From the NCBI RefSeq assembly GCF_036245885.1, contig NZ_BTTX01000008.1: 64,000 nt of DNA, one strand, 5' to 3'. A program made the position numbers and the translations under genes. Below are positions 1 to 64,000 of this stretch, one piece after another (positions within the stretch are counted from its first letter, which is position 1; each line of letters begins with the position of its first letter). A model generated the notes under the pieces. The model was not told where the DNA came from and did no database searches. It saw only the letters and a program-made list of their open reading frames with translations. The stretch is from Corallococcus caeni (GTDB lineage Bacteria > Myxococcota > Myxococcia > Myxococcales > Myxococcaceae).

Positions 1-1
1 C

Positions 2-601
2 CTGGCGAAGAAGTCCTTCAAGTACGGCTACCTGTCGGACCTGCGGCGGCGCGACCTGGAGGAGGCGGACTTCCTGCGCAACACCGCCATCTTCGAGATG
101 ATCACCACGGCGAACCACGGCAGCACGGTGCGCTATGGGAAGAACCCGTGGGCGCCGCACCTGCCCATGCCGGAGCTGCTGCACCACGACCAGGAAAAGG
201 ACAACAGCGCCCGCTTCTTCCGCCGCGTGCAGGAGGGCATGTACGACTACGCGCGAGACTACGCGCGGCTGTCTCCCCTGCTGCGCTTCACCGCGGACGA
301 GCTGCAGCCCGGCACGCTCCAGGAGCTCTTGCGCTACACGCGCTACCCCACGGAGCAGGAGGCGCGCGAGTTCCTCAAGTACTCGCACGTGGAGAGCTTC
401 GGCGTGCATGAGATCACCACCTTCGGCCTCAAGCTGGAGCTGGCGAAGCTGGCTCAGCTGGGCTCGGTGAAGGGGGCGCTCAAGGAGGCGTGGAAGGCCT
501 TCGAGACGAACCCCTGGCGCGACAGCGTGGTGCGCCGCAGCGGCGTGCCGCTGGCGAACCTGGCCTACGACGCCTGGTTCACCTGGCGGGCCATCCGCTA
601 G
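2..601 (+). CDS. C-terminal fragment of a hypothetical protein; the gene starts upstream of the window
   Basis: Open frame from base 2 in the same frame as ORF 98..601, stop TAG at 599-601. Codon third positions are GC-rich. No recognisable motif. It sits next to the polysaccharide ABC-export genes. Confidence 0.5.
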   Translation: MAKKSFKYGYLSDLRRRDLEEADFLRNTAIFEMITTANHGSTVRYGKNPWAPHLPMPELLHHDQEKDNSARFFRRVQEGMYDYARDYARLSPLLRFTADELQPGTLQELLRYTRYPTEQEAREFLKYSHVESFGVHEITTFGLKLELAKLAQLGSVKGALKEAWKAFETNPWRDSVVRRSGVPLANLAYDAWFTWRAIR

Positions 602-604
602 CCG

Positions 605-3415
605 TCACGTGGGCGGGCGGCGCGCGCTGGGCACCTCGTGGGCCAGCGTGCGCACCGCCAGCGCCTCGCCGTCCTCGGGGTGGCGGCGCAGGTCGCAGTC
701 CCCCGACAGGAGCGTGAGGTTGGGGTTGTAGTAGGGGTCGCCCTTGAGCAGCCACGGCCGGTACGACGTGAAGGAGCGCCAGTAGTCCGGCTCTGGAATG
801 GCGTCCGTGCGGCGGCTGGCGGACTCGTGGTGCACCACGCGCGCGAAGGGCGTGCACACCACGCGCAGGCCCCGGGCGTGCAGCCGCAGCCCCAGGTCCA
901 CGTCGCTGCCGCACAGGAGGAAGCGCTCGTCGAAGCCGCCCAGCGCGTCGAAGAGAGGCCGGCGGATCATCACGCACGCGCTGGTGACGGACAGCCAGTT
1001 GCGCACCCACTCCGTGTGGCCGAAGGGCGTGACGATGGGCCCGTCCGGCAGGCGCCAGAAGGGGTGGCCCGCCATGCCCGTCATTCCCACGACGATGCCC
1101 GCGTGCTGCACGGTGCCCTCGGGGAAGAGGAGCTTCGCGCCCACCGCGCCCACCTCCGGGCGCTGCGCCTGGGACACCAGCTCCGTGAGCCAGCCGGGGT
1201 CCACCACTTCCATGTCGTTGTTGAGGAACAGCAGCAGCTCGCCCGTGGCCTGCCCCGCCGCCCAGTTGTTGATGGCCGGGTAGTTGAAGGGGAAGTCCCA
1301 GGTGCGCTTCACCACGCGCGGGTCGTTCAGCGTGTCCAGGAGCGCGAAGGTCTCCGGGCGGACGCTGTTGTTGGACACGAGCACCAGCTCGAAGTGCGGG
1401 TACGTCGTGCGCTCCAGCAGCGTGTCCGTGAGCGTCTTGAGGAGGTCCGGCCGGTCCTTGAACGGGACGATGATGGACACCTTCGGGGTGCCCCGGACGG
1501 CGTAGCGCACGCGGTAGCGGCCGGGCCCTGGCACCGTCACCTCGGCGTCCTCGCCCCGGCGCGCCAGGTGCTCCGCGAGCGCGCGGCGGCCCTCCTGGGA
1601 CACCTGCCCGACGGTGCCCAACCGCCGGTGGTAGAGCAGGTGTGGCACGTGGCCGATGCGCTCCGTCGCCTCGCTGAGGCGCAGGAAGAGGTCGTACTCC
1701 TCGGCGCCCGGGAAGCCCTCGCGGAAGCCGCCCACGGATTCCACCAGTGAGCGGCGCGCCATCACGCCCCGGCCCAGGTAGTCCACCGAGCGCAGCAGGT
1801 CCGGGGACCAGTCCGGCTTGAAGAAGGGGGCCGTGCGGCGCCCTCGCGTGTCCAGCCGGTCCTCATCGCCGTAGACGACGTCCAGGCCCGGGGTCGCGCC
1901 CAGGGCCAGCGCCACCTCCGCCAGGGCATGGGGCGCGAGCGTGTCCTCCGCGCCCAGCACGCCCACGAAGTCACCGCTGGCGGCCTGGAGGCCCACGCGC
2001 AGCGCGCGGGCGAAGTCGGTGGGCCCGGAGAGCGTCACCCGGCGGATGCGCGGCTGACGGCGCGACGAGGCCCAGGGCTCGGGCAGCGCGGGCCCGTCCT
2101 CCGGCCCCACGAGCACCAGCTCCCACTCCGGGTACACCTGCGCCTCCACCGACGCGAGGCACTCGCGCAGGTGCGCGGGACAGGCCCCCGCGGTGGCGAC
2201 CAGGAGGGACAGCCGGGGACGGCGCGGCAGCCGCGCCACGGCCTCGCGGGCGGCGTGGATGGCTCCGGACTCGCGCAGCGTGCACCAGTGGTGGAAGTCC
2301 TCCAGCGCGGGCACGGGCGGAGGCGGCGTGCGCACGCCGAGGATGGCGGCCAGCGCCACCACCGCCTCACCGTTGAAGCGGGACTGCCGGCGCAGCACTT
2401 CGCTCCACAGCGGCGCGGAGGCCCGGACGCCCCGGGGCAGCCCTGGCTGGGCCAGCGGAGACGCCAGCGCCACGAGTCGCGCCACCCGGTGCGTGGCATC
2501 CAGCGGATCCGGAGTGCCTGAACCCGGCGTGGCGGCGACGGACAGCAGGGTCTCGCGCATCCGCGCGTTCCACTCCGCCTGGCGCTCGAGCAGCGGCTCC
2601 AGCACGGGCCGCATCGCCCGGCGCCACGCGCGCCACGCCAGCTTCCAGGCCATGTCCACGGGAGCGAAGCCGCGCGCCTTGCGCCGCTCGCGCGGTCCAC
2701 CCGCGGCCCCGACCTCCACGAAGTCCAGCGTGCCATGCGGAGCACGCGAGGCAGGCGCTGAAGAGCCCCCACCAAAGCCCTGGGCGTCGCCCCGCCTCTG
2801 AGCGACTCCCTCCGAAGAGCCCTCGCTGACGCTCCGGGCGCCATCCCGCGTCTGAGCGACTCCCGACGACGCGGTCCCTCCGAAACCCTGGGCGCCCTCC
2901 CGCGTCTGAGCAACTCCCACCGAGGAGCCCCCTGCGAAGCCCCGGGCGGCTCCCGCCGGAGCGGCATGGCCGCCCCCCTGCGCGTCCAGCTGCCCGCGGA
3001 CCCAGTCCGTCAGGTCCTCACGGGTGCCCTGGTCGCGCCGGGCCTCCAGCCGCTCCAGCACGCGCAGCACGCGCTGGTTGAAGGCGGCCTGGGGCTTGAG
3101 CAGTTCGACGTGCAGCGGGCGCAGGCCCATGACGAAGGCGCGCTTGGCGGCTGTTACCCACTGGCCTCCCGACGCCCGGTGCGACGGCGGCACGGAGAAG
3201 TCGAACGGGACGGCGAGCCTCGCCGCGGCCAGCAGCGGCGACAGGGGCGTGTTGGCCGGAGGCACCAGCCGGCGCAACCGCTCCGTCAGCACCGCCAGCT
3301 CCCGGGCGTTGGCCTCGGAGGGCTCCGCGCGCAGGGCGGCGATGCGCTCGGCGAGCTCCCCGGCGGACTCCGCGGCCTGCCCCCCCTCGGGCATGGTGTG
3401 GAACAAGGTACTCAC
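605..3415 (-). CDS. Large glycosyltransferase with two GT2 (GT-A) domains and a ~300-aa non-catalytic N-terminal extension. Likely the O-antigen glycosyltransferase WbgA/RfbC type.
   Basis: 936-aa ORF. It has two GT2 signatures: LLVATAGACPAHLRECLASVEAQVYPEWELVLV..DGP and SIIVPFKDRPDLLKTLTDTLLERTTYPHFELVLVSNNS, each with a downstream acidic motif. Its position next to wzt/wzm matches M. xanthus rfbABC. Confidence 0.8.
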   Translation of the reverse strand: MSTLFHTMPEGGQAAESAGELAERIAALRAEPSEANARELAVLTERLRRLVPPANTPLSPLLAAARLAVPFDFSVPPSHRASGGQWVTAAKRAFVMGLRPLHVELLKPQAAFNQRVLRVLERLEARRDQGTREDLTDWVRGQLDAQGGGHAAPAGAARGFAGGSSVGVAQTREGAQGFGGTASSGVAQTRDGARSVSEGSSEGVAQRRGDAQGFGGGSSAPASRAPHGTLDFVEVGAAGGPRERRKARGFAPVDMAWKLAWRAWRRAMRPVLEPLLERQAEWNARMRETLLSVAATPGSGTPDPLDATHRVARLVALASPLAQPGLPRGVRASAPLWSEVLRRQSRFNGEAVVALAAILGVRTPPPPVPALEDFHHWCTLRESGAIHAAREAVARLPRRPRLSLLVATAGACPAHLRECLASVEAQVYPEWELVLVGPEDGPALPEPWASSRRQPRIRRVTLSGPTDFARALRVGLQAASGDFVGVLGAEDTLAPHALAEVALALGATPGLDVVYGDEDRLDTRGRRTAPFFKPDWSPDLLRSVDYLGRGVMARRSLVESVGGFREGFPGAEEYDLFLRLSEATERIGHVPHLLYHRRLGTVGQVSQEGRRALAEHLARRGEDAEVTVPGPGRYRVRYAVRGTPKVSIIVPFKDRPDLLKTLTDTLLERTTYPHFELVLVSNNSVRPETFALLDTLNDPRVVKRTWDFPFNYPAINNWAAGQATGELLLFLNNDMEVVDPGWLTELVSQAQRPEVGAVGAKLLFPEGTVQHAGIVVGMTGMAGHPFWRLPDGPIVTPFGHTEWVRNWLSVTSACVMIRRPLFDALGGFDERFLLCGSDVDLGLRLHARGLRVVCTPFARVVHHESASRRTDAIPEPDYWRSFTSYRPWLLKGDPYYNPNLTLLSGDCDLRRHPEDGEALAVRTLAHEVPSARRPPT

Positions 3416-3478
3416 TTCCCAGGCGCCTCCCCTTTTTCAAGGCCCCGGGCCGCGGCGTGCGGGAGGCCTCCTCCCCCC

Positions 3479-4825
3479 TCAGGAGGCCGCGGCATGCTTG
3501 GACACGGAGACCGCCTGGACGGGAGCGGCCGGAGCCTCCTCCACCACCCAGGAATGCTCCGGCCGGAAGACGCCCCGGTCGTCGTGCTCCGTGGACACGG
3601 AGAAGGTGCAGCGCGCTTCGCGGCCCGGCTCCGGATTCGCGTTGTTGCCCGTCTTCAACTCCACGCTCAGCACGTAGGAGCCACCCAGCAGCCCCAGCCG
3701 GGGAAGCACGAAGCGCAGCCGGCCCTGCGGCGGCAGCGGCGTCGGCAGCGGCACCCGGTCCGTCCGAGTGCTCGTCACGTACAGCACCGCCCCGTCCGCG
3801 GTGGACAGCGTGAGGACGAACTCCACGTCCTCCACCGACTCGCGCGCCACGTAGTCGATGCAGACCTCCGCGCGCGTCTCCGTGGTGACGAGCCCCAGCT
3901 CCTCCCCGCGCGGCCCGCTCAGCCACACCCGCGACACAGCGACGGGCGGCGACGCCGGCGGCTCGTCCCGCACCACCGCGCCCTCCGACAGCGACGGCAG
4001 CGCCCCGCCCCCTTCGGTCAGGGCCGGCGGGGTGAACACCGTGGAGCGCGCCTCCGCGAGCGACACCGCCTGCCGGTACTCGGCGGCGATTTCGGCCGGG
4101 GTGCCCACGCGGCGGATCCGCCCGCCGTCCAGCCACGCCGCCTGGTCGCACCAGCGCTCCACGGTGGACATGTCGTGCGTGACCAGGACGATGGTCTTCC
4201 CCAGCCGCTTGAACTCCGTCATCTTCGCGAGGCTCTTCTTGCTGAAGTGCTCGTCGCCGACGGCGAGGATCTCATCGATGATGAGGATGTCCGGGTCCAC
4301 GTGCGTGGCCACGGAGAACGCCAGGCGCATGTACATGCCGCTGGAGTACGTGCGCACCGGCTCGTCGATGAACTCTCCCAGCTCGCTGAACGCGATGATG
4401 TCGTCCATCTTCGCGCGCACCTCGGTCCGGGACATGCCGAGGATGATGCCGTTGATGAGGATGTTCTCCCGGCCGGAGAAGTCCGGGTGGAAGCCCGCCC
4501 CCAGGTCCAGCAGCGCGGAGATGCGCCCGTTCACCTGGATGCTGCCGGACGTGGGCGAATAGATGCCGGTGATGAGCTTCAGCAGCGTGCTCTTGCCGGA
4601 GCCGTTGCGCCCCAGGATGGCCACCGTCTGGCCCTTGGGGATGCGCAGGTTGACGCCGCGCAGGGACTCGATGAAGCGCCCCTGCTGGGAGGCGTGCCGC
4701 TGCCCTCGCAGCCAGCGCACGAGCTCCGACTTGAACGTGGTGTATTCCCCCCGGATGGTCTTCTTCCGGAAGTTCTTCACCACGTCCTGGATGACGATGG
4801 CGTCCTCGGTCGGTGACTGGACCAT
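3479..4825 (-). CDS. wzt: Polysaccharide/O-antigen ABC exporter ATP-binding protein (Wzt/TagH type) with a C-terminal carbohydrate-binding extension
   Basis: Walker A GRNGSGKST, signature YSSGM, Walker B ILIIDE, H-loop VTHD. The ~200-aa C-terminal beta-rich extension is typical of Wzt. Start ATG at 4823-4825, directly abutting wzm. Confidence 0.85.
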   Translation of the reverse strand: MVQSPTEDAIVIQDVVKNFRKKTIRGEYTTFKSELVRWLRGQRHASQQGRFIESLRGVNLRIPKGQTVAILGRNGSGKSTLLKLITGIYSPTSGSIQVNGRISALLDLGAGFHPDFSGRENILINGIILGMSRTEVRAKMDDIIAFSELGEFIDEPVRTYSSGMYMRLAFSVATHVDPDILIIDEILAVGDEHFSKKSLAKMTEFKRLGKTIVLVTHDMSTVERWCDQAAWLDGGRIRRVGTPAEIAAEYRQAVSLAEARSTVFTPPALTEGGGALPSLSEGAVVRDEPPASPPVAVSRVWLSGPRGEELGLVTTETRAEVCIDYVARESVEDVEFVLTLSTADGAVLYVTSTRTDRVPLPTPLPPQGRLRFVLPRLGLLGGSYVLSVELKTGNNANPEPGREARCTFSVSTEHDDRGVFRPEHSWVVEEAPAAPVQAVSVSKHAAAS

Positions 4826-5605
4826 CTAGATGGACTCCGCGAACTCCTCGCGGCGGCTCTCGAAGATCTGCGTGGCACCCCACAGCAGCACGATGGAGAC
4901 GCCCAGGAGCGACACGAGCGGCACCGCGTCCGGCAGACGGTGCTCGTAGAAGATGGCCTGGTACGAGGTGATGAGGATGGACATCGGATTGAGCACCTGC
5001 AGCACGCGCCGGTACTCCTCCGGGATGGTGGACAGCTTGTAGAGCACCGGCGTCATGAAGAACCACAGCGTCATCAGGTTCATCACGATGTGCTGCAGGT
5101 CCCGGAACGTCACGTTGAAGGCGCTGACCGCGTACACCACCGCGAAGGTGAAGCACATCTGGATCAGCACCACCACGGGGAACAGCAGCACGTGCCAGGT
5201 CGGCACCACGCCGAAGATGAGCCCCAGCACCACCATCAGGGGCAGGGAGAAGATGAAGTTGCAGAAGTTGGTGGCCACCACCGTCGCCGGCAGCACCTGG
5301 GCCGGGAAGCGCACCTTGGTCATCAGGTCGCGCCGGTCGCTGATGGCGCTGGCGCCAGCGGACACCGACGTGGAGAACCAGATCCACGGCAGCAGGCCCA
5401 CGAACATGAAGTAGGCGTAGTGCGGAATCTGGTTCTTCATGAACACGCCGAACAGCAGCGCGTAGACCAGCATGTGCAGGGTGGGGTTCAGGAACGTCCA
5501 GAAGAAGCCCAGCACCGAGCCGCGATAGCGCGCCTTCAGCTCGCGCTGCACCAGGCTGAGGAGGAGCCCCCGGTACGAATAGAGTTCCCGGAAGTTGCGA
5601 ATCAT
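4826..5605 (-). CDS. wzm: ABC-2 type polysaccharide exporter permease (Wzm)
   Basis: 259-aa, 6-TM ABC-2 permease starting MIRNFRELYSYRGLLLSLVQRELKARYRGSVLGFFW. The ORF track extends it to 5917, but that extension runs through two tRNA genes and is spurious. The ATG at 5603-5605 is the real start. Confidence 0.85.
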   Translation of the reverse strand: MIRNFRELYSYRGLLLSLVQRELKARYRGSVLGFFWTFLNPTLHMLVYALLFGVFMKNQIPHYAYFMFVGLLPWIWFSTSVSAGASAISDRRDLMTKVRFPAQVLPATVVATNFCNFIFSLPLMVVLGLIFGVVPTWHVLLFPVVVLIQMCFTFAVVYAVSAFNVTFRDLQHIVMNLMTLWFFMTPVLYKLSTIPEEYRRVLQVLNPMSILITSYQAIFYEHRLPDAVPLVSLLGVSIVLLWGATQIFESRREEFAESI

Positions 5606-5718
5606 GCGCCGGTATCCATACCGCAAAGGGTCCGCCGGTGGCGAACGCCCTGGAACAGCGGACCGCCGGCCCCTCGCGCGCCCGCCTGCCGTGGTGCACC
5701 GTGGCGGTACCGCACGGA

Positions 5719-5754
5719 GAGAAAGAAAAAGGCCCCCTGGTTTCCCAGAGGGCC
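5719..5754 (-). terminator. Rho-independent terminator downstream of the tandem tRNA-Gly genes
   Basis: On the minus strand: GGCCCTCTGG-gaaa-CCAGGGGGCC stem-loop followed by TTTTTCTTTCTC, immediately 3' of the tRNA at 5761. Confidence 0.7.
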
Positions 5755-5760
5755 TTCGAT

Positions 5761-5835
5761 TGGAGCGGGAAAAGGGATTTGAACCCTCGACCCTCGCCTT
5801 GGCAAGGCGATGCTCTACCGCTGAGCTATTCCCGC
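5761..5835 (-). tRNA. tRNA-Gly (anticodon GCC)
   Basis: The reverse complement reads GCGGGAATAGCTCAGCGGTAGAGCATCGCCTTGCCAAGGCGAGGGTCGAGGGTTCAAATCCCTTTTCCCGCTCCA. It has a cloverleaf with anticodon loop CTTGCCAAG, a T-loop GGTTCAAATCC, and an encoded CCA. Confidence 0.9.
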
Positions 5836-5872
5836 ATCTGGTGCTGCGAACCGCCGTCCTACGGACTGCATC

Positions 5873-5947
5873 TGGAGCGGGAAAAGGGATTTGAACCCTC
5901 GACCCTCGCCTTGGCAAGGCGATGCTCTACCGCTGAGCTATTCCCGC
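5873..5947 (-). tRNA. tRNA-Gly (anticodon GCC), identical tandem copy
   Basis: Exact 75-nt duplicate of 5761..5835, separated by a 37-nt spacer. Confidence 0.9.
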
Positions 5948-6027
5948 ATCTGGTGCCGCGTGCTGCCTACCGCCCGGTCAGTGCCGCCCCGGAAGTGGGG
6001 CGGATATACAGAGGCCTCCCGGGCACG

Positions 6028-6717
6028 TCAAACACTTTTCGCGTCCGGATCCGCCCCTCCCCGCCGGGCAAGCATCCCGAGGAACGCACGGAAGTAGACG
6101 ACGGCGCTCCACACGCTGAACGCTCCCGACAGGTACACCAGCACCTTGCCCACCTGGTTGTAGTCCACGGGGACGGTGCGGAAGCCCAGGTCCAGCGGGT
6201 GCACGTAGTGGACGCACAGGGAGATGATCCCCACCAGCTGGAGGGACGTCTTCCACTTCCCCTCCTGCCCCGCGGCGATGACCATGCCCTCGCTGGCGGC
6301 GATGGTGCGCAGGCCGCTGACGATGAACTCGCGGGCCAGGAGCACGATGACGACCCAGGCGGCGATGCGGCCCAGGCGGACCATCATCACCAGGGCGGCC
6401 ATGGCGATGAGCTTGTCCGCCAGCGGGTCCATGAACTTGCCCACCACGGTGATGAGGTTCCAGCGGCGGGCCAGGTAGCCGTCGACCACGTCGGTGATGG
6501 CGGCCACCGCGAACACCAGGCCGGCCAGGAGCGAGTGCAGGGGGTCCGCGTCGTAGGTGAGCCAGACGAACACGGGGATGATGAGGATGCGCCCCAGCGT
6601 GAGCATGTTGGGCAGGTTCCAGAACTCCTGCACCAGGATGCTGGGACGGCGGGAGGCGCGGCGGCGGGCCCGCTCCTCGCGCTTGCGCTGCTTCCTGAGG
6701 GCTCGCTCGGTGGCCAT
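6028..6717 (-). CDS. pgsA: CDP-diacylglycerol--glycerol-3-phosphate 3-phosphatidyltransferase
   Basis: CDP-alcohol phosphatidyltransferase motif DVVDGYLARRWN...GKFMDPLADK, with multiple TM segments. Confidence 0.8.
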   Translation of the reverse strand: MATERALRKQRKREERARRRASRRPSILVQEFWNLPNMLTLGRILIIPVFVWLTYDADPLHSLLAGLVFAVAAITDVVDGYLARRWNLITVVGKFMDPLADKLIAMAALVMMVRLGRIAAWVVIVLLAREFIVSGLRTIAASEGMVIAAGQEGKWKTSLQLVGIISLCVHYVHPLDLGFRTVPVDYNQVGKVLVYLSGAFSVWSAVVYFRAFLGMLARRGGADPDAKSV

Positions 6718-6728
6718 GGGCGCGCGTT

Positions 6729-8435
6729 CTACCGGACCCCGAGTGCGATGAGGGCAAATCCTTCACCGCCCAGCTCCACCGCACCCCGCAGTGTCTCCCC
6801 GGCGGCGGGCGCCACCAGGGGCACCACGCGGGGGGTGAGGTTGCCCACCCAGCCCACCAGGTGCGTGAGGGGCACCGTCACCGGCTGGTCCATGGCCACC
6901 GGCACCGAGCGCAGCGGGCCCGACAGGCTGAGCAGCACCCGCCCCTGCCCGCGCAGGTGCACGAGGTCCAGGTCCTGGGCCAGCTCCGACGGCACGCGGC
7001 CGTTCTCGAAGACGACGGGCTCCTCGAAGGCGAAGACGCACGCGTCGCGCAGGTAGACGGACTCGTCATCCAGGACCACCGGCACCAGCTGCCGCCCGGA
7101 AGAGGGCTCCAGGTGCAGCGTGCCCTGCCCCCGGGCGCGCACCATGGCCTGGTCGCCCTCGCCGAAGGGCTTGTCCGTGGCCCGGCCCCGGAAGCGCTTC
7201 ATCTCCGGCTGGAAGGTCACCTGTCCGCGCACGGCGACCAGCCCCTCCAACCGGGTGAGCAGCTCGCCGTTCACCGCCAGCGTCACGCCCGCCGCCCCCT
7301 GCGTGAAGGGCTGTCCCGGCACCGCGCCCGGCAGCGCCACCGTGGGCACCCACTCGGTGAGCACGGGCGGGTTCATGCCGGGGACAGCGCCGGGCACGGG
7401 AGCCGGCTCGGAGTGCCGGGCGATGGGAGCCGGCTCGCTCTTCGCCAGCGCGTCGAAGGTCTCCGCGAAGGCGGCGCCGGGCTCCGACTCCAGGTCGGAC
7501 GCGAGGACGGGCGGCTCCTCGGAGACTTCAATCTCCTCCGACACCGGCGTGGGGGGCAGCTCGTCGGCGACCTCGACGTCGGCGCCGGAGGTGTCCGCGT
7601 CCGTGGTGGCGGCCAGCTCCGCGTCGTCCCCGTAGGCGCTCTCTCCAGCGGCGAGGCTCGGGTCCTCGTCGTCCTGGATGCGACTGGCGAAGGCGCGCGC
7701 GTCCGTGGGGGCGGGCGGGCCCTCGTCCTCGGCGAAGCGCAGGTCGTCGTCCGGAGGCTTCGCCAGAGCCTGGGGAGCCTGGGGAGCCTGGGACGGCGCG
7801 GCGGCGCGCGGGCTCCGGGGCGCTTCATCCAGGCCGAACTGGGCGCCCCAGTCGCTCTCACCGGACGAAGGCGGGGGCGCGGCGCTCTCCTCCTCCTCGC
7901 GCGGACGGGCCGGCGCGGGAGCGGGCGGCGCGGGCGGGCGGCTGTAGCCCTCCCCCGCGATGGCGCGCGACATCTTCTCCGCCATGGCGTCGCTGCCGGA
8001 CAGCAGGAAGTGCTCGCGCGCGCGGCCGTACTCGCCCATCTGGGCGAAGGTCAGGCCCAGGTAGTTGTGGGCCTTCTTGTGGTCCGGGGCCAGGTCGGTG
8101 GCCGTCTCGAACTCGCGCGCCGCGCGCTGGAGCGCGTTCGTCTTCAGGTAGACGAGCCCCAGGTTCACGCGCAGCGTGGGGTCCACCGGGTTGTCCCGCA
8201 CGAGCATCTCGTACAGGTCCGCCGCGCGGTCGAAGAGGCCCAGCTTGAAATACGACAGGCCCAGGAGGTTCTGGGCCTTCTCGTGGCGCGGCTGGAGCTG
8301 GTGCGCACGCTCCAGGAAGTCCTTCGCTTCGGTGACCTTGCCGGCGCCCAGCAGCTCCGCTCCACGGTGGAGCTGCCGCAGGAACTCCTCTTCAGCGGGG
8401 CCCGGCTCCTTCGTCCCCTTCGTGCGCGTCGTCAT
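6729..8435 (-). CDS. TPR-repeat protein with a Pro/Ala-rich acidic linker and a beta-rich C-terminal domain (possibly AIM24/DUF124-like)
   Basis: N-terminal TPR repeats (LGLSYFKLGLFDRAADLYEMLV..., LGLVYLKTNALQRAAREFE, LGLTFAQMGEYGRAREHF). The start is uncertain: the ORF opens at 8477, but the M at 8435 reduces the overlap with the upstream lytic transglycosylase gene. Confidence 0.55.
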   Translation of the reverse strand: MTTRTKGTKEPGPAEEEFLRQLHRGAELLGAGKVTEAKDFLERAHQLQPRHEKAQNLLGLSYFKLGLFDRAADLYEMLVRDNPVDPTLRVNLGLVYLKTNALQRAAREFETATDLAPDHKKAHNYLGLTFAQMGEYGRAREHFLLSGSDAMAEKMSRAIAGEGYSRPPAPPAPAPARPREEEESAAPPPSSGESDWGAQFGLDEAPRSPRAAAPSQAPQAPQALAKPPDDDLRFAEDEGPPAPTDARAFASRIQDDEDPSLAAGESAYGDDAELAATTDADTSGADVEVADELPPTPVSEEIEVSEEPPVLASDLESEPGAAFAETFDALAKSEPAPIARHSEPAPVPGAVPGMNPPVLTEWVPTVALPGAVPGQPFTQGAAGVTLAVNGELLTRLEGLVAVRGQVTFQPEMKRFRGRATDKPFGEGDQAMVRARGQGTLHLEPSSGRQLVPVVLDDESVYLRDACVFAFEEPVVFENGRVPSELAQDLDLVHLRGQGRVLLSLSGPLRSVPVAMDQPVTVPLTHLVGWVGNLTPRVVPLVAPAAGETLRGAVELGGEGFALIALGVR

Positions 8436-9081
8436 TCTCGGGTGTGGGCTCACGGCTGCTGGCCTCGGCCTGGGCAAGCCGCTCGCGCTCCTTGTAGTGG
8501 TAGTAGAGCTGGAGGACCTTGCGCACGTACTCCTGCGTCTCGGCGTAGGGCGGCACCTGGCCTCCGTACTTCTTCACCGCGTCCGGCCCGGCGTTGTACG
8601 CGGCGACCATCTTCACCATGTCGCCGTCGAACATGTTCGCCAGCACGCGCAGGTAGCGCACGCCACCCTCGATGTTGTCCTTCGAGTCGAAGATGTCCTT
8701 CACGTACATGTCCGACGCGGTGCCCGGCATGAGCTGCATCAGCCCGCTGGCGCCCTTGTGGCTGAGCGCGTTCGGGTTGAAGTTGCTCTCCGTGTGCATG
8801 ATGGCGCGCACCAGCGCCGGCGGGATGCGGTAGCGCAGCGCCGCGGTGGTGATGTGCGGATCCAGCTCCGCGGGCGTCCGCGAGCGGCCCCGCACGGGCG
8901 CGGACTTGGCCGGCGCGGGCGTGAAGGTCCCGGACAGCTTGCGCGCCTTGCGCGCGCCTCCGGGCGGCACGTTCGTGTAGACGATGGTGCCGTCCTTCTC
9001 GACGTAGCTGTAGATGCCGTCGGAGGCGTACGCCGGGAGGGCGGCGGTCAGCAGGACGACGAGGGCGGTCAGGACACGCAT
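8392..9081 (-). CDS. Lytic transglycosylase (SLT domain), secreted
   Basis: Signal peptide MRVLTALVVLLTAALPAYA. SLT catalytic region ...ESNFNPNALSHKGASGLMQLMPGTA...AYNAG. Start ATG at 9079-9081. Confidence 0.8.
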   Translation of the reverse strand: MRVLTALVVLLTAALPAYASDGIYSYVEKDGTIVYTNVPPGGARKARKLSGTFTPAPAKSAPVRGRSRTPAELDPHITTAALRYRIPPALVRAIMHTESNFNPNALSHKGASGLMQLMPGTASDMYVKDIFDSKDNIEGGVRYLRVLANMFDGDMVKMVAAYNAGPDAVKKYGGQVPPYAETQEYVRKVLQLYYHYKERERLAQAEASSREPTPENDDAHEGDEGAGPR

Positions 9082-9169
9082 GGCGGCGGCCGAAACCTTA
9101 GACAACGCCCGGAAAGTCCTCAAGAAATCGCCTTGTTTCCAGCACTTACCGCCATTAAGGCTGTCGGCC

Positions 9170-19107: not shown

Positions 19108-21621
19108 CTAGTGGACCTCGGGCGGAGGCGCCCCCAGCTTCTCCAGGAGCTTCTCCACCGGATCGCTGTCCTGGCTGACGTCCGCCATGGCGGCCCGGTA
19201 CTCGATGGAGGTCACCTTCTCCACATCCGGCATCAGGCGGTTGATGACCGTGCGCGCCGCGTCCGCGTTGCACTCGGGCAGCACCACCGCGAAGACGCCC
19301 AGTCCCAGGTGGGCGATGGAGTCCGGGTGGCGCACGCGCTTGCGCATCACGTCCCCCATGTTGGGCGGCATGGCGTCCAGGTCGCGGTCCGGACGGAGCA
19401 CCGCCAGCGTGAGGGCGCGGTGGTAGCGCCGGCTGCGGGCCACCTCCTGCTCCAGGCGCAAGAGCAGGCCGCGGCGGTCGAGCAGGCCCGTCGCCGGGTC
19501 GCTGCCGGTGCGGCGCTGGAGCGAGTTCGTCTTGTCCTGCTGCTCCTTGTCACCCTGGCGCAGCTTGAGCGCGCGCTCGGTGCGGTTGAGCAGCTCCACC
19601 GCGTTGAAGGGCTTGGCCATGTAGTCCACCGCGCCCAGGTTGAGCGCGCGGACCTTGTCGGCCACGCCCTGGTGGGCGGACAGGAGGATGACGGGGATGT
19701 GCGCCGTGTCCGACGAGGACTTGAGCGCCATGGCCGCGTCCAGGCCGTCCAGCTTGGGCAGGAACACGTCCATGACCACCAGGTCCGGCCGGGACGCCCG
19801 CGCCTTCGCCAGGCCCTCCGCGCCGTCGCGCGCCACCTCCACGCGGTACTTCGAGCGCAGCACCTCCGACAGCACCGCGGCGATTTCCGGCTCGTCCTCC
19901 ACCACCAGCACGCGCGGCTGCTCGGGTGCGGCGCCGGGCGCGGGCTGCGGCCGGGGGTTGCGCGCGGCCTCCTGCGCCAGGGGCAGCGTGAAGACGAAGG
20001 TGCAGCCGCCGTCGGCCGGGCTCTCCGCCCAGATTTCACCGCCGTGCAGCTCCACGAACTCCTTGCAGATGGCCAGCCCCAGCCCCGTGCCCTTGGGCCC
20101 GTGGCGGTAGCGGTCGAACACGAGGTGCAGCTCGTCCGGGGGGATGCCCACCCCGTTGTCGCTCACCATCACCCGCACCGCGTCGCCGTCCGGGCGGGAC
20201 AGCCGCTGCGTGCGCACCACGACCGAGCCCGGTTCGCTGGCGTGCTGGATGGCATTGCTGATGAGGTTCTGCAGCACCTCGTGCAGCTTCACCTCGTCGC
20301 CAATCAGCATCAGGCTGTCGGGGCACTCGGAGCGCAGCGCCACGGCCTTCTCCGCCGCCAGGATTTCCAGCTCCGCCACGGCGTCGCGGCACAGCTGCGC
20401 CACGTCCAGCACTCGGGGCTCGATGGACAGCCGCGCCGCCTCGCCCTTGCCCTTCTCCAGCAGGGACTCGACCAGGGTGAGGATCTTCCGGCCCTGGCGG
20501 ATCATCGCCTCCGCGGACTGCTTCTGCTGCGCCTCCAGCGGCCCTTCCAGGAGCAGCCGGCCGTGCCCCAGCAGCACCTGGAGCGGGGCGCGCAGGTCGT
20601 GGCTGCACACCGCGATGATCTCATCCTTGAGGCGGTTGAGCTCCTTGAGGCGGCGGTTCGCGTCGGTGAGCTCGCGGTAGCGCTCCACGTACGCCAGCTC
20701 CATGTCCTCGCGCTTCTTCTTCACCGCCGTGTGCAGGCGCGCGTTGCGGATGGAGTTGGCGAGCACGCCCGCCACCGCCTCCGCGAACTCCTGCTCGTCG
20801 CGCCCGATGGACGCCTCGCCCTTGGACACGCGCAGGAAGAGCGCGCCCAAGAGGTCGTCCTGGCAGATGAGCGGCTGCACCAGGATGGACTTCACGCCCT
20901 GCGGCAGGAGCGACGTGCGCACCTCCGCCATCAGCGGGTCGCGCTGCGCCTCTTCAATCAGCACGGGCTGCCGCGTCTCCAGCGCGCGGCGCAGCTCCGG
21001 ATAGCGCGCCACCTCGATGTCCAGCTGGACGAGGCTGGGGTCCTCCTGCGTCGCGACGACCGTGGCCGTGCGCGCGTGGCTGCCCTCCACCAGCACCACG
21101 GAGCAGCGGTCCGTGCCCGTGACCTGGCCGACCTTCTCCACCGCGATGCGGAGGATCTCCTCCAGCTCCAGGGAGCTGGTGGCCGCCTGGGTGATTTCCA
21201 GCAGCATCCCCATGCGCATGCGGATGCGCTCCTCGCGCTCCTTCAGCCTCCAGGCGCGCAGGGCGGACTCCAGCCGGGGCACCAGCTCATCCGCGCCGCG
21301 CACGAAGTCGTCCACCGCCAGCCGCTTGAAGGCCTCCGCGGAACGGGCGCGGCCCTGATCCACCAGCACCGGCAGGCGCTGGAGCTTGTCCGTCTTGCGC
21401 ACCGTCTCCAGCAGCTCCGCCGCCCGCTTGGCCGTCACCGCCAGGAGCACCACCTCCGGCTGGAGCTGATCCACCATCTCCGCCAGCCCGGTCTCCCGTT
21501 CGGTGGAGGCGCACTGGTACCCACTCGCCGTGAGCCGCTCCACCAGCGCGTCACCCGCGGCCTTCGCCGCGAGGACGAGCACCCGCCCCCGCTGCTCCGA
21601 CGACAGCATCTCGATCCTCAC
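19108..21621 (-). CDS. Hybrid sensor histidine kinase: pseudo-receiver, GAF, HisKA/HATPase, receiver, degenerate GGDEF-like C-terminus
   Basis: H-box CSHDLRAPL. N/G boxes NLISNAIQH, DNGVGIP, GTGLGLAI. Receiver VLVVEDEPEI...DLVVMDVFLP with K in AKPF. The C-terminal ~170 aa is GGDEF-like but lacks GG[DE]EF (GLGVFAV). Confidence 0.8.
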   Translation of the reverse strand: MRIEMLSSEQRGRVLVLAAKAAGDALVERLTASGYQCASTERETGLAEMVDQLQPEVVLLAVTAKRAAELLETVRKTDKLQRLPVLVDQGRARSAEAFKRLAVDDFVRGADELVPRLESALRAWRLKEREERIRMRMGMLLEITQAATSSLELEEILRIAVEKVGQVTGTDRCSVVLVEGSHARTATVVATQEDPSLVQLDIEVARYPELRRALETRQPVLIEEAQRDPLMAEVRTSLLPQGVKSILVQPLICQDDLLGALFLRVSKGEASIGRDEQEFAEAVAGVLANSIRNARLHTAVKKKREDMELAYVERYRELTDANRRLKELNRLKDEIIAVCSHDLRAPLQVLLGHGRLLLEGPLEAQQKQSAEAMIRQGRKILTLVESLLEKGKGEAARLSIEPRVLDVAQLCRDAVAELEILAAEKAVALRSECPDSLMLIGDEVKLHEVLQNLISNAIQHASEPGSVVVRTQRLSRPDGDAVRVMVSDNGVGIPPDELHLVFDRYRHGPKGTGLGLAICKEFVELHGGEIWAESPADGGCTFVFTLPLAQEAARNPRPQPAPGAAPEQPRVLVVEDEPEIAAVLSEVLRSKYRVEVARDGAEGLAKARASRPDLVVMDVFLPKLDGLDAAMALKSSSDTAHIPVILLSAHQGVADKVRALNLGAVDYMAKPFNAVELLNRTERALKLRQGDKEQQDKTNSLQRRTGSDPATGLLDRRGLLLRLEQEVARSRRYHRALTLAVLRPDRDLDAMPPNMGDVMRKRVRHPDSIAHLGLGVFAVVLPECNADAARTVINRLMPDVEKVTSIEYRAAMADVSQDSDPVEKLLEKLGAPPPEVH

Positions 21622-22060
21622 GGCGCGCCTCCGCCCCGCCTGGCCAGGGAACGACGTCGCAAAAACCCGTTGGGTGCGGAAGGGGTCATGGTCGATTCCG
21701 GATCATGCCGTCTAACCCGTCCGCGGGCCAGCGGATGGACGGGGCTCTCCTGAGTGAGAGGGGTGAGAAAAGGCGCGCGACGTATACCCCGGCCCGGTGT
21801 CCTTCCTCCGGAATCCCGTATGCGCGTGACGGTCCGGTGACCCGAATCGCCTGCCCAGCCCCTTGAAGGGGTGGAACTGCGCGAAAACAGCGGGGCTGTC
21901 CCTTTCTTCCCATACTACCTTTCATGCCCGGCCGGAGGCAGGCCGGACAGGCATGACCCGGCGGGGTTTTGCGTGGCCCGCGCGATCAGGATCCGGGGGG
22001 AAAAGCCGGTGGGTCGTGGCCCCGCCCGCTTCCCAGGGGAGCGCGGTAGAGTGTGAAACC

Positions 22061-23623
22061 ATGCACTCCGTCCCTTCGCGCCTGTTCGCGCAGCGGGCCT
22101 TCCTGGCCACGCTGACCCTCTGCGCTTCCGTGTTCGCCGCTTGTGGTGGTGACAAGCCGCCCCCTGTTCCGGATCCGCCGGTGGTGACCCTCACCGTGCC
22201 GCAGCCCAACACGGCGGCCCCGTCGCTGACGGTGCGGGTCATCGTGTCCGGGTGTGACTCCGTGGCGCAGGTGGACATCTACGACCGGGACACGTTCCTG
22301 AAGACGGTCCCCTACACCAGCGGGTCCATGGACTTCGAGCTGGCGCAGAACGAGATCAAGTACACCCGCGGCCTGGCCGTGGGCCTGTCGCTCAACGCGC
22401 GGGCGACGTGCTCGGACGGCCGGACCAACGTGTCCCAGCCCCAGGCGGCCACGTTCCTGCCGGTGACGAAGGTGATCAAGGACCCGGATCCCAACGGCCA
22501 GGTGGTGACGGACTTCTTCATCGCCGAGGGCAGCGGCACGAACGTCGCCTTCCTCGGGTGCGGCAACCCCACCACCGGCTCCGGCACGCTCTTCCGCGTG
22601 GACTCGGCGGGCACGGTGCGCAACTCGGTGGAGATGGGCATCCCGTGCAGCACGGACACGGTCATCACCAGCGTCAACGCGCAGAGCGGCAAGCGGTGGG
22701 TGTGGACGCCCGGCATCGGCGCGGTGGCCATTGACAACAACTTCGTCATCTCCGGCCGGACGGCGACCACCTACAGGCCGGAGCGCTTCTCCGTCATGGA
22801 CAACGGGGACGCGCTCGTCATCAATGGCATCAACGTCTCGCGGCTCAAGCACACGTCGACGAACGGCGTGTTCCAGTGGACGCACCAGTCGTCGTGGCGG
22901 CCCGTCGGGCCGGCGCAGCAGAAGGGGGCGGAGGTCATCTTCCCCATGTCGCGCGTGCCCAACGAGGCGTCGCCCAACCTCCTCGAGCTCGTGGTGGTTA
23001 CGCTGGCCGTCGAGGCCTCCGGAGACAAGGTGCCCCTGGTGCACGAGCGGATCATCACCCAGTACCAGGGCGACTCCGCCTCACCGCCCCCCGTCTCGCT
23101 CAGCCCGGACGGCGGGACGGTCTTCCTGGCGCTCTCCTTCGCCAACAACCAGTCGCGGGTGCAGGCCTGCTCCACGGAGGTGCCGGGCTGCGAGGGCTCC
23201 GCGCTCAAGTGGATGAGCGTCACGCTGCCGGTGCCGCTGAACTTCCTGCTGCCCTTCTCCGCGGGCTCGAAGCTGGCGGCCATCGGCACGCAGCGCGTGT
23301 GGTTCCTGAATACGGGGAACGGCCTCGTCGCCAACAAGGGCGGCGTCTCCGTGGACGCGTCCGGGCAGCTGCGCATCCGCCAGGTGCAGCTGGGCCTGCC
23401 GACGAGCCCGGAGTTCTACCTGCTCAACGGCCCGGACGCGGCCGGCACGCTGCCCGTCGAAATCGTCGCGGTGGACTCCGCCGAGAAGGGCGAGCTGTTC
23501 CGTTACGAGGTCTCCAGCAGCCTGTCCTGCTCCGTGGATGACAGCGGCCGGCTGTGGATGCGCGTGGGCAACAACCTGGTCCAGGCCCTGCCGCTGAGCG
23601 ACTATCGCGCCGTCAAGCCGTAG
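22061..23623 (+). CDS. Large hypothetical lipoprotein
   Basis: Signal peptide and lipobox MHSVPSRLFAQRAFLATLTLCASVFAACGG, then 520 aa with no recognisable motif (probably a beta-rich repeat fold). Confidence 0.6.
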   Translation: MHSVPSRLFAQRAFLATLTLCASVFAACGGDKPPPVPDPPVVTLTVPQPNTAAPSLTVRVIVSGCDSVAQVDIYDRDTFLKTVPYTSGSMDFELAQNEIKYTRGLAVGLSLNARATCSDGRTNVSQPQAATFLPVTKVIKDPDPNGQVVTDFFIAEGSGTNVAFLGCGNPTTGSGTLFRVDSAGTVRNSVEMGIPCSTDTVITSVNAQSGKRWVWTPGIGAVAIDNNFVISGRTATTYRPERFSVMDNGDALVINGINVSRLKHTSTNGVFQWTHQSSWRPVGPAQQKGAEVIFPMSRVPNEASPNLLELVVVTLAVEASGDKVPLVHERIITQYQGDSASPPPVSLSPDGGTVFLALSFANNQSRVQACSTEVPGCEGSALKWMSVTLPVPLNFLLPFSAGSKLAAIGTQRVWFLNTGNGLVANKGGVSVDASGQLRIRQVQLGLPTSPEFYLLNGPDAAGTLPVEIVAVDSAEKGELFRYEVSSSLSCSVDDSGRLWMRVGNNLVQALPLSDYRAVKP

Positions 23624-23632
23624 CAGCGGCCG

Positions 23633-24373
23633 TCAGGGCCTGTCGGCGACGAGGAGCGCCTCCACGTTGCCGGCGGGCCCGGGCACGGGCGAGTCCATCA
23701 CCCCGCGCACGGTGAGCCCGTGCTCGCGCACGAACGCCGTCACGGTGTCGATGGCGTCCTGCCGCGCCGCGGGGTCGCGCACCACGCCGCCCTTGCCCAC
23801 CCGGTCCGGCCCCACCTCGAACTGGGGCTTCACCAGCGCCACCAGCAGGCCGCCCGGGACGAGGAACGGCAGCACCGACGGCAGCACCTGGGTGAGCGAG
23901 ATGAAGCTCACGTCGATGACGACCACGCCCACCTTCTCCGGCAGGTCCTCGTCCGTGAGGTAGCGCGCGTTGACGCGCTCGCGCGAGCGGACGCGGGGGT
24001 CCACGCGCAGCTTCTCGTGGAGCTGGCCGTAGCCCACGTCGATGGCGTGCACCCGCACCGCGCCGTGCTGGAGCAGGCAGTCGGTGAAGCCGCCCGTGCT
24101 GGCGCCGATGTCCGCGCCCACGCGGCCCGTCACGTCCAGGCCGAAGCGGTCCATGGCCGCCTTCAGCTTGAGGCCGCCGCGCGACACGTACGGGAGCACC
24201 TCGCCCTTGAGGCGCAGCTCCGCCTCCACGGGGACCAGGGAGCCGGGCTTGTCCACGCGCTGATCCGCGACCACGACCTGGCCCGCGAGGATGAGCGCCT
24301 GCGCCTTGGTGCGCGACTCAGCGAGCCCGCGCTCCACGACCAGCACGTCCAGCCGTTCCTTCTTCGGCTTCAC
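23633..24373 (-). CDS. tlyA: TlyA-family rRNA 2'-O-methyltransferase (hemolysin A-like)
   Basis: S4 domain N-terminus RLDVLVVERGLAESRTKAQALILAG. FtsJ-like SAM motif GADIGASTGGFTDCL. GTG start overlapping the dxs stop. Confidence 0.85.
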   Translation of the reverse strand: MKPKKERLDVLVVERGLAESRTKAQALILAGQVVVADQRVDKPGSLVPVEAELRLKGEVLPYVSRGGLKLKAAMDRFGLDVTGRVGADIGASTGGFTDCLLQHGAVRVHAIDVGYGQLHEKLRVDPRVRSRERVNARYLTDEDLPEKVGVVVIDVSFISLTQVLPSVLPFLVPGGLLVALVKPQFEVGPDRVGKGGVVRDPAARQDAIDTVTAFVREHGLTVRGVMDSPVPGPAGNVEALLVADRP

Positions 24374-26145
24374 CGGCGCTCCTCTTCAAGCAGCGCATGG
24401 CCCGCGCGCCGCAGGCCCGCCGCGTCCAGTCCCAACTCCGTGCGCTGCACCCGCGCGTCCCCGTGCGGCAGGAACACGTCCGGCATGCCCAGCAGCTTCA
24501 CCCGGGGCGCGATGCCGGCCGCCGCGTACAGCTCCAGCACCGCGCTGCCCAGGCCGCCCCGGACGGTGCCCTCCTCCGCCACCACCACGTGCCCGCCCGC
24601 CGCGGCCTCCAGGAGCGCGGCCTCGTCCAGGGGCCACGCCCGGCGCGCGTCCAGGACGCTCCAGCCGGGCTCATTCCGGGCCGCCTCCAGCGCGGACAGG
24701 CCCAGCGGCCCGAGCGTCACCAGCGTCAGCCGTGAGCCGGGGACACGCCTGAGCCAGCGGGCACCTGGAACCGTCAGCGCGTCCGGCCTGGAGGCTTCGG
24801 ACTCCGCGTGCGCCAGCTCTGGCGGAAGGTCCGGCAGCGTGCCTCGCGGGAAGCGCAGCACGGAGGGCCCGGAGGCCTGGAGCGCGGCGGCGAGCATGGG
24901 CGCCAGGTCCTCTCCCACCACCGGGGCCCACTGCGTGAGGCCCGGCAGTGGCCGGAGGAAGGACACGTCGTAGGCGCCCTGGTGCGTGGCGCCATCCGCG
25001 CCCACGAGCCCCGCCCGGTCCACCGCGAAGACCACGGGCAGGCCCGGCAGGCACACGTCGTGGACCACCTGGTCGTACGCGCGCTGGAGGAAGGTGGAGT
25101 AGATGACGCAGACCGGCTTCGCCCCCGCCGCGGCCAGCCCCGCGCAGAAGGTCACGGCGTGCTGCTCCGCGATGCCCACGTCGTGCACGCGGTCCGGGAA
25201 GCGCGCCTTCAAGCCGGTGAGCGCGCTGCCCTCCAGCATCGCGGGCGTCACGGCCACCACGCGCGGGTCGCGCTCCAGCGCTTCCCCCAGCACCTGGGCG
25301 AAGGCCTCGCTGAACGTGGGCCGCCCGCCGCGCGAGCGCACCAGCTTGCCGTCGCGCCACTCGTACGGCCCCATCGCGTGGCCGCGCGTCTGCTCGTCGG
25401 CCTCCGCGGGAGGAAAGCCCCGCCCCTTCTTCGTCAGCGCGTGCACCACCACCGGGCGCGAGGACGCCTTCGCCTCGCGCAGCGCCCGGGTGAGCGCCCC
25501 CAGGTCATGCCCGTCCACCGGGCCCAGGTAGGTGAAGCCCAGCGATTCGAAGAAGGCGCGGGCGTTGCGCGTGCGCAGGAGCGCGGGGATGGCGCCCACG
25601 TTCGCGCTGATGGACATCTGGTTGTCGTTGAGCACCACCACGAGCGGCAGCGGGCTGCCCCCCGCGTTGTTGAGCCCCTCGAAGCTCAGGCCTCCGGTGA
25701 GCGCGCCGTCGCCCACCACCGCCACCACGTGGCCCGGATGGCCCAGCTGCCGCCGGCCGGCGAGCAGGCCCAGCGCCGCGGAGATGGCCGTGCACGCATG
25801 CCCCGCCGCCAGCGCGTCGTGGTGGCTCTCGCGCGGATCCAGGAACGGCGCGATGCCTCCCGCCTGCCGCAGCGTGTGCATGCGGTCGCGCCGGCCGGTG
25901 AGCAGCTTGTGCGCGTACGCCTGGTGCCCCACGTCGAAGAGGAGCGCGTCCTGCGGCGTGTGGAAGACGCGGTGGAGGGCCACCACCAGCTCCACCGCGC
26001 CCAGCGACGCGCCCAGGTGCCCGCCCACGCGGCCGCACGTGGTGATGATGGCCTCGCGCAGCGCCTCGCACAGGCCGGGCAGCGCGGCCTCGGGGAGCGC
26101 GCGCACATCCGCGGGAGACGCCACGCCGGACAGCACGTCCGCCAT
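24370..26145 (-). CDS. dxs: 1-deoxy-D-xylulose-5-phosphate synthase
   Basis: TPP-binding GHLGASLG and GDGALTGG motifs; transketolase-like architecture; 591 aa. Confidence 0.9.
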   Translation of the reverse strand: MADVLSGVASPADVRALPEAALPGLCEALREAIITTCGRVGGHLGASLGAVELVVALHRVFHTPQDALLFDVGHQAYAHKLLTGRRDRMHTLRQAGGIAPFLDPRESHHDALAAGHACTAISAALGLLAGRRQLGHPGHVVAVVGDGALTGGLSFEGLNNAGGSPLPLVVVLNDNQMSISANVGAIPALLRTRNARAFFESLGFTYLGPVDGHDLGALTRALREAKASSRPVVVHALTKKGRGFPPAEADEQTRGHAMGPYEWRDGKLVRSRGGRPTFSEAFAQVLGEALERDPRVVAVTPAMLEGSALTGLKARFPDRVHDVGIAEQHAVTFCAGLAAAGAKPVCVIYSTFLQRAYDQVVHDVCLPGLPVVFAVDRAGLVGADGATHQGAYDVSFLRPLPGLTQWAPVVGEDLAPMLAAALQASGPSVLRFPRGTLPDLPPELAHAESEASRPDALTVPGARWLRRVPGSRLTLVTLGPLGLSALEAARNEPGWSVLDARRAWPLDEAALLEAAAGGHVVVAEEGTVRGGLGSAVLELYAAAGIAPRVKLLGMPDVFLPHGDARVQRTELGLDAAGLRRAGHALLEEERR

Positions 26146-27038
26146 CAGGACTTCCGCTCCACCGAGTAGCGCGCCAGCGCCGCCAGCGGTCCGTCCGCGC
26201 CCTCGAGCGGGCGCACCGCGGCTTCCGCCCGGGCCACCAGCTCCGCGGCCATGCGGCGCGACTCGTCCAGCCCCACCACCGCCGGGAACGTGAAGCGCCC
26301 GGCCTCCGCGTCCGCGCCCACCGGCTTGCCCATGGCCTCCGCGCTCGACGTCACGTCCAACACGTCGTCGGCGATCTGGAAGGCCAGGCCCACGGCTTCA
26401 CCGTACGCCACCGCGCTCGCGAGCGCCGCCGCGTCGCCTCCGGCCGCCAGGACGCCCATCCGGCACGCCGCCAGGATGAGCGCGCCCGTCTTCAGCCGGT
26501 GCAGCCGCAGCAGGTAGTCCAGCGTCGCGGCCCGGTCCGCCGCGATGTCCAGCGCCTGCCCGCCCACCATCCCCGCCGCGCCCGAAGCGCGCGCCAGCTC
26601 CGCGCACAGCGTGCCGCGCACCGGCTCCGGCCCGGAGGCGAGCAGCGAGAAGGCCTCCGTGAGCAGCCCGTCCCCGGCCAGGAGCGCCAGCGGCTCGCCG
26701 TAGACCTTGTGGTTCGTGGGCACGCCCCGGCGCAGGTCGTCGTTGTCCATCGAGGGGAGGTCGTCATGCACCAGCGAGTACGTGTGCACGTACTCCAGCG
26801 CGCACGCGGCGTCCCGCACGGCGGCGGTGTCGGTGCTCGACTTCGTCACTGCGTCCGCGAAGGCCAGGCACAGCACCGGGCGCAGGCGCTTGCCGCCCGC
26901 GAGCAGCGAGTAGCGCATGGACTCCGCCAGCTTCGGCGGCGTGCCCGCGGGGCCCCAGCGTTCCGCGCTCTCGCGCAGGAGCGTCTCCACCCGCTCCTGC
27001 TGCGTGCGCATGAAGGGGTCCAGGTTGAAAGCGGCCAT
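26145..27038 (-). CDS. ispA: Farnesyl/geranylgeranyl diphosphate synthase
   Basis: First Asp-rich motif LVHDDLPSMDNDDLRRG and second motif FQIADDVLD. ATG at 27036-27038. Classic xseB-ispA-dxs synteny. Confidence 0.85.
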   Translation of the reverse strand: MAAFNLDPFMRTQQERVETLLRESAERWGPAGTPPKLAESMRYSLLAGGKRLRPVLCLAFADAVTKSSTDTAAVRDAACALEYVHTYSLVHDDLPSMDNDDLRRGVPTNHKVYGEPLALLAGDGLLTEAFSLLASGPEPVRGTLCAELARASGAAGMVGGQALDIAADRAATLDYLLRLHRLKTGALILAACRMGVLAAGGDAAALASAVAYGEAVGLAFQIADDVLDVTSSAEAMGKPVGADAEAGRFTFPAVVGLDESRRMAAELVARAEAAVRPLEGADGPLAALARYSVERKS

Positions 27039-27043
27039 CGGCG

Positions 27044-27433
27044 TCAGGGCTCCTTCGCCACGTCGGCGGGGATGAGTTCGCGGATGCGCTTGACGAGCGC
27101 GTCCAGCTCCAGCGGCTTCACGAAGTAGTCGGCCGCGCCGACCTCCATGCCGCGCCGCTTGTCCTCCGGGTCTCCCCGCCCGCTGATGAAGATGATGGGG
27201 ATGTCCCGGAACTGCTTGTTCTGCTTCACGGCCTGACACAGCTCGAAGCCGTTGATCCAGGACATGTTCACGTCCAGGAGGATGGCGTGCGGCCGGTGCA
27301 GCTCCAGCGACGCGACGAGCCGCAGGCCGTTTGCCGCGGACATCACCTCGAACCCCTCGGCCCCCAGGGCCTCGGCGAGCAGCTCGCGCGTGTCGCGGTC
27401 GTCATCGACAATCGTAATCTTCGGCTTCGACAT
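27044..27433 (-). CDS. Single-domain CheY-like response regulator
   Basis: Receiver residues TIVDDD, phospho-acceptor D in LLDVNMS, conserved K in YFVKP. No output domain. Confidence 0.8.
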   Translation of the reverse strand: MSKPKITIVDDDRDTRELLAEALGAEGFEVMSAANGLRLVASLELHRPHAILLDVNMSWINGFELCQAVKQNKQFRDIPIIFISGRGDPEDKRRGMEVGAADYFVKPLELDALVKRIRELIPADVAKEP

Positions 27434-27460
27434 GCCCGGCCTCCGCCCTTCCCCTGATGC

Positions 27461-27799
27461 CTAGAACGGGACATCGTCCTCCGGTGGCGGACGCGCCTGC
27501 GCGGCCGACCGGGGTGCGGCCTGGGGAGCAGGCCGGGCCCCCACCGCCAGCGGCGCGACGACCTCCTGGCCATCCTCGTCCACCAGCAGCTGCTCGATGC
27601 GCTGCTCGGCCTCCGTGAGCAGCTTCTCGCCCCGGCGGACCAGGCGGATGCCCTCCTCGAACGCCTTGAGCGACTCTTCCAGCGACAGGTCGCCGCTTTC
27701 CAGCCGCGCCACCGTCTCTTCCAGGCGCGACACCACGTCCCCGTACTGCTCCGGAGCGGGCTCCACCTTGGGGTTCTTGTCCGACTTCGCCACGGCCAT
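27461..27799 (-). CDS. xseB: Exodeoxyribonuclease VII small subunit
   Basis: XseB helical hairpin signature FEEGIRLVRRGEKLLTEAEQRIEQL; 112 aa. Confidence 0.8.
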   Translation of the reverse strand: MAVAKSDKNPKVEPAPEQYGDVVSRLEETVARLESGDLSLEESLKAFEEGIRLVRRGEKLLTEAEQRIEQLLVDEDGQEVVAPLAVGARPAPQAAPRSAAQARPPPEDDVPF

Positions 27800-27840
27800 C
27801 CACCTCCCCGAGCGGGGCGCGGAATGTAGAGGGTGGCCCG

Positions 27841-29556
27841 CTAGCAGTCCACCGGGCCTTTCAGGCTGGTAACGGTCGCTTCGATTTCTTCACACCCACC
27901 CAGCGTTTTCGCCCCGTGGGCCGCCAGCTTGATGCCCAGCACGTCCCCCACCGCCACGTCCGCCATGGAACGCACCACCCCGCCGTCCCGCTGGCGGAAC
28001 GCCACCGCGTAGCCGCGCGACATCACCTTCAGGGGGCTCAGGGCGTCCAGCCGGCCCCCCAGCCGCCCGAAGTGCGTCTGCGCGGACGACAGCATGCCCC
28101 GCTGCAGCTCCAGGAGCCTTGAGCGGGCCTGCGCCACCCTCGCCCGCTCGGTGGCCACCCGCGCCGTGGGCGAGGCCCGCTCCAGGCCCAGCCGCGCGTC
28201 CGCCAGCGCGCCCCGCCGCCGGGACACGCCCGCGCGGGCCGCCTCCGACAGGCGCATGGCCAGCTTGAGCAGATGGGCCCGCTGCTCCGACAGCCGCGTC
28301 TGGGGCCGCGAGCGCTGCAGCCGCTCCTGGAGGCCGCGCAGCGTCTCCCGGTCCTGCCGCACGCGGGGCCGCAGCACGCGCATCATCGCCTCCACCTGTT
28401 CGGACAGGTGCAGCCGCTGATGGTTCACCTCGCGGCGCGGATCCGGCAGCCGCGCGCGAAGCTGGCCCTGGCGCTCGCGCAGCTCCAGCACCCGCCGCTC
28501 CATGGCCCGGCGCAGGCGGCCGGACTGCGTGGCCAGCGTCAGCTCCAGGTCCGCCAGCACCGGCGCCAGCCGCTCCGCCGCCGCGCTGGGCGTGGGCGCG
28601 CGCAGGTCCGCGACGAAGTCGGAGATGGTGAAGTCGATCTCGTGCCCGATGGCGGACACCACCGGCACCGGCGAGGCGAAGATGGCCCGCGCCACCCGCT
28701 CCTCGTTGAACGTCCAGAGGTCCTCCACGGACCCTCCGCCGCGCGTCACGACGATGACGTCCACGTCGGTGCGCCCAAGCCGCTCGATGGCCCGCGCCAC
28801 GTCCTCCGCGGAGCCCTCGCCCTGCACGCGCGCGTCCGCCAGGAGCACGCCCAGCCGGGGGTTGCGCGAGTGCAGCACGCGCAGGAAGTCCTGGAGCGCC
28901 GCGCCGGTGCGGCTCGTCACGACGCCGATGCGCCGGGGCAGGAACGGCACGGGCCGGGGCGGCCGCACGCGCCGGTCGCCGATGAGCCCCTCCGCCGCCA
29001 GCCGCTGCTTGAGCTGCTCGAACGCGAGCGCCAGCGCGCCCTCGCCCACCGGCTCCAGCCGGGACACGATGAGGCTGTAGCGGCCCTGCGGCTCGTACAG
29101 GTCCACGCTGCCTTCGGCCAGCACCTCCATGCCGTCGCGCAGCGCGAAGCGCATGCGCCCCGCCATGGACGCCCAGACCTTCGCGTCGATGGAGGCGTCC
29201 GCGTCCTTGAGCGTGAAGTACCAGTGGCCGCGCGCGTTGGCGCCCCGGAAGCTGGACACCTCGCCGCGCACCAGCACGCGCGGGAAGCGCGACTCCACCG
29301 TCTGCTTGATCTGCCGGGTGAGCTCGCCCACCGACAGCACCGTGCGCTCCGGGCGCGGCGGCGGCGTGACGGCGACGGGCAGCGGCGGCGGGGCGGCTTC
29401 GGCCACCGGCGCGGGCGGCGGGGCCACGGGCGGCTTGCTCGGGCTCGCGGCCTTCGCGGGAGGGGGGCGCAGGGGTGGCAGCAGCGACGTGCCGAACAGG
29501 TCGCCCTGCCCCGGCTCCTCGGCCGGGGGCGGCTCCAGCCCCTTGCGCTTCTTCAT
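27841..29556 (-). CDS. xseA: Exodeoxyribonuclease VII large subunit with a Pro/Ala-rich N-terminal extension
   Basis: OB-fold and catalytic core: LSVGELTRQIKQTVESRFPRVLVRGEVSSF...GHWYFTLKD...VVTRGGGSVEDLWTFNEE. ATG at 29554-29556, overlapping the upstream FHA gene stop. Confidence 0.85.
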   Translation of the reverse strand: MKKRKGLEPPPAEEPGQGDLFGTSLLPPLRPPPAKAASPSKPPVAPPPAPVAEAAPPPLPVAVTPPPRPERTVLSVGELTRQIKQTVESRFPRVLVRGEVSSFRGANARGHWYFTLKDADASIDAKVWASMAGRMRFALRDGMEVLAEGSVDLYEPQGRYSLIVSRLEPVGEGALALAFEQLKQRLAAEGLIGDRRVRPPRPVPFLPRRIGVVTSRTGAALQDFLRVLHSRNPRLGVLLADARVQGEGSAEDVARAIERLGRTDVDVIVVTRGGGSVEDLWTFNEERVARAIFASPVPVVSAIGHEIDFTISDFVADLRAPTPSAAAERLAPVLADLELTLATQSGRLRRAMERRVLELRERQGQLRARLPDPRREVNHQRLHLSEQVEAMMRVLRPRVRQDRETLRGLQERLQRSRPQTRLSEQRAHLLKLAMRLSEAARAGVSRRRGALADARLGLERASPTARVATERARVAQARSRLLELQRGMLSSAQTHFGRLGGRLDALSPLKVMSRGYAVAFRQRDGGVVRSMADVAVGDVLGIKLAAHGAKTLGGCEEIEATVTSLKGPVDC

Positions 29557-31301
29557 CGCGACAGCTTCTCGACCCAGCCCTGGGCCTTGCCGTGCAGCTC
29601 GTCGTCGGGCGGCGTCATCGTGACGACGTCGCGGAACTTGGGCAGCGCGTCCTCCGGGCTGGAGTCCTTGATGGAGTAGGCCTGCATGTACAGGTCCTTC
29701 GCCTTGCCCTTGAGGTCGTTGACGATGTTGGCGGCGCCCGTGTGGTTGGGGTCCGCCTGGAGCGCGCGGCGGGCGAACTCCATGGCGCGCGACCACTGGC
29801 CGGCGGCCTTCGCGCCCGCGGCGCTCTTGTAATAGATGGTCGACGCGCGGGTGCCCGCGTTGCGCCCCATCTTGCTGCCGCGCCCGTCGGTGATGTCCTT
29901 GTCCAGCGCGAGCAACCGGGTGAGGCCCTTGGCGTCCAGTTCCTCCAGCTTCTTGTAGAGGTTGCCGAACTCCGTCACCTGCCCCATCAGCTGCTTGCAC
30001 TGCGGCGTCTTGGCCGCGCACGCGTTGAGGATGGCCACCGCGCCGGACGTGTCACCGTCGCGGAAGCGGTCCACGGCGGGCTCCCACGGCTTGGGCGCCG
30101 CGGCCACGCGCACCGGATCCGGACGGGTCAGGTCCGCGATGACGCGCACGGCATCGTCGTTCACGAGCTTGCCGTCGCGGTGCTCCGGGAAGGTCGCGAG
30201 CACGTCGTCGGTGATGGCCTTGGCCTTCTGCACGTTCTCCAGCTGGCGGGTGTCCAGCAGCTGCTTGGCTTCCTTCGTGCGCTTGTCGGCGGCGTCCGTC
30301 AGGTTCTTGCGCGCCGTCTTCAGCTGCTCGTAGAGCTGCGTGTCGGCGCTCACCTTCGCGATGGACGCCTTCGCGCTGGCGAGCTCCCCCTTGTCCAGCG
30401 CCGCCTGGGCCGTGCTCAGGTGGTTCTGGTTGGGGATCTCCCGCTCCGCGGCCTTGAGGTAGTCCTCCACCCCGGGGTAGTCCGGCGCCTGCGCGTGGAG
30501 CTCCTCCAGCTTCGCCTTGGCCTGCTGCCACTGGCCCTCGCGCACCAGGTTCTTGGCCTCCTGGAAGAGGCCGCCCAGCTGCTCGCGGTACTGGCGCTGC
30601 TCCGCCTCGATGCGGCCCTGCTCCTCCTGCTGGTGCCGCATGCGCGAGCGCGCGACGCCCAGGCCCGCGAAGAGCAGCACCAGCACGGCGGCGCCCGCGA
30701 GCTTCATCCGCATGCGCTTGCGCTGCATCTCCGGCGTGAGCTCCGCGGCGGCCGCGGCCCGCGCCGTCTGCGGGCGCGCACGGCCCTCGCGGGAAGGGCG
30801 CGAGGGCACGGCCGTGGGACCGCGCCCCGCCGCCGTGGACGGACGGGGCCGGGAGCCGGAGGGGGCCTGCACCTTGGCGGTGCTGTTGGCGGTGTCCTCG
30901 TAGCGCAGCTCCGAGTCGCCCAGCGTGATGACGTCCCCGTTGGCGAGGAGCGTCTCCTCGGAGATGGGCTCGCCGTTGACGATGGTGCCGTTGCCGGAGC
31001 CCATGTCGCTGACCATCCAGCCGGCGGACTCCTTGCGCAGCGTCACGTGCTTGCGGGAGACCGACGTGTCCTGGATGCAGATGGGGTTGTCCGTGGCGCG
31101 GCCGACCGTGTACTCGAGGTCGGCGAGCGCGAACTCCTCACCCTCCATGGGACCGGCGATGACGACGAGCTTCGCGGGGCGGGCCGCGGCGGCACCGGCG
31201 GTGGACCGGCGGACCGGCGCGCGCTGTCCGGTCCCGGAAGAGGGCGTACCGGATGTAGGCCGTCGGCGGGCGGGGGGTGGTGCGTTCGACATGGCGGTCA
31301 C
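29553..31301 (-). CDS. FHA-domain membrane protein with a TPR/coiled-coil periplasmic region
   Basis: FHA core YTVGRATDNPICIQDTSVSRKHVTLRKE...GSGNGTIVNGEPI, one TM (AGAAVLVLLFAGLGVA), then a helical extracytoplasmic domain. GTG start. Confidence 0.75.
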   Translation of the reverse strand: MTAMSNAPPPARRRPTSGTPSSGTGQRAPVRRSTAGAAAARPAKLVVIAGPMEGEEFALADLEYTVGRATDNPICIQDTSVSRKHVTLRKESAGWMVSDMGSGNGTIVNGEPISEETLLANGDVITLGDSELRYEDTANSTAKVQAPSGSRPRPSTAAGRGPTAVPSRPSREGRARPQTARAAAAAELTPEMQRKRMRMKLAGAAVLVLLFAGLGVARSRMRHQQEEQGRIEAEQRQYREQLGGLFQEAKNLVREGQWQQAKAKLEELHAQAPDYPGVEDYLKAAEREIPNQNHLSTAQAALDKGELASAKASIAKVSADTQLYEQLKTARKNLTDAADKRTKEAKQLLDTRQLENVQKAKAITDDVLATFPEHRDGKLVNDDAVRVIADLTRPDPVRVAAAPKPWEPAVDRFRDGDTSGAVAILNACAAKTPQCKQLMGQVTEFGNLYKKLEELDAKGLTRLLALDKDITDGRGSKMGRNAGTRASTIYYKSAAGAKAAGQWSRAMEFARRALQADPNHTGAANIVNDLKGKAKDLYMQAYSIKDSSPEDALPKFRDVVTMTPPDDELHGKAQGWVEKLSR

Positions 31302-31328
31302 CGCGTCCTGCTGAGGGGGGCACGGGCC

Positions 31329-34300
31329 CTAAAGCTCGTGCTCATAGGCTTTTTCCAGCGCCAGATTGTGGCAGCGATGCTCGGCGGTAGGGAAGCGTCT
31401 CCGCACGTCTTCGAGGGTCGCGACCGCATCCCGTCGGCTGCGGAACTGAACCGCCCGCTGGAATTGCATCATCAACTGCCCGCAGCGGTGGTCCAGCTCC
31501 GTTGAAATCTGGGCGATCCGCTCCCGGACGTCGTCGTACAGCTCCGGCTTTTCGTCGAGCGCTTCCAGGGTGATCCACGCGGCGCGGTACTCCCGCCACG
31601 CCTTGAACAGGTTCTCCGCGCCCACGTCCTTCAGCTCGTAGAAGCGGGCCCCGGTCTTGGCGGACTCCCGGGCGGAAGCGACCAGCTGATCCGGCGGCAG
31701 CTCGGGCACCGGGATGACTTCCAGGCGCAGGTTCCAGATGCGCCAGGGGTCGCGGCCGGGCGGGTTGAGGGCGTTGTCGAAGAGCAGCTGGTTGTTGGCG
31801 TTGCGGCGCAGGAGGCTGGGGGGCAGGACCTGCTCCAGCTCGCGCTCGGCCGTCTGCGCCGTGTCCGGGGGCACCCACCCCAGGGACACGCCGTTGAGGG
31901 ACAGGTTGACCTCGTCCCGGGCGATGTTGCTGGCCTGGTAGTGCAGCACGGCCACCGCGCGCGTGGGGGACACGAAGCGGAAGTCGAAGAGCTTGTCGTC
32001 GGCGTGCACCCAGCGCACGCCCTCCCCCAGGCCGAAGGAGTCCGGCACCGGCTCCATGCCCAGCTTGAAGGGTTCGCGGCCGGGGAGCCGGATCGCCGAG
32101 GGCACCACGAGCGCCACGAGCAGCGTCACCAGCGCCAGCGCGCCCAGCCCCGCCAGCGACGCGAAGCCGATGCGCCGGGGCAGCGACTGGCGCTGCCAGA
32201 AGAGGAGGAACTGGCCCTTGAGCGTCTTGCCCAGCTGACGCCGCTTGCGCGCCTTGTCGGCGGCGGACGACGGTTCGACCTTCGCGACGACCGTCACCGG
32301 CCCCTTGCGCACGGGCTCCATCGCGGAGGCTTCCAGTCCGGGAGGGAGGGGCTGGGTGGCGTTGCCCGCCTCTTCCGGGACGAGCGCGGGAGCCAGCAGC
32401 GGCGCCTCGCCGGGCATCGGTCCGGCGTCGAGCTTCGGCGGAGACGCGGACCGGTTCCGGCCCACGAGCGTGACCGGCTCCGGCTCCTGCTCCGGCGAAG
32501 GCGGCGGGACGGGGGGACTCCAGGTCGGCGGAGGCGCCAGGGCGGGAGCAGAGGGAGCGTTCTGGCCCGCGAAGGTGGGCGATGCCCGGGTCTCCTCCGG
32601 AGTGTCCGCGGGGATGGCGTCGTCCTGGCCGACGAAGGTCGCCGGTTCGGGGGCGCCTGGCGCGGGGGGAGTCGCCACCGCGACGCCAAAGCGCAGCGGC
32701 CTGGCCACCAGCGGGCTGACCGGGGTGATGGGCCGGAGGTCGAGGACGGTCCGCTCCTCGGGCTCCTCCATCGTCGGCACGGGCAGCGCGGACGAAGCGT
32801 CCAACGGCGGCGCGTCTTCCACCCGGGGCGGCGCTTCCGGGGTCGCCGGAATCGCCATCAGCGTGTGCTCCTCGGGCTCCTCCAGGTCCAGGACGGGCGG
32901 CACGGGGGCCAGCGTGGAGGCGGGCACGGGCGAATCCACGGTGGAGATCGCCATCAGCGTGCGCTCCTCGGGCTCCTCCAGGTCCAGGACGGGCAGCACG
33001 GGGGCCAGCGCGGAGGCGGGCACGGGCGAATCCACGGTGGAGATCGCCATCAGCGTGCGCTCCTCGGGTTCGTCCGGCAGCACCGGAGCGAGTTCCACGG
33101 GAGGCGGGGCGACGGGAGGCCGTGCCGGCGGAGGCGGAGCCACGAGCCCCGGCGGCGTCATCAACGGCAGGCCGGACGCGGAAGCCGCGGACACACGTGC
33201 CGCGCCACGACCCAGCTCGGGACGGTTCAGCGCGGGCGCGCCGACACCGGGGAGGTTCGCGCCAGCCTTGCGCTTCGCGGAAGCGGCCGGCTCCCCGGGG
33301 CCTGGGGCCGCGGCCTTCGCAGGCGCTGGAGCAGCTTCCACCGGGACAGGGGCGCCCACCACGGGAAGCTCACGCGCCGTCGGGTGCGCGGGCTCGGGAA
33401 CCCCCGCGGGCATGGAGGTCGCGCCCGGTACGGACGACCGGCCTGAACCCGAGGCACCGACGGCGGGCAAGCCCGGCGCCGAGGCTCTTCCCGAGGTGGA
33501 AGCCCCTGGGGCTGGAGGCGTCGCGCCGGCCTTGTTCGCCGGGGACGCCCCCACCGCGGGCAAGCCCGGCGCGGAGGATCTTCCCGACGTGGAAGCGCTC
33601 GCCCCGGGAGCCTTGGCCGGAACTCCGGCCACCTGACCTCCGGGCGCGGAAGCCCCAAGCACGGGAGGTCCAGCGGGAGCCCTGTTCGGAGCAGCTGCTT
33701 CAGCAAGCCCCGGAGCGGAAGGCCCCAGCACCGGAGGTACCGCGGAGGGCTTCGCCGGCGCGGAAGCCCCCAACACCGGAGGCCCGGCGGGAGCCCTGCT
33801 CGGAACGGCCGGTCCCGATGCCGCAGCTCCCAACACGGGAGGCCCCGGGGGAGTCCTGGCCGGAGCGGCACCGACCCCTGGCAGATCCGGCGCGGAGGGC
33901 CGCTTCGGCGTGGCGCTCGGCATCACCGGCATCACCGGAGCAGCCGCCCCACCCTTCGCGGCGGGCACGGCCATCCCGGGGCGCGGCAGGGACGCGGGCC
34001 GCGCCATCGCGGGCATCGACTGCTGGTAGCTCGTGGGCGCCGCTTCGATCTCCGCGAGCGAAGCCTGCTCCACGCCCTGCGGCGACACCCGCGCATGCGG
34101 CGGCGCGAGCGCGCGCCGGATAGGTCGGGTGACGTCGTCGTCATCCTCCGGCGCCACCCAGACGAACGTGAACTCCACCGGACCGACGGTGATGCGGTCG
34201 CCGTCGCGCAGCTGCTTCTCGCCGCCCAGCGGCTGGCCGTTCAGCTGCGTGCCGTTCGCGCTGCCGACGTCCTCGGCGAAGTAGCGCCCATCCCTCGCCG

Positions 34301-34376
34301 TGATGCGGGCATGACGCCGGGAGACACCGTGGTCATGCAGCACCAGGTCGTTCTCCGAGGTCCGGCCGATCTTCAC
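31329..34376 (-). CDS. Giant FHA-domain protein: N-terminal FHA, ~600-aa Pro/Ala-rich repetitive linker, one TM, C-terminal extracytoplasmic domain
   Basis: FHA core VKIGRTSENDLVLHDHGVSRRHARI...GSANGTQLNGQPL; TM FASLAGLGALALVTLLVALVV. The encoded N-terminus continues upstream of the first GTG (ILLTITQGLQVGRELAFEQAE looks like FHA beta-1/2) with no canonical start codon, so the true start is unresolved. Confidence 0.75.
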   Translation of the reverse strand: MKIGRTSENDLVLHDHGVSRRHARITARDGRYFAEDVGSANGTQLNGQPLGGEKQLRDGDRITVGPVEFTFVWVAPEDDDDVTRPIRRALAPPHARVSPQGVEQASLAEIEAAPTSYQQSMPAMARPASLPRPGMAVPAAKGGAAAPVMPVMPSATPKRPSAPDLPGVGAAPARTPPGPPVLGAAASGPAVPSRAPAGPPVLGASAPAKPSAVPPVLGPSAPGLAEAAAPNRAPAGPPVLGASAPGGQVAGVPAKAPGASASTSGRSSAPGLPAVGASPANKAGATPPAPGASTSGRASAPGLPAVGASGSGRSSVPGATSMPAGVPEPAHPTARELPVVGAPVPVEAAPAPAKAAAPGPGEPAASAKRKAGANLPGVGAPALNRPELGRGAARVSAASASGLPLMTPPGLVAPPPPARPPVAPPPVELAPVLPDEPEERTLMAISTVDSPVPASALAPVLPVLDLEEPEERTLMAISTVDSPVPASTLAPVPPVLDLEEPEEHTLMAIPATPEAPPRVEDAPPLDASSALPVPTMEEPEERTVLDLRPITPVSPLVARPLRFGVAVATPPAPGAPEPATFVGQDDAIPADTPEETRASPTFAGQNAPSAPALAPPPTWSPPVPPPSPEQEPEPVTLVGRNRSASPPKLDAGPMPGEAPLLAPALVPEEAGNATQPLPPGLEASAMEPVRKGPVTVVAKVEPSSAADKARKRRQLGKTLKGQFLLFWQRQSLPRRIGFASLAGLGALALVTLLVALVVPSAIRLPGREPFKLGMEPVPDSFGLGEGVRWVHADDKLFDFRFVSPTRAVAVLHYQASNIARDEVNLSLNGVSLGWVPPDTAQTAERELEQVLPPSLLRRNANNQLLFDNALNPPGRDPWRIWNLRLEVIPVPELPPDQLVASARESAKTGARFYELKDVGAENLFKAWREYRAAWITLEALDEKPELYDDVRERIAQISTELDHRCGQLMMQFQRAVQFRSRRDAVATLEDVRRRFPTAEHRCHNLALEKAYEHEL
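32851..33075. repeat. Intragenic 96-bp tandem repeat (~2.3 copies) encoding the 32-aa unit LEEPEE[RH]TLMAISTVDSPVPAS[AT]LAPV[LP]PVLD
   Basis: Near-identical 96-nt units start at 32851, 32947 and 33043 (seen directly in the sequence), inside the giant FHA gene. Confidence 0.85.
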
Positions 34377-34449
34377 CTCGGCCTGCTCGAAGGCGAGCTC
34401 CCGTCCGACCTGGAGCCCCTGGGTGATGGTGAGCAGGATGGGCAGAGGA

Positions 34450-35340
34450 CTAGCCCCCGACGTTGCCGAACATGAACTGGAACACGATGGGCCCGAAGAG
34501 CACCATGAACACCGTCGGGAAGATGCAGGCGATGAGCGGGAACAGCATCTTCACCGGGGCCTCGCCGGCCAGCTTCTCCGCGCGCTGCGTGCGGTCGATG
34601 CGCATCTGCGTGGACTGGATGCGCAGCACCTTGCCCAGGCTCGTGCCCATCTTGTCCGCCTGGATCAGCGCCGTGACGAACGTCGTCAAGGACGGCAGGT
34701 CCACGCGCACGATCATGCTCTTGAGGCCCTCCTCACGCGTCTTGCCCATCTTGAGCTGCTTGAGCACCAGCTGCAGCTCCTCGCGCAGCGGGCCCTGGCG
34801 GCCCTTCTCCACCACCTTCGCCAGCGCGCCCGTGAAGTCCATGCCCGCTTCCACCGACAGCGTCAGCAGGTCCAGGTTGTACGGAAGCGCGCGGCTGATG
34901 GCCAGGTGACGGCGCTTCACTTGATCGTTCAACCAGATGAGCGGATAGAACAAGCCCAGCAGCATCACCAGCAGTGACCAGGCCAGGTTCATCCCGATGC
35001 CGTTGACGACGAACAGGCCGGCCAGCAGGGCGAAGAAGGCGCTGATCTCCTGCAGCGCCATGATGTCCTCGGGCTTGTACTGCGACGGCTCGCCCGCCTT
35101 GATGAGCTTGCGGCGCGTCTTGGACTCGTAGCCCGGCCACATGAAGCGCCGGTTCATCGCGCCCAGCTTGCGGATGGCGACGGAGCCCGCGCCCTTCACG
35201 CCGCCCGCGGACTCGTCCCGGACTTCCGACAGGAAGCGCTCCAGGACGTTGGAGTACAGGCCGATGCCCAGGAACGCCACCGCGCCCGCGGTCAGCAGTG
35301 CCGAGCCGCCCATCAGCAGAAATGTCAGGACTTCCTGCAC
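34450..35340 (-). CDS. Tad/Flp pilus assembly inner-membrane platform protein (TadC-like, T2SS F family)
   Basis: GspF/TadB/TadC-type helical-bundle-plus-TM architecture; 296 aa. GTG start. Confidence 0.75.
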   Translation of the reverse strand: MQEVLTFLLMGGSALLTAGAVAFLGIGLYSNVLERFLSEVRDESAGGVKGAGSVAIRKLGAMNRRFMWPGYESKTRRKLIKAGEPSQYKPEDIMALQEISAFFALLAGLFVVNGIGMNLAWSLLVMLLGLFYPLIWLNDQVKRRHLAISRALPYNLDLLTLSVEAGMDFTGALAKVVEKGRQGPLREELQLVLKQLKMGKTREEGLKSMIVRVDLPSLTTFVTALIQADKMGTSLGKVLRIQSTQMRIDRTQRAEKLAGEAPVKMLFPLIACIFPTVFMVLFGPIVFQFMFGNVGG

Positions 35341-35353
35341 GGTGCGCCTCGTT

Positions 35354-36199
35354 TCAGATGTCGATGTTGACGATGCGCCGGATGATGAGGATGCCCATGA
35401 TCTCCATGATGGCGATCAGGGTCACCAGGATGTAGCCGAAGATGTGGTTCATCATCGGCTCCATCAGGTCCGGACGCATGTAGTTGAGCACCATGCCCAG
35501 CACCGCCGGCATGGCCGCGACGATCCACCCCTGGAGCTTGCCCTGGGAGGTCAACGCGTCGATCTTGCCTTCCAGACGGAAGCGCTCGCGAATCACCGTG
35601 GAGATGGTCTCGAACATCTCCGCCATGTTGCCGCCCAGCTGGCGCGCGATGTTGGTGGACACCACCACCAGCTCCAGGTCGTCGCTGCCCACGCGCTTGC
35701 CCATGTTGACGAGCGCCTCTTCCAGGGGCACGCCCAGCTTCACTTCCTTCACGAAGAGGCCGAACTCCTGGGACAGGGGCGGCATCGCCTCGCGCGCCAC
35801 GTGCTCGATGGCCTGGGGGAACGTGAGGCCCGCCTTGAACGCGTTGGCCATGGCCTGCAGCGCGTCCACCAGCTGCACGTTGAACTTCTTGATGCGGCGC
35901 TTGCGGTAGTGCTTCACGAGCAGCATCGGCAGGAAGAAGCCGAAGATGGTCGCGAGCACCGCCAGGATGGGGTTGAAGATGATGTAGCTGAGGATGCCCA
36001 GGAGGCACATGCAGGCGATGTTGAGGATCAACATCTGCCGCGCGTCGATGAAGAGGAACATGTCGCTCAAGTCGTTCATCGACTTGGCGACGTACCGCTC
36101 CTGGTACTGCTCGTACGCCTTCGACAGGACGCTGAAGATCACCAGGCTGAAGAAGAACACCGAGCCGGTGACAAGGAGGAGGACGATACCTGCGAGCAT
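35354..36199 (-). CDS. Tad/Flp pilus assembly inner-membrane platform protein (TadB-like, T2SS F family)
   Basis: Paralogue of the adjacent TadC-like gene; 281 aa with 3-4 TM segments. Confidence 0.75.
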   Translation of the reverse strand: MLAGIVLLLVTGSVFFFSLVIFSVLSKAYEQYQERYVAKSMNDLSDMFLFIDARQMLILNIACMCLLGILSYIIFNPILAVLATIFGFFLPMLLVKHYRKRRIKKFNVQLVDALQAMANAFKAGLTFPQAIEHVAREAMPPLSQEFGLFVKEVKLGVPLEEALVNMGKRVGSDDLELVVVSTNIARQLGGNMAEMFETISTVIRERFRLEGKIDALTSQGKLQGWIVAAMPAVLGMVLNYMRPDLMEPMMNHIFGYILVTLIAIMEIMGILIIRRIVNIDI

Positions 36200-36275
36200 G
36201 GGCGCGAATCCCCGGGGGATGAGGGAGGGGTCGGCAGGGCCGCTTCAGCTTGGGAAGCAGCCCCGCGCGCGACGA

Positions 36276-37094
36276 CTACGGGGAGCCGGCCGAGGCCTTC
36301 TCGCCGCTGCCACTGCCCTTGATGATCTGGATGATCTCCCGGCGCTTCTGCTCCAGCACGCGGGTGCGCTCGCCGGACAGCAGCGTGCTGATGGTGGCGC
36401 GGCCGCGCTCCTCGATGAGGTCCACGTCGTCCTCGTTGCGCAGCGACAGCGTCAGCTGCCCCAGCTCCGCCGCCAGCACCAGGATCTCCGCCTCTTCCGG
36501 CAGCACCATCAGCGAGACGTTGTTGTACTCGCGCTGGTTCTCCGGGATGAGGTTGATGTTCGTGGTGCCGGTGATCTTGCCCGTCGCGACCACGATGATG
36601 TTCTGCAGCAGCGTCACGGCGACGCTCTCATCCGTCTGCGGATCGCGGAACGTGCCGATGATGTCCACGTGGTCGTTGGGGCGGATCCACCCGCCCACGG
36701 ACGTGGTCTGCTTCGCCTCGATGGTGATGGCGCGCGCCTTCTTCTGCACCTTCGTGGACAGGCGCTCGGCGGCCTTCGTCGTCTCGAACTGGCTCCAGAG
36801 GATGGGGTCGCCGGCCTGCAGCGCCACCAGCACCTTCTGGTTCACGATGTAGTTCGCGGAGTCCGGCTTCACCACCGACGAGGTGACGAACTGCTCGGGC
36901 ACGGAGCGCTGGGAGATCATCTCGTACGTGATGACCGACCCCTCGGGCATGTCCTGGCCCGCCACCACCACGGGCACCAGGTTCCACCCGCGACGCACAT
37001 CCGATTCCTTCTTCTTGATGGCCGAGTAGGCCACGATGCCGGCGAGCAAACCGAGCACCAGTGCGACGACGAGCGGGGTCTTACCCTTCAACAT
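36276..37094 (-). CDS. cpaB: Flp pilus assembly protein CpaB/RcpC (SAF domain)
   Basis: N-terminal TM MLKGKTPLVVALVLGLLAGIVAYSAI, a SAF/beta-clip-like region VVVAGQDMPEGSVIT, and the CpaB C-domain. Confidence 0.75.
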   Translation of the reverse strand: MLKGKTPLVVALVLGLLAGIVAYSAIKKKESDVRRGWNLVPVVVAGQDMPEGSVITYEMISQRSVPEQFVTSSVVKPDSANYIVNQKVLVALQAGDPILWSQFETTKAAERLSTKVQKKARAITIEAKQTTSVGGWIRPNDHVDIIGTFRDPQTDESVAVTLLQNIIVVATGKITGTTNINLIPENQREYNNVSLMVLPEEAEILVLAAELGQLTLSLRNEDDVDLIEERGRATISTLLSGERTRVLEQKRREIIQIIKGSGSGEKASAGSP

Positions 37095-37240
37095 GGTTCT
37101 AGGTCCTCCAGAACGGTGGGGCGCCGTCGTGGCGGCAGGACAGCTTTGGACGAGGGGGCGATGCCAGGGCGCGAACGGGGCAAGATGTTAGCCATGCCCC
37201 AGAGCAGGTGTCAAAACCACCTCTCGTGACAAAGCGGAAT

Positions 37241-37255
37241 CCCGGGACACCCGGG
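37241..37255 (-). terminator. Short hairpin downstream of the flp gene (possible weak terminator/attenuator)
   Basis: The perfect palindrome CCCGGGTGTCCCGGG on the minus strand lies 70 nt downstream of the flp stop. There is no clear U-tract, so it is weak. Confidence 0.3.
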
Positions 37256-37326
37256 GCTCGCGGCGCCTGTCCCCCCGGCGGGGAGGACGGCGCGACACGC
37301 GGGCCTGATCCGCTGCTTCGCGCGCC

Positions 37327-37620
37327 TCAGGGGAACGGCAGGTTCAGCACGAAGTAGAACGAGTCGTAATAAATCTGGTACGCCTCGAGGAACAGGTCGA
37401 TGACGTTGGTCTGCTTGTCCTCGTTCCAGCGGATCTTCACCGTGGCGCCGATGACGAGCCCGACGATCAACACCCAGTTGATCATCGAGTACTCCACCAT
37501 GGCCTGGCCACGGCGGATCCGGCGGGGCGGAGACTTCCGGGGGCTGTTCACGGGGGGAGCGTGCACGTCCGACCTCATGGCCCCATTATCCAGGACCCGG
37601 GCCTCCCACGCATCGGTCAT
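37327..37620 (-). CDS. flp: Flp/Fap-type prepilin (class III signal peptide, G/QAMVEY processing motif)
   Basis: RRIRRG/QAMVEYSMINWVLIVGLVIGATV matches the Flp motif G/XXXXEY followed by a hydrophobic helix. The predicted mature pilin is 59 aa. An alternative start at 37578 would give a 24-aa leader. GC content is visibly lower than in neighbouring genes. Confidence 0.7.
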   Translation of the reverse strand: MTDAWEARVLDNGAMRSDVHAPPVNSPRKSPPRRIRRGQAMVEYSMINWVLIVGLVIGATVKIRWNEDKQTNVIDLFLEAYQIYYDSFYFVLNLPFP

Positions 37621-37638
37621 GTGGACTGCCCCCCTCCC

Positions 37639-39057
37639 CTACTGCGCGGGCGTGGAGGGGGCGACCTTGGCGGGAGCCGCGGGAGGCGAGGCCTGACGCA
37701 GGCGGCGCTGGGCCAGCTGGGCCGCGCTGGAGCCGGGGGCCTCGGTGATGATCTGCCCGCAGACGGTGGCGGCTTCCTGGCTCCGGCCCTGGACGGACTC
37801 CGACTCGCAGAGCCGTGAGAGCAGACCCAGTCGCTCGCTGCCCGTGGCTCCGGCGGCGAGTGCGGCGCGCAGCAGCTGTGCTTCCCGGGCGCGGTCCCCC
37901 TGGCTCGCGGCGGCCTGGGCCTGGGCGGACAGGTCGCGTGACGTCATCGCATCTTCGGAGGAGGCGGACTTCTCCACGGGCCTGGGCTTCGCGGCCTCCG
38001 CGCGGGTGGACTCCTTCCGCTGTTCGGGGGCTGAGAGCGTCGTGGTCGCGGGCGCGGGCTGGCGGCCCAGCGCGCCCGTGGCGACGGGAGCCACGGCCTC
38101 GGCCATGGGCGCGGAGGCCACGGGAGGAGGCGGCGGGGCCGCGCCCGCGGCCATGCCTTCGGCTTCATCGTCCAGGGCGAGCCCACGGCCATAAGACGCA
38201 CCGCCCAGGCGCAGGGAGTCGTTCTTCGCGACCTTCGCCTTGTCGCTGCTTGCACCGGGTGCGCGCCGCGGCGCGGGGGCGTCCTTCATGGCGAGGGCGC
38301 TGTCGGCCTCCTCTTCCTTCGGAGGCGGAGACATCTCCTGCGCGACCGCGGCGGCCGGGGCCGGCTCGAGCGCCGCGAACTCGTCCGCGTCCCGGACGGC
38401 CTTGGCCATCTTCTTCTTCGGTGCGTCGGCGTCCGCGCGACGCCGCTCCAGCAGCGCGCCACCGCTGCCCGCGTTCATCCAGTCCGACGGACGGGCGCCG
38501 GCCGCGCCCTTGAGCTCTGCCTGCGCGTCGCCCTGCTTCCGGTCCGCGAGCTGCTCCATCGGCTCGGGCGCGGCCGTCGCCAGGGGCGCGCTCGAAGGCG
38601 CGGGCGGGGGCATCGCGGCGCGCGGGGCGGGAGACTCCGCCTTCTGCTTCGCCGCCTCCATCGTCGGGCTGGAGGCCTTCTGCGTCAGGTTCGGCTCCAG
38701 GTGGAGGTTCTCGCTGACCGTCAGCGTCAGGAGGCCGAAGGTGCTCACCGTGGCCAGGCCCACCGCGGGCAGGAGCCAGCGGCGCCAGCGCGAGGGCTTC
38801 GGCTCGGGCCCCGCGGCGGCGCGGCGCGCGGACTGCTGCGCGTACGCGAGCAGCGACTCCAGGCCCGCGTCCGGCGCGGGCTCCGACGACAGCTGCGCCA
38901 TGGTGGTCCGCACGCCGCGGATGTCCGCCAGCGCCTTCGTGCAGCGCGCGCAGCCCTGGACGTGCTGCTCCAGCGACCGGGCCTCCGACGCGGGCAGCTC
39001 GCCGTAGGCGAAGTCGAGGAGCCGGTCCTCGTGCGCGTGGGCATTCTGGGCACTCAT
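37639..39057 (-). CDS. Anti-sigma factor: zinc-binding N-terminal domain, one TM, ~330-aa Ala/Pro-rich periplasmic region
   Basis: N-terminal anti-sigma motif LLDFAYGELPASEARSLEQHVQGCARCT (H-x3-C-x2-C). TM WRRWLLPAVGLATVSTFGLLTLTV. ATG overlaps the sigma gene stop (ATGA). Confidence 0.75.
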   Translation of the reverse strand: MSAQNAHAHEDRLLDFAYGELPASEARSLEQHVQGCARCTKALADIRGVRTTMAQLSSEPAPDAGLESLLAYAQQSARRAAAGPEPKPSRWRRWLLPAVGLATVSTFGLLTLTVSENLHLEPNLTQKASSPTMEAAKQKAESPAPRAAMPPPAPSSAPLATAAPEPMEQLADRKQGDAQAELKGAAGARPSDWMNAGSGGALLERRRADADAPKKKMAKAVRDADEFAALEPAPAAAVAQEMSPPPKEEEADSALAMKDAPAPRRAPGASSDKAKVAKNDSLRLGGASYGRGLALDDEAEGMAAGAAPPPPPVASAPMAEAVAPVATGALGRQPAPATTTLSAPEQRKESTRAEAAKPRPVEKSASSEDAMTSRDLSAQAQAAASQGDRAREAQLLRAALAAGATGSERLGLLSRLCESESVQGRSQEAATVCGQIITEAPGSSAAQLAQRRLRQASPPAAPAKVAPSTPAQ

Positions 39058-39701
39058 CCCGCCACCGTCCTTCCATCCTCCGACAGGTCGCCATCCACGC
39101 CCAGCTCTCCCAGGCGGCGGCGCAGGCCCTCCAGCGCGTAGCGCATCCGGCTCTTCACCGTGTTCTCGGACACGCCCGTCACCTCGGCGATCTCCTTGAA
39201 CGGGATGCCGCTGTACTCGCGCAACACGAACACCTCGCGCTGCTCCTCCGGCAGGCCCGACAGGGCGCGCTCCAGCAGGGGCCGCAGGCGCGCGTTGTGC
39301 GCCCCGCGCTCCGGACTGGCGCCGGCATCCGGCAGCCCCTCGCCCAGCGGACGTCCCTCGTCCCCGTCGGCACCCGCCGTGGGGGCTTCCAGGGACGTCG
39401 CCTGGCGGTAGCTCTCTTTGCGCGTGCTGTCCACGCAGAGGTTCCTCGCGATGGTGTACAGCCAGGTCGTGAACCGGGCCTTGGGCTCGTATTCCCGGGC
39501 GCTGCGGACCACCTTGAGCCACGTCTCCTGCAGCACGTCCTCCGCCCGTGCCCGCTGCCCCACGAAGCGCAGGATGAAGTTGAACACCGGCGCGCGGTGC
39601 TTGCGCACCAACGCTTCGAACGCGCGCGCGTCTCCCGCCTGGAAGGCGAGCATCAGCTGCTCGTCTGAGGTTTCGGGTGCCAAACTTCCCCCAGTGCCCA
39701 T
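39054..39701 (-). CDS. ECF (group IV) RNA polymerase sigma factor
   Basis: Sigma-70 region 2 (ETWLKVVRSAREYEPKARFTTWLYTIARNLCVD) and region 4 (LPEEQREVFVLREYSGIPFKEIAEVTGVSENTVKSRM). The start is taken at the second M (39701); the ORF opens at 39734. Confidence 0.85.
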   Translation of the reverse strand: MGTGGSLAPETSDEQLMLAFQAGDARAFEALVRKHRAPVFNFILRFVGQRARAEDVLQETWLKVVRSAREYEPKARFTTWLYTIARNLCVDSTRKESYRQATSLEAPTAGADGDEGRPLGEGLPDAGASPERGAHNARLRPLLERALSGLPEEQREVFVLREYSGIPFKEIAEVTGVSENTVKSRMRYALEGLRRRLGELGVDGDLSEDGRTVAG

Positions 39702-39765
39702 GAAGCCACGGGTGCCATCCCCTTCACCGCCCACGGCCTGTAACGGACAGCCGTGCGCGAAAGGT

Positions 39766-40173
39766 CTATTCCGGCCGTGGCCGCCGGTAAGTGGCGAGAA
39801 TGACAGGGACCGCCACCCCTGTCACCAGAAGTGCCTGCGCCAGCAGCACCGCCGGCAGCGGGCGCTGCACGTGCACGTACAGCGAGCGGCCAAGCCCCAC
39901 TCCCAGGAGGACGCCCGTCAGCGTGCGCAGCGCGTTGGAACCGGACGCGGGCCGGAAGCGTCCCACCGCCCAGTCCACCAGCGCGGGCAGCGTGAGGGCC
40001 AGCACCACCGGCACGTCCCACTCCCACCGGAGCGGCGCCTTCAGCGCGAACAACCCCAGGAACACGGCGGCGAGCACCGGGTACGTCCCCAGGCACCGCG
40101 CGCACACGCGCACGCCCGCGAGCACGTACGTGCGGTTGTACTCATCCGCGTGATGATGGCTGAGCCAGAACAC
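39766..40173 (-). CDS. DUF2085-like small membrane protein with a CxxC motif
   Basis: Four predicted TM helices and VCARCLG. The proposed start is GTG at 40171-40173, overlapping the oppF-like gene by 32 nt. Start assignment is low confidence. Confidence 0.45.
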
Positions 40174-41193
40174 CGCCGCCTCCTCCGGACACGGAAACAG
40201 CGGTCCCGTCCTGCACTTCCCGCGAGTCCCCTTCCGCCAGGAAGCACGCCGCGGCGTGGCCTCCGCCCAGCGGATACAGCGGCGGCGACTCGCGCCGGCA
40301 GCGCTCCATCGCATGGGGGCAGCGCGGGTGGAACGCGCAGCCGGTCGGCGGCGACAGCGGCGAGGGCGGCTCTCCCGGCAGGAGCAGTCGCGCGCGGGGG
40401 CGCTCCGGATCCGGCACCGGCACCGCGGACAGCAGGGCCTGCGTGTACGGGTGGCGAGGCCCGGCGTACAGCGCCCGCGACGGCGCGACCTCCACGATGC
40501 GGCCCAGGTACATCACCGCCACGCGCGTGGACACGTACTCCACGATCTTGAGGTCGTGCGCGATGAAGACGTAGGTGAGCCCGCGCTCGCGCTGCAGGTC
40601 CACCAGCAGGTTGACGATCTGCGCCTGGATGGAGACGTCCAGCGCGCTGATGGGCTCGTCCGCCACCACCAGGTCCGGACGCAACGCGATGGCACGTGCA
40701 ATGCCGATGCGCTGACGCTGGCCGCCGGAGAACTCGTGCGGGTAGCGCTGCCGCGCCTCGCGGGGCAGCCCCATGGCGTCGAGCAGCGCCAGCACCTCGT
40801 CCTCGCGCGCCCTGCCCTTCGCGAGGCCATGGATGGCGAAGGGCTCCGCGAGGATGTCCCCCACCGTCATGCGCGGGTTGAGCGACGCGTACGGGTCCTG
40901 GAAGACGAGCTGCATCTGCCGGCGCAGCGGCCGCAGCTCGCGCTGCGACAGGCCGGTCAGCTCGCGCCCGGCCACGCGGATGGAGCCGGAGGTCGGTTCG
41001 AGGAGGCGCAGCACCGCGCGCCCCAGGGTGCTCTTGCCGCAGCCGCTCTCCCCCACCAGGCCCAGCGTCTCGCCCCGGGCGACGTCGAAGGACACGCCGT
41101 CCACCGCGCGCACCGTGCCGCGCGTGCGCCCCAGCAGGCCGCCCTTCACCGGGAAGTGCACCTTCAGGTCGCGCACCTGGACCAGGGGTTCGC

Positions 41194-41197
<4 letters not shown>
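40142..41197 (-). CDS. Oligopeptide/dipeptide-type ABC transporter ATP-binding protein (OppF/DppF-like); no permease or binding protein in the window
   Basis: Walker [10 protein letters not shown], signature FSGGQRQR, Walker [14 protein letters not shown]-terminal oligopeptide-ABC extension with HPYT. It carries an unusual Gly-rich tail. ATG at 41195-41197. Confidence 0.8.
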
Positions 41198-42227
<1,030 letters not shown>

Positions 42228-42231
<4 letters not shown>

Positions 42232-43220
42232 TTCTGGGCCAACTCCTCCAGGAACTCCGCCTCCTGGATGAGCCCCTTGCGGATGAGCAGGCGGATGAGG
42301 CTCGCGACCATGCGCGCGGGCTTCACCTTCTCCGTGTCCAGGCTGGCCTCCTCGCCGCGCGAGATGCGGTCGATGTCGTCCAGCACCGCCAGGTCCTCCT
42401 CGGAGAAGTCCGGCGTGGGCGTGAGCGCCATGGACGGCTTCGCGCCCTGCGCGGCGCCGCCGAAGAGCACCACCGGCACGCGCGGCTTGCTCGGGTCCTC
42501 GGGCTCGGAGGGCGGAGGGGGCGGCGGCCGGGCCGCGGCGGGCGGCGGCGGGGGACGCGGGGCCTTGGGGCGGGGCTTGGAGCCCAGGATGTCTTCCAGC
42601 ACCTCCGCGCCGTCGACGCCCGACTCGTGCGGCGGCGGTGGAGGCAGGTCCCAGTCCAGCGCCGGCGGCGCGGGCGGGCGCGGCGGCGCCGGGGGCCGCG
42701 CGGAGGCGGAAGGCGGCGACGGCAGGATGTCCGGCGAATCGTCCTCGTCCATGTCCATCGGTTCAGCCTCCACGATGTCCAGGGGCTCGCCCCGGCCGCG
42801 CGCGAGCGCCTGCTCCATGTCATCCGACGCGGCGACGAATACCTTGAGCTGCTTGCGCAGCTGGAAGCGCAGCTCGTCCACCAGCATCAGGTTGCCCGGG
42901 TCCTCCACCGCGACGTGGATCTTCTCGCTGCGGCCGTCCTGCTCCGAAGCGAAGAGGAGCACCCGGTGCTCGCTCTGGAAGTCCATGGACACCAGCGAGG
43001 ACACCCCGTGCGGGATGTACTCGGGGATCTCCACGAAGGGCAGCTCGTGCTGCGCCGCCAGCGCCCGCGCGATGTCCCGGCCCGTGCACAGGCCCATGGA
43101 CACCAGCACCTCGCCCAGCTTGCGGCCCTGGCCGCGCCTTCCGGAAGCCAGGGCCTGCTTCACCTGCTCGTCCGTCACCACTCCGGCCTGGACGAGGAGT
43201 TCACCAATCTTCTTGCGCAT
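42228..43220 (-). CDS. Standalone MshEN / GspE-N-terminal (T2SSE_N) domain protein with a Pro-rich C-terminal half
   Basis: Two 24-residue MshEN c-di-GMP-binding motifs: [24 protein letters not shown] and [24 protein letters not shown]. No ATPase domain. Confidence 0.7.
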
Positions 43221-43229
43221 GGCCGGGGG

Positions 43230-43982
43230 CTACCGCTTGACCTTGGCGAGGTATTCCTCGCGGGAGAAAACACCCTTCTCGATGAGCAGCTCCACCATGG
43301 CCTTCAGCGCCGCGACCTCCTTGCGCTGGACCTCCTCCACGCTCTTGAGCAGCTCCGCGGGGCTGCCGGAGGCGGCCTGACGGGGGGCCTCCGCGGGGGG
43401 CGGTGGCCGGGGCGGAGCGGCGGCGGCGGGCTTGGGGGACATGGCGACGGCGGCGGCCGGGTCCAGGTCCTTGAGGTTCTTCACGACGGTGCGGCCCTGC
43501 GCGTCCACCACCTTGAAGTTGGTGTCCGCGTCCTCCAGCTCCGCCGTCTCCTCGTAGAGGCGCGCGAACGCCCGCGCCACGGAGGTGCGCCCCGCCACGT
43601 TGGCCACGATGCGGCACTTGGACAGGGCCCGCAGCTCGTCCAGCACCCGCACGTTGAGCGGGTCCGACATGGCGACCACGAGCGTCTTGCCGTCGTCGCG
43701 CAGCTGCAGCGGCACCACGGAGAAGTCGCGCGCGGTCTGCGCCGGGATCTTGGACTTCACGTGCGGCGGCACCATCTGCACGGCGTCCAGGTTCACCGCC
43801 GGCATGCCGAGCTGCTTCGACAGGGCGCGCACGAGGATGTCCTCGGAGACGAGGTTCATCCGGACGAGGATCTCGCCCAGCTTTCCGCCCCATTTGGCCT
43901 GCTCGGCGAGCGCCGCCTTGAGCTGGCTCTCCTGCAGGACGTTCGCCTTGATCAGCAGTTCTCCGAGCTTGATCTGTGCCAT
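43230..43982 (-). CDS. Standalone MshEN / GspE-N-terminal (T2SSE_N) domain protein
   Basis: Motifs KLGELLIKANVLQESQLKAALAEQ and KLGEILVRMNLVSEDILVRALSKQ. Second T2SSE_N lobe LVVAMSDPLNVRVLDELRAL. Pro-rich C-terminus. No ATPase domain. Confidence 0.7.
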   Translation of the reverse strand: MAQIKLGELLIKANVLQESQLKAALAEQAKWGGKLGEILVRMNLVSEDILVRALSKQLGMPAVNLDAVQMVPPHVKSKIPAQTARDFSVVPLQLRDDGKTLVVAMSDPLNVRVLDELRALSKCRIVANVAGRTSVARAFARLYEETAELEDADTNFKVVDAQGRTVVKNLKDLDPAAAVAMSPKPAAAAPPRPPPPAEAPRQAASGSPAELLKSVEEVQRKEVAALKAMVELLIEKGVFSREEYLAKVKR

Positions 43983-44041
43983 GTCGTGCGCGCCATAGTA
44001 CCCGGTTTGCGCCGGGGCGCTGTCTTTCGACGCCTGGAAGC

Positions 44042-44872
44042 TCAGGAACCCGGCGCGGGGGGCGCGGGCGACACCGTGCCCCCCGAGCGGACCTCCTGGC
44101 CCCGTGCGTCGACGTCCACCACCCTGGCCCCCTCGGGCGCCACCAGCTCATAGAGCGTCAGGTCCGGGCGGCCGTTGAGGCGGATGTCCGTGTACTTCAG
44201 GTCCAGCTTCGTGTCCGCCGTGGAGGCGATGAGGTGGACCTTGCCGGGGAAGAGCTGGTCGCCGCGCTGCTCGAAGTCCTCGAACGCCAGGTCGTAGCCC
44301 GGCACACCCCGGACCTCGCTCTTCACCACGCGCAGGTGCTTGGGGTCCACGCGGAGTGTCTGTGTCGCGGGGCCCCGCTGGAGCTTCAGCACGTACACCC
44401 GCTCCTTCTCATCCAGCTCCAGGGTCATGGACTCCGGAGGCAGGAGGGGGACCTGGCCCAGCATCACCGCCACCAGCTCCTCGCTCGGCAGGACGACAGG
44501 CAGGAAGCGGGACACGTTCTCCGCGCTCGCCGGGCCCTGGAGGTACGTGTTCTCCCCCGCCTGGTAGACGCCGAAGCGCTCTCCGTTGGAGACGAGCGAG
44601 GCCACCGGGCGGTTGAAGAAGTCGTACGTCTCCAGGTGGATGAAGCCCGGGCGGGTGATGGAGAGGAACGTGGAGAGGGTGCCGCTGCCCTGGGGCGAGT
44701 CGACGTGCAGCTTGGCGTCGCCCTCCAGGTTCACGACCTGCGCCTGCCGCTCGCGCACGTGCTGGTAGAGCGTCTGGGCATCCTCGATGCGGCCTTCCGG
44801 ACCGAACTCGAGGCGTTTGGGGCAGGCCGAACAGAGGAGGGCCAGGAAGATTGCGGCGGCTGCGCGGTTCAT
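44042..44872 (-). CDS. Lipoprotein, DUF4292/LolB-like
   Basis: Signal peptide and lipobox MNRAAAAIFLALLCSAC. Beta-rich; the length and pattern fit the DUF4292 (LolB-fold) family, but the family call is tentative. Confidence 0.55.
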   Translation of the reverse strand: MNRAAAAIFLALLCSACPKRLEFGPEGRIEDAQTLYQHVRERQAQVVNLEGDAKLHVDSPQGSGTLSTFLSITRPGFIHLETYDFFNRPVASLVSNGERFGVYQAGENTYLQGPASAENVSRFLPVVLPSEELVAVMLGQVPLLPPESMTLELDEKERVYVLKLQRGPATQTLRVDPKHLRVVKSEVRGVPGYDLAFEDFEQRGDQLFPGKVHLIASTADTKLDLKYTDIRLNGRPDLTLYELVAPEGARVVDVDARGQEVRSGGTVSPAPPAPGS

Positions 44873-44914
44873 ATGTCCTAGTGTGAGCCAGGGCCGCATG
44901 CCCGGTCATCCATC

Positions 44915-45643
44915 ATGAGCCTGAACGATCTACTTCATTACCTTCGCCTGGGCGGCGTCACCCTCGCCCTCCTCCTGGGCGCCTCCGTGGTGGCCCTGGG
45001 CGTGGCCATCGAGCGGCTCATCGCCCTCTGGGGCGTGAGCGAGCGCTCCCGCAACCTGGGGGAGATCGTCCAGAAGCACCTCCTCCGGGGGGACGTGGCC
45101 GCCGCCCGCACCGCCGCCGAGCGCTCCGACGCCGTGGCGGCCGACATCTTCCTCGCCGGCTTCGACCGCTGGGAGCGCTCCCGCTCCACCGGCGGCAACG
45201 GCATCGAGTCCGCCGTGGAGCGCGAGCGCGCCCAGGTGGGCTTGAAGTTGCGGCGCAACCTGTGGCTGCTCGCCACCATCGGTTCGACGACGCCCTTCGT
45301 GGGCCTCTTCGGCACCGTGGCCGGCATCATGCGCTCGTTCAAGGACCTGGGCGTGGACGTGGAGGCCGGCGGCACCGGCGGCTCCGCGGCCGTGATGACG
45401 GGCATCTCGGAAGCGCTCGTCGCCACCGCCGTGGGCATCCTCGTCGCCGTGCAGGCGATGGTCTTCTACAACTACTTCCAGGCCCGGCTGTCCCGGGTGC
45501 TGGTGGAGCTGCGCCTCTTGGGCGACGAGTTCGTGGAGATCCTCAAGGAGCGCGCCGCCGGCGGGCCCCTGCCGGAAGCCACGCCCTCGCGCGAGAGCGC
45601 CACGCCCCCGGCCCCGCGGCCGGATCCGCAGCCCGCCTCGTAA
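44915..45643 (+). CDS. exbB: MotA/TolQ/ExbB proton-channel family protein
   Basis: Three TM segments and the conserved C-terminal TM motif GLFGTVAGIMRSF...GISEALVATAVGILVAV. Confidence 0.8.
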   Translation: MSLNDLLHYLRLGGVTLALLLGASVVALGVAIERLIALWGVSERSRNLGEIVQKHLLRGDVAAARTAAERSDAVAADIFLAGFDRWERSRSTGGNGIESAVERERAQVGLKLRRNLWLLATIGSTTPFVGLFGTVAGIMRSFKDLGVDVEAGGTGGSAAVMTGISEALVATAVGILVAVQAMVFYNYFQARLSRVLVELRLLGDEFVEILKERAAGGPLPEATPSRESATPPAPRPDPQPAS

Positions 45644-45658
45644 GGAGAGACGCCCACC

Positions 45659-46114
45659 ATGGCCATGGGAAAGACGCCCGGCTCGGGCGACGACGAGCTG
45701 GAGGGCGCGGGCTTCGCGGAGATCAACATCACGCCGCTGACGGACGTGATGCTCGTGCTGCTCATCATCTTCATGGTGACCAGCTCGGTCATCACCCAGC
45801 AGGGCCCGGGGGGCGGCGCCAAGGCGGGCCTCAAGGTGAACCTGCCCAAGGGCGGCGCCGCGGACGTCACCGCGCGCACCACGGACCTGTCCGTGGCGGT
45901 GCTGGCGGACGGCCGCTTCATGCTCGCGGGCAACGTCGTCGCGGAGGCCGAATTGAAGCAGGCCTTCGAGACCGCGAAGAACCAGAACCCCGACACCGTG
46001 GTCATCGTGCAGGCGGACGAAGGCGTCTCCCACGGCACCGTGGTGCAGGTGATGGAGCTGGCGAAGAAGGCCGGCCTCGCGCAGCTCGCCATCGGCGTGC
46101 GCGAAGGCAACTAG
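45659..46114 (+). CDS. exbD: ExbD/TolR biopolymer transport protein
   Basis: N-terminal TM with the conserved D (INITPLTDVMLVLLIIFMV) and a periplasmic domain. Good RBS AAGGAGA upstream. Confidence 0.8.
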   Translation: MAMGKTPGSGDDELEGAGFAEINITPLTDVMLVLLIIFMVTSSVITQQGPGGGAKAGLKVNLPKGGAADVTARTTDLSVAVLADGRFMLAGNVVAEAELKQAFETAKNQNPDTVVIVQADEGVSHGTVVQVMELAKKAGLAQLAIGVREGN

Positions 46115-46189
46115 GCGCGGAGAAAAGCAGAAGGCCCCCCGGCACGCATGCCGGAGGGCCTTTTTCATTTCAGGACTTCACGCCGGGCT

Positions 46190-48034
46190 TCAGACGCCGC
46201 CGAACGCCGCGTCGGTGATGTCCATGGGGGACGTGTCCTCGGTGGCGATGAGGCGCGCGGCGTACTCCACGTTGGGCAGCACGTTGCGCGCGTACCAGAG
46301 GGCGCTGAACTTCTTGCCCTCGTAGAACGCCTTGTCCGGGTGGTCCGCGCTCACGCTGGCGGCGGCCTTCTCCGCGATGACGGCCGCGTCCAGCAGCAGC
46401 CAGCCCACGGCGACCTCCGACATCATGTTGAGGAAGCGGTTGGCGGACAGCGGGATGAGCGGGAAGCGGCCCGCGTCCTGCGACCAGCCGAACAGCGCCA
46501 TCGCGCTGGACATCAGGCCTTCCTGCGCGCCGGCCAGCGTCTTCACGGCCTCGCCCAGCACCGGGTGCTCGCGGTGCGCTTCCACGAAGCTGCCCACGTC
46601 GCCCATGAACTGCTGGAAGTGCGCGCCGCCCGCCTGGCCCATCTTGCGGCCGACCAGGTCCATGGCCTGGATGTGGTTGGTGCCCTCGTAGATGGAGAAG
46701 ATCTTCGAGTCGCGCGTGTACTGCTCCACCGGGTAGTCCTGGATGTAGCCGGCGCCGCCGTACACCTGGATGGCCTGCGCGCAGAGGCGGAAGGCCTGGT
46801 CGGAGCCGTAGGACTTCACCAGCGGCGTCAGCACCTCCACCTGGCCCTTGTGGTAGCTGGCCGCGTCGTCGTCCTTGCCCGCCAGCTGCTTCGCCTTGTC
46901 CAGGTGCATGGCCAGCTTGATGATCAGCGCGCGGATGCCTTCGACGTGCGCCTTGATGTCCAGCAGCATGCGGCGGACGTCCGGGTGCTCAAGGATGGCG
47001 GCGCGCGGCGCGGCCGGGTCCTTCCACTTGGTGAAGTGGGAGCCCTGCTTGCGGTCCTTCGCGTAGTCGAGCGCGTTGTAGTACGCGGCCGACGCCAGGC
47101 TCACGCCCTGGATGCCCACGGCGATGCGCGCGCCGTTCATCATCTTGAACATCTGGCTCATGCCGACGTGCTCGACGGTGCCCACGAGCTCGCCCAGACA
47201 GCCGTCGTTCTCACCGAAGTTGAGGACACAGGTGGCGGAGCCGTTGATGCCCATCTTGTGCTCGATGGACGCCACGGTGACGTCGTTGGGCTGGCCCGCG
47301 GAGCCGTCCGCGTTGATGCGCAGCTTGGGGACGATGAACAGCGACAGGCCCTTGGTGCCCACCGGCGCGCCGTCGATGCGCGCGAGCACCAGGTGGATGA
47401 TGTTGCCGGCCATGTCGTGGTCGCCGCCGGAGATGAAGATCTTCGTGCCCCGGATGTTGTACGTGCCGTCCGCGTTGCGGCGCGCGGTGGACTTGGCCGC
47501 GCCCACGTCGGAGCCGGCGTGCGGCTCCGTGAGGCACATGGTGCCGCCCCACGTGCCGTTGAGCATGCGCTCCACGAACTGCTTCTGCTGCGCGGGCGTG
47601 CCGCACTCCGCGATGACCTCCGCCGCGCCGAACGCCAGGCCCGGGTACATGTTGAAGGCCGTGTTGGCGCCGGAGAGGATCTCCTCCACCGTCACCTGGA
47701 GCATCATCGGCGCGCCCTGGCCGCCGTGGTCCGGGCTCACCGCCACCGTCTTGAAGCCCTGCTCGTAGAGCTTGTTCCACGCGTCCTTGAAGCCCTTGGG
47801 CGTGAACACGGCGCCGTTCTCCACCCGGCAGCCCTCGCGGTCACCCACCGAGTTGAGGGGCCCCAGCACCTCGCGTGCGAAGCGGTACGTCTCCGTGAGG
47901 ACCGCCTTCGCCTCGTCCGGCCCCCAGGCGTCATAAGGAGCCTGGCCCGCCACCTGGCCGAAGCCGAACTGCTCGAACAGCGTGAAGAAGATCTCTCGAA
48001 GGTCGGTCTTGTAGGTGTTGATGCCGGCGGACAT
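46190..48034 (-). CDS. Large acyl-CoA dehydrogenase (FadE-type, ~610 aa)
   Basis: ACAD N, middle and C domains (TEPHAGSD, GTKIFIS.G, YGGAGY, catalytic E in IYEGTN) plus the C-terminal DUF1974-like extension of long-chain FadE. ATG at 48032-48034; the ORF track extends spuriously to 48640. Confidence 0.8.
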   Translation of the reverse strand: MSAGINTYKTDLREIFFTLFEQFGFGQVAGQAPYDAWGPDEAKAVLTETYRFAREVLGPLNSVGDREGCRVENGAVFTPKGFKDAWNKLYEQGFKTVAVSPDHGGQGAPMMLQVTVEEILSGANTAFNMYPGLAFGAAEVIAECGTPAQQKQFVERMLNGTWGGTMCLTEPHAGSDVGAAKSTARRNADGTYNIRGTKIFISGGDHDMAGNIIHLVLARIDGAPVGTKGLSLFIVPKLRINADGSAGQPNDVTVASIEHKMGINGSATCVLNFGENDGCLGELVGTVEHVGMSQMFKMMNGARIAVGIQGVSLASAAYYNALDYAKDRKQGSHFTKWKDPAAPRAAILEHPDVRRMLLDIKAHVEGIRALIIKLAMHLDKAKQLAGKDDDAASYHKGQVEVLTPLVKSYGSDQAFRLCAQAIQVYGGAGYIQDYPVEQYTRDSKIFSIYEGTNHIQAMDLVGRKMGQAGGAHFQQFMGDVGSFVEAHREHPVLGEAVKTLAGAQEGLMSSAMALFGWSQDAGRFPLIPLSANRFLNMMSEVAVGWLLLDAAVIAEKAAASVSADHPDKAFYEGKKFSALWYARNVLPNVEYAARLIATEDTSPMDITDAAFGGV

Positions 48035-48222
48035 GGCCACTCCTGCGTAGGGGCTCGCTGCCTGCCTGCTTCCCGCAGGGCGGGAAAAAGTAAGGGTCAG
48101 CGGCCCATGTGACACAGGAAGTGTGGCGTCGACTGATTTTTGAGTCAACCCAAGATGACACCCCGCGTTGAGCAGCAGTCGAAAGCTGCCCTGCTCGAAC
48201 GCGGGATTTCGTCCTGGAACGC

Positions 48223-48918
48223 CTACTTCTTGGCCTTCTTCGCGGCCGGGAGGGACGCCGTCTTGGCGGCGGGCTTCTCCCGGGGTGCGGTCTTCTTGGA
48301 CGAGGCACCGGTGCGGGGCTCGTCCGCCTCCTCGTCGTCCTCGTCCTCGTCGCGGTCCCGCTCGGGGGCGGCCGGCGGGGCGCTGGCGGCGGCGTCCGGG
48401 GTGGCGGGGGCCGGGACGACCAGGCTCTCGCGGGGGACCTCCACCACGATGGGGGACTGGCCGGAGCGCTGCCGGTTCTCGTCCTCCAGCGAGTAGAAGA
48501 GCTGGATCTGCGAGCCGCCCTTCATGACGAGCTCGCCCTTCTGGTTCTCCGCCCAGAGGTCGATTTCGACGAAGTACCGGCCGCCGGAGCCGTGGCGGTC
48601 GCTCACGCGGCCCTTGCAGACCACGGTGTCGCCCGGCCACACCATCTTGATGAAGCGGACGTTGTAGCGCCGCAGCTGCCCGCCGCGCGCCCAGTCGCTG
48701 ATGAGCTGGCCGAGCATGCCCATGACGAGCATGCCCGGGGCGTAGACGGACGGCATGCCCACGCTCTTGGCGTACAGCTCGTCCACGTGCACGGGGTTGT
48801 AGTCGCCGGAGGCGCCCGCGTAGCGCGACAGCTGGACACGGTCCACCGGGGCCTTGGCCAGCGCCGGCAGCTCGTCACCAACGCGGATGGATTCGAAGTA
48901 GAGCTTGCGCGCGGGCAT
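48223..48918 (-). CDS. MaoC-like (R)-specific enoyl-CoA hydratase with a Lys/Ala/Pro-rich charged C-terminal tail
   Basis: Hot-dog fold motif DYNPVHVD...GMLVMG. The ~80-aa tail is DEDEDDEE...AKTASLPAAKKAKK. Confidence 0.75.
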   Translation of the reverse strand: MPARKLYFESIRVGDELPALAKAPVDRVQLSRYAGASGDYNPVHVDELYAKSVGMPSVYAPGMLVMGMLGQLISDWARGGQLRRYNVRFIKMVWPGDTVVCKGRVSDRHGSGGRYFVEIDLWAENQKGELVMKGGSQIQLFYSLEDENRQRSGQSPIVVEVPRESLVVPAPATPDAAASAPPAAPERDRDEDEDDEEADEPRTGASSKKTAPREKPAAKTASLPAAKKAKK

Positions 48919-49367
48919 CAGGCGTTCTCCTTGGCGGCACGCACCACGAGGGTCCGGCGGGCGCGGAAGACGAGGTTGCCCTCTTCGTCCCGGCCTTCGT
49001 CCTCGATGACCGCGATGTCCATCTTGCCGGACATGCCCGGCCGCTCGAAGACGTCCGACACGCGGGTGGACACGTAGATGCGATCCCCCGCGAAGATGGG
49101 CCGCTCGTAGTCGAAGCCCTGTTCGGCGTGCAGCAGGCTCTTGATGCCCACCCCCAGGAGTTCCCGGAGGTCCGCGGCGGAATGGAACGACGCGGGGAAC
49201 GTGGGCGGCGCGACGATGGTGGGGTAGCCCGAAGCACGGGCGTACTCCTCGTCGTAGTAGATGGGATTGTAATCGCCAATCGCCTCGGCGAAGCGCCGGA
49301 TGGCGCCCTTCTCCACCTCGTTGAGCGTCGGCGGCGAGGCGCGGCCAATCGCGTTCTTGTCCAGCAT
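48918..49367 (-). CDS. MaoC N-terminal-like hot-dog domain protein (FAS1-like dehydratase partner)
   Basis: DYNPIYYDEEYA motif; 149 aa; ATGA overlap with the downstream MaoC gene, typical of two-gene hydratase pairs. Confidence 0.7.
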   Translation of the reverse strand: MLDKNAIGRASPPTLNEVEKGAIRRFAEAIGDYNPIYYDEEYARASGYPTIVAPPTFPASFHSAADLRELLGVGIKSLLHAEQGFDYERPIFAGDRIYVSTRVSDVFERPGMSGKMDIAVIEDEGRDEEGNLVFRARRTLVVRAAKENA

Positions 49368-49387
49368 TTCCCTCTCCTGATGATCCT

Positions 49388-50389
49388 TCAGCGGCCTGCC
49401 GGAAGCTCGAGCACCGTCAGGAGCCCTGCCTCCGCGGCCGTCAAACGTGGCGCGGCATTCACCAGCGCGTTCGCGGTGGCCCGGTCACCCGCCACTCCCC
49501 CCGGTATTTCCAGCACCAGCCTGGGGTCCGCGTCGATCTCGATGCGATCCCGTGGGTTGTCCGCCCCTACCGCGATGGTCAGCTCCAGGCGGACCCGCTC
49601 CTGCCCCTCCTCCAAACCCACCACGGACTGGAACATGCCCGCGACGCGGCCTTTCTTCACGACAAATGCGCCGCCGGAGATCTCCTCCTCGGCGAAGACG
49701 GGCGCGACCTCCTCCTCGAAGTCGTCGCAGTCCAGCCCCAGCCCCAGCGCCGCCAGCGCCGCGGACTCAACCAGCCCCACGTGGCCCAGCTCCTCGCGGT
49801 CCACCAGGTCGAAGAACTCCTCCTCCGTCAGGCCCGCGCCCACCTTGCGCTGCAGGGCTTCACGGCGCGTCCGGGCGTCCACCACCCGGCTGGCCGTCAC
49901 CTTGCGCACGGGGCCGCACACCTGACCGGCGGTGGCCACCAGCCGGTCCAGCACGAAGCCGGGGTTCACGCCCGTGCCCACGATGGCGACGCCCGCCTTC
50001 TGCGCGGCGCGCTCCAGCTTCTCCGCCAGCTCCGGGTACTTGAGGTGCGGGAACGCCAGCTCCTCGCAGGTGCTGGCGACGGGCAGCCCCAGCTTCAGCG
50101 CGTCCAGCAGCTGATCCATCACCTGGGACAGCCGGGAGCTGGTGGCGTGCAGCACCACCACGCCCTTGCGGCGCCCCACGGCGCGCTCCAGCGTGTCCGC
50201 GACCTTGAAGCGCGGCCCGGCCAGCCCCAGCACGTCGCCCAGGGGACGGCCCACCAGGGAGGGCTGCGAGTCCACCGCGCCCATCAGCTCCACTTCGGGG
50301 GATGACAGGGCCGCCCTGGCAATCTCCTGCCCGATGAACCCCAGCCCCATCACCACCACCGGCACCGGCCCATCAGGGGCTCTAGCCAT
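49388..50389 (-). CDS. NAD(P)-binding DapB-N-like oxidoreductase (dihydrodipicolinate reductase-like / amine dehydrogenase family)
   Basis: N-terminal Rossmann motif VVVMGLGFIGQEIA. The length and C-terminal region resemble DapB-like proteins, not canonical DapB. Confidence 0.55.
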   Translation of the reverse strand: MARAPDGPVPVVVMGLGFIGQEIARAALSSPEVELMGAVDSQPSLVGRPLGDVLGLAGPRFKVADTLERAVGRRKGVVVLHATSSRLSQVMDQLLDALKLGLPVASTCEELAFPHLKYPELAEKLERAAQKAGVAIVGTGVNPGFVLDRLVATAGQVCGPVRKVTASRVVDARTRREALQRKVGAGLTEEEFFDLVDREELGHVGLVESAALAALGLGLDCDDFEEEVAPVFAEEEISGGAFVVKKGRVAGMFQSVVGLEEGQERVRLELTIAVGADNPRDRIEIDADPRLVLEIPGGVAGDRATANALVNAAPRLTAAEAGLLTVLELPAGR

Positions 50390-50636
50390 CGGAGATTGCT
50401 CCCGAATTCCAAGGGGTTACAGCCATTTACGTCGGGTAGACGGCCACCATAGAACACGGCTCGACAGGCAGGCAAGCAGGACGTGGAGTCCAGCGACCTC
50501 CGGGTTGAGCGAAACTTCAAGAATTCCGGTAGTTTAGCGGCACTGGAAAGCTTGGGGGGGCCTGTTTGGCCGCTCCTGGACCGGCTATAAGACTCTGAGA
50601 AAAGACGCAGCCCACTCGCTCGGAGCGTATCAGCCC

Positions 50637-51758
50637 ATGGCCCGAATCCTCGTGGTGGACGACGACGTGCTCATCCTCGCGGCGCTGTCCCGGATCCTCC
50701 AGGCGGAGGGTTACGAGGTCGTGATGCACAGCGACCCGGTGGTGGCGTCGCGGGAGCAGGGGTTCGACGTCGTCCTGACGGACTTCATGATGCCGTACCT
50801 CAACGGCATCGAGCTGTTGTCGGCGCTGCGGGAGAAGAACCCGCGCGCGGTGCGATTGATGTTGACGGCGGCGGCGGACTTCAAGGTCGCGTCGGAGGCG
50901 GTGAACCGGGGCGAGGTCTTCCGGCTGCTGGGCAAGCCGTGGGCCCTGAGCGAGCTGACGAGCAGCATCCGGCAGGCCTTCGAGCACCACCGGCTGGTGG
51001 CAGCCAACGAGCGGCTGACGCGCGAGGTCGCGGACAAGAACGCGGAGCTCCTGGCCATCAACATGGACCTGGAGCGCCGGGTCGTCGAGCGCACGACGGG
51101 GCTTCTGGACGGGCTCATCAGCGCGCTGGACTACCGGGACACGGAGACGCAGTGGCACTCGCGTCGCGTGTCGCTGTACGCGCGGCGGCTGGCGCAGGAG
51201 ATCGGCCTCAGCGGGCCGGCGCTGGACGTGGTGGAACAGGGCGCGCTCTTGCACGACATCGGGAAGATTGGCGTCCGGGACTCCATCCTGCTCAAGCCCG
51301 GGCCCCTCACGCCGGATGAGTGGGTGGAGATGAAGCAGCACCCGGAGTTCGGCTACCGGATGATGGCGAAGATGCCCTACCTGCACGAGGCGGCGCTCAT
51401 CGTCCTTCAGCACCAGGAGCGCTGGGACGGCAAGGGCTATCCGCTGGGGCTCAAGGGCGAGGAGATCGTCGTCGGCGCGCGCATCTTCTGTCTCGTGGAC
51501 ACGCTGGACGCCATCACCTCCGACCGGCCCTATCGCAAGGGGCGACCCATGAGCGTGGCGCGCGACGAGGTCCGCCGCTGCGCGGGCACGCAGTTCGATC
51601 CGGCGCTCGCGGAGGCGTTCCTCGGCCTGCCGGAGACGGAGTGGGCCCGCATCCGCCGCGAGGTGGAGCTGATGGAAGAAGCGGAGACCCACCGCTGGAC
51701 GGGCGGCAAGCTCAACGCCCAGGGCGAGCCGATGCCCGCGCGCGCCTCCGGGGCCTGA
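50637..51758 (+). CDS. Response regulator with HD-GYP domain (predicted c-di-GMP phosphodiesterase)
   Basis: Receiver ILVVDDD...VVLTDFMMP...LGKP. HD-GYP domain with HDIGKIG and the GYP motif in WDGKGYPLGL. Confidence 0.8.
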   Translation: MARILVVDDDVLILAALSRILQAEGYEVVMHSDPVVASREQGFDVVLTDFMMPYLNGIELLSALREKNPRAVRLMLTAAADFKVASEAVNRGEVFRLLGKPWALSELTSSIRQAFEHHRLVAANERLTREVADKNAELLAINMDLERRVVERTTGLLDGLISALDYRDTETQWHSRRVSLYARRLAQEIGLSGPALDVVEQGALLHDIGKIGVRDSILLKPGPLTPDEWVEMKQHPEFGYRMMAKMPYLHEAALIVLQHQERWDGKGYPLGLKGEEIVVGARIFCLVDTLDAITSDRPYRKGRPMSVARDEVRRCAGTQFDPALAEAFLGLPETEWARIRREVELMEEAETHRWTGGKLNAQGEPMPARASGA

Positions 51759-51775
51759 CGCGCGAGGGGGCTTTT

Positions 51776-53908
51776 TCAGGGGGCGCGGGTTCCGACGACG
51801 ACGTCGTCGATGACCGTGCCCTCCAGCAGCGCGTCCACGACGTCCATGCCGCTGACGACTTCGCCGAAGGCCGTGTAGCGGCCGTCCAGGTGCGGCTGCG
51901 GTGAGTGGGTGAAGAAGAACTGGCTGCCGCCGGTGTCCTTGCCCGACAGCGCCATCCCCACCGTGCCCCGTGCATACGGCCGGCGCGTCATCTCACAGCG
52001 GATGGAGTGCCCGGGACCGCCCTCCCCGTCTCCGCGCGGGTCTCCGCCCTGCGCGACGAAGTCCGGCACCACGCGGTGGAAGGTGATGCCCCGGAAGTAG
52101 CCCTGCTTCGCGAGCGCCACCAGGTTGCCGCCCGTGAGCGGCGCGTCCGGATCCAACAGGACGGTGATGTCGCCCTTGCGCGTGCGCAGCGTGAGCGTCG
52201 TCCCCGCGGGCGCTGCCGGCGGACGGTAGGTGTCCGCGGGCAGCTCCACGCGCGCGGAGCGGACGGGCGTGCCGGTGAGCGTGGTGAGGGACTCGGCCGC
52301 GACCCGGCGCACGTTGGCGTGCGGATGGGTCAGCCATTCGCGCAGGCGTGGCTCCGCCGCGCGGCCCTGCAACGCGACGAGCGCGCCGGCCACCGCCTCC
52401 GCCAGGTCCGGCTCCTTGGGAACGCGCTCGGCCAGGGCCTCCAATGCGGGCAGCGCCGCGGCGTCCTTCAGCTTGCCAGCGGTGGCCGCGGCGAGCCCCG
52501 CCACCACCGCGTCGCCTCCCCCGATGAGCGCGCGCACGGGCGCCATCGCTTCGGGGACGGGGCGCTCGGAGAGGGCGTCCAGCGCGGCGCCACGCACGAG
52601 GGGACTGGCGTGGTTCAGGTAGGGCACCGCGAACGCCGCGCCAGGCACCGCGGGGCTGGCCTCGCCCGGCTTCGATGCCGTGGTGGGCGCTCCCTTGAAC
52701 TGGGCCACCTCATGGAGTCCGAGGGCAAGCCATCGGGCTTCGGGCACGCGGCCGTAGCCGCACTGGAACACCTGCTCCAACGAGCCCTGCTGCCGGTCCA
52801 TCGCCGCCGCGAACCGGCAGTCCAGCCAGGCGAGGTCCGCGTGCGCTTCGTCGGACACGGCAGTGCGGTCGGCTTCCGCGAGGGCCTTCCTCAGGCGCGA
52901 CAACACCGGACGGCCCTGGAGCGGAAGGCCCTGCTGCGCCACCGCCAGCAACGCATGGCCCTGCGCCGCCTTCCCTTCCGCGACCCGCTTCGCCAGGTGC
53001 GCCTGGCCTTCCAGGGCCAGGAGCGGAGCGCAGGACGCGCCGGGCGCGCACTTCGCCGCGAGCTTCGCCAGCGCCCGCGCCGCCTCCGCCGACACGCGCG
53101 GCGTGGCGTCCCCCAGCATCAGGTTCAGCCCCAGCGTGTCGCTGGGGCTGCCCACGTCGCCCAGGCCCTTCACGCAGAGGGCCATCACATCCGGATGGGC
53201 GTTGGACAGACACGCGCGCAGCGCCTCCACGGCGTCCGGCCGCTTCGACGCCGCCAGGAGGTACGCCCCGGCGAGGTTCACCTCGATCCGCTCACGGGGC
53301 TTCAACAGCGCGCGGATCGCCTCCAGCGGAACGTTCGCCACCGCCGGCGCGCCGGCCTTGCGCGCCGCCACGCCCAGCGCCGTCGCCGCGGCCTCGGACC
53401 ACGGGCCTTCGGCTGGAGACAGCCGGGCCGTCAGCACCTCCACCGCGTCAGGCGTGGCCAGCTTGCCCAACGACTCCAGCAGCGTGATGCGCACATCGCC
53501 ATCCGCTTCCGCGGCCTCGGCGCGCACCAGCGCGGCGGTCAGCGCCGTCCGAGCGTCCTCCGGCAGCGGCTCCCACGACTGCGCCAGCTCGCCCGCGGCG
53601 AAGGCGGCCTCGTCGCGCACGGCCTTGTCCGGCGCCGTCAGCCCGGCGACGACGGCCTCCAGCGTCTCCACGTCCTGGATGCGCGCCAGGGCACGCAGGG
53701 CACGCACGCGCACGCTCACCTCCGGCGCGGCGGTGGCGAGCCGCACGAGCTCACCGCCTCCCAGCGAGCGGCGGTCCTCCCAATCCTGGATGCGCGCCCG
53801 CACCTGGGCAGGCGGCTCCTGCGGCGGCGGCGCGGGCGGCGGCACCGTGTGGACACAGGCGCTCACGAGGAGGAATCCGGCGGACACTGCGGCGGGCAGG
53901 CGGGCCAT
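51776..53908 (-). CDS. Secreted or lipoprotein HEAT-repeat protein with a C-terminal cyclophilin-type peptidyl-prolyl isomerase
   Basis: Signal peptide with possible lipobox MARLPAAVSAGFLLVSAC. About 500 aa of HEAT/ARM-like repeats. C-terminal cyclophilin motifs FHRVVPDFVAQGGDP...GTVGMALSG...GSQFFFT. Confidence 0.7.
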   Translation of the reverse strand: MARLPAAVSAGFLLVSACVHTVPPPAPPPQEPPAQVRARIQDWEDRRSLGGGELVRLATAAPEVSVRVRALRALARIQDVETLEAVVAGLTAPDKAVRDEAAFAAGELAQSWEPLPEDARTALTAALVRAEAAEADGDVRITLLESLGKLATPDAVEVLTARLSPAEGPWSEAAATALGVAARKAGAPAVANVPLEAIRALLKPRERIEVNLAGAYLLAASKRPDAVEALRACLSNAHPDVMALCVKGLGDVGSPSDTLGLNLMLGDATPRVSAEAARALAKLAAKCAPGASCAPLLALEGQAHLAKRVAEGKAAQGHALLAVAQQGLPLQGRPVLSRLRKALAEADRTAVSDEAHADLAWLDCRFAAAMDRQQGSLEQVFQCGYGRVPEARWLALGLHEVAQFKGAPTTASKPGEASPAVPGAAFAVPYLNHASPLVRGAALDALSERPVPEAMAPVRALIGGGDAVVAGLAAATAGKLKDAAALPALEALAERVPKEPDLAEAVAGALVALQGRAAEPRLREWLTHPHANVRRVAAESLTTLTGTPVRSARVELPADTYRPPAAPAGTTLTLRTRKGDITVLLDPDAPLTGGNLVALAKQGYFRGITFHRVVPDFVAQGGDPRGDGEGGPGHSIRCEMTRRPYARGTVGMALSGKDTGGSQFFFTHSPQPHLDGRYTAFGEVVSGMDVVDALLEGTVIDDVVVGTRAP

Positions 53909-54030
53909 GGCAGCGGGGCTAGGTCAATTCCCCGCGAAAATCCAGGGGTTATGGCGCTGAACAGGTTTGACAGCCGCGCGCCGGGGCCGGGAAGATATCG
54001 CGCCGTTTCCCCCCTCCCGGAGCACCGGCC

Positions 54031-54975
54031 CTGAACTGCCCAGGCTGCAATCGCAAGGTCGCGGACGACACCGCCATCTGCCCCAACTGCGACTACATCA
54101 TCGACCAGTCCTTCCTTGGGGGAGCCGGGGACGAGGGGGACTCCGGCGATGACGAGAGCACCGGGGTCGGACCTCCGCCGCGCTCGCGTCCGCCCGCGGC
54201 CCGCGCCGCGCCAGAGCCCCGTGCACGCCCTGCCCCGGCCCGCGCCAAGACGGGCCCCCGCCCCGCCGCGCCTCCTCCGAGCGACGACGCCACCAACGTG
54301 CGCAGCATGGAGGACATCGCCCGGGAGAAGGCCCAGCGTCCCCCGTCGCGCGCGGGCAGCGGCGCGGCCAAGGCCGCTCCCGCACGGGCACCGGCCGCCC
54401 GCCGCGCCCCGGCCCCCGCGCCCATCGAAGAGGAGGACGACTCCGGCGACGCCGTGGCGGATCCCTGGTCCCGCGAGGCGCGCGAGCTGGAGTCCCCCCG
54501 CTCGCCCATTGATGATCCGGAGGTCCTGCTGGACGACGCGCGCTCGTTCCTGCGCGAGCTGGAGGGCGGCGACCGCATCGCGTTCTGGGGCGCGACGCTG
54601 GTGGTGCTCTCCTGCTTCATCCCGTGGAAGGAGACGGCGGCGGACGGCGACTTCCTGGGCCTCATCAGCCTGGGGTTCATCTCCTTCCTCTTCGCCATCG
54701 CGACCATGGTCTTCGTGGGCCTGCGCGCGCGTCAGGTGATGACCTGGGTGAACCCCATGCTGCCGTGGGGCGCTCAGATGGTCTGCAGCGTGGTGACGCT
54801 CGTGTGGTCGCTGGTGTTCCTGAAGCTCTCCTCGGACACCACCCTGGTGCCGTCGCCGCTCGGCAACTCGGAGATGATGAACTCGTCGCCGAGCATCGGC
54901 TGCTTCCTGGGCATCCTCGGCGGCGTCATCGCGGTGCTGGGTGGACTGATGGGGCTGAAGCGCCAGCAGGAGTAG
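54031..54975 (+). CDS. Zinc-ribbon membrane protein: N-terminal CPGC-x13-CPNC ribbon, acidic/Pro-rich linker, C-terminal 4-TM domain
   Basis: The frame is open from 53971. The zinc ribbon NCPGCNRKVADDTAICPNCDYII lies upstream of the first canonical start (GTG 54298 or ATG 54307). Only a CTG at 54031 is available, so the start is unresolved. The C-terminal TM region is clear. Confidence 0.5.
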   Translation: MNCPGCNRKVADDTAICPNCDYIIDQSFLGGAGDEGDSGDDESTGVGPPPRSRPPAARAAPEPRARPAPARAKTGPRPAAPPPSDDATNVRSMEDIAREKAQRPPSRAGSGAAKAAPARAPAARRAPAPAPIEEEDDSGDAVADPWSREARELESPRSPIDDPEVLLDDARSFLRELEGGDRIAFWGATLVVLSCFIPWKETAADGDFLGLISLGFISFLFAIATMVFVGLRARQVMTWVNPMLPWGAQMVCSVVTLVWSLVFLKLSSDTTLVPSPLGNSEMMNSSPSIGCFLGILGGVIAVLGGLMGLKRQQE

Positions 54976-55032
54976 GCCCCAAGGATTTCGCTGCCTCGCT
55001 GGACGGGAGGCGGGCTACCGTCGCCGGCCACC

Positions 55033-55968
55033 ATGTCCGACGCCACGCCCCTCTCCCGCCTCCTCGACGCGCTGGGCTCGGCCGTCGTGGGCCAGCCCCG
55101 CGTGCTGGCCGACCTGGTGACGGCCTTCCTCGCGCGCGGCCACGTGCTGCTGGAGGGCGTGCCCGGCGTCGCCAAGACGCTCACCGCGCGCAGCATGGCG
55201 GGGGCGCTGGGCCTGTCCTTCTCCCGCGTGCAGTTCACGCCGGACCTGATGCCCGCGGACATCCTGGGCACCAACGTCTTCCAGCCGCAGTCGCAGGCCT
55301 TCCGCCTGATGAAGGGCCCCGTCTTCACGGAGGTCCTGGTCGCGGATGAGATCAACCGCACCCCGCCCAAGACGCAGGCCGCGCTCCTGGAAGCCATGGA
55401 GGAGCGGCAGGTCACCATCGACGGCGTCACGCACGCGCTGCCGCCGCACTTCTTCGTCGTCGCCACTCAGAACCCGCTGGAGCTGGAGGGCACCTATCCG
55501 CTCCCCGAGGCCCAGCTCGACCGCTTCCTCATGCGCGTGCGCGTGGGCTACCCGGACGGGGACTCGGAGACGGCGCTGCTCCGTGCCTTCCACCAGCGCG
55601 AGGGCCGCCCGCCCGGCGTGTCCCGCGTGCTGGACGCCGCCACGTTGACGGAGCTGCAGGACCGCGCGGCCCGCGTCGCGTGCGACGACTCCATCCTCCA
55701 GTACGTCGTGCAGCTGGTGCGCGACACCCGCGCCCACCCCCGCGTGCGGCTGGGCGCGAGCCCCCGCGCCGCGCAGGCCCTGCTCGCGGCGGCCAAGGCG
55801 GCCGCGGCGCTGCGGGGCACCGACTTCGTCACCCCGGACGACGTGAAGGCCGTCACGCCTGGCGTCCTCAACCACCGCCTCCTCCTCAAGGCCGAGGCGG
55901 AGGTGGAGGGCGTCACCGCGGACGACGTGCTCAAGCAGATGCTCGAACGGGTGCGAGTGCCCCGGTGA
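55033..55968 (+). CDS. MoxR-family AAA+ ATPase
   Basis: Walker [12 protein letters not shown], Walker [10 protein letters not shown], sensor motifs, and the MoxR C-terminal lid. 311 aa. Confidence 0.85.
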
Positions 55969-57293
55969 GCCTCGGGCGTCCCGTCCCCAGCGGCCTCGCC
56001 GTGGCGCTGTTCGCCGGGGCGCTCGTGCCCGCCGCGCTCGCGGTGGCGAGCCCCGCCTTCGGGTGGCTGGCGCTCGCGGTGGACGTGGCCGTCCTGCTGC
56101 TGTGCGCGGTGGACTTCCTGCGCGCGCCCCGTGCCCACGACCTGGAGGCGCGCCGCGAGGTGGAGCCCATCCTCTCCTCCGGCGTGGACAACCCCGTGCG
56201 CTGGGAGCTGCGTTCGCGCACGGACCGGCCGGTGCGCGGAGAGCTGCGCGACGAGCCGCCCCTGGCCGTGGAGAGCCACGGCCACCGGCAGCCCTTCACG
56301 CTGGAGGCTGGCGGCGCATCCACGCGGCTGACGTACCGCGTGCGTCCTCCCGCTCGTGGCGACGCGCGCTTCGGCGACGTGAACCTGCGCCTGATGGGCC
56401 CGCTGGGCCTGTGCTCGCGGCAGGTGAAGCTGCCCGCGGCCCGCGACGTGAAGGTGTATCCGGACCTGAGCGCCCTGTCGCGCGAGGCGCTGACGCTGGC
56501 GCGCGCGTCGGAGGCCGTGTCCGCGCGCACGCTCCTGCGCAAGTCGGTGGAGGGCCGCGAGTTCGAATCGCTGCGCGAGTACCGCCCCGGCGACGACTAC
56601 CGGCACATCGACTGGAAGTCCTCCGCGCGCCATGGCCGCACGCTGGTGCGCACGTGGCAGCCGGAGCGCAACCAGCCGGTGCTGCTGCTATTGGACTGCG
56701 GCCGTCACATGGCGGGCCGGGTGCAGGGGCGCAGGAAGCTGGACCACGCGGTGGACGCGGCGCTGCGGCTGGCGCGCGTGAGCCTGGACGCGGGGGACGT
56801 GGTGGGCGTGCTCGCGTTCGCCAGCGACGTGCGCGCCTTCCTGCCTCCGCGCAAGGGCGCGGAGCACCTGCGCCTCATCACCGAGTCGCTCTACCGCGCG
56901 GAGGCCGGCCTGGAGGAGAGCGACTACGGCCGCGCGTTCGACTTCGCGTTCGCCCGCCAGACGCGCCGCGCGCTGGTGGTGCTCTTCACCGACCTGGTGG
57001 ATCCGGACGCGTCCGCCGCGCTCCTCACGCGCACGCTGGCCCTGCGCCCCCGGCACCTGCCCGTCGTCGCGTCGCTGCTGGACGAGGACCTGGAGGCCGC
57101 CGCCACCGACGTGCCCGGCGACGCCCCTTCCGCCTACGCGCGCCAGGCCGCCGCCCGCATGGAGGCCGAGTACCGCCGCACCGCCACCACGCTGCGCGAC
57201 GCGGGGGCGCTGGTGGTGCGCGCACCGGCACGGGGCTTCGGCGCCGCTGCACTCAACGTGTACCTGGACGTGAAGGCGCGCGGGCGGCTCTGA
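55965..57293 (+). CDS. DUF58 (vWA-like) protein, the usual partner of MoxR ATPases
   Basis: Conserved DUF58 core [32 protein letters not shown] and a vWA-like region ([10 protein letters not shown]). The GTG start at 55965 overlaps the moxR stop (GTGA). Two N-terminal TM helices. Confidence 0.75.
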
Positions 57294-57427
57294 GGAGTCC
57301 TGTCGCATTCGTCAAGCCTTTTGGAACACTCCGGTGCACGCGCACGCGCGTGGCGTTTCGCCGAACGCCACGCTTGCCAATCGCGCGGAGGCCGAGTTTT
57401 CGGCCTCGCGGAGGACCCCCTTTACAG

Positions 57428-60256
57428 ATGCGGATCGCCGCCCAGAATGGCGCGCCTCAACTGTTCGCGCGCACGCGCGCACGCTCCAAACCGGACGGGA
57501 GGCGGGACTTGGCGGAGGTAGCGAGGGGTTTGAAGCTGGAAGTGGAGGCGGACGCCGCGGCCATCGCGGCCCGCGCCGCGGAGGAGCTGGTGGAGGCGGG
57601 GCTGACGCCCTTCCACGAGCGGCTCCTCGCCGAGGAGTTGCTGGCGCGCAGCGGTGACACGCAGCAGCGGCTGGCCAACGCGCTGGCCGAAGCGAAGGTG
57701 GACCTCAACCCCCACCAGGTCGAAGCGGCGATGTTCGCGCTGGACGCGCTGTCGCGCGGCGGCTGCATGCTGGCGGACGAGGTGGGCCTGGGGAAGACCA
57801 TCGAGGCGGGCCTCGTCGTCGCCCAGCTCATGGCCGAGGGCAAGAACCGCATCCTCATCCTGGCCCCGGCGGTGCTGCGCGCGCAGTGGAACGCCGAATT
57901 GCGCGAGAAGTTCGACCTGGACAGCGTCCTCGTCGACGGCCGCGACGTGAAGAAGCACAACAACTGCTTCGACCAGCCCTTCCCCGTCATCTGCTCGCAC
58001 CCGTTCGCCGCGAACAAGTCCGCGCTCGTGTCGGAGATTCCCTGGGACCTGGTCATCATCGACGAGGCCCACCGCCTGCGTAACGCGCACCGGGCCAACA
58101 ACAAGACGGGCCAGGCGCTGCGCGCGTCGCTGGCGGGCCGCCCCAAGCTGCTGCTCACCGCCACCCCGCTCCAGAACGACCTGATGGAGCTGTTCGGCCT
58201 GATGTCGCTGCTGGACGAGCAGATCCTGGGCCCCGAGCACGCCTTCCGCAGCCGCTACCGCGCCGACGAGGGCGGCGGCATGACGGAGGCCGCCGCGTGC
58301 GAACTGAAGGAGCGGCTGGCCCCGGTGGTGCAGCGCACGCTGCGCCGCCAGGTGCGCGAATACGTCCGCTACACCAACCGTCGCAGCATCGTGGAGGACT
58401 TCCACCCGTCGCCCCAGGAGCACGACCTCTACGAGAAGGTCAGTGAGTACCTGCAGCGCTCGGAGGCCGCGGCCATCGAGCCGGGCAAGAAGACGCTCCT
58501 GACGCTGTGCTACCGCAAGCTCCTGGCCTCCTCCACGTTCGCCATCGCGCCCACGCTGCGGCGGCTGTCGGAGAACCTGGAGAAGCGCCTGACGGCCGCA
58601 CGGCTGGGACAGCAGGCCCTGTCGCTCTTCGAGCCGGAAGAGGCCAAGCAGTTCGTGGAGGAAGGCGAGGAGTGGTCCGACGACCCCGCCAAGGCGCCCC
58701 AGGTCCGCACGCTGGAGCAGGAGGTCTGGGAGCTGCGCCAGTACGCGGACCTCGCGGACTCCATCCGCATCAACGCCAAGGGTGAGGCCCTCAAGCGCGC
58801 GCTGGACCGCACCTTCGCGGTGATGCGCACGCACTCCTGGCCGGAGAAGGCGCTCATCTTCACGGAGTCCAAGCGCACGCAGCAGTACCTCTTCAACCTG
58901 CTGTCGGAGCACGGTTACAAGGACAAGATCTCCCTCCTGTCCGGCGACGCCGGCGGCACGCCCGAGGAGCGCCGGGCGCTGGTGGAGGAGTTCCGCCACA
59001 AGACGCAGATCCTCATCTGCACGGAAGCGGGCGCGGAGGGCCTCAACCTCCAGTTCTGCAACCTGGTGGTGAACTACGACCTGCCGTGGAACCCGCAGCG
59101 CGTGGAGCAGCGCATCGGCCGGTGCCACCGCTACGGCCAGCAGCGCGACGTGCTGGTGGTGAACTTCCTCAACCGGCAGAACGCGGCGGACGCGCGCCTG
59201 TTCGAGCTCCTGGAAAAGAAGCTCAACCTCTTCGACGGCGTGTTCGGCGCGTCGGATGAAATCCTGGGCGCGCTGGAGAGCGGCGTCGACTTCGAGCGCC
59301 GTGTGCTGGACATCTACCAGTCCTGCCGCGACCCGAAGGACATCAACGTCGCCTTCGACAAGCTGCGCGAGGAGCTGGAGGGCAGCATCAACCAGCGCAT
59401 GACGTCGATGCGCTCCGTGGTGCTGGAGCGCTTCGACGGCGACGTGCGCCGCCGGCTGCGCGTGGCGGGAGACGCGGCCAAGGAGGTGGTGGCCAAGCGC
59501 CAGCAGGAGGCGAAGGCGCTCACCGGCTCCGTGCTGGGCAGCCGCACCTCCGGACGGCTCCAGGTGGCCAAGGCCGCCTACGCGGTGCGCGACCGCACCC
59601 AGGACACCGTCAGCTACCTGCAGCTGGACGCGGCCGGCCTGCCTTCACGGCTGGCGCGGCTGGCCGGCAGCGAGGGCTGGTGGTTCGTCTACAAGTTCGA
59701 GACCACCGGCCTGAAGCCGGAGGAGAAGCTGGTCCACCTGGTGCTGGTGAAGGACCGGGACGGCGGCTTCCGGGCCCTGCCGCTGACGGACGGTGTCCAC
59801 TTCACGAAGCTCGACGCCAAGGAGGAGAAGCGGCGGCAGCCCGCGCCGGTGTCGGTCCAGCTCATGCAAGAGCAGTCGCTCATGACCGCCAAGGATGAGC
59901 TGATTCGGGCCGCGGAACGGCGCAACGCGTTGGAGCTGGACAAGGCCAAGGAGCGCGCGGACCGCTACGTCGAGGACTGCCTGATGGAGTCGCGCGAGGT
60001 GGTGGAGGCCGCGCGCCAGGCGTGGTTCGACGCGCGCAAGGACGTCTCCGGCATCGAGGACGTCGCGGAGCGCGCGAAGGCGCGGGCGCACTCGGACCGC
60101 CTGGAGCGCGACTACCGCCGCAAGCTGGCGTCGCTGCGCAATGAAGAGGAGAAGCGCTACGCGTCCAAGGACCGGCAGCTGGCGGAGCTGGCCAACAAGG
60201 GGCGCGTGACGGAGAAGCGCACCCTCATCGCCTCCGCGTACTTCTGGCTGTCCTGA
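57428..60256 (+). CDS. SNF2-family (Swi2/Snf2) helicase/ATPase with a ~300-aa uncharacterised charged C-terminal domain
   Basis: SNF2 N-lobe motifs (LNPHQVEAAMF, I LADEVGLGKTIEAG, II VIIDEAHRLRN, III LLLTATPLQN) and C-lobe helicase motifs (LIFTES, TEAGAEGLNLQ, QRIGRCHRYGQ). ATG at 57428; the ORF track fuses it to upstream sequence. Confidence 0.8.
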   Translation: MRIAAQNGAPQLFARTRARSKPDGRRDLAEVARGLKLEVEADAAAIAARAAEELVEAGLTPFHERLLAEELLARSGDTQQRLANALAEAKVDLNPHQVEAAMFALDALSRGGCMLADEVGLGKTIEAGLVVAQLMAEGKNRILILAPAVLRAQWNAELREKFDLDSVLVDGRDVKKHNNCFDQPFPVICSHPFAANKSALVSEIPWDLVIIDEAHRLRNAHRANNKTGQALRASLAGRPKLLLTATPLQNDLMELFGLMSLLDEQILGPEHAFRSRYRADEGGGMTEAAACELKERLAPVVQRTLRRQVREYVRYTNRRSIVEDFHPSPQEHDLYEKVSEYLQRSEAAAIEPGKKTLLTLCYRKLLASSTFAIAPTLRRLSENLEKRLTAARLGQQALSLFEPEEAKQFVEEGEEWSDDPAKAPQVRTLEQEVWELRQYADLADSIRINAKGEALKRALDRTFAVMRTHSWPEKALIFTESKRTQQYLFNLLSEHGYKDKISLLSGDAGGTPEERRALVEEFRHKTQILICTEAGAEGLNLQFCNLVVNYDLPWNPQRVEQRIGRCHRYGQQRDVLVVNFLNRQNAADARLFELLEKKLNLFDGVFGASDEILGALESGVDFERRVLDIYQSCRDPKDINVAFDKLREELEGSINQRMTSMRSVVLERFDGDVRRRLRVAGDAAKEVVAKRQQEAKALTGSVLGSRTSGRLQVAKAAYAVRDRTQDTVSYLQLDAAGLPSRLARLAGSEGWWFVYKFETTGLKPEEKLVHLVLVKDRDGGFRALPLTDGVHFTKLDAKEEKRRQPAPVSVQLMQEQSLMTAKDELIRAAERRNALELDKAKERADRYVEDCLMESREVVEAARQAWFDARKDVSGIEDVAERAKARAHSDRLERDYRRKLASLRNEEEKRYASKDRQLAELANKGRVTEKRTLIASAYFWLS

Positions 60257-60277
60257 AGCCTCCGGCCATGGGCCCCG

Positions 60278-60616
60278 CTAGAGGGGCTTGAGCCGCACCC
60301 ACGTCGCGCCCCAGCCTCCGTCCGCCTCGGAGGCGGTCTGGAAGCCTTCCACTTCCGGCAGCGTGGGCAGCAGGGACTGCACGGTGCGCCGCAGCGCGCC
60401 CGTCCCCTTGCCGTGGATGATGCGCACGTCCAGCACGCCCTTCTGGCGACAGGCCCAGAGGTACTCGGTGACGAGTTCCTTCACCTCGCGAGGCTGGAAG
60501 AGATGCAGGTCGAGGTTTCCATCGACCGGAATTTCTACCGCTCCCAGCTCATCGGGCGTGGGCGGAGGCTCCGGCCCCTCCGGCGGCAGGGGCGGGAGTG
60601 GCTTTCGGCGTGACAC
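60278..60616 (-). CDS. Smr (small MutS-related) domain protein
   Basis: Smr motifs DLHLFQPREV...RIIHGKGTGALR. Pro-rich N-terminus. Confidence 0.7.
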   Translation of the reverse strand: MSRRKPLPPLPPEGPEPPPTPDELGAVEIPVDGNLDLHLFQPREVKELVTEYLWACRQKGVLDVRIIHGKGTGALRRTVQSLLPTLPEVEGFQTASEADGGWGATWVRLKPL

Positions 60617-60860
60617 CGTAGCGGGCCTCCTCCAGGCGGTGCTTCTCCTCGGCCGCCAGACGCTGGCGCTCGCGCGCGAGCCGGAACTGTTCCTTGAGGC
60701 TGGTGATCTCCCCCTTGAGCGAGGTGATCTCCTCCTTCACCGCGCCCTGCGGGTGGGCGTTCGCCTCGTCGACGTGGTTGCCCGCCCGCTTGCCTTCCGA
60801 GCCGGCACCACCGGCGGAGGTCATCTGCATCAGCAGGGCAGCCAGGGTCATCGCCTTCAT
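60549..60860 (-). CDS. Small secreted coiled-coil protein (hypothetical)
   Basis: Signal peptide MKAMTLAALLMQMTSAGGAG, a heptad-like EEITSLKGEITSLKEQFRLARERQRLAAEEKHRLEEAR, and a strong GC3 bias. Its 3' end overlaps the Smr start by 68 nt in another frame. Confidence 0.45.
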   Translation of the reverse strand: MKAMTLAALLMQMTSAGGAGSEGKRAGNHVDEANAHPQGAVKEEITSLKGEITSLKEQFRLARERQRLAAEEKHRLEEARYGVTPKATPAPAAGGAGASAHAR

Positions 60861-60898
60861 GGCCTTTCACGTAAGCAAGCGGCGTGCTCGCGCGCAAG

Positions 60899-61957
60899 TC
60901 ATGTTGCGTGAGCAACGCTTCGCTGGCCGCCCTCCTCCTTGTGTGACACGACGCGTTCCGCGAGCCGGACGGCGGACAGGGGCGCGCTGCCCTCCGCCTT
61001 GTTGTTGATGGTCACGAAGACGGGGCGCTCGCGCCGCACGGCCGCCATGCACACGCGGGCCAGCACGTCGCGGGTGCCCACGTCCTCGTCCACCAGCCGG
61101 TTGAAGGGCGCGTAGCGGGCGTAGGCCTCCTCGTAGCCGAGGTTCGGCGGCAGCATCCAGCGCACCACCACCGCGCGGGCCTCGAAGGCGCGCGTGAGCT
61201 TCGCCTGCCGCGCGACGGGCGGCATGTGGGCCCACACCGCGAGCACCGGACTCACGCCCGTGTCCGCGAGCGCCTGCGCGAAGCCCTCCGTGAGCAGTTC
61301 CTCGTTGCGGACCTCCACGGCGTACAGCGGGCCCTTCGGCAGCGCGGAGAAGAACGCGTGCAGCCGCTCCACGAAGCGGCCCGCGCCCCCCAGCGCCGCG
61401 GGGTCCTGCGGCGGGAACTGGAAGACGAGCGGGCCGGCCTTGTCCCCCAGCCCCTCCAGGAACGGCGCCACCACGTGGTCCACCGCGTAGGCCGCCTGGA
61501 GGAACCGGTCGTTCACCTGCCCCCGGTGCGCGCCGTAGCGCTCGTGCACGGGGAAGCGCGCCAGCGTGCAGGCCTCGTGGGCCTTCACCAGGAAGCGGAA
61601 GCCGTCCGGCACCTGCTGGGCGTACTCGGCGAAGGTGGCCGCCGGCACGGGCGCGTAGAACGTCCGGTCGATGCCCACCGTGCGCAGCACCGGGTGGTGC
61701 GCATAGGCGGCCAGGCCCTCGCGCGCCAGCTGCGTGGTGCTGGCCTCGTGGTCGTAGACGAGGCCGTTCCAGCCGGGGAAGGTCCACGACGACGTGCCCA
61801 GGTAGACGCCCTGGGGGAGCTGCTCGCCCAGCATGCGCAGGCTGTCGGACGGCTCGGCGGGCCCTACCGGCTGGGTCCGGCGCCGTGAGGACACGGGGGG
61901 CTCCTCCACCACGCCGGTGAAGAGGTCGAACTGCGCGGGTCGTCGCGATGCGCTCAT
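60899..61957 (-). CDS. DUF72 (UPF0759) family protein
   Basis: Conserved DUF72 N-terminal GTSSWTFPGWNGLVY and a TIM-barrel-like length; 352 aa. Confidence 0.7.
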   Translation of the reverse strand: MSASRRPAQFDLFTGVVEEPPVSSRRRTQPVGPAEPSDSLRMLGEQLPQGVYLGTSSWTFPGWNGLVYDHEASTTQLAREGLAAYAHHPVLRTVGIDRTFYAPVPAATFAEYAQQVPDGFRFLVKAHEACTLARFPVHERYGAHRGQVNDRFLQAAYAVDHVVAPFLEGLGDKAGPLVFQFPPQDPAALGGAGRFVERLHAFFSALPKGPLYAVEVRNEELLTEGFAQALADTGVSPVLAVWAHMPPVARQAKLTRAFEARAVVVRWMLPPNLGYEEAYARYAPFNRLVDEDVGTRDVLARVCMAAVRRERPVFVTINNKAEGSAPLSAVRLAERVVSHKEEGGQRSVAHAT

Positions 61958-62247
61958 GCGTTCAGCTCCTCTCCCAGGCGGAAAACCGAGGTGGGCCCCA
62001 GGGAGTAATCCCGGAGCCCAGGCGATGCAGCAGGTTGCCTGGAATCAGGGCGACGTTCCAGGTTTCTGGCACGCCCTCCAGGCGGACGGGCACGCACGGC
62101 CTGTCTCCCTCCCAACGAGACGGTCTGTGATTGGCGGGGCGTCCAAATGCAAACGCAGGCGAAGCGCTGTAAGCTATTCAAACCAAGGATTTCCGCACTA
62201 CATCTGTAAAGCTTGACCGTGGTTGCAACGGCCGGCTGGGGGGCATC

Positions 62248-63171
62248 ATGGACTGGTCGTTGACGGCATCCCTGCTCGCCGAGCGGGACACGCGCCCCAT
62301 CGTCGTGATGGACCGGCGCGGCCGCATCGAGCTGGCGAATGGCGCCTTCACGTCGCTCTTGGGCCGGCCCCGCGAGGAGTTGCTGGGGCGCCGCTGGACG
62401 GAGGTCTGCACGCCGCCGGAACACGGGCGCGAGGTGGGCCAGGCGCTGCGGGCCGTCTTCACCCACGCCGAGCACCGGCTGGAGACGCAGGTGCTCACGC
62501 GCGGCGGCGAGCGGCTGTCGGTGGAGCTGGACGTGACCGCCGTGGGCCGGCCGCCGCTGCGGCTGGTGGCCATCATCATGCGCGCGTCACCGCCGCTCTC
62601 CGTCCCGGAGCCCACCGCCAGCGCCGGGCCGTCCCGCGCCTCCGGCCCCCACCAGGACCTGAACTATGAAATCTCCACCGAGCTGGCGTCGTTCGGCACG
62701 CTCAAGGCGGTGTGGACCTCCGGGCACGCGCAGCAGGAGGAGATGGTGGGCCAGCCCTGCTTCGGCGCCTTCGCCCACCGCGACGCGCCCTGCCTGGACT
62801 GCCCGCTGACGGCGACGTCCCCCGCGTCCTGGCCCCACACCATCGTGCGGCAGGCCTCCGAGCACGGCGACGGCTACGAGGTCGTCACCGCCACGCCCAC
62901 GGGCGCCGGCACCGCGCGCGTCAGCGTGCACACCATCGGTGACGCCACGCTCAGCGGCCTCTTCGAGGCGAAGGTGCGGAGGATGGCGAACGCGGCGCGG
63001 CTGTCGGAGCGGGAGGGCGATGTGTTGCGATATCTCGCGCTCGGCCGCTCGCCTACCGACATCTCCACCGTGTTAGGGATTACCGAGCGCACCGTAAAAT
63101 TCCATCAGGCGAACCTGCTCCGGAAGCTGGGAGCGGAGACGCGGTACGACCTGCTCCGCCTGTTCTTCTGA
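62248..63171 (+). CDS. LuxR-family transcriptional regulator with an N-terminal PAS domain
   Basis: PAS-like N-terminus (IVVMDRRGRIELANGAFTSLLGRPREELLGRRWTEV). C-terminal LuxR HTH LSEREGDVLRYLALGRSPTDISTVLGITERTVKFHQANLLRKLG. Confidence 0.75.
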   Translation: MDWSLTASLLAERDTRPIVVMDRRGRIELANGAFTSLLGRPREELLGRRWTEVCTPPEHGREVGQALRAVFTHAEHRLETQVLTRGGERLSVELDVTAVGRPPLRLVAIIMRASPPLSVPEPTASAGPSRASGPHQDLNYEISTELASFGTLKAVWTSGHAQQEEMVGQPCFGAFAHRDAPCLDCPLTATSPASWPHTIVRQASEHGDGYEVVTATPTGAGTARVSVHTIGDATLSGLFEAKVRRMANAARLSEREGDVLRYLALGRSPTDISTVLGITERTVKFHQANLLRKLGAETRYDLLRLFF

Positions 63172-63376
63172 CCAGGGCGCCTTCCCTCCGGGACAGCTTT
63201 CGCGGCGCGCGCCTTGCGACATGCTGGGGATTCGACTCCGGAGTCCGGGGGGTCGGGGGGGCCGTTGCCCATGGGCAGCGCCAGTCAAATCCGTACCATC
63301 AAAGACATACAGTCCTCATGGACTTCCGTCAAAGGGCATCCTGTCCGTGAGTGAAACTCCGGGCTGGGACGACGTG

Positions 63377-64000
63377 ATGCGGGAGTTCCTCCTCGAGTCC
63401 CGCGAGCACGTGCAGAGCATCGAGGCGACGGTGCTGGAGCTGGAGGCGCAGCCGGGCTCGCAGCCCCTGCTGGCGCAGCTGTTCCGCAGCCTGCACACCG
63501 TGAAGGGCACCTGCGGCTTCCTGGGCTTCACGCGCCTGGAGGCGCTGATGCACGCCGCCGAGGAGCTGCTCGGCCTGGCGCGCGACCGGCGCCTGGTGCT
63601 GGACCGCGAGCGCGTGTCCACGCTGCTGGCGCTGGCGGACGCGGCGCGCGCGGCGCTGGAGCACATCGAGGCGACGGGGCTGGAGCCCGCGGTGGACCAC
63701 GCCGCGTTGCTCGCGCGCATGGCGGGCGCGGCGACGGCGAACGCCCCCGTGGAGCTTTTGGAGCCCCTGACGCCCCCGGGCGCCCTGCCCTGGCGCGGCG
63801 CCGCCACCGGCGTGGACTCCAAGCTGCGAGTGGACGTGGCGCTGCTGGACCGGCTGATGAACCTGATGGGCGAGCTGGTGCTGGCGCGCAACCGCATCCT
63901 CCAGTGCGCGGCCTCCCCCACGCCGGGCGCGGACCTGATGACCGCGTCGCAGCGGCTGGACGTCGTCACCACGCAGGTGCAGCAGGTGGTGATGAAGACG
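63377..64000 (+). CDS. cheA: CheA-type chemotaxis histidine kinase, N-terminal part (Hpt domain; continues beyond the window)
   Basis: Hpt phosphorylation motif LFRSLHTVKGTCGFLG, followed by the start of the dimerisation domain (LDRLMNLMGELVLARNRI). An alternative GTG start lies at 63347. Confidence 0.75.
   Translation, partial: MREFLLESREHVQSIEATVLELEAQPGSQPLLAQLFRSLHTVKGTCGFLGFTRLEALMHAAEELLGLARDRRLVLDRERVSTLLALADAARAALEHIEATGLEPAVDHAALLARMAGAATANAPVELLEPLTPPGALPWRGAATGVDSKLRVDVALLDRLMNLMGELVLARNRILQCAASPTPGADLMTASQRLDVVTTQVQQVVMKT

Follow-up and report, generated by a model that had tools for sequence, protein, structure and literature searches.

In the window (the whole 64-kb stretch of Corallococcus DNA analysed here), the region 29553-44872 very probably consists of the ortholog of Myxococcus xanthus kil cluster II, in a reduced form without Tip4, and an adjacent MXAN_4667-4661-type operon, arranged as separate transcription units. 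The segment 29553-37551 would encode the Corallococcus counterparts of KilK, KilB, KilG, KilH and two bitopic FHA proteins. Their partners, namely cluster I (ATPase KilF, secretin KilC, peptidase KilA and KilD), the major pilin KilP and the Tip complexes, would be encoded elsewhere. Together, these products are predicted to build a Tad-like pilus at prey contact sites for contact-dependent killing, a function ascribed to Corallococcus because of its orthology to M. xanthus, where Kil was shown to be needed for contact-dependent prey killing (PMC8460266, PMC12075869). The segment 37639-43982 would be the MXAN_4667-4661 ortholog, with two start sites of its own, one ahead of the first gene and the other ahead of the sigma gene.

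Genes were called by third-position GC, and domains were assigned using Pfam and NCBIfam, with curated cut-offs passed unless stated otherwise. The region holds 14 minus-strand genes (Table 1) within a co-directional run of 20 consecutive genes, from 44872 down to 23633. Adjacent genes overlap by 1, 4 or 32 bp or are separated by gaps of 5-87 bp, apart from a single 232-bp gap after flp. Downstream of 29553, the order is xseA, xseB, a single-domain response regulator gene, ispA, dxs and tlyA, and the FHA + TPR gene and xseA share 4 bp, at the stop of the one and the start of the other. In the 64-kb window, Pfam scans of the called genes detected neither a Tad ATPase nor a secretin, CpaE/TadZ, prepilin peptidase or Opp permease. 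The first-pass annotation had described an uninterrupted minus-strand array of 20 genes, the domains of the 14 genes, the intergenic distances including the 232-bp gap, and a window without CpaF/TadA ATPase, secretin, CpaE or prepilin peptidase; the gene calls, profile matches and measured spacing agree with it on all of these. At the upstream end, exbB-exbD (44915-46114) are divergent from the DUF4292 gene, which is set off from the MshEN1 gene by a 59-bp gap and a -10-like element. The DUF4292 protein scored 44.3 bits against NCBIfam LolB1_Flavo, under the cut-off of 50, and its gene is probably a separate LolB-like lipoprotein gene outside the pilus system.

Table 1. Genes and predicted promoter elements of the region, in window coordinates
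Feature	Coordinates	Strand	Basis
DUF4292 outer-membrane lipoprotein, LolB-like, inferred ortholog of MXAN_4668	44042..44872	-	Pfam DUF4292, 55.6 bits
Predicted MshEN operon promoter: -10 TACTAT 44000-43995, start A at 43987	43987..44000	-	conserved TAnnnT; M. xanthus start site
MshEN1, stand-alone MshEN, predicted c-di-GMP receptor, ortholog of MXAN_4667	43230..43982	-	Pfam MshEN
MshEN2, stand-alone MshEN, predicted c-di-GMP receptor, ortholog of MXAN_4666	42228..43220	-	Pfam MshEN
OppD/DppD-type ABC ATPase, ortholog of MXAN_4665	41194..42231	-	ABC_tran + oligo_HPY
OppF/DppF-type ABC ATPase, ortholog of MXAN_4664	40142..41197	-	ABC_tran + oligo_HPY
DUF2085 membrane protein, ortholog of MXAN_4663	39766..40173	-	Pfam DUF2085
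Predicted internal promoter GTGACA-17-CATTCT, start near 39788, within DUF2085 gene 3' end	39788..39825	-	match in M. xanthus locus L083
Candidate ECF-type autoregulatory promoter AGAYC-N15/16-CGTT in sigma leader	39742..39767	-	conservation
ECF sigma factor, ortholog of MXAN_4662	39054..39701	-	Sigma70_r2/r4
zf-HC2 anti-sigma factor, ortholog of MXAN_4661	37639..39057	-	Pfam zf-HC2; gene order of L083
kilK, Flp-type adapter minor pilin, ortholog of MXAN_4655	37327..37551	-	identity to KilK; prepilin motif
Sigma-70-type promoter-like TTGACA-18-TAACAT upstream of kilB	37185..37214	-	sole match in 27000-46500
kilB (CpaB), ortholog of MXAN_4652	36276..37094	-	RcpC 81.2 bits + SAF 31.1 bits
kilG, TadB-like inner-membrane platform protein, ortholog of MXAN_4651	35354..36199	-	T2SSF 62.7 bits; position as in Seef table
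kilH, TadC-like inner-membrane platform protein, ortholog of MXAN_4650	34450..35340	-	T2SSF 67.1 bits
Bitopic FHA protein, YscD/PrgH-like cytoplasmic domain, ortholog of MXAN_4649	31329..34445	-	FHA + Yop-YscD_cpl
Bitopic FHA + TPR protein, ortholog of MXAN_4648	29553..31292	-	FHA, Yop-YscD_cpl, TPR

The pilus genes were assigned by profile and by identity to M. xanthus proteins. KilB scored 191.6 bits against TIGR03177 (pilus_cpaB equivalog; cut-off 71) and is 91% identical to its M. xanthus counterpart over 211 aa. KilG and KilH, both above the T2SSF cut-off of 25.2 bits, have four hydrophobic segments apiece, and each FHA protein has a single transmembrane segment (residues 763-781 in the large one and 196-214 in the FHA + TPR protein). 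Translation of the large FHA gene most likely begins at CTG 34445 and yields 1038 aa, which corrects a first call of 31329-34376. For kilK, GTG 37551 is the most likely start, giving 74 aa rather than 97. Its product is 72% identical to M. xanthus KilK and carries a hydrophobic segment and the prepilin motif (G/XXXXEY), which reads RGQAMVEYS here and is invariant as RGQAM(V/L/I)EYS in 10 KilK orthologs. This Flp ORF matched no Pfam or NCBIfam profile, Flp_Fap included. The assignment of the pilus genes to the Tad family, made at first pass, is supported. KilK is an adapter minor pilin in M. xanthus (Herrou et al. 2025, PMC12075869), and on sequence grounds the single local Flp is identified as this adapter, not as the major fibre-forming pilin KilP. 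The first-pass annotation was silent on this identity and on the missing Tip4 cassette.

Comparison with M. xanthus supports the orthology of the whole cluster. Kil cluster II of that species (MXAN_4648-4661) shows the same order of FHA + TPR, FHA, KilH, KilG, KilB, KilK and zf-HC2, and the same separation from the ATPase/secretin/peptidase cluster (Seef 2021, PMC8460266; Herrou 2025, PMC12075869), which in M. xanthus is cluster I, MXAN_3102-3108 (Seef 2021, PMC8460266). The gene order and domains match MXAN_4648-4655 and 4661, so the fit to the split-locus Tad-like Kil system, suggested at first pass, holds. The M. xanthus locus L083 reads sigma-antisigma-TadE-Tad-TadE-x-x-KilK-x-x-CpaB and aligns to the window at 72-91% protein identity. 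However, the Tip4 minor pilin genes kilL4, kilN4 and kilM4 (MXAN_4658-4660) and four unknown-function genes (MXAN_4653, 4654, 4656 and 4657), located in M. xanthus in the interval from the anti-sigma gene to kilB, are absent here; this interval spans about 8 kb in M. xanthus and about 0.5 kb, holding kilK, in the window. Only kilK lies in it here and in Corallococcus loci L001 and L008, and forms of about 0.5 kb or about 6-7 kb are both widespread among relatives. The cluster II gene order recurs in every related locus that is long enough, with some loci lacking the large FHA gene. KilN4 orthologs were found in eight other genera, and none of the 120 best matches was named Corallococcus sensu stricto; because organism names are attached to only about a quarter of the database proteins, the absence of Tip4 from Corallococcus is indicated, not proven.

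The locus shares CpaB, two T2SSF platform proteins and a G/XXXXEY Flp-type pilin with canonical Tad/Flp systems (Caulobacter cpa, Aggregatibacter tad). Unlike these, it is split, with no TadZ/CpaE, TadA/CpaF, secretin or TadV nearby; bitopic FHA proteins are attached, and the local Flp is an adapter instead of the fibre pilin. In the predator Bdellovibrio bacteriovorus too, the Tad genes are scattered, and genes for TPR, FHA and c-di-GMP-binding proteins lie next to them (bioRxiv 10.64898/2026.07.08.737194). However, the c-di-GMP-binding proteins of that species are of the PilZ type, where the window has MshEN proteins, and no ECF sigma or OppD/F pair is described there.

The accessory operon begins with the MshEN1 gene. 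MshEN1 and MshEN2 scored 64.8 and 56.2 bits, respectively, against the NCBIfam c-di-GMP_motif (cut-off 38), and MshEN1 matches PilB/PilF/MshE N-domains in the PDB. Both depart from the relaxed 24-residue pattern of Wang 2016: at position 10, each of the two motifs of MshEN1 has N, and MshEN2 deviates at position 24 of motif I (G) and at position 12 of motif II (C). The DUF2085 protein has two clear hydrophobic segments. The best NCBIfam matches of the OppD/DppD-type ATPase are DppD/OppD, under equivalog cut-offs, and the OppF/DppF-type ATPase scored 416.6 bits against NF008453 (cut-off 408). Permease and binding-protein genes of an Opp/Dpp importer, which may lie elsewhere in the genome, are absent from the window and from the orthologous loci. 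We know of no role for OppD/F-type ATPases in any type IV filament system. The ECF sigma factor scored 269.7 bits against PRK12513 (cut-off 206) and is 86% identical to its M. xanthus counterpart; it contains Sigma70 regions 2 and 4 only, and its gene overlaps by 4 bp that of a partner with an N-terminal zf-HC2 domain, as expected of an ECF sigma/anti-sigma pair. MXAN_4661 is listed as a 'putative zinc-finger', the last gene of cluster II (Seef 2021 supplementary table, PMC8460266). The text of the literature searched does not mention MXAN_4662-4667, and these genes have no published function, in agreement with the earlier remark that the accessory genes had no assigned function in a Tad-type system.

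In M. xanthus, MXAN_4667-4661 are listed as 'Operon 24' among c-di-GMP-associated genes, with no function, c-di-GMP binding or Kil connection reported (Kuzmich et al. 2022, PMC8844925, Table S2); its end at MXAN_4661 was set by a 50-bp distance rule. Cappable-seq in that species revealed a strong start site 5 nt upstream of MXAN_4667 and an internal one 66 nt upstream of the sigma gene MXAN_4662 (PMC8844925). All seven genes are present in the window, with corresponding lengths and identical overlaps, and the sequences at the two start sites, mapped in M. xanthus alone, are conserved in it. The TAnnnT element before MshEN1 is conserved in 9 loci, and the predicted start A corresponds to the site at -5 of MXAN_4667. 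The predicted internal promoter also occurs in L083, just upstream of position 2852, which is the -66 start site of MXAN_4662. Upstream of kilB, the core of the promoter-like element shows no variation across six loci that represent five named taxa (two Corallococcus, M. xanthus, a Myxococcaceae MAG, an Archangium MAG and Hyalangium), with the spacer around it poorly conserved; from this footprint, kilB and the following genes would be transcribed from their own conserved sigma-70-type promoter. Because of the mapped M. xanthus start sites and the kilB element, the array is predicted to comprise several transcription units, instead of the single co-transcribed array of the first-pass annotation.

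The accessory genes adjoin the pilus genes throughout the Myxococcaceae genomes and metagenome contigs examined. However, xseA-xseB-ispA-dxs-tlyA downstream and acyl-CoA dehydrogenase/MaoC upstream are equally conserved in order, so that adjacency to kil does not single out the accessory genes; the synteny anticipated earlier was found but is not discriminating. We are somewhat inclined to the reading that the accessory operon and the DUF4292 gene have an envelope- or c-di-GMP-related role unconnected with Kil, and that their place beside kil derives from collinear inheritance of one block (DapB-like/MaoC/acyl-CoA dehydrogenase, exbBD, accessory genes, kil and xseA-tlyA). The operon's own start sites, the 17-22 mostly uncharacterised MshEN proteins of M. 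xanthus and the resemblance of DUF4292 to LolB1 all agree with this reading. So does the variable accessory content: the L009 lineage keeps kil and sigma without MshEN2 and both ABC genes, the deep MAGs L010 and L017 have an HD-GYP-type gene in place of ABC/DUF2085, and the MAG locus L065 has the accessory module with no CpaB within 10 kb. The set is therefore not fixed, contrary to the view of accessory genes and pilus as one module. Against inheritance of the block alone stands L010, a deep-branching MAG in which the accessory/kilB adjacency persists at 56% (sigma) and 45% (KilB) identity, a divergence at which general synteny would be expected to have been lost; its contig lacks the downstream end, which precludes a comparison of housekeeping synteny there. 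This persistence is some evidence for a real link between the accessory genes and Kil. Moreover, the variable pilin cassette has kept its place between the anti-sigma gene and kilB and has not driven the two apart.

A narrower link, in which the ECF sigma/anti-sigma pair senses the envelope or prey contact and drives kilK in the window and both Tip4 and kilK in M. xanthus, with the platform operon and the MshEN/ABC genes independent, is considered unlikely. In all Myxococcaceae loci examined, the variable pilin cassette, whichever genes it contains, comes directly after the anti-sigma gene on the same strand, and the gap of at most 87 bp between the anti-sigma gene and kilK showed no terminator-like site. 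The low expression of kilK and the Tip genes accords with tight control. The sigma gene is also accompanied by a conserved ECF-like element, AGAYC-N15/16-CGTT, which immediately precedes the sigma match in 14 of 16 loci, Anaeromyxobacter included. However, this element has one site in the whole window and never stands consistently before kilK, kilM4 or kilB; its position is downstream of the start site mapped in M. xanthus, where prey-free cells gave no start site attributable to it. Both the sigma gene and the element are also present in Anaeromyxobacter, at loci where no kil gene lies within 10 kb. Furthermore, the best 120 database matches of the sigma factor are all at least 79% identical (named genera among them: Myxococcus, Pyxidicoccus, Archangium, Cystobacter, Stigmatella and Vitiosangium), and such unusual conservation suggests a general envelope role.

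It is very unlikely that all 14 genes form one co-transcribed Kil module whose accessory genes regulate and energise the pilus: the single strand, the short gaps and overlaps, the adjacency conserved down to L010, the inclusion of MXAN_4661 in cluster II with the proposal that unknown cluster genes encode a contact-sensing cascade (Seef 2021, PMC8460266) and the spatial determinants of Kil assembly still to be accounted for speak for it, but the separate start sites and kilB element, the equally syntenic flanks and the gene losses and replacements described above speak against it, as do sigma relatives of about 50% identity (the level across Myxococcota) that stand alone in Anaeromyxobacter, Kofleriaceae and Polyangiaceae, a pilus already powered by the Tad ATPase KilF, and MXAN_4666/4667 transcripts that drop slightly in starvation (PMC8844925), whereas the kil clusters are reported as induced (Seef 2021, PMC8460266).

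Under the preferred reading of two adjacent but separately transcribed units, a link between the signalling operon and the pilus is plausible, and a role of the accessory genes in Kil is rather doubtful. Lying directly downstream of the anti-sigma gene, kilK, and in other genera the Tip4 genes as well, may receive read-through from the sigma promoters, and such read-through into pilin genes would be the one concrete route for an action of the accessory operon on the pilus. We see little likelihood that the operon is an upstream control of Kil, in which c-di-GMP sensing by the MshEN proteins and sensing of the envelope or prey contact by the anti-sigma factor decide the timing and the adapter and tip pilins, with the pilin cassette as output.

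Contact-dependent killing by myxobacterial predators centres on the Kil pilus; the machine has already been published, and this locus adds little to it. With Tip4 lacking, the Corallococcus locus represents a naturally minimal cluster II. Of the Tips of M. xanthus, Tip4 alone can kill independently of the needleless type III system; therefore, killing by Corallococcus should fully depend on the other Tips and that system. The seven uncharacterised genes beside the pilin cassette, found there in all relatives examined and with start sites mapped in M. xanthus, provide a short and defined list of candidate Kil regulators.

Gene calling by codon-position G+C in the window (71% G+C) gave 20 consecutive genes from 44872 to 23633, all on the minus strand, and their domains are listed in the table below. 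Neighbouring genes in this array overlap by 1, 4 or 32 bp or are separated by gaps of 5 to 87 bp, and the gap 3′ of flp is 232 bp. The array and the domains named in the first-pass annotation were thereby borne out, and the homology searches placed CpaB and the two platform proteins in their families. Among the called genes of the rest of the window, Pfam detected no Tad ATPase, secretin, CpaE, prepilin peptidase or Opp permease, and the earlier claim that the first four are missing here was upheld. The receiver-only response regulator sits between xseB and ispA and so interrupts the otherwise classical xseB-ispA-dxs order; it recurs in several of the related loci and is lacking in others. Elsewhere in the window, the bactofilin and ParB_N genes presumably resemble the bacNOP-padC cluster of M. 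xanthus. The large TPR protein may, by position, be the ortholog of MXAN_4639, which is tabulated beside the kil genes in the supplement of Seef et al. (2021, PMC8460266).

Coordinates, strand and basis of assignment of features in the window and in two related loci (array genes in order)
Feature	Coordinates	Strand	Basis or remark
DUF4292 lipoprotein	44042-44872	-	Pfam/NCBIfam
Two stand-alone MshEN proteins	42228-43982	-	Pfam/NCBIfam
Two ABC ATPases, both with Opp/Dpp C-terminal domain		-	Pfam/NCBIfam
DUF2085 protein		-	Pfam/NCBIfam
ECF sigma factor		-	Pfam/NCBIfam
zf-HC2 anti-sigma factor		-	Pfam/NCBIfam; gene overlaps sigma gene
Short Flp-like ORF		-	Motif and orthology
CpaB		-	Pfam/NCBIfam
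Two T2SSF platform proteins		-	Pfam/NCBIfam
Large FHA protein		-	Pfam/NCBIfam
In-frame peptide upstream of large FHA gene	34376-34445	-	
FHA+TPR protein		-	Pfam/NCBIfam
xseA, xseB		-	Pfam/NCBIfam
Receiver-only response regulator	27044-27433	-	Pfam/NCBIfam
ispA, dxs, tlyA		-	Pfam/NCBIfam
Equivalent of MXAN_4667 start site	43987		A, 7 nt downstream of TACTAT
Equivalent of MXAN_4662 start site	~39788		A, preceded by GTGACA-17-CATTCT
Predicted kilB promoter	37214-37185		TTGACA-18-TAACAT
Large TPR protein	17216-19273	-	
Two bactofilin genes and ParB_N-domain gene	12786-16313	-	
ParB_N-domain gene	13365-14801	-	
Receiver fused to HD_5 (HD-GYP-type) domain	50637-51758	+	~6 kb upstream of MshEN genes
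HD_5 (HD-GYP-type) protein, locus L010	7892-9490		In ABC-ABC-DUF2085 position
HD_5 (HD-GYP-type) protein, locus L017	8921-9946		In ABC-ABC-DUF2085 position

The kil cluster II of M. xanthus spans MXAN_4648-4661, and its published table gives 4648 as FHA+TPR, 4649 as FHA and PrgH-like, 4650 as KilH, 4651 as KilG, 4652 as KilB, 4655 as KilK, 4658 as KilL, 4659 as TadG-like, 4660 as KilM and 4661 as 'putative zinc-finger', with no identity assigned to 4653, 4654, 4656 and 4657 (Seef et al. 2021, PMC8460266). For comparison, 80 related loci were obtained from a genome scan anchored on the sigma protein, which is identical to one in Corallococcus assemblies, and the M. xanthus locus (L083) was retrieved separately. 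The latter reads ABC, ABC, DUF2085, sigma, zf-HC2, TadE, Tad and TadE, followed by two uncharacterised genes, a 75-aa gene, two further uncharacterised genes and CpaB. Compared with their M. xanthus counterparts, the proteins of the window were 91% (KilB), 86% (sigma), 82% (DUF2085), 79-80% (ABC ATPases) and 72% (KilK) identical. Gene order and these identities of 72-91% identify the window, by orthology, as the Corallococcus kil cluster II together with the genes upstream of it; the split-locus Kil apparatus of M. xanthus was thus the right system to name, as the order in the Seef table and the identity to the M. xanthus locus both indicate. The Kil system itself has been described before, and Seef et al. 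(2021, PMC8460266) already stated that other Myxococcales have it. The new elements here are comparative.

The Flp-like ORF has a conserved part that begins with 'NSPRK' and an invariant RGQAM(V/L/I)EYS motif. No Pfam or NCBIfam profile matched it, and its identity as the KilK ortholog is therefore based on the motif and orthology. KilK is the adapter minor pilin for Tips 1, 2 and 4, and the fibre-forming pilin is KilP (mxan_5121), which is encoded elsewhere in M. xanthus (Herrou et al. 2025, PMC12075869). The 'one Flp prepilin' described earlier is indeed a single Flp-type gene, but by orthology it is this adapter and not the major pilin.

The interval between the anti-sigma gene and kilB differs strongly between the two organisms: in M. 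xanthus it is ~8 kb long and contains KilM4, KilN4, KilL4, KilK and four uncharacterised genes, whereas in the window it is ~0.5 kb long and only kilK lies inside. Both layouts are common among relatives, the long one in Myxococcus, Hyalangium, an Archangium MAG and many metagenome contigs, and the short one in three Corallococcus loci and several deeper lineages. Among the best 120 matches, KilN4 orthologs (to 44% identity) were found in Myxococcus, Pyxidicoccus, Hyalangium, Aggregicoccus, Melittangium, Archangium, Cystobacter and Vitiosangium, and the sole ortholog among them named as Corallococcus was from 'C. macrosporus'; only about a quarter of the database proteins carry organism names. 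We take 'C. macrosporus' to group with Myxococcus. Loss in Corallococcus of the cassette for Tip4 (the minor-pilin set KilL4/KilN4/KilM4) is the most economical reading.

By orthology with M. xanthus, where these roles were shown, KilG and KilH would form the inner-membrane platform, KilB would provide the periplasmic link to the secretin, and KilK would join the Tip complexes to the KilP fibre in a machine that is built at the site of prey contact and on which killing depends. Each of the two FHA proteins is predicted from its sequence to be bitopic, with the FHA domain in a cytoplasmic N-terminal part, a single membrane segment and a large C-terminal part; both would be suited to docking phosphothreonine partners at the platform. 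For the large FHA gene, the ortholog of MXAN_4649, the start codon is almost certainly CTG 34445 and not GTG 34376 (minus strand). This CTG follows the kilH stop by 4 nt, the in-frame peptide upstream, PILLTITQGLQVGRELAFEQAE, supplies the first two FHA strands, and alignment of the extended protein to solved FHA domains begins at residue 4. Orthologs have ATG or GTG at this position, CTG is common to several lineages, and the shorter form is used by automatic annotation in L001. The gene is lacking in L098, L099, L102, L109, L131, L136, L143, L153, L155, L158 and L162, where kilH is directly followed by the FHA+TPR gene; an MXAN_4649-type gene is therefore no fixed part of cluster II. Full-length KilB/CpaB paralogs occur in five metagenome contigs (L107, L117, L123, L134 and L145), at 64-78% identity to the KilB of the window, two per locus in three of the five and with no TadB/TadC behind. 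Those of L117 are flanked by an unrelated ECF sigma factor, three Ser/Thr kinases, a sigma-54 activator and a PLD-family protein, and kinases adjoining KilB copies are suggestive in view of the FHA proteins of Kil.

Start sites have been mapped genome-wide in M. xanthus, where MXAN_4667, 4666, 4665, 4664, 4663, 4662 and 4661 form 'Operon 24' under an operon rule of gaps <=50 bp (Kuzmich et al. 2022, Table S2, PMC8844925). One site lies 5 nt upstream of MXAN_4667, with relative read scores of 1253 and 631 during growth and of ~2.5 once cells had starved for 6 h; the other, 66 nt ahead of the sigma gene MXAN_4662, was recorded at every time point with scores of 150-370 (PMC8844925). Equivalents of both occur in the window, the second within the 3′ end of the DUF2085 gene. 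The element in the 232-bp gap before kilB is the only sigma-70-like match in 27000-46500, and its core TTTGACACC...GG(A/C)TAACAT is invariant across six aligned loci (two Corallococcus, M. xanthus, a Myxococcaceae MAG, an Archangium MAG and Hyalangium). The flanking spacer is poorly conserved and the upstream gene varies among the six; this phylogenetic footprint is the predicted kilB promoter. In 14 of 16 loci, Anaeromyxobacter included, a conserved AGAYC-N15/16-CGTT element lies immediately ahead of the sigma match. It occurs once in the window, before the sigma gene, and did not recur consistently before the kilK, kilB, FHA or MshEN genes in the window and the 16 related loci. Its designation as 'the sigma promoter' was dropped, as the mapped M. 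xanthus start site lies upstream of the motif; at best it is a candidate second promoter of ECF type, silent without an inducing signal. An intrinsic terminator after kilK was rejected (GC hairpins in the 232-bp spacer were no better than in shuffled sequence, z = -1.47), and a consensus scan of the same spacer for terminators found none. The mapped start sites, the kilB footprint and the AGAYC element argue for several transcription units in place of the single co-transcribed array proposed at first. Four units are envisaged: DUF4292 by itself; the genes from MshEN1 to anti-sigma, which have a further start ahead of sigma; kilK, possibly by read-through; and kilB with the genes after it.

The order ABC-ABC-DUF2085-sigma-antisigma-(pilin cassette)-KilB-KilG-KilH-(FHA)-FHA/TPR is kept in the Myxococcaceae genomes sampled and in those metagenome contigs that are long enough to reveal it (KilB identity 62-93%). 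These contigs also retain xseA-xseB-(RR)-ispA-dxs-tlyA downstream and, where the sequence reaches, exbD-exbB, acyl-CoA dehydrogenase, MaoC and a DapB-like gene upstream. Synteny was ruled out as evidence of function: it reaches plainly unrelated housekeeping and metabolic genes, and adjacency therefore cannot carry a functional argument. The expected adjacency of accessory and pilus genes in relatives did hold, but the accessory set is inconstant. L009 has DUF4292, one MshEN, DUF2085, sigma, anti-sigma and kil, and lacks the second MshEN and the ABC genes; the deep-branching Myxococcota MAGs L010 and L017 carry DUF4292, a pair of MshEN genes, an HD-GYP-type gene and then sigma; L065 carries DUF4292-MshEN-ABC-ABC-sigma, and no CpaB gene lies within 10 kb. 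The arrangement in L010 and L017 would pair a c-di-GMP receptor with a phosphodiesterase. In Anaeromyxobacter, Kofleriaceae and Polyangiaceae, sigma relatives of ~50% identity occur by themselves.

Both MshEN proteins pass the threshold of the NCBI MshE-related c-di-GMP motif domain and align to the N-domains of PilB, PilF and MshE. Binding of c-di-GMP is predicted for both but not assured, because neither is a strict match to the 24-residue pattern of Wang 2016. In total, 17-22 MshEN proteins occur in M. xanthus, most of them unstudied. At the C-terminus of both proteins of the window, a proline-rich linker leads into a similar short helix (LLIEKGVFSREEYLAKV in one, a 17-residue counterpart in the other) that is reminiscent of half an MshEN c-di-GMP motif. 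The ABC ATPases are of the ordinary OppD/OppF type without local permeases. The DUF4292 protein, whose gene is divergent to exbBD, was likened slightly under threshold to the Flavobacterium lipoprotein insertase LolB1, and had no match in a sequence search of the PDB. A literature search on MXAN_4662-4667, Kil with anti-sigma and Kil with c-di-GMP returned nothing connecting these genes to Kil, and none of the papers covered by it names MXAN_4662-4667 in its text.

We consider it somewhat probable that the accessory operon merely adjoins the kil genes, with no functional link. The synteny is equally strong for plainly unrelated genes, the accessory set differs in L009, L010, L017 and L065, and MXAN_4666 and MXAN_4667 go slightly down in starvation (log2 change -0.4 to -0.8; PMC8844925), opposite to the kil clusters, which are reported as starvation-induced (Seef et al. 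2021, PMC8460266). On the other side, L010 has MshEN genes and the sigma pair beside KilB-KilG-KilH at only 45% KilB identity, and the variable pilin cassette always lies directly behind the anti-sigma gene. Sigma control of that cassette is doubtful, and the full regulatory and energising Kil module first proposed, accessory genes included, is quite improbable.

Beside simple adjacency as the preferred reading, the comparison adds, as a candidate regulator, a seven-gene operon that is defined but uncharacterised, together with the conserved footprint of a kilB promoter and, in Corallococcus, a minimal form of cluster II that lacks Tip4. Tip4 is the Tip whose killing activity is independent of the needleless type III system in M. 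xanthus, and its apparent absence from Corallococcus would yield a testable prediction for how Corallococcus kills.

What the first reader, a model, noticed from the sequence alone, without database searches (positions are those of the whole stretch)
37327..39701. ECF sigma/anti-sigma pair directly upstream of the Flp prepilin gene
The sigma stop overlaps the anti-sigma start (ATGA at 39054-39057), and the anti-sigma stop is only 18 bp from the flp start. This suggests pilin expression is tied to a dedicated ECF sigma/anti-sigma system. The anti-sigma has a zinc-binding N-domain (HVQGCARC), one TM, and a 330-aa Ala/Pro-rich periplasmic region. The 232-bp gap after flp contains a palindrome (37241-37255) that could set pilin to platform stoichiometry. 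Dedicated ECF control of a Tad/Flp pilin is not a described feature as far as I know.
Basis: partly seen in the sequence, partly recalled or inferred. Interest (0 to 1): 0.7.

Follow-up and report, generated by a model that had tools for sequence, protein, structure and literature searches.

The report
Sigma/anti-sigma pair heading predatory pilus genes
A membrane-signalling regulator pair (ECF sigma factor plus its anti-sigma) sits at the head of the Tad-like "Kil" prey-killing pilus genes in Corallococcus and all its relatives, so it is an untested candidate switch for these genes, but the pilin and the platform genes also carry their own conserved promoter-like signals.

Summary
An ECF sigma gene (39054-39701, minus strand) overlaps a zinc-finger transmembrane anti-sigma gene (37639-39057) by ATGA. 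A small Flp-type pilin gene and cpaB/tadB/tadC follow.

The window is Corallococcus. The locus is the ortholog of Myxococcus xanthus Kil cluster II, the Tad-like prey-killing apparatus. The "flp" gene is kilK (MXAN_4655), a minor adapter pilin rather than the major pilin. The pair corresponds to MXAN_4662/MXAN_4661. Published work lists MXAN_4661 only as "unknown, putative zinc-finger".

The pair is linked to kilK in nearly all of about 80 related loci, in three gene arrangements.

One conserved ECF-type promoter (TAGACC-N17-CGTT) lies upstream of sigma, and none lies before any kil gene. The likely start is 37578. kilB has a conserved sigma-70-type promoter.

ECF control of the pilin is therefore plausible only through read-through, and it is unproven. 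This is a new member of a known kind, of moderate interest as a testable regulator of predation.

The parts
39766..40173 (-). DUF2085 membrane-protein gene. Its last 60 bases carry the regulatory block that precedes sigma.
   Evidence: Pfam DUF2085, E = 5e-10. Called as 135 aa in identical relatives. Lies upstream of sigma on the same strand in the loci where it was found; in the Archangium/Cystobacter arrangement other DNA (0.15-4 kb) separates the two.
39787..39824 (-). Conserved inverted repeat TGACAG-N12-CTGTCA followed by TTCTCGCCACTTAC, centred about 44 bases upstream of the -35-like hexamer. Role unknown; possibly an operator or activator site.
   Evidence: Conserved in the alignment of 62 sigma upstream regions. 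Persists as a non-coding copy behind DUF2085's own stop codon in Cystobacter and Archangium loci L046, L052, L055 and L080.
39742..39768 (-). ECF-type promoter-like element TAGACC-N17-CGTT upstream of sigma. TAG is also the DUF2085 stop codon.
   Evidence: One match in the window against 0.02 expected. 66 sigma-proximal matches against 2 elsewhere in all fetched loci. The spacer is 16 or 17 bases in 53 of 54 distinct instances.
39054..39701 (-). ECF sigma factor gene, inferred ortholog of M. xanthus MXAN_4662 / MXAN_RS22635. An alternative conserved TTG start lies at 39683.
   Evidence: Sigma70_r2, r4_2 and PRK12513. 80-90% identical across genera. Nearest solved relatives are AlgU, SigE, SigL, SigW and RpoE.
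37639..39057 (-). Transmembrane ZAS anti-sigma factor (ortholog of MXAN_4661). It has an N-terminal HxxxCxxC domain, one TM helix (residues 94-114), a low-complexity linker of about 255 aa, and a C-terminal TPR-like domain (residues about 373-456).
   Evidence: zf-HC2 hit. Hydropathy and composition. Conservation profile. AlphaFold model with pLDDT above 90 for five helices. Best fold match is the YbgF/CpoB TPR domain 2xev (weak sequence match).
37585..37619 (-). Conserved box TGACCGATG-N20-GATAAT in the anti-sigma-kilK spacer. GATAAT ends 6 bases before ATG 37578, a geometry typical of leaderless transcripts.
   Evidence: One match in the window against 0 expected. The same box precedes kilM4 in 31 loci and kilK in 14 compact loci. 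GATAAT-to-start distance is 6-7 bases in 42 of 45 cases.
37327..37578 (-). kilK, a Flp-type minor 'adapter' pilin (ortholog of MXAN_4655). Likely an 83-aa prepilin with cleavage motif G/QAMVEY and the invariant C-terminus YYDSFYFVLNLPFP.
   Evidence: 265 homologs, mostly 74-77 aa. Alignment A1. M. xanthus ortholog P0040 lies in synteny at L007. KilK role taken from PMC12075869.
37241..37255 (-). Palindrome/hairpin CCCGGG-TGT-CCCGGG downstream of kilK. At best a weak terminator or RNA-end element.
   Evidence: Six-pair consensus stem in 14 Corallococcus-type sequences, with only G-U wobble changes. Not called a terminator. Folding z-score -1.5.
37185..37214 (-). Sigma-70-type promoter-like element TTGACA-N18-TAACAT upstream of kilB.
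   Evidence: The only sigma-70-type hit in 34000-41000, matching 10 of 12 positions. Conserved in 73 of 78 loci in all three arrangements.
36276..37094 (-). kilB (CpaB/RcpC homolog).
   Evidence: TIGR03177 pilus_cpaB, 192 bits, and Pfam RcpC.
34450..36199 (-). kilG (35354-36199) and kilH (34450-35340), the TadB/TadC-type platform proteins.
   Evidence: Pfam T2SSF. 79-100% identical in related loci.
29553..34376 (-). Two FHA-domain proteins (31329-34376, and 29553-31301 with TPR repeats) that close Kil cluster II before xseA.
   Evidence: Pfam FHA and Yop-YscD_cpl. Same gene order as MXAN_4649 and MXAN_4648.

Best explanation
The locus is the Corallococcus version of Kil cluster II, part of the Tad-like apparatus that myxobacteria use to kill prey on contact.

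Shown:
- The ECF sigma and ZAS anti-sigma genes are the orthologs of MXAN_4662 and MXAN_4661. They form a translationally coupled two-gene unit.
- The unit has its own conserved ECF-type promoter, TAGACC-N16/17-CGTT, embedded in the 3' end of the upstream DUF2085 gene.
- The anti-sigma has a zinc-finger sigma-binding domain, one TM helix, a long low-complexity linker and a small periplasmic TPR-like domain.

Inferred:
- An envelope signal sensed through the TPR domain inactivates the anti-sigma. The freed sigma then raises transcription from its own promoter.
- No ECF-type promoter precedes any kil gene, so the only route from sigma to the pilin is read-through. That would reach kilK here, and the Tip4 genes kilM4-kilN4-kilL4 as far as kilK in Myxococcus.
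- kilK also has its own conserved promoter-like box. Corallococcus inherited it from kilM4 after losing the Tip4 genes.
- kilB-kilG-kilH start from a separate conserved sigma-70-type promoter. The platform genes are therefore largely independent of the ECF pair, which would tune adapter and tip pilin supply rather than switch the whole system.
For: - Orthology and synteny with M. xanthus Kil cluster II.
- The ATGA overlap is kept in 56 of 67 loci.
- The ECF-type motif is unique to the region upstream of sigma: 66 matches there against 2 elsewhere, and 1 in the window against 0.02 expected. A relaxed motif matches 51 of 59 regions against 4 expected.
- The motif and the adjacent inverted repeat survive as non-coding DNA in Archangium and Cystobacter, so they are cis-regulatory rather than coding conservation.
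- M. xanthus ECF promoters share AAc at -35 and cGT at -10 (PMC6061681).
- No terminator-like site lies between the anti-sigma and kilK.
- A 2026 preprint names MXAN_RS22530-RS22635 as the second kil cluster and reports it recovered in a 20-gene predicted operon; RS22635 is inferred here to be the sigma gene, and the held text does not list the operon's members.
- MXAN_4658-4660, the genes just after the anti-sigma, are mildly induced on prey (PMC9548883). The kil genes are described as induced during predation (PMC11804543).
- Sigma is 80-90% identical across genera, whereas the anti-sigma is about 40-55% identical.
Against: - No transcript data were available for this locus. Read-through is inferred only from gene spacing and the absence of a terminator.
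- kilK/kilM4 and kilB have their own conserved promoter-like elements, which look nothing like the sigma promoter.
- In 13 or more Archangium, Cystobacter and Vitiosangium loci the pair converges on the pilin operon, so read-through cannot operate there.
- One MAG (L060) has the kilM4 cluster with no sigma within 4.3 kb upstream.
- The -35-like hexamer reads GAC, not the usual AAC.
- Linkage in the inverted arrangement could simply be inherited rather than selected.
Confidence: 0.45

Rival explanations
1. The pair is a neighbour by descent, not a regulator of the pilus. It would belong functionally to the conserved upstream block (MshEN proteins, ABC ATPases, DUF2085) or to a regulon elsewhere in the genome. 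The kil genes would then run only from their own promoters.
For: - DUF2085, sigma and anti-sigma stay together on one strand in all three arrangements, whereas the pilin segment is inverted relative to them in Archangium and Cystobacter.
- kilK/kilM4 and kilB have their own conserved promoter-like elements.
- No ECF-type motif precedes any kil gene.
- L060 keeps the kilM4 box without an adjacent sigma.
Against: - Same-strand spacing is tight (60-170 bp) and no terminator was detected in arrangements A and B.
- A preprint reports the M. xanthus kil cluster delimited by RS22530-RS22635 as recovered in one predicted operon.
- The pair is linked to kilK in nearly every locus with enough flanking DNA.
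Confidence: 0.3
2. Sigma, anti-sigma and flp form one dedicated operon that is the main driver of pilin expression, and the palindrome after flp acts as an attenuator that sets the pilin-to-platform ratio.
For: - Overlapping and closely spaced genes.
- The hairpin is conserved within Corallococcus and lies just upstream of a new promoter.
Against: - The 18-bp gap rests on an ATG that lies inside a conserved non-coding box.
- The pilin has its own promoter-like element.
- The pilin is a minor adapter pilin whose deletion only partly reduces predation (PMC8460266, PMC12075869).
- The hairpin has no T-run, a z-score of only -1.5 and no compensatory pairs. It is absent from the other compact loci.
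- kilB has a conserved sigma-70-type promoter, so platform expression does not depend on leakage through the hairpin.
Confidence: 0.12
3. The sigma directly recognises the TGACCGATG...GATAAT box as a non-canonical target promoter, so control of the pilin genes is direct rather than by read-through.
For: - The complete box occurs only where kilM4 or kilK lies directly downstream of the anti-sigma (arrangements A and B). It is degraded in arrangement C.
- The box shares the bases GACC with the TAGACC hexamer.
Against: - TGACC and GATAAT are separated by about 25 bases, far outside the 14-17 bases usual for ECF promoters.
- No CGT-type -10 lies at the right distance.
- L060 keeps the box without a neighbouring sigma.
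Confidence: 0.08

Closest known systems
M. xanthus Kil cluster II (MXAN_4648-4661; Seef 2021 PMC8460266, Herrou 2025 PMC12075869)
   Same: Orthologous genes in the same order: sigma, anti-sigma, kilK, kilB, kilG, kilH, two FHA proteins, xseA. KilK is 70% identical and KilB 93% identical.
   Different: Corallococcus lacks kilM4, kilN4, kilL4, MXAN_4657, 4656, 4654 and 4653 at this locus, so the anti-sigma abuts kilK. Those papers list MXAN_4661 only as 'unknown function, putative zinc-finger' and do not mention the sigma.
DdvS/DdvA of M. xanthus, an ECF sigma and transmembrane anti-sigma controlling the adjacent CRISPR4-cas/CBASS island (PMC6061681, PMC11506125)
   Same: An ECF sigma with a membrane anti-sigma that has a large extracytoplasmic part. 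The pair sits at the head of a specialised gene cluster and has an autoregulated promoter of the AAc/cGT type.
   Different: DdvS drives four mapped DdvS-dependent promoters across its island. Here only one ECF-type element is detectable, upstream of sigma itself, and the downstream genes carry unrelated promoter-like elements.
RpoE/AlgU/SigE/SigL/SigW-type ECF sigmas with RseA/MucA/RslA-type anti-sigmas
   Same: These are the best sequence matches among solved structures: AlgU-type 6in7, SigE, SigL and RpoE for the sigma, and RslA (3hug_B) for the anti-sigma N-domain. The anti-sigma is a single-pass membrane protein.
   Different: The periplasmic part is a disordered linker of about 255 aa plus a small TPR-like domain, not an RseA or MucA periplasmic domain. 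No RseB, DegS or RseP partner genes lie nearby.
Known regulation of flp-tad loci, for example PprAB in P. aeruginosa and the indirect effect of the ECF sigma SigX (PMC3832394)
   Same: Loss of an ECF sigma lowers flp 17-fold and tad genes 2-4-fold in P. aeruginosa. ECF influence on Flp pili therefore has a precedent.
   Different: SigX is unlinked to the tad locus and probably acts through PprB. Here the pair is physically attached to the pilus gene cluster across a whole bacterial family.

Membership tests
ECF (group IV) sigma-70 factors | Only sigma regions 2 and 4; small size of about 200 aa. | tested here: met
   Pfam Sigma70_r2 (E = 7e-19) and Sigma70_r4_2 (E = 1e-16), with no region 1 or 3. 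Length 209-215 aa. TIGR02937 scores 115 bits against 43, and PRK12513 scores 269 against 206.
ECF (group IV) sigma-70 factors | Cognate anti-sigma encoded next to the sigma and co-expressed with it. | tested here: met
   ATGA overlap at 39057-39054, kept in 56 of 67 orthologous loci.
ECF (group IV) sigma-70 factors | Autoregulatory promoter with an AAC-type -35 and a CGT-type -10. | tested here: inconclusive
   TAGACC-N16/17-CGTT is conserved upstream of sigma. The -10 fits cGT, but the -35 reads GAC rather than AAC. No transcription start data are available.
ZAS (zinc-binding) anti-sigma factors | N-terminal anti-sigma domain with the H-x3-C-x2-C motif. | tested here: met
   HVQGCARC is present. 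Pfam zf-HC2 scores 25.0 bits against a cut-off of 22.2. H, C and C are at least 90% conserved among orthologs.
ZAS (zinc-binding) anti-sigma factors | Binds zinc and binds its sigma. | not testable with these tools
   Needs biochemistry or a two-hybrid assay.
Flp/Tad (type IVc) pilins | Prepilin cleavage motif G/XXXXEY followed by a hydrophobic helix; short mature protein. | tested here: met
   RG/QAMVEYSMINWVLIVGLVIGA, with a 59-aa mature part. R, G, Q, M, E, Y and S are invariant in 21 sequences. It is the only such ORF in the window.
Flp/Tad (type IVc) pilins | Match to the curated Flp family model. | tested here: not met
   No Pfam or NCBIfam family at E <= 0.01. Some sources label relatives 'Flp pilus assembly pilin Flp'. 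It is filed as a KilK ortholog on synteny and 70% identity to the M. xanthus protein.
Kil cluster II of Myxococcaceae | kilK, kilB (CpaB), kilG and kilH (T2SSF) and two FHA proteins next to xseA, with no ATPase, secretin or peptidase in the cluster. | tested here: met
   Domain calls. Gene order is identical to the M. xanthus locus L007 apart from the missing Tip4 block.

The most novel reading that the evidence does not exclude
The pair is the missing signalling module of contact-dependent predation. In this reading the anti-sigma's periplasmic TPR domain, held on a linker long enough to span the periplasm, senses Kil-machine activity or prey-derived envelope perturbation. It then releases a sigma that induces the tip and adapter pilin genes, and possibly unlinked targets such as kilP, cluster I or the other Tip clusters. 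This would make it the first dedicated trans-envelope ECF switch for a Tad-type pilus.
Probability: 0.2. Interest if true: 0.7.

Novelty: new member of a known kind. Interest (0 to 1): 0.45.

Why it matters
How myxobacteria induce and deploy the Kil prey-killing pilus on contact is an open question. The published work points to unknown signalling proteins within the clusters.

This analysis identifies MXAN_4661 as an anti-sigma factor and, by inference from gene order, MXAN_4662 as its ECF partner. The pair is conserved at the head of Kil cluster II across the family. Three distinct conserved promoter-like elements are mapped, which gives concrete and cheap experiments.

If the pair does control tip or adapter pilin supply, it would link envelope sensing to the choice of pilus tips. 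If it does not, the conserved kilK/kilM4 box and the kilB promoter are still the places to look for the real regulators.

Tried and rejected
- **Second copy of the sigma-upstream motif.** Searched in front of kilK, kilM4, kilB, kilG, kilH and MXAN_4654 orthologs with an exact pattern, a position weight matrix and a relaxed [AG]AC[CT]-N15-17-CGT pattern. Only chance-level or antisense intragenic hits were found.
- **The kilK/kilM4 box as a standard promoter.** TTGACC lies 25 bases from GATAAT, and there is no GG-N10-GC for sigma-54. Both readings were rejected by inspection of the alignments.
- **The palindrome and both spacers as structured RNA or terminators.** Z-scores run from -1.0 to -1.5, and there are no compensatory pairs.
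- **Expression data for MXAN_4661/4662.** The supplements of PMC9548883 and of the DiscOperon preprint were either truncated or not held.
- **Testing the major pilin gene kilP (MXAN_5121) for the sigma-type promoter.** Its sequence could not be obtained from the held supplements, and it is not in the window.
- **ECF group assignment.** The classification paper's main text has no entry linking any group to pili or DUF2085.
- **More distant sigma homologs.** The top 120 hits were all orthologs at 79% identity or more, so distribution outside the family remains unknown.
Full report
**What is in the sequence**

All the genes lie on the minus strand. In order they are:
- a DUF2085 membrane-protein gene (39766-40173);
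- a sigma gene (39054-39701);
- an anti-sigma gene (37639-39057);
- a small ORF (37327-37620 as read by the first stage);
- cpaB (36276-37094);
- two T2SSF platform genes (35354-36199 and 34450-35340);
- two FHA-domain genes (31329-34376 and 29553-31301);
- xseA.

The ATGA overlap at 39057-39054 is exactly as reported. So are the 18-base distance from the anti-sigma stop (37641-37639) to the ATG at 37620, the 232-bp spacer, and the palindrome at 37255-37241.

The sigma has only regions 2 and 4. It passes the curated cut-offs of TIGR02937 and PRK12513. Its nearest solved relatives are AlgU, SigE, SigL, SigW and RpoE.

The anti-sigma carries a zf-HC2 domain with HVQGCARC. It has one hydrophobic segment at residues 94-114 and a 256-residue stretch that is 25% Ala and 13% Pro.

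**Identity of the locus**

The CpaB protein is encoded identically in several Corallococcus assemblies with the same gene order. The sigma is 100% identical to a Corallococcus sp. protein, and the anti-sigma is 99% identical to one from C. caeni.

The small ORF has 265 homologs, restricted to Myxococcaceae/Archangiaceae-type genomes and mostly 74-77 aa long. They share an invariant RGQ(A/S)M(V/L)EYS prepilin motif and the C-terminus YYDS(F/Y)Y(F/Y)VLNLPFP.

The M. xanthus member (P0040, 75 aa) lies in a locus with this gene order: DUF2085, sigma, anti-sigma, TadE-like, TadG-like, TadE-like, two unknown genes, the 75-aa pilin, two unknown genes, CpaB, T2SSF, T2SSF, FHA, FHA, xseA. This matches the published table of Kil cluster II gene by gene:
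- MXAN_4660, 4659 and 4658 are KilM, KilN and KilL (Tip4).
- MXAN_4655 is KilK.
- MXAN_4652, 4651 and 4650 are KilB, KilG and KilH.

The window's "flp" is therefore kilK. Herrou et al. reclassified KilK as a minor adapter pilin that joins the tip complex to the KilP filament. The major pilin KilP (MXAN_5121) is encoded elsewhere.

The anti-sigma is MXAN_4661, listed in that table only as "unknown function, putative zinc-finger". The sigma is the next gene, MXAN_4662 / RS22635, by inference from gene order. It is not mentioned in either Kil paper.

**Conservation of the neighbourhood**

A scan of one genome per species with the KilK alignment returned 79 loci. I annotated them by tblastn with the window and M. 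xanthus proteins. Three arrangements appear:
- **A.** DUF2085 > sigma > anti-sigma > kilM4 > kilN4 > kilL4 > 4657 > 4656 > kilK > 4654 (> 4653) > kilB > kilG > kilH. Found in Myxococcus, Pyxidicoccus, Hyalangium, Citreicoccus and many MAGs. Stigmatella has it too.
- **B.** The compact form of this window: DUF2085 > sigma > anti-sigma > kilK > kilB > kilG > kilH. Found in all Corallococcus and a few distant MAGs.
- **C.** Found in Archangium, Cystobacter and Vitiosangium. The kilM4-to-4654 block is inverted, so kilB-G-H diverge from kilM4 and the sigma/anti-sigma unit converges on the pilin operon.

Wherever the contig reaches far enough, the pair is present. The exceptions are one MAG (L060), where peptidase and RluA genes precede kilM4, and the very distant L086.

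The ATGA overlap is kept in 56 of 67 loci. Sigma is 80-90% identical across genera, whereas the anti-sigma is only about 40-55% identical. This fits a fixed promoter specificity paired with a fast-evolving sensor.

**Cis elements**

1. **Upstream of sigma.** An alignment of 62 upstream regions shows a block: TGACAG-N12-CTGTCATTCTCGCCACTTAC, then about 20 bases, then TAGAYC-N16/17-CGTT.
   - The TAGAYC...CGTT part occurs 66 times next to sigma and only twice elsewhere in all loci. It occurs once in the window against 0.02 expected.
   - In Corallococcus and Myxococcus the block overlaps the last codons and the stop of DUF2085.
   - In Cystobacter and Archangium, DUF2085 ends earlier or lies up to 4 kb away, and the block persists as non-coding DNA. 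The conservation is therefore regulatory, not coding.
   - The layout fits the AAc/cGT scheme of M. xanthus ECF promoters, except that the -35 reads GAC.
2. **No such element before any kil gene.** A position weight matrix scan found only antisense intragenic hits. A relaxed pattern gave these counts:

   | Region upstream of | Regions matching | Expected by shuffling |
   |---|---|---|
   | sigma | 51 of 59 | 4 |
   | kilM4 | 3 of 51 | 3.0 |
   | kilK (compact loci) | 1 of 30 | 1.4 |
   | kilB | 6 of 76 | 8.9 |

3. **The anti-sigma-kilK spacer.**
   - In this window it contains CCACATGACCGATGCG-N-GGATAAT-N6-ATG.
   - The same box precedes kilM4 in 31 arrangement-A loci and kilK in 14 compact loci. 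GATAAT lies 6-7 bases before the start codon in 42 of 45 cases. The published Tip4 deletion primer confirms that ATG as the kilM4 start.
   - The ATG at 37620 is therefore part of the box. The likely kilK start is ATG 37578, in a geometry typical of leaderless transcripts.
   - For Corallococcus, the most parsimonious history is a deletion that fused the kilM4 promoter region to kilK.
4. **Upstream of kilB.** TTGACA-N18-TAACAT (37214-37185) is the only sigma-70-type hit in 7 kb. It is conserved in 73 of 78 loci in all three arrangements.
5. **The palindrome.** It forms a six-pair stem conserved within Corallococcus with only wobble changes. It has no T-run, is not scored as a terminator and is not unusually stable.

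**The anti-sigma sensor**

Conservation is high in residues 1-95, low through the linker, and moderate again in the last 100 residues or so. An AlphaFold model built from 30 orthologs gives five helices at pLDDT above 90 for residues about 373-456. The best structural matches are TPR domains, led by the periplasmic YbgF/CpoB TPR domain. A weak sequence match points the same way. The extracytoplasmic part is therefore a long flexible tether ending in a small protein-binding module.

**Mechanism and how far it is supported**

Shown:
- the identity of the genes;
- their translational coupling;
- family-wide linkage to Kil cluster II;
- a conserved ECF-type element upstream of sigma only;
- separate conserved promoter-like elements for kilK/kilM4 and for kilB.

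Inferred: the sigma autoregulates from TAGACC-N17-CGTT and influences kilK (and Tip4 genes in Myxococcus) by read-through, while kilB-G-H are expressed independently.

Supporting context:
- A 2026 preprint names MXAN_RS22530-RS22635 as the second kil cluster and reports it recovered in a 20-gene predicted operon. It never mentions a sigma factor, and the held text does not list the operon's members.
- MXAN_4658-4660 are mildly prey-induced.
- The kil genes are described as induced during predation.

Against:
- the independent promoter-like elements;
- the convergent arrangement in Archangium and Cystobacter;
- L060;
- the complete lack of transcript data here.

I put the read-through model at about 0.45, a purely historical neighbourhood at about 0.3, and the other readings lower.

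**Novelty**

No held paper links an ECF sigma to the Kil system. The nearest precedent for ECF influence on Flp pili is the unlinked and probably indirect effect of SigX in P. aeruginosa.

ECF sigma/anti-sigma pairs that head the gene clusters they control are well known. DdvS/DdvA in M. xanthus itself is one example. This finding is therefore a new member of a known kind, not a new kind of system. Its value is that it turns an "unknown, zinc-finger" gene in a much-studied predation cluster into a specific, testable regulator candidate, and that it corrects the pilin start and promoter map.

Noticed in passing
window 39787-39824 (minus strand); L046, L052, L055, L080 upstream of sigma: The inverted repeat TGACAG-N12-CTGTCA plus TTCTCGCCACTTAC lies inside the DUF2085 coding end in Corallococcus and Myxococcus. 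In Archangium and Cystobacter it survives as a non-coding 'fossil' copy after DUF2085's own stop. It is a likely operator or activator site, with no known binding protein.
   Followed up: partly
window 40142-44899 (minus strand): A conserved block lies upstream of DUF2085 in the Corallococcus and Stigmatella loci examined. It comprises DUF4292, two proteins made only of an MshEN domain (a c-di-GMP-binding type, N-terminal to T2SS/T4P ATPases), and two oligopeptide-type ABC ATPases with no permease gene. The second ABC ATPase gene overlaps DUF2085 by 32 bases. The M. xanthus locus, which starts inside the first ATPase gene, shows the same ATPase-DUF2085 part. The block could belong functionally with the Kil cluster.
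   Followed up: no
window 32851-33075, inside the FHA gene 31329-34376: A 96-bp tandem repeat (2.3 copies, 96% identical) encodes repeated EPEERTLMAISTVDSPVPAS... units. It sits in the long Pro/Ala-rich middle of the FHA protein, whose length varies from 484 to 1015 aa between species.
   Followed up: no
L007-L087 (arrangements A, B, C): The Tip4 minor-pilin block (kilM4 through MXAN_4656) is absent from this locus in all Corallococcus. In Archangium, Cystobacter and Vitiosangium it is inverted as a unit together with kilK and MXAN_4654. The breakpoints fall exactly at the anti-sigma/kilM4 and 4654/kilB spacers.
   Followed up: partly
window 39683-39701: The sigma start is ambiguous. ATG 39701 gives 215 aa. 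A TTG at 39683, preceded by GGGGGA, is the position conserved across genera and gives 209 aa; most orthologs are annotated at 199-210 aa.
   Followed up: partly
window 37215-37232 (minus strand): The block GTC(A/G)CGAGAGGTGG immediately upstream of the kilB -35 hexamer is conserved between Corallococcus and Myxococcus. It could be an UP-like element or an operator.
   Followed up: no
window 19108-21621 (minus strand): A hybrid histidine kinase (GAF, HisKA, HATPase_c, receiver domain and a partial GGDEF match) lies about 8 kb downstream of the Kil cluster. The related loci carry a single-domain response-regulator gene just after xseB, and the window presumably does too, but I did not confirm this.
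   Followed up: no
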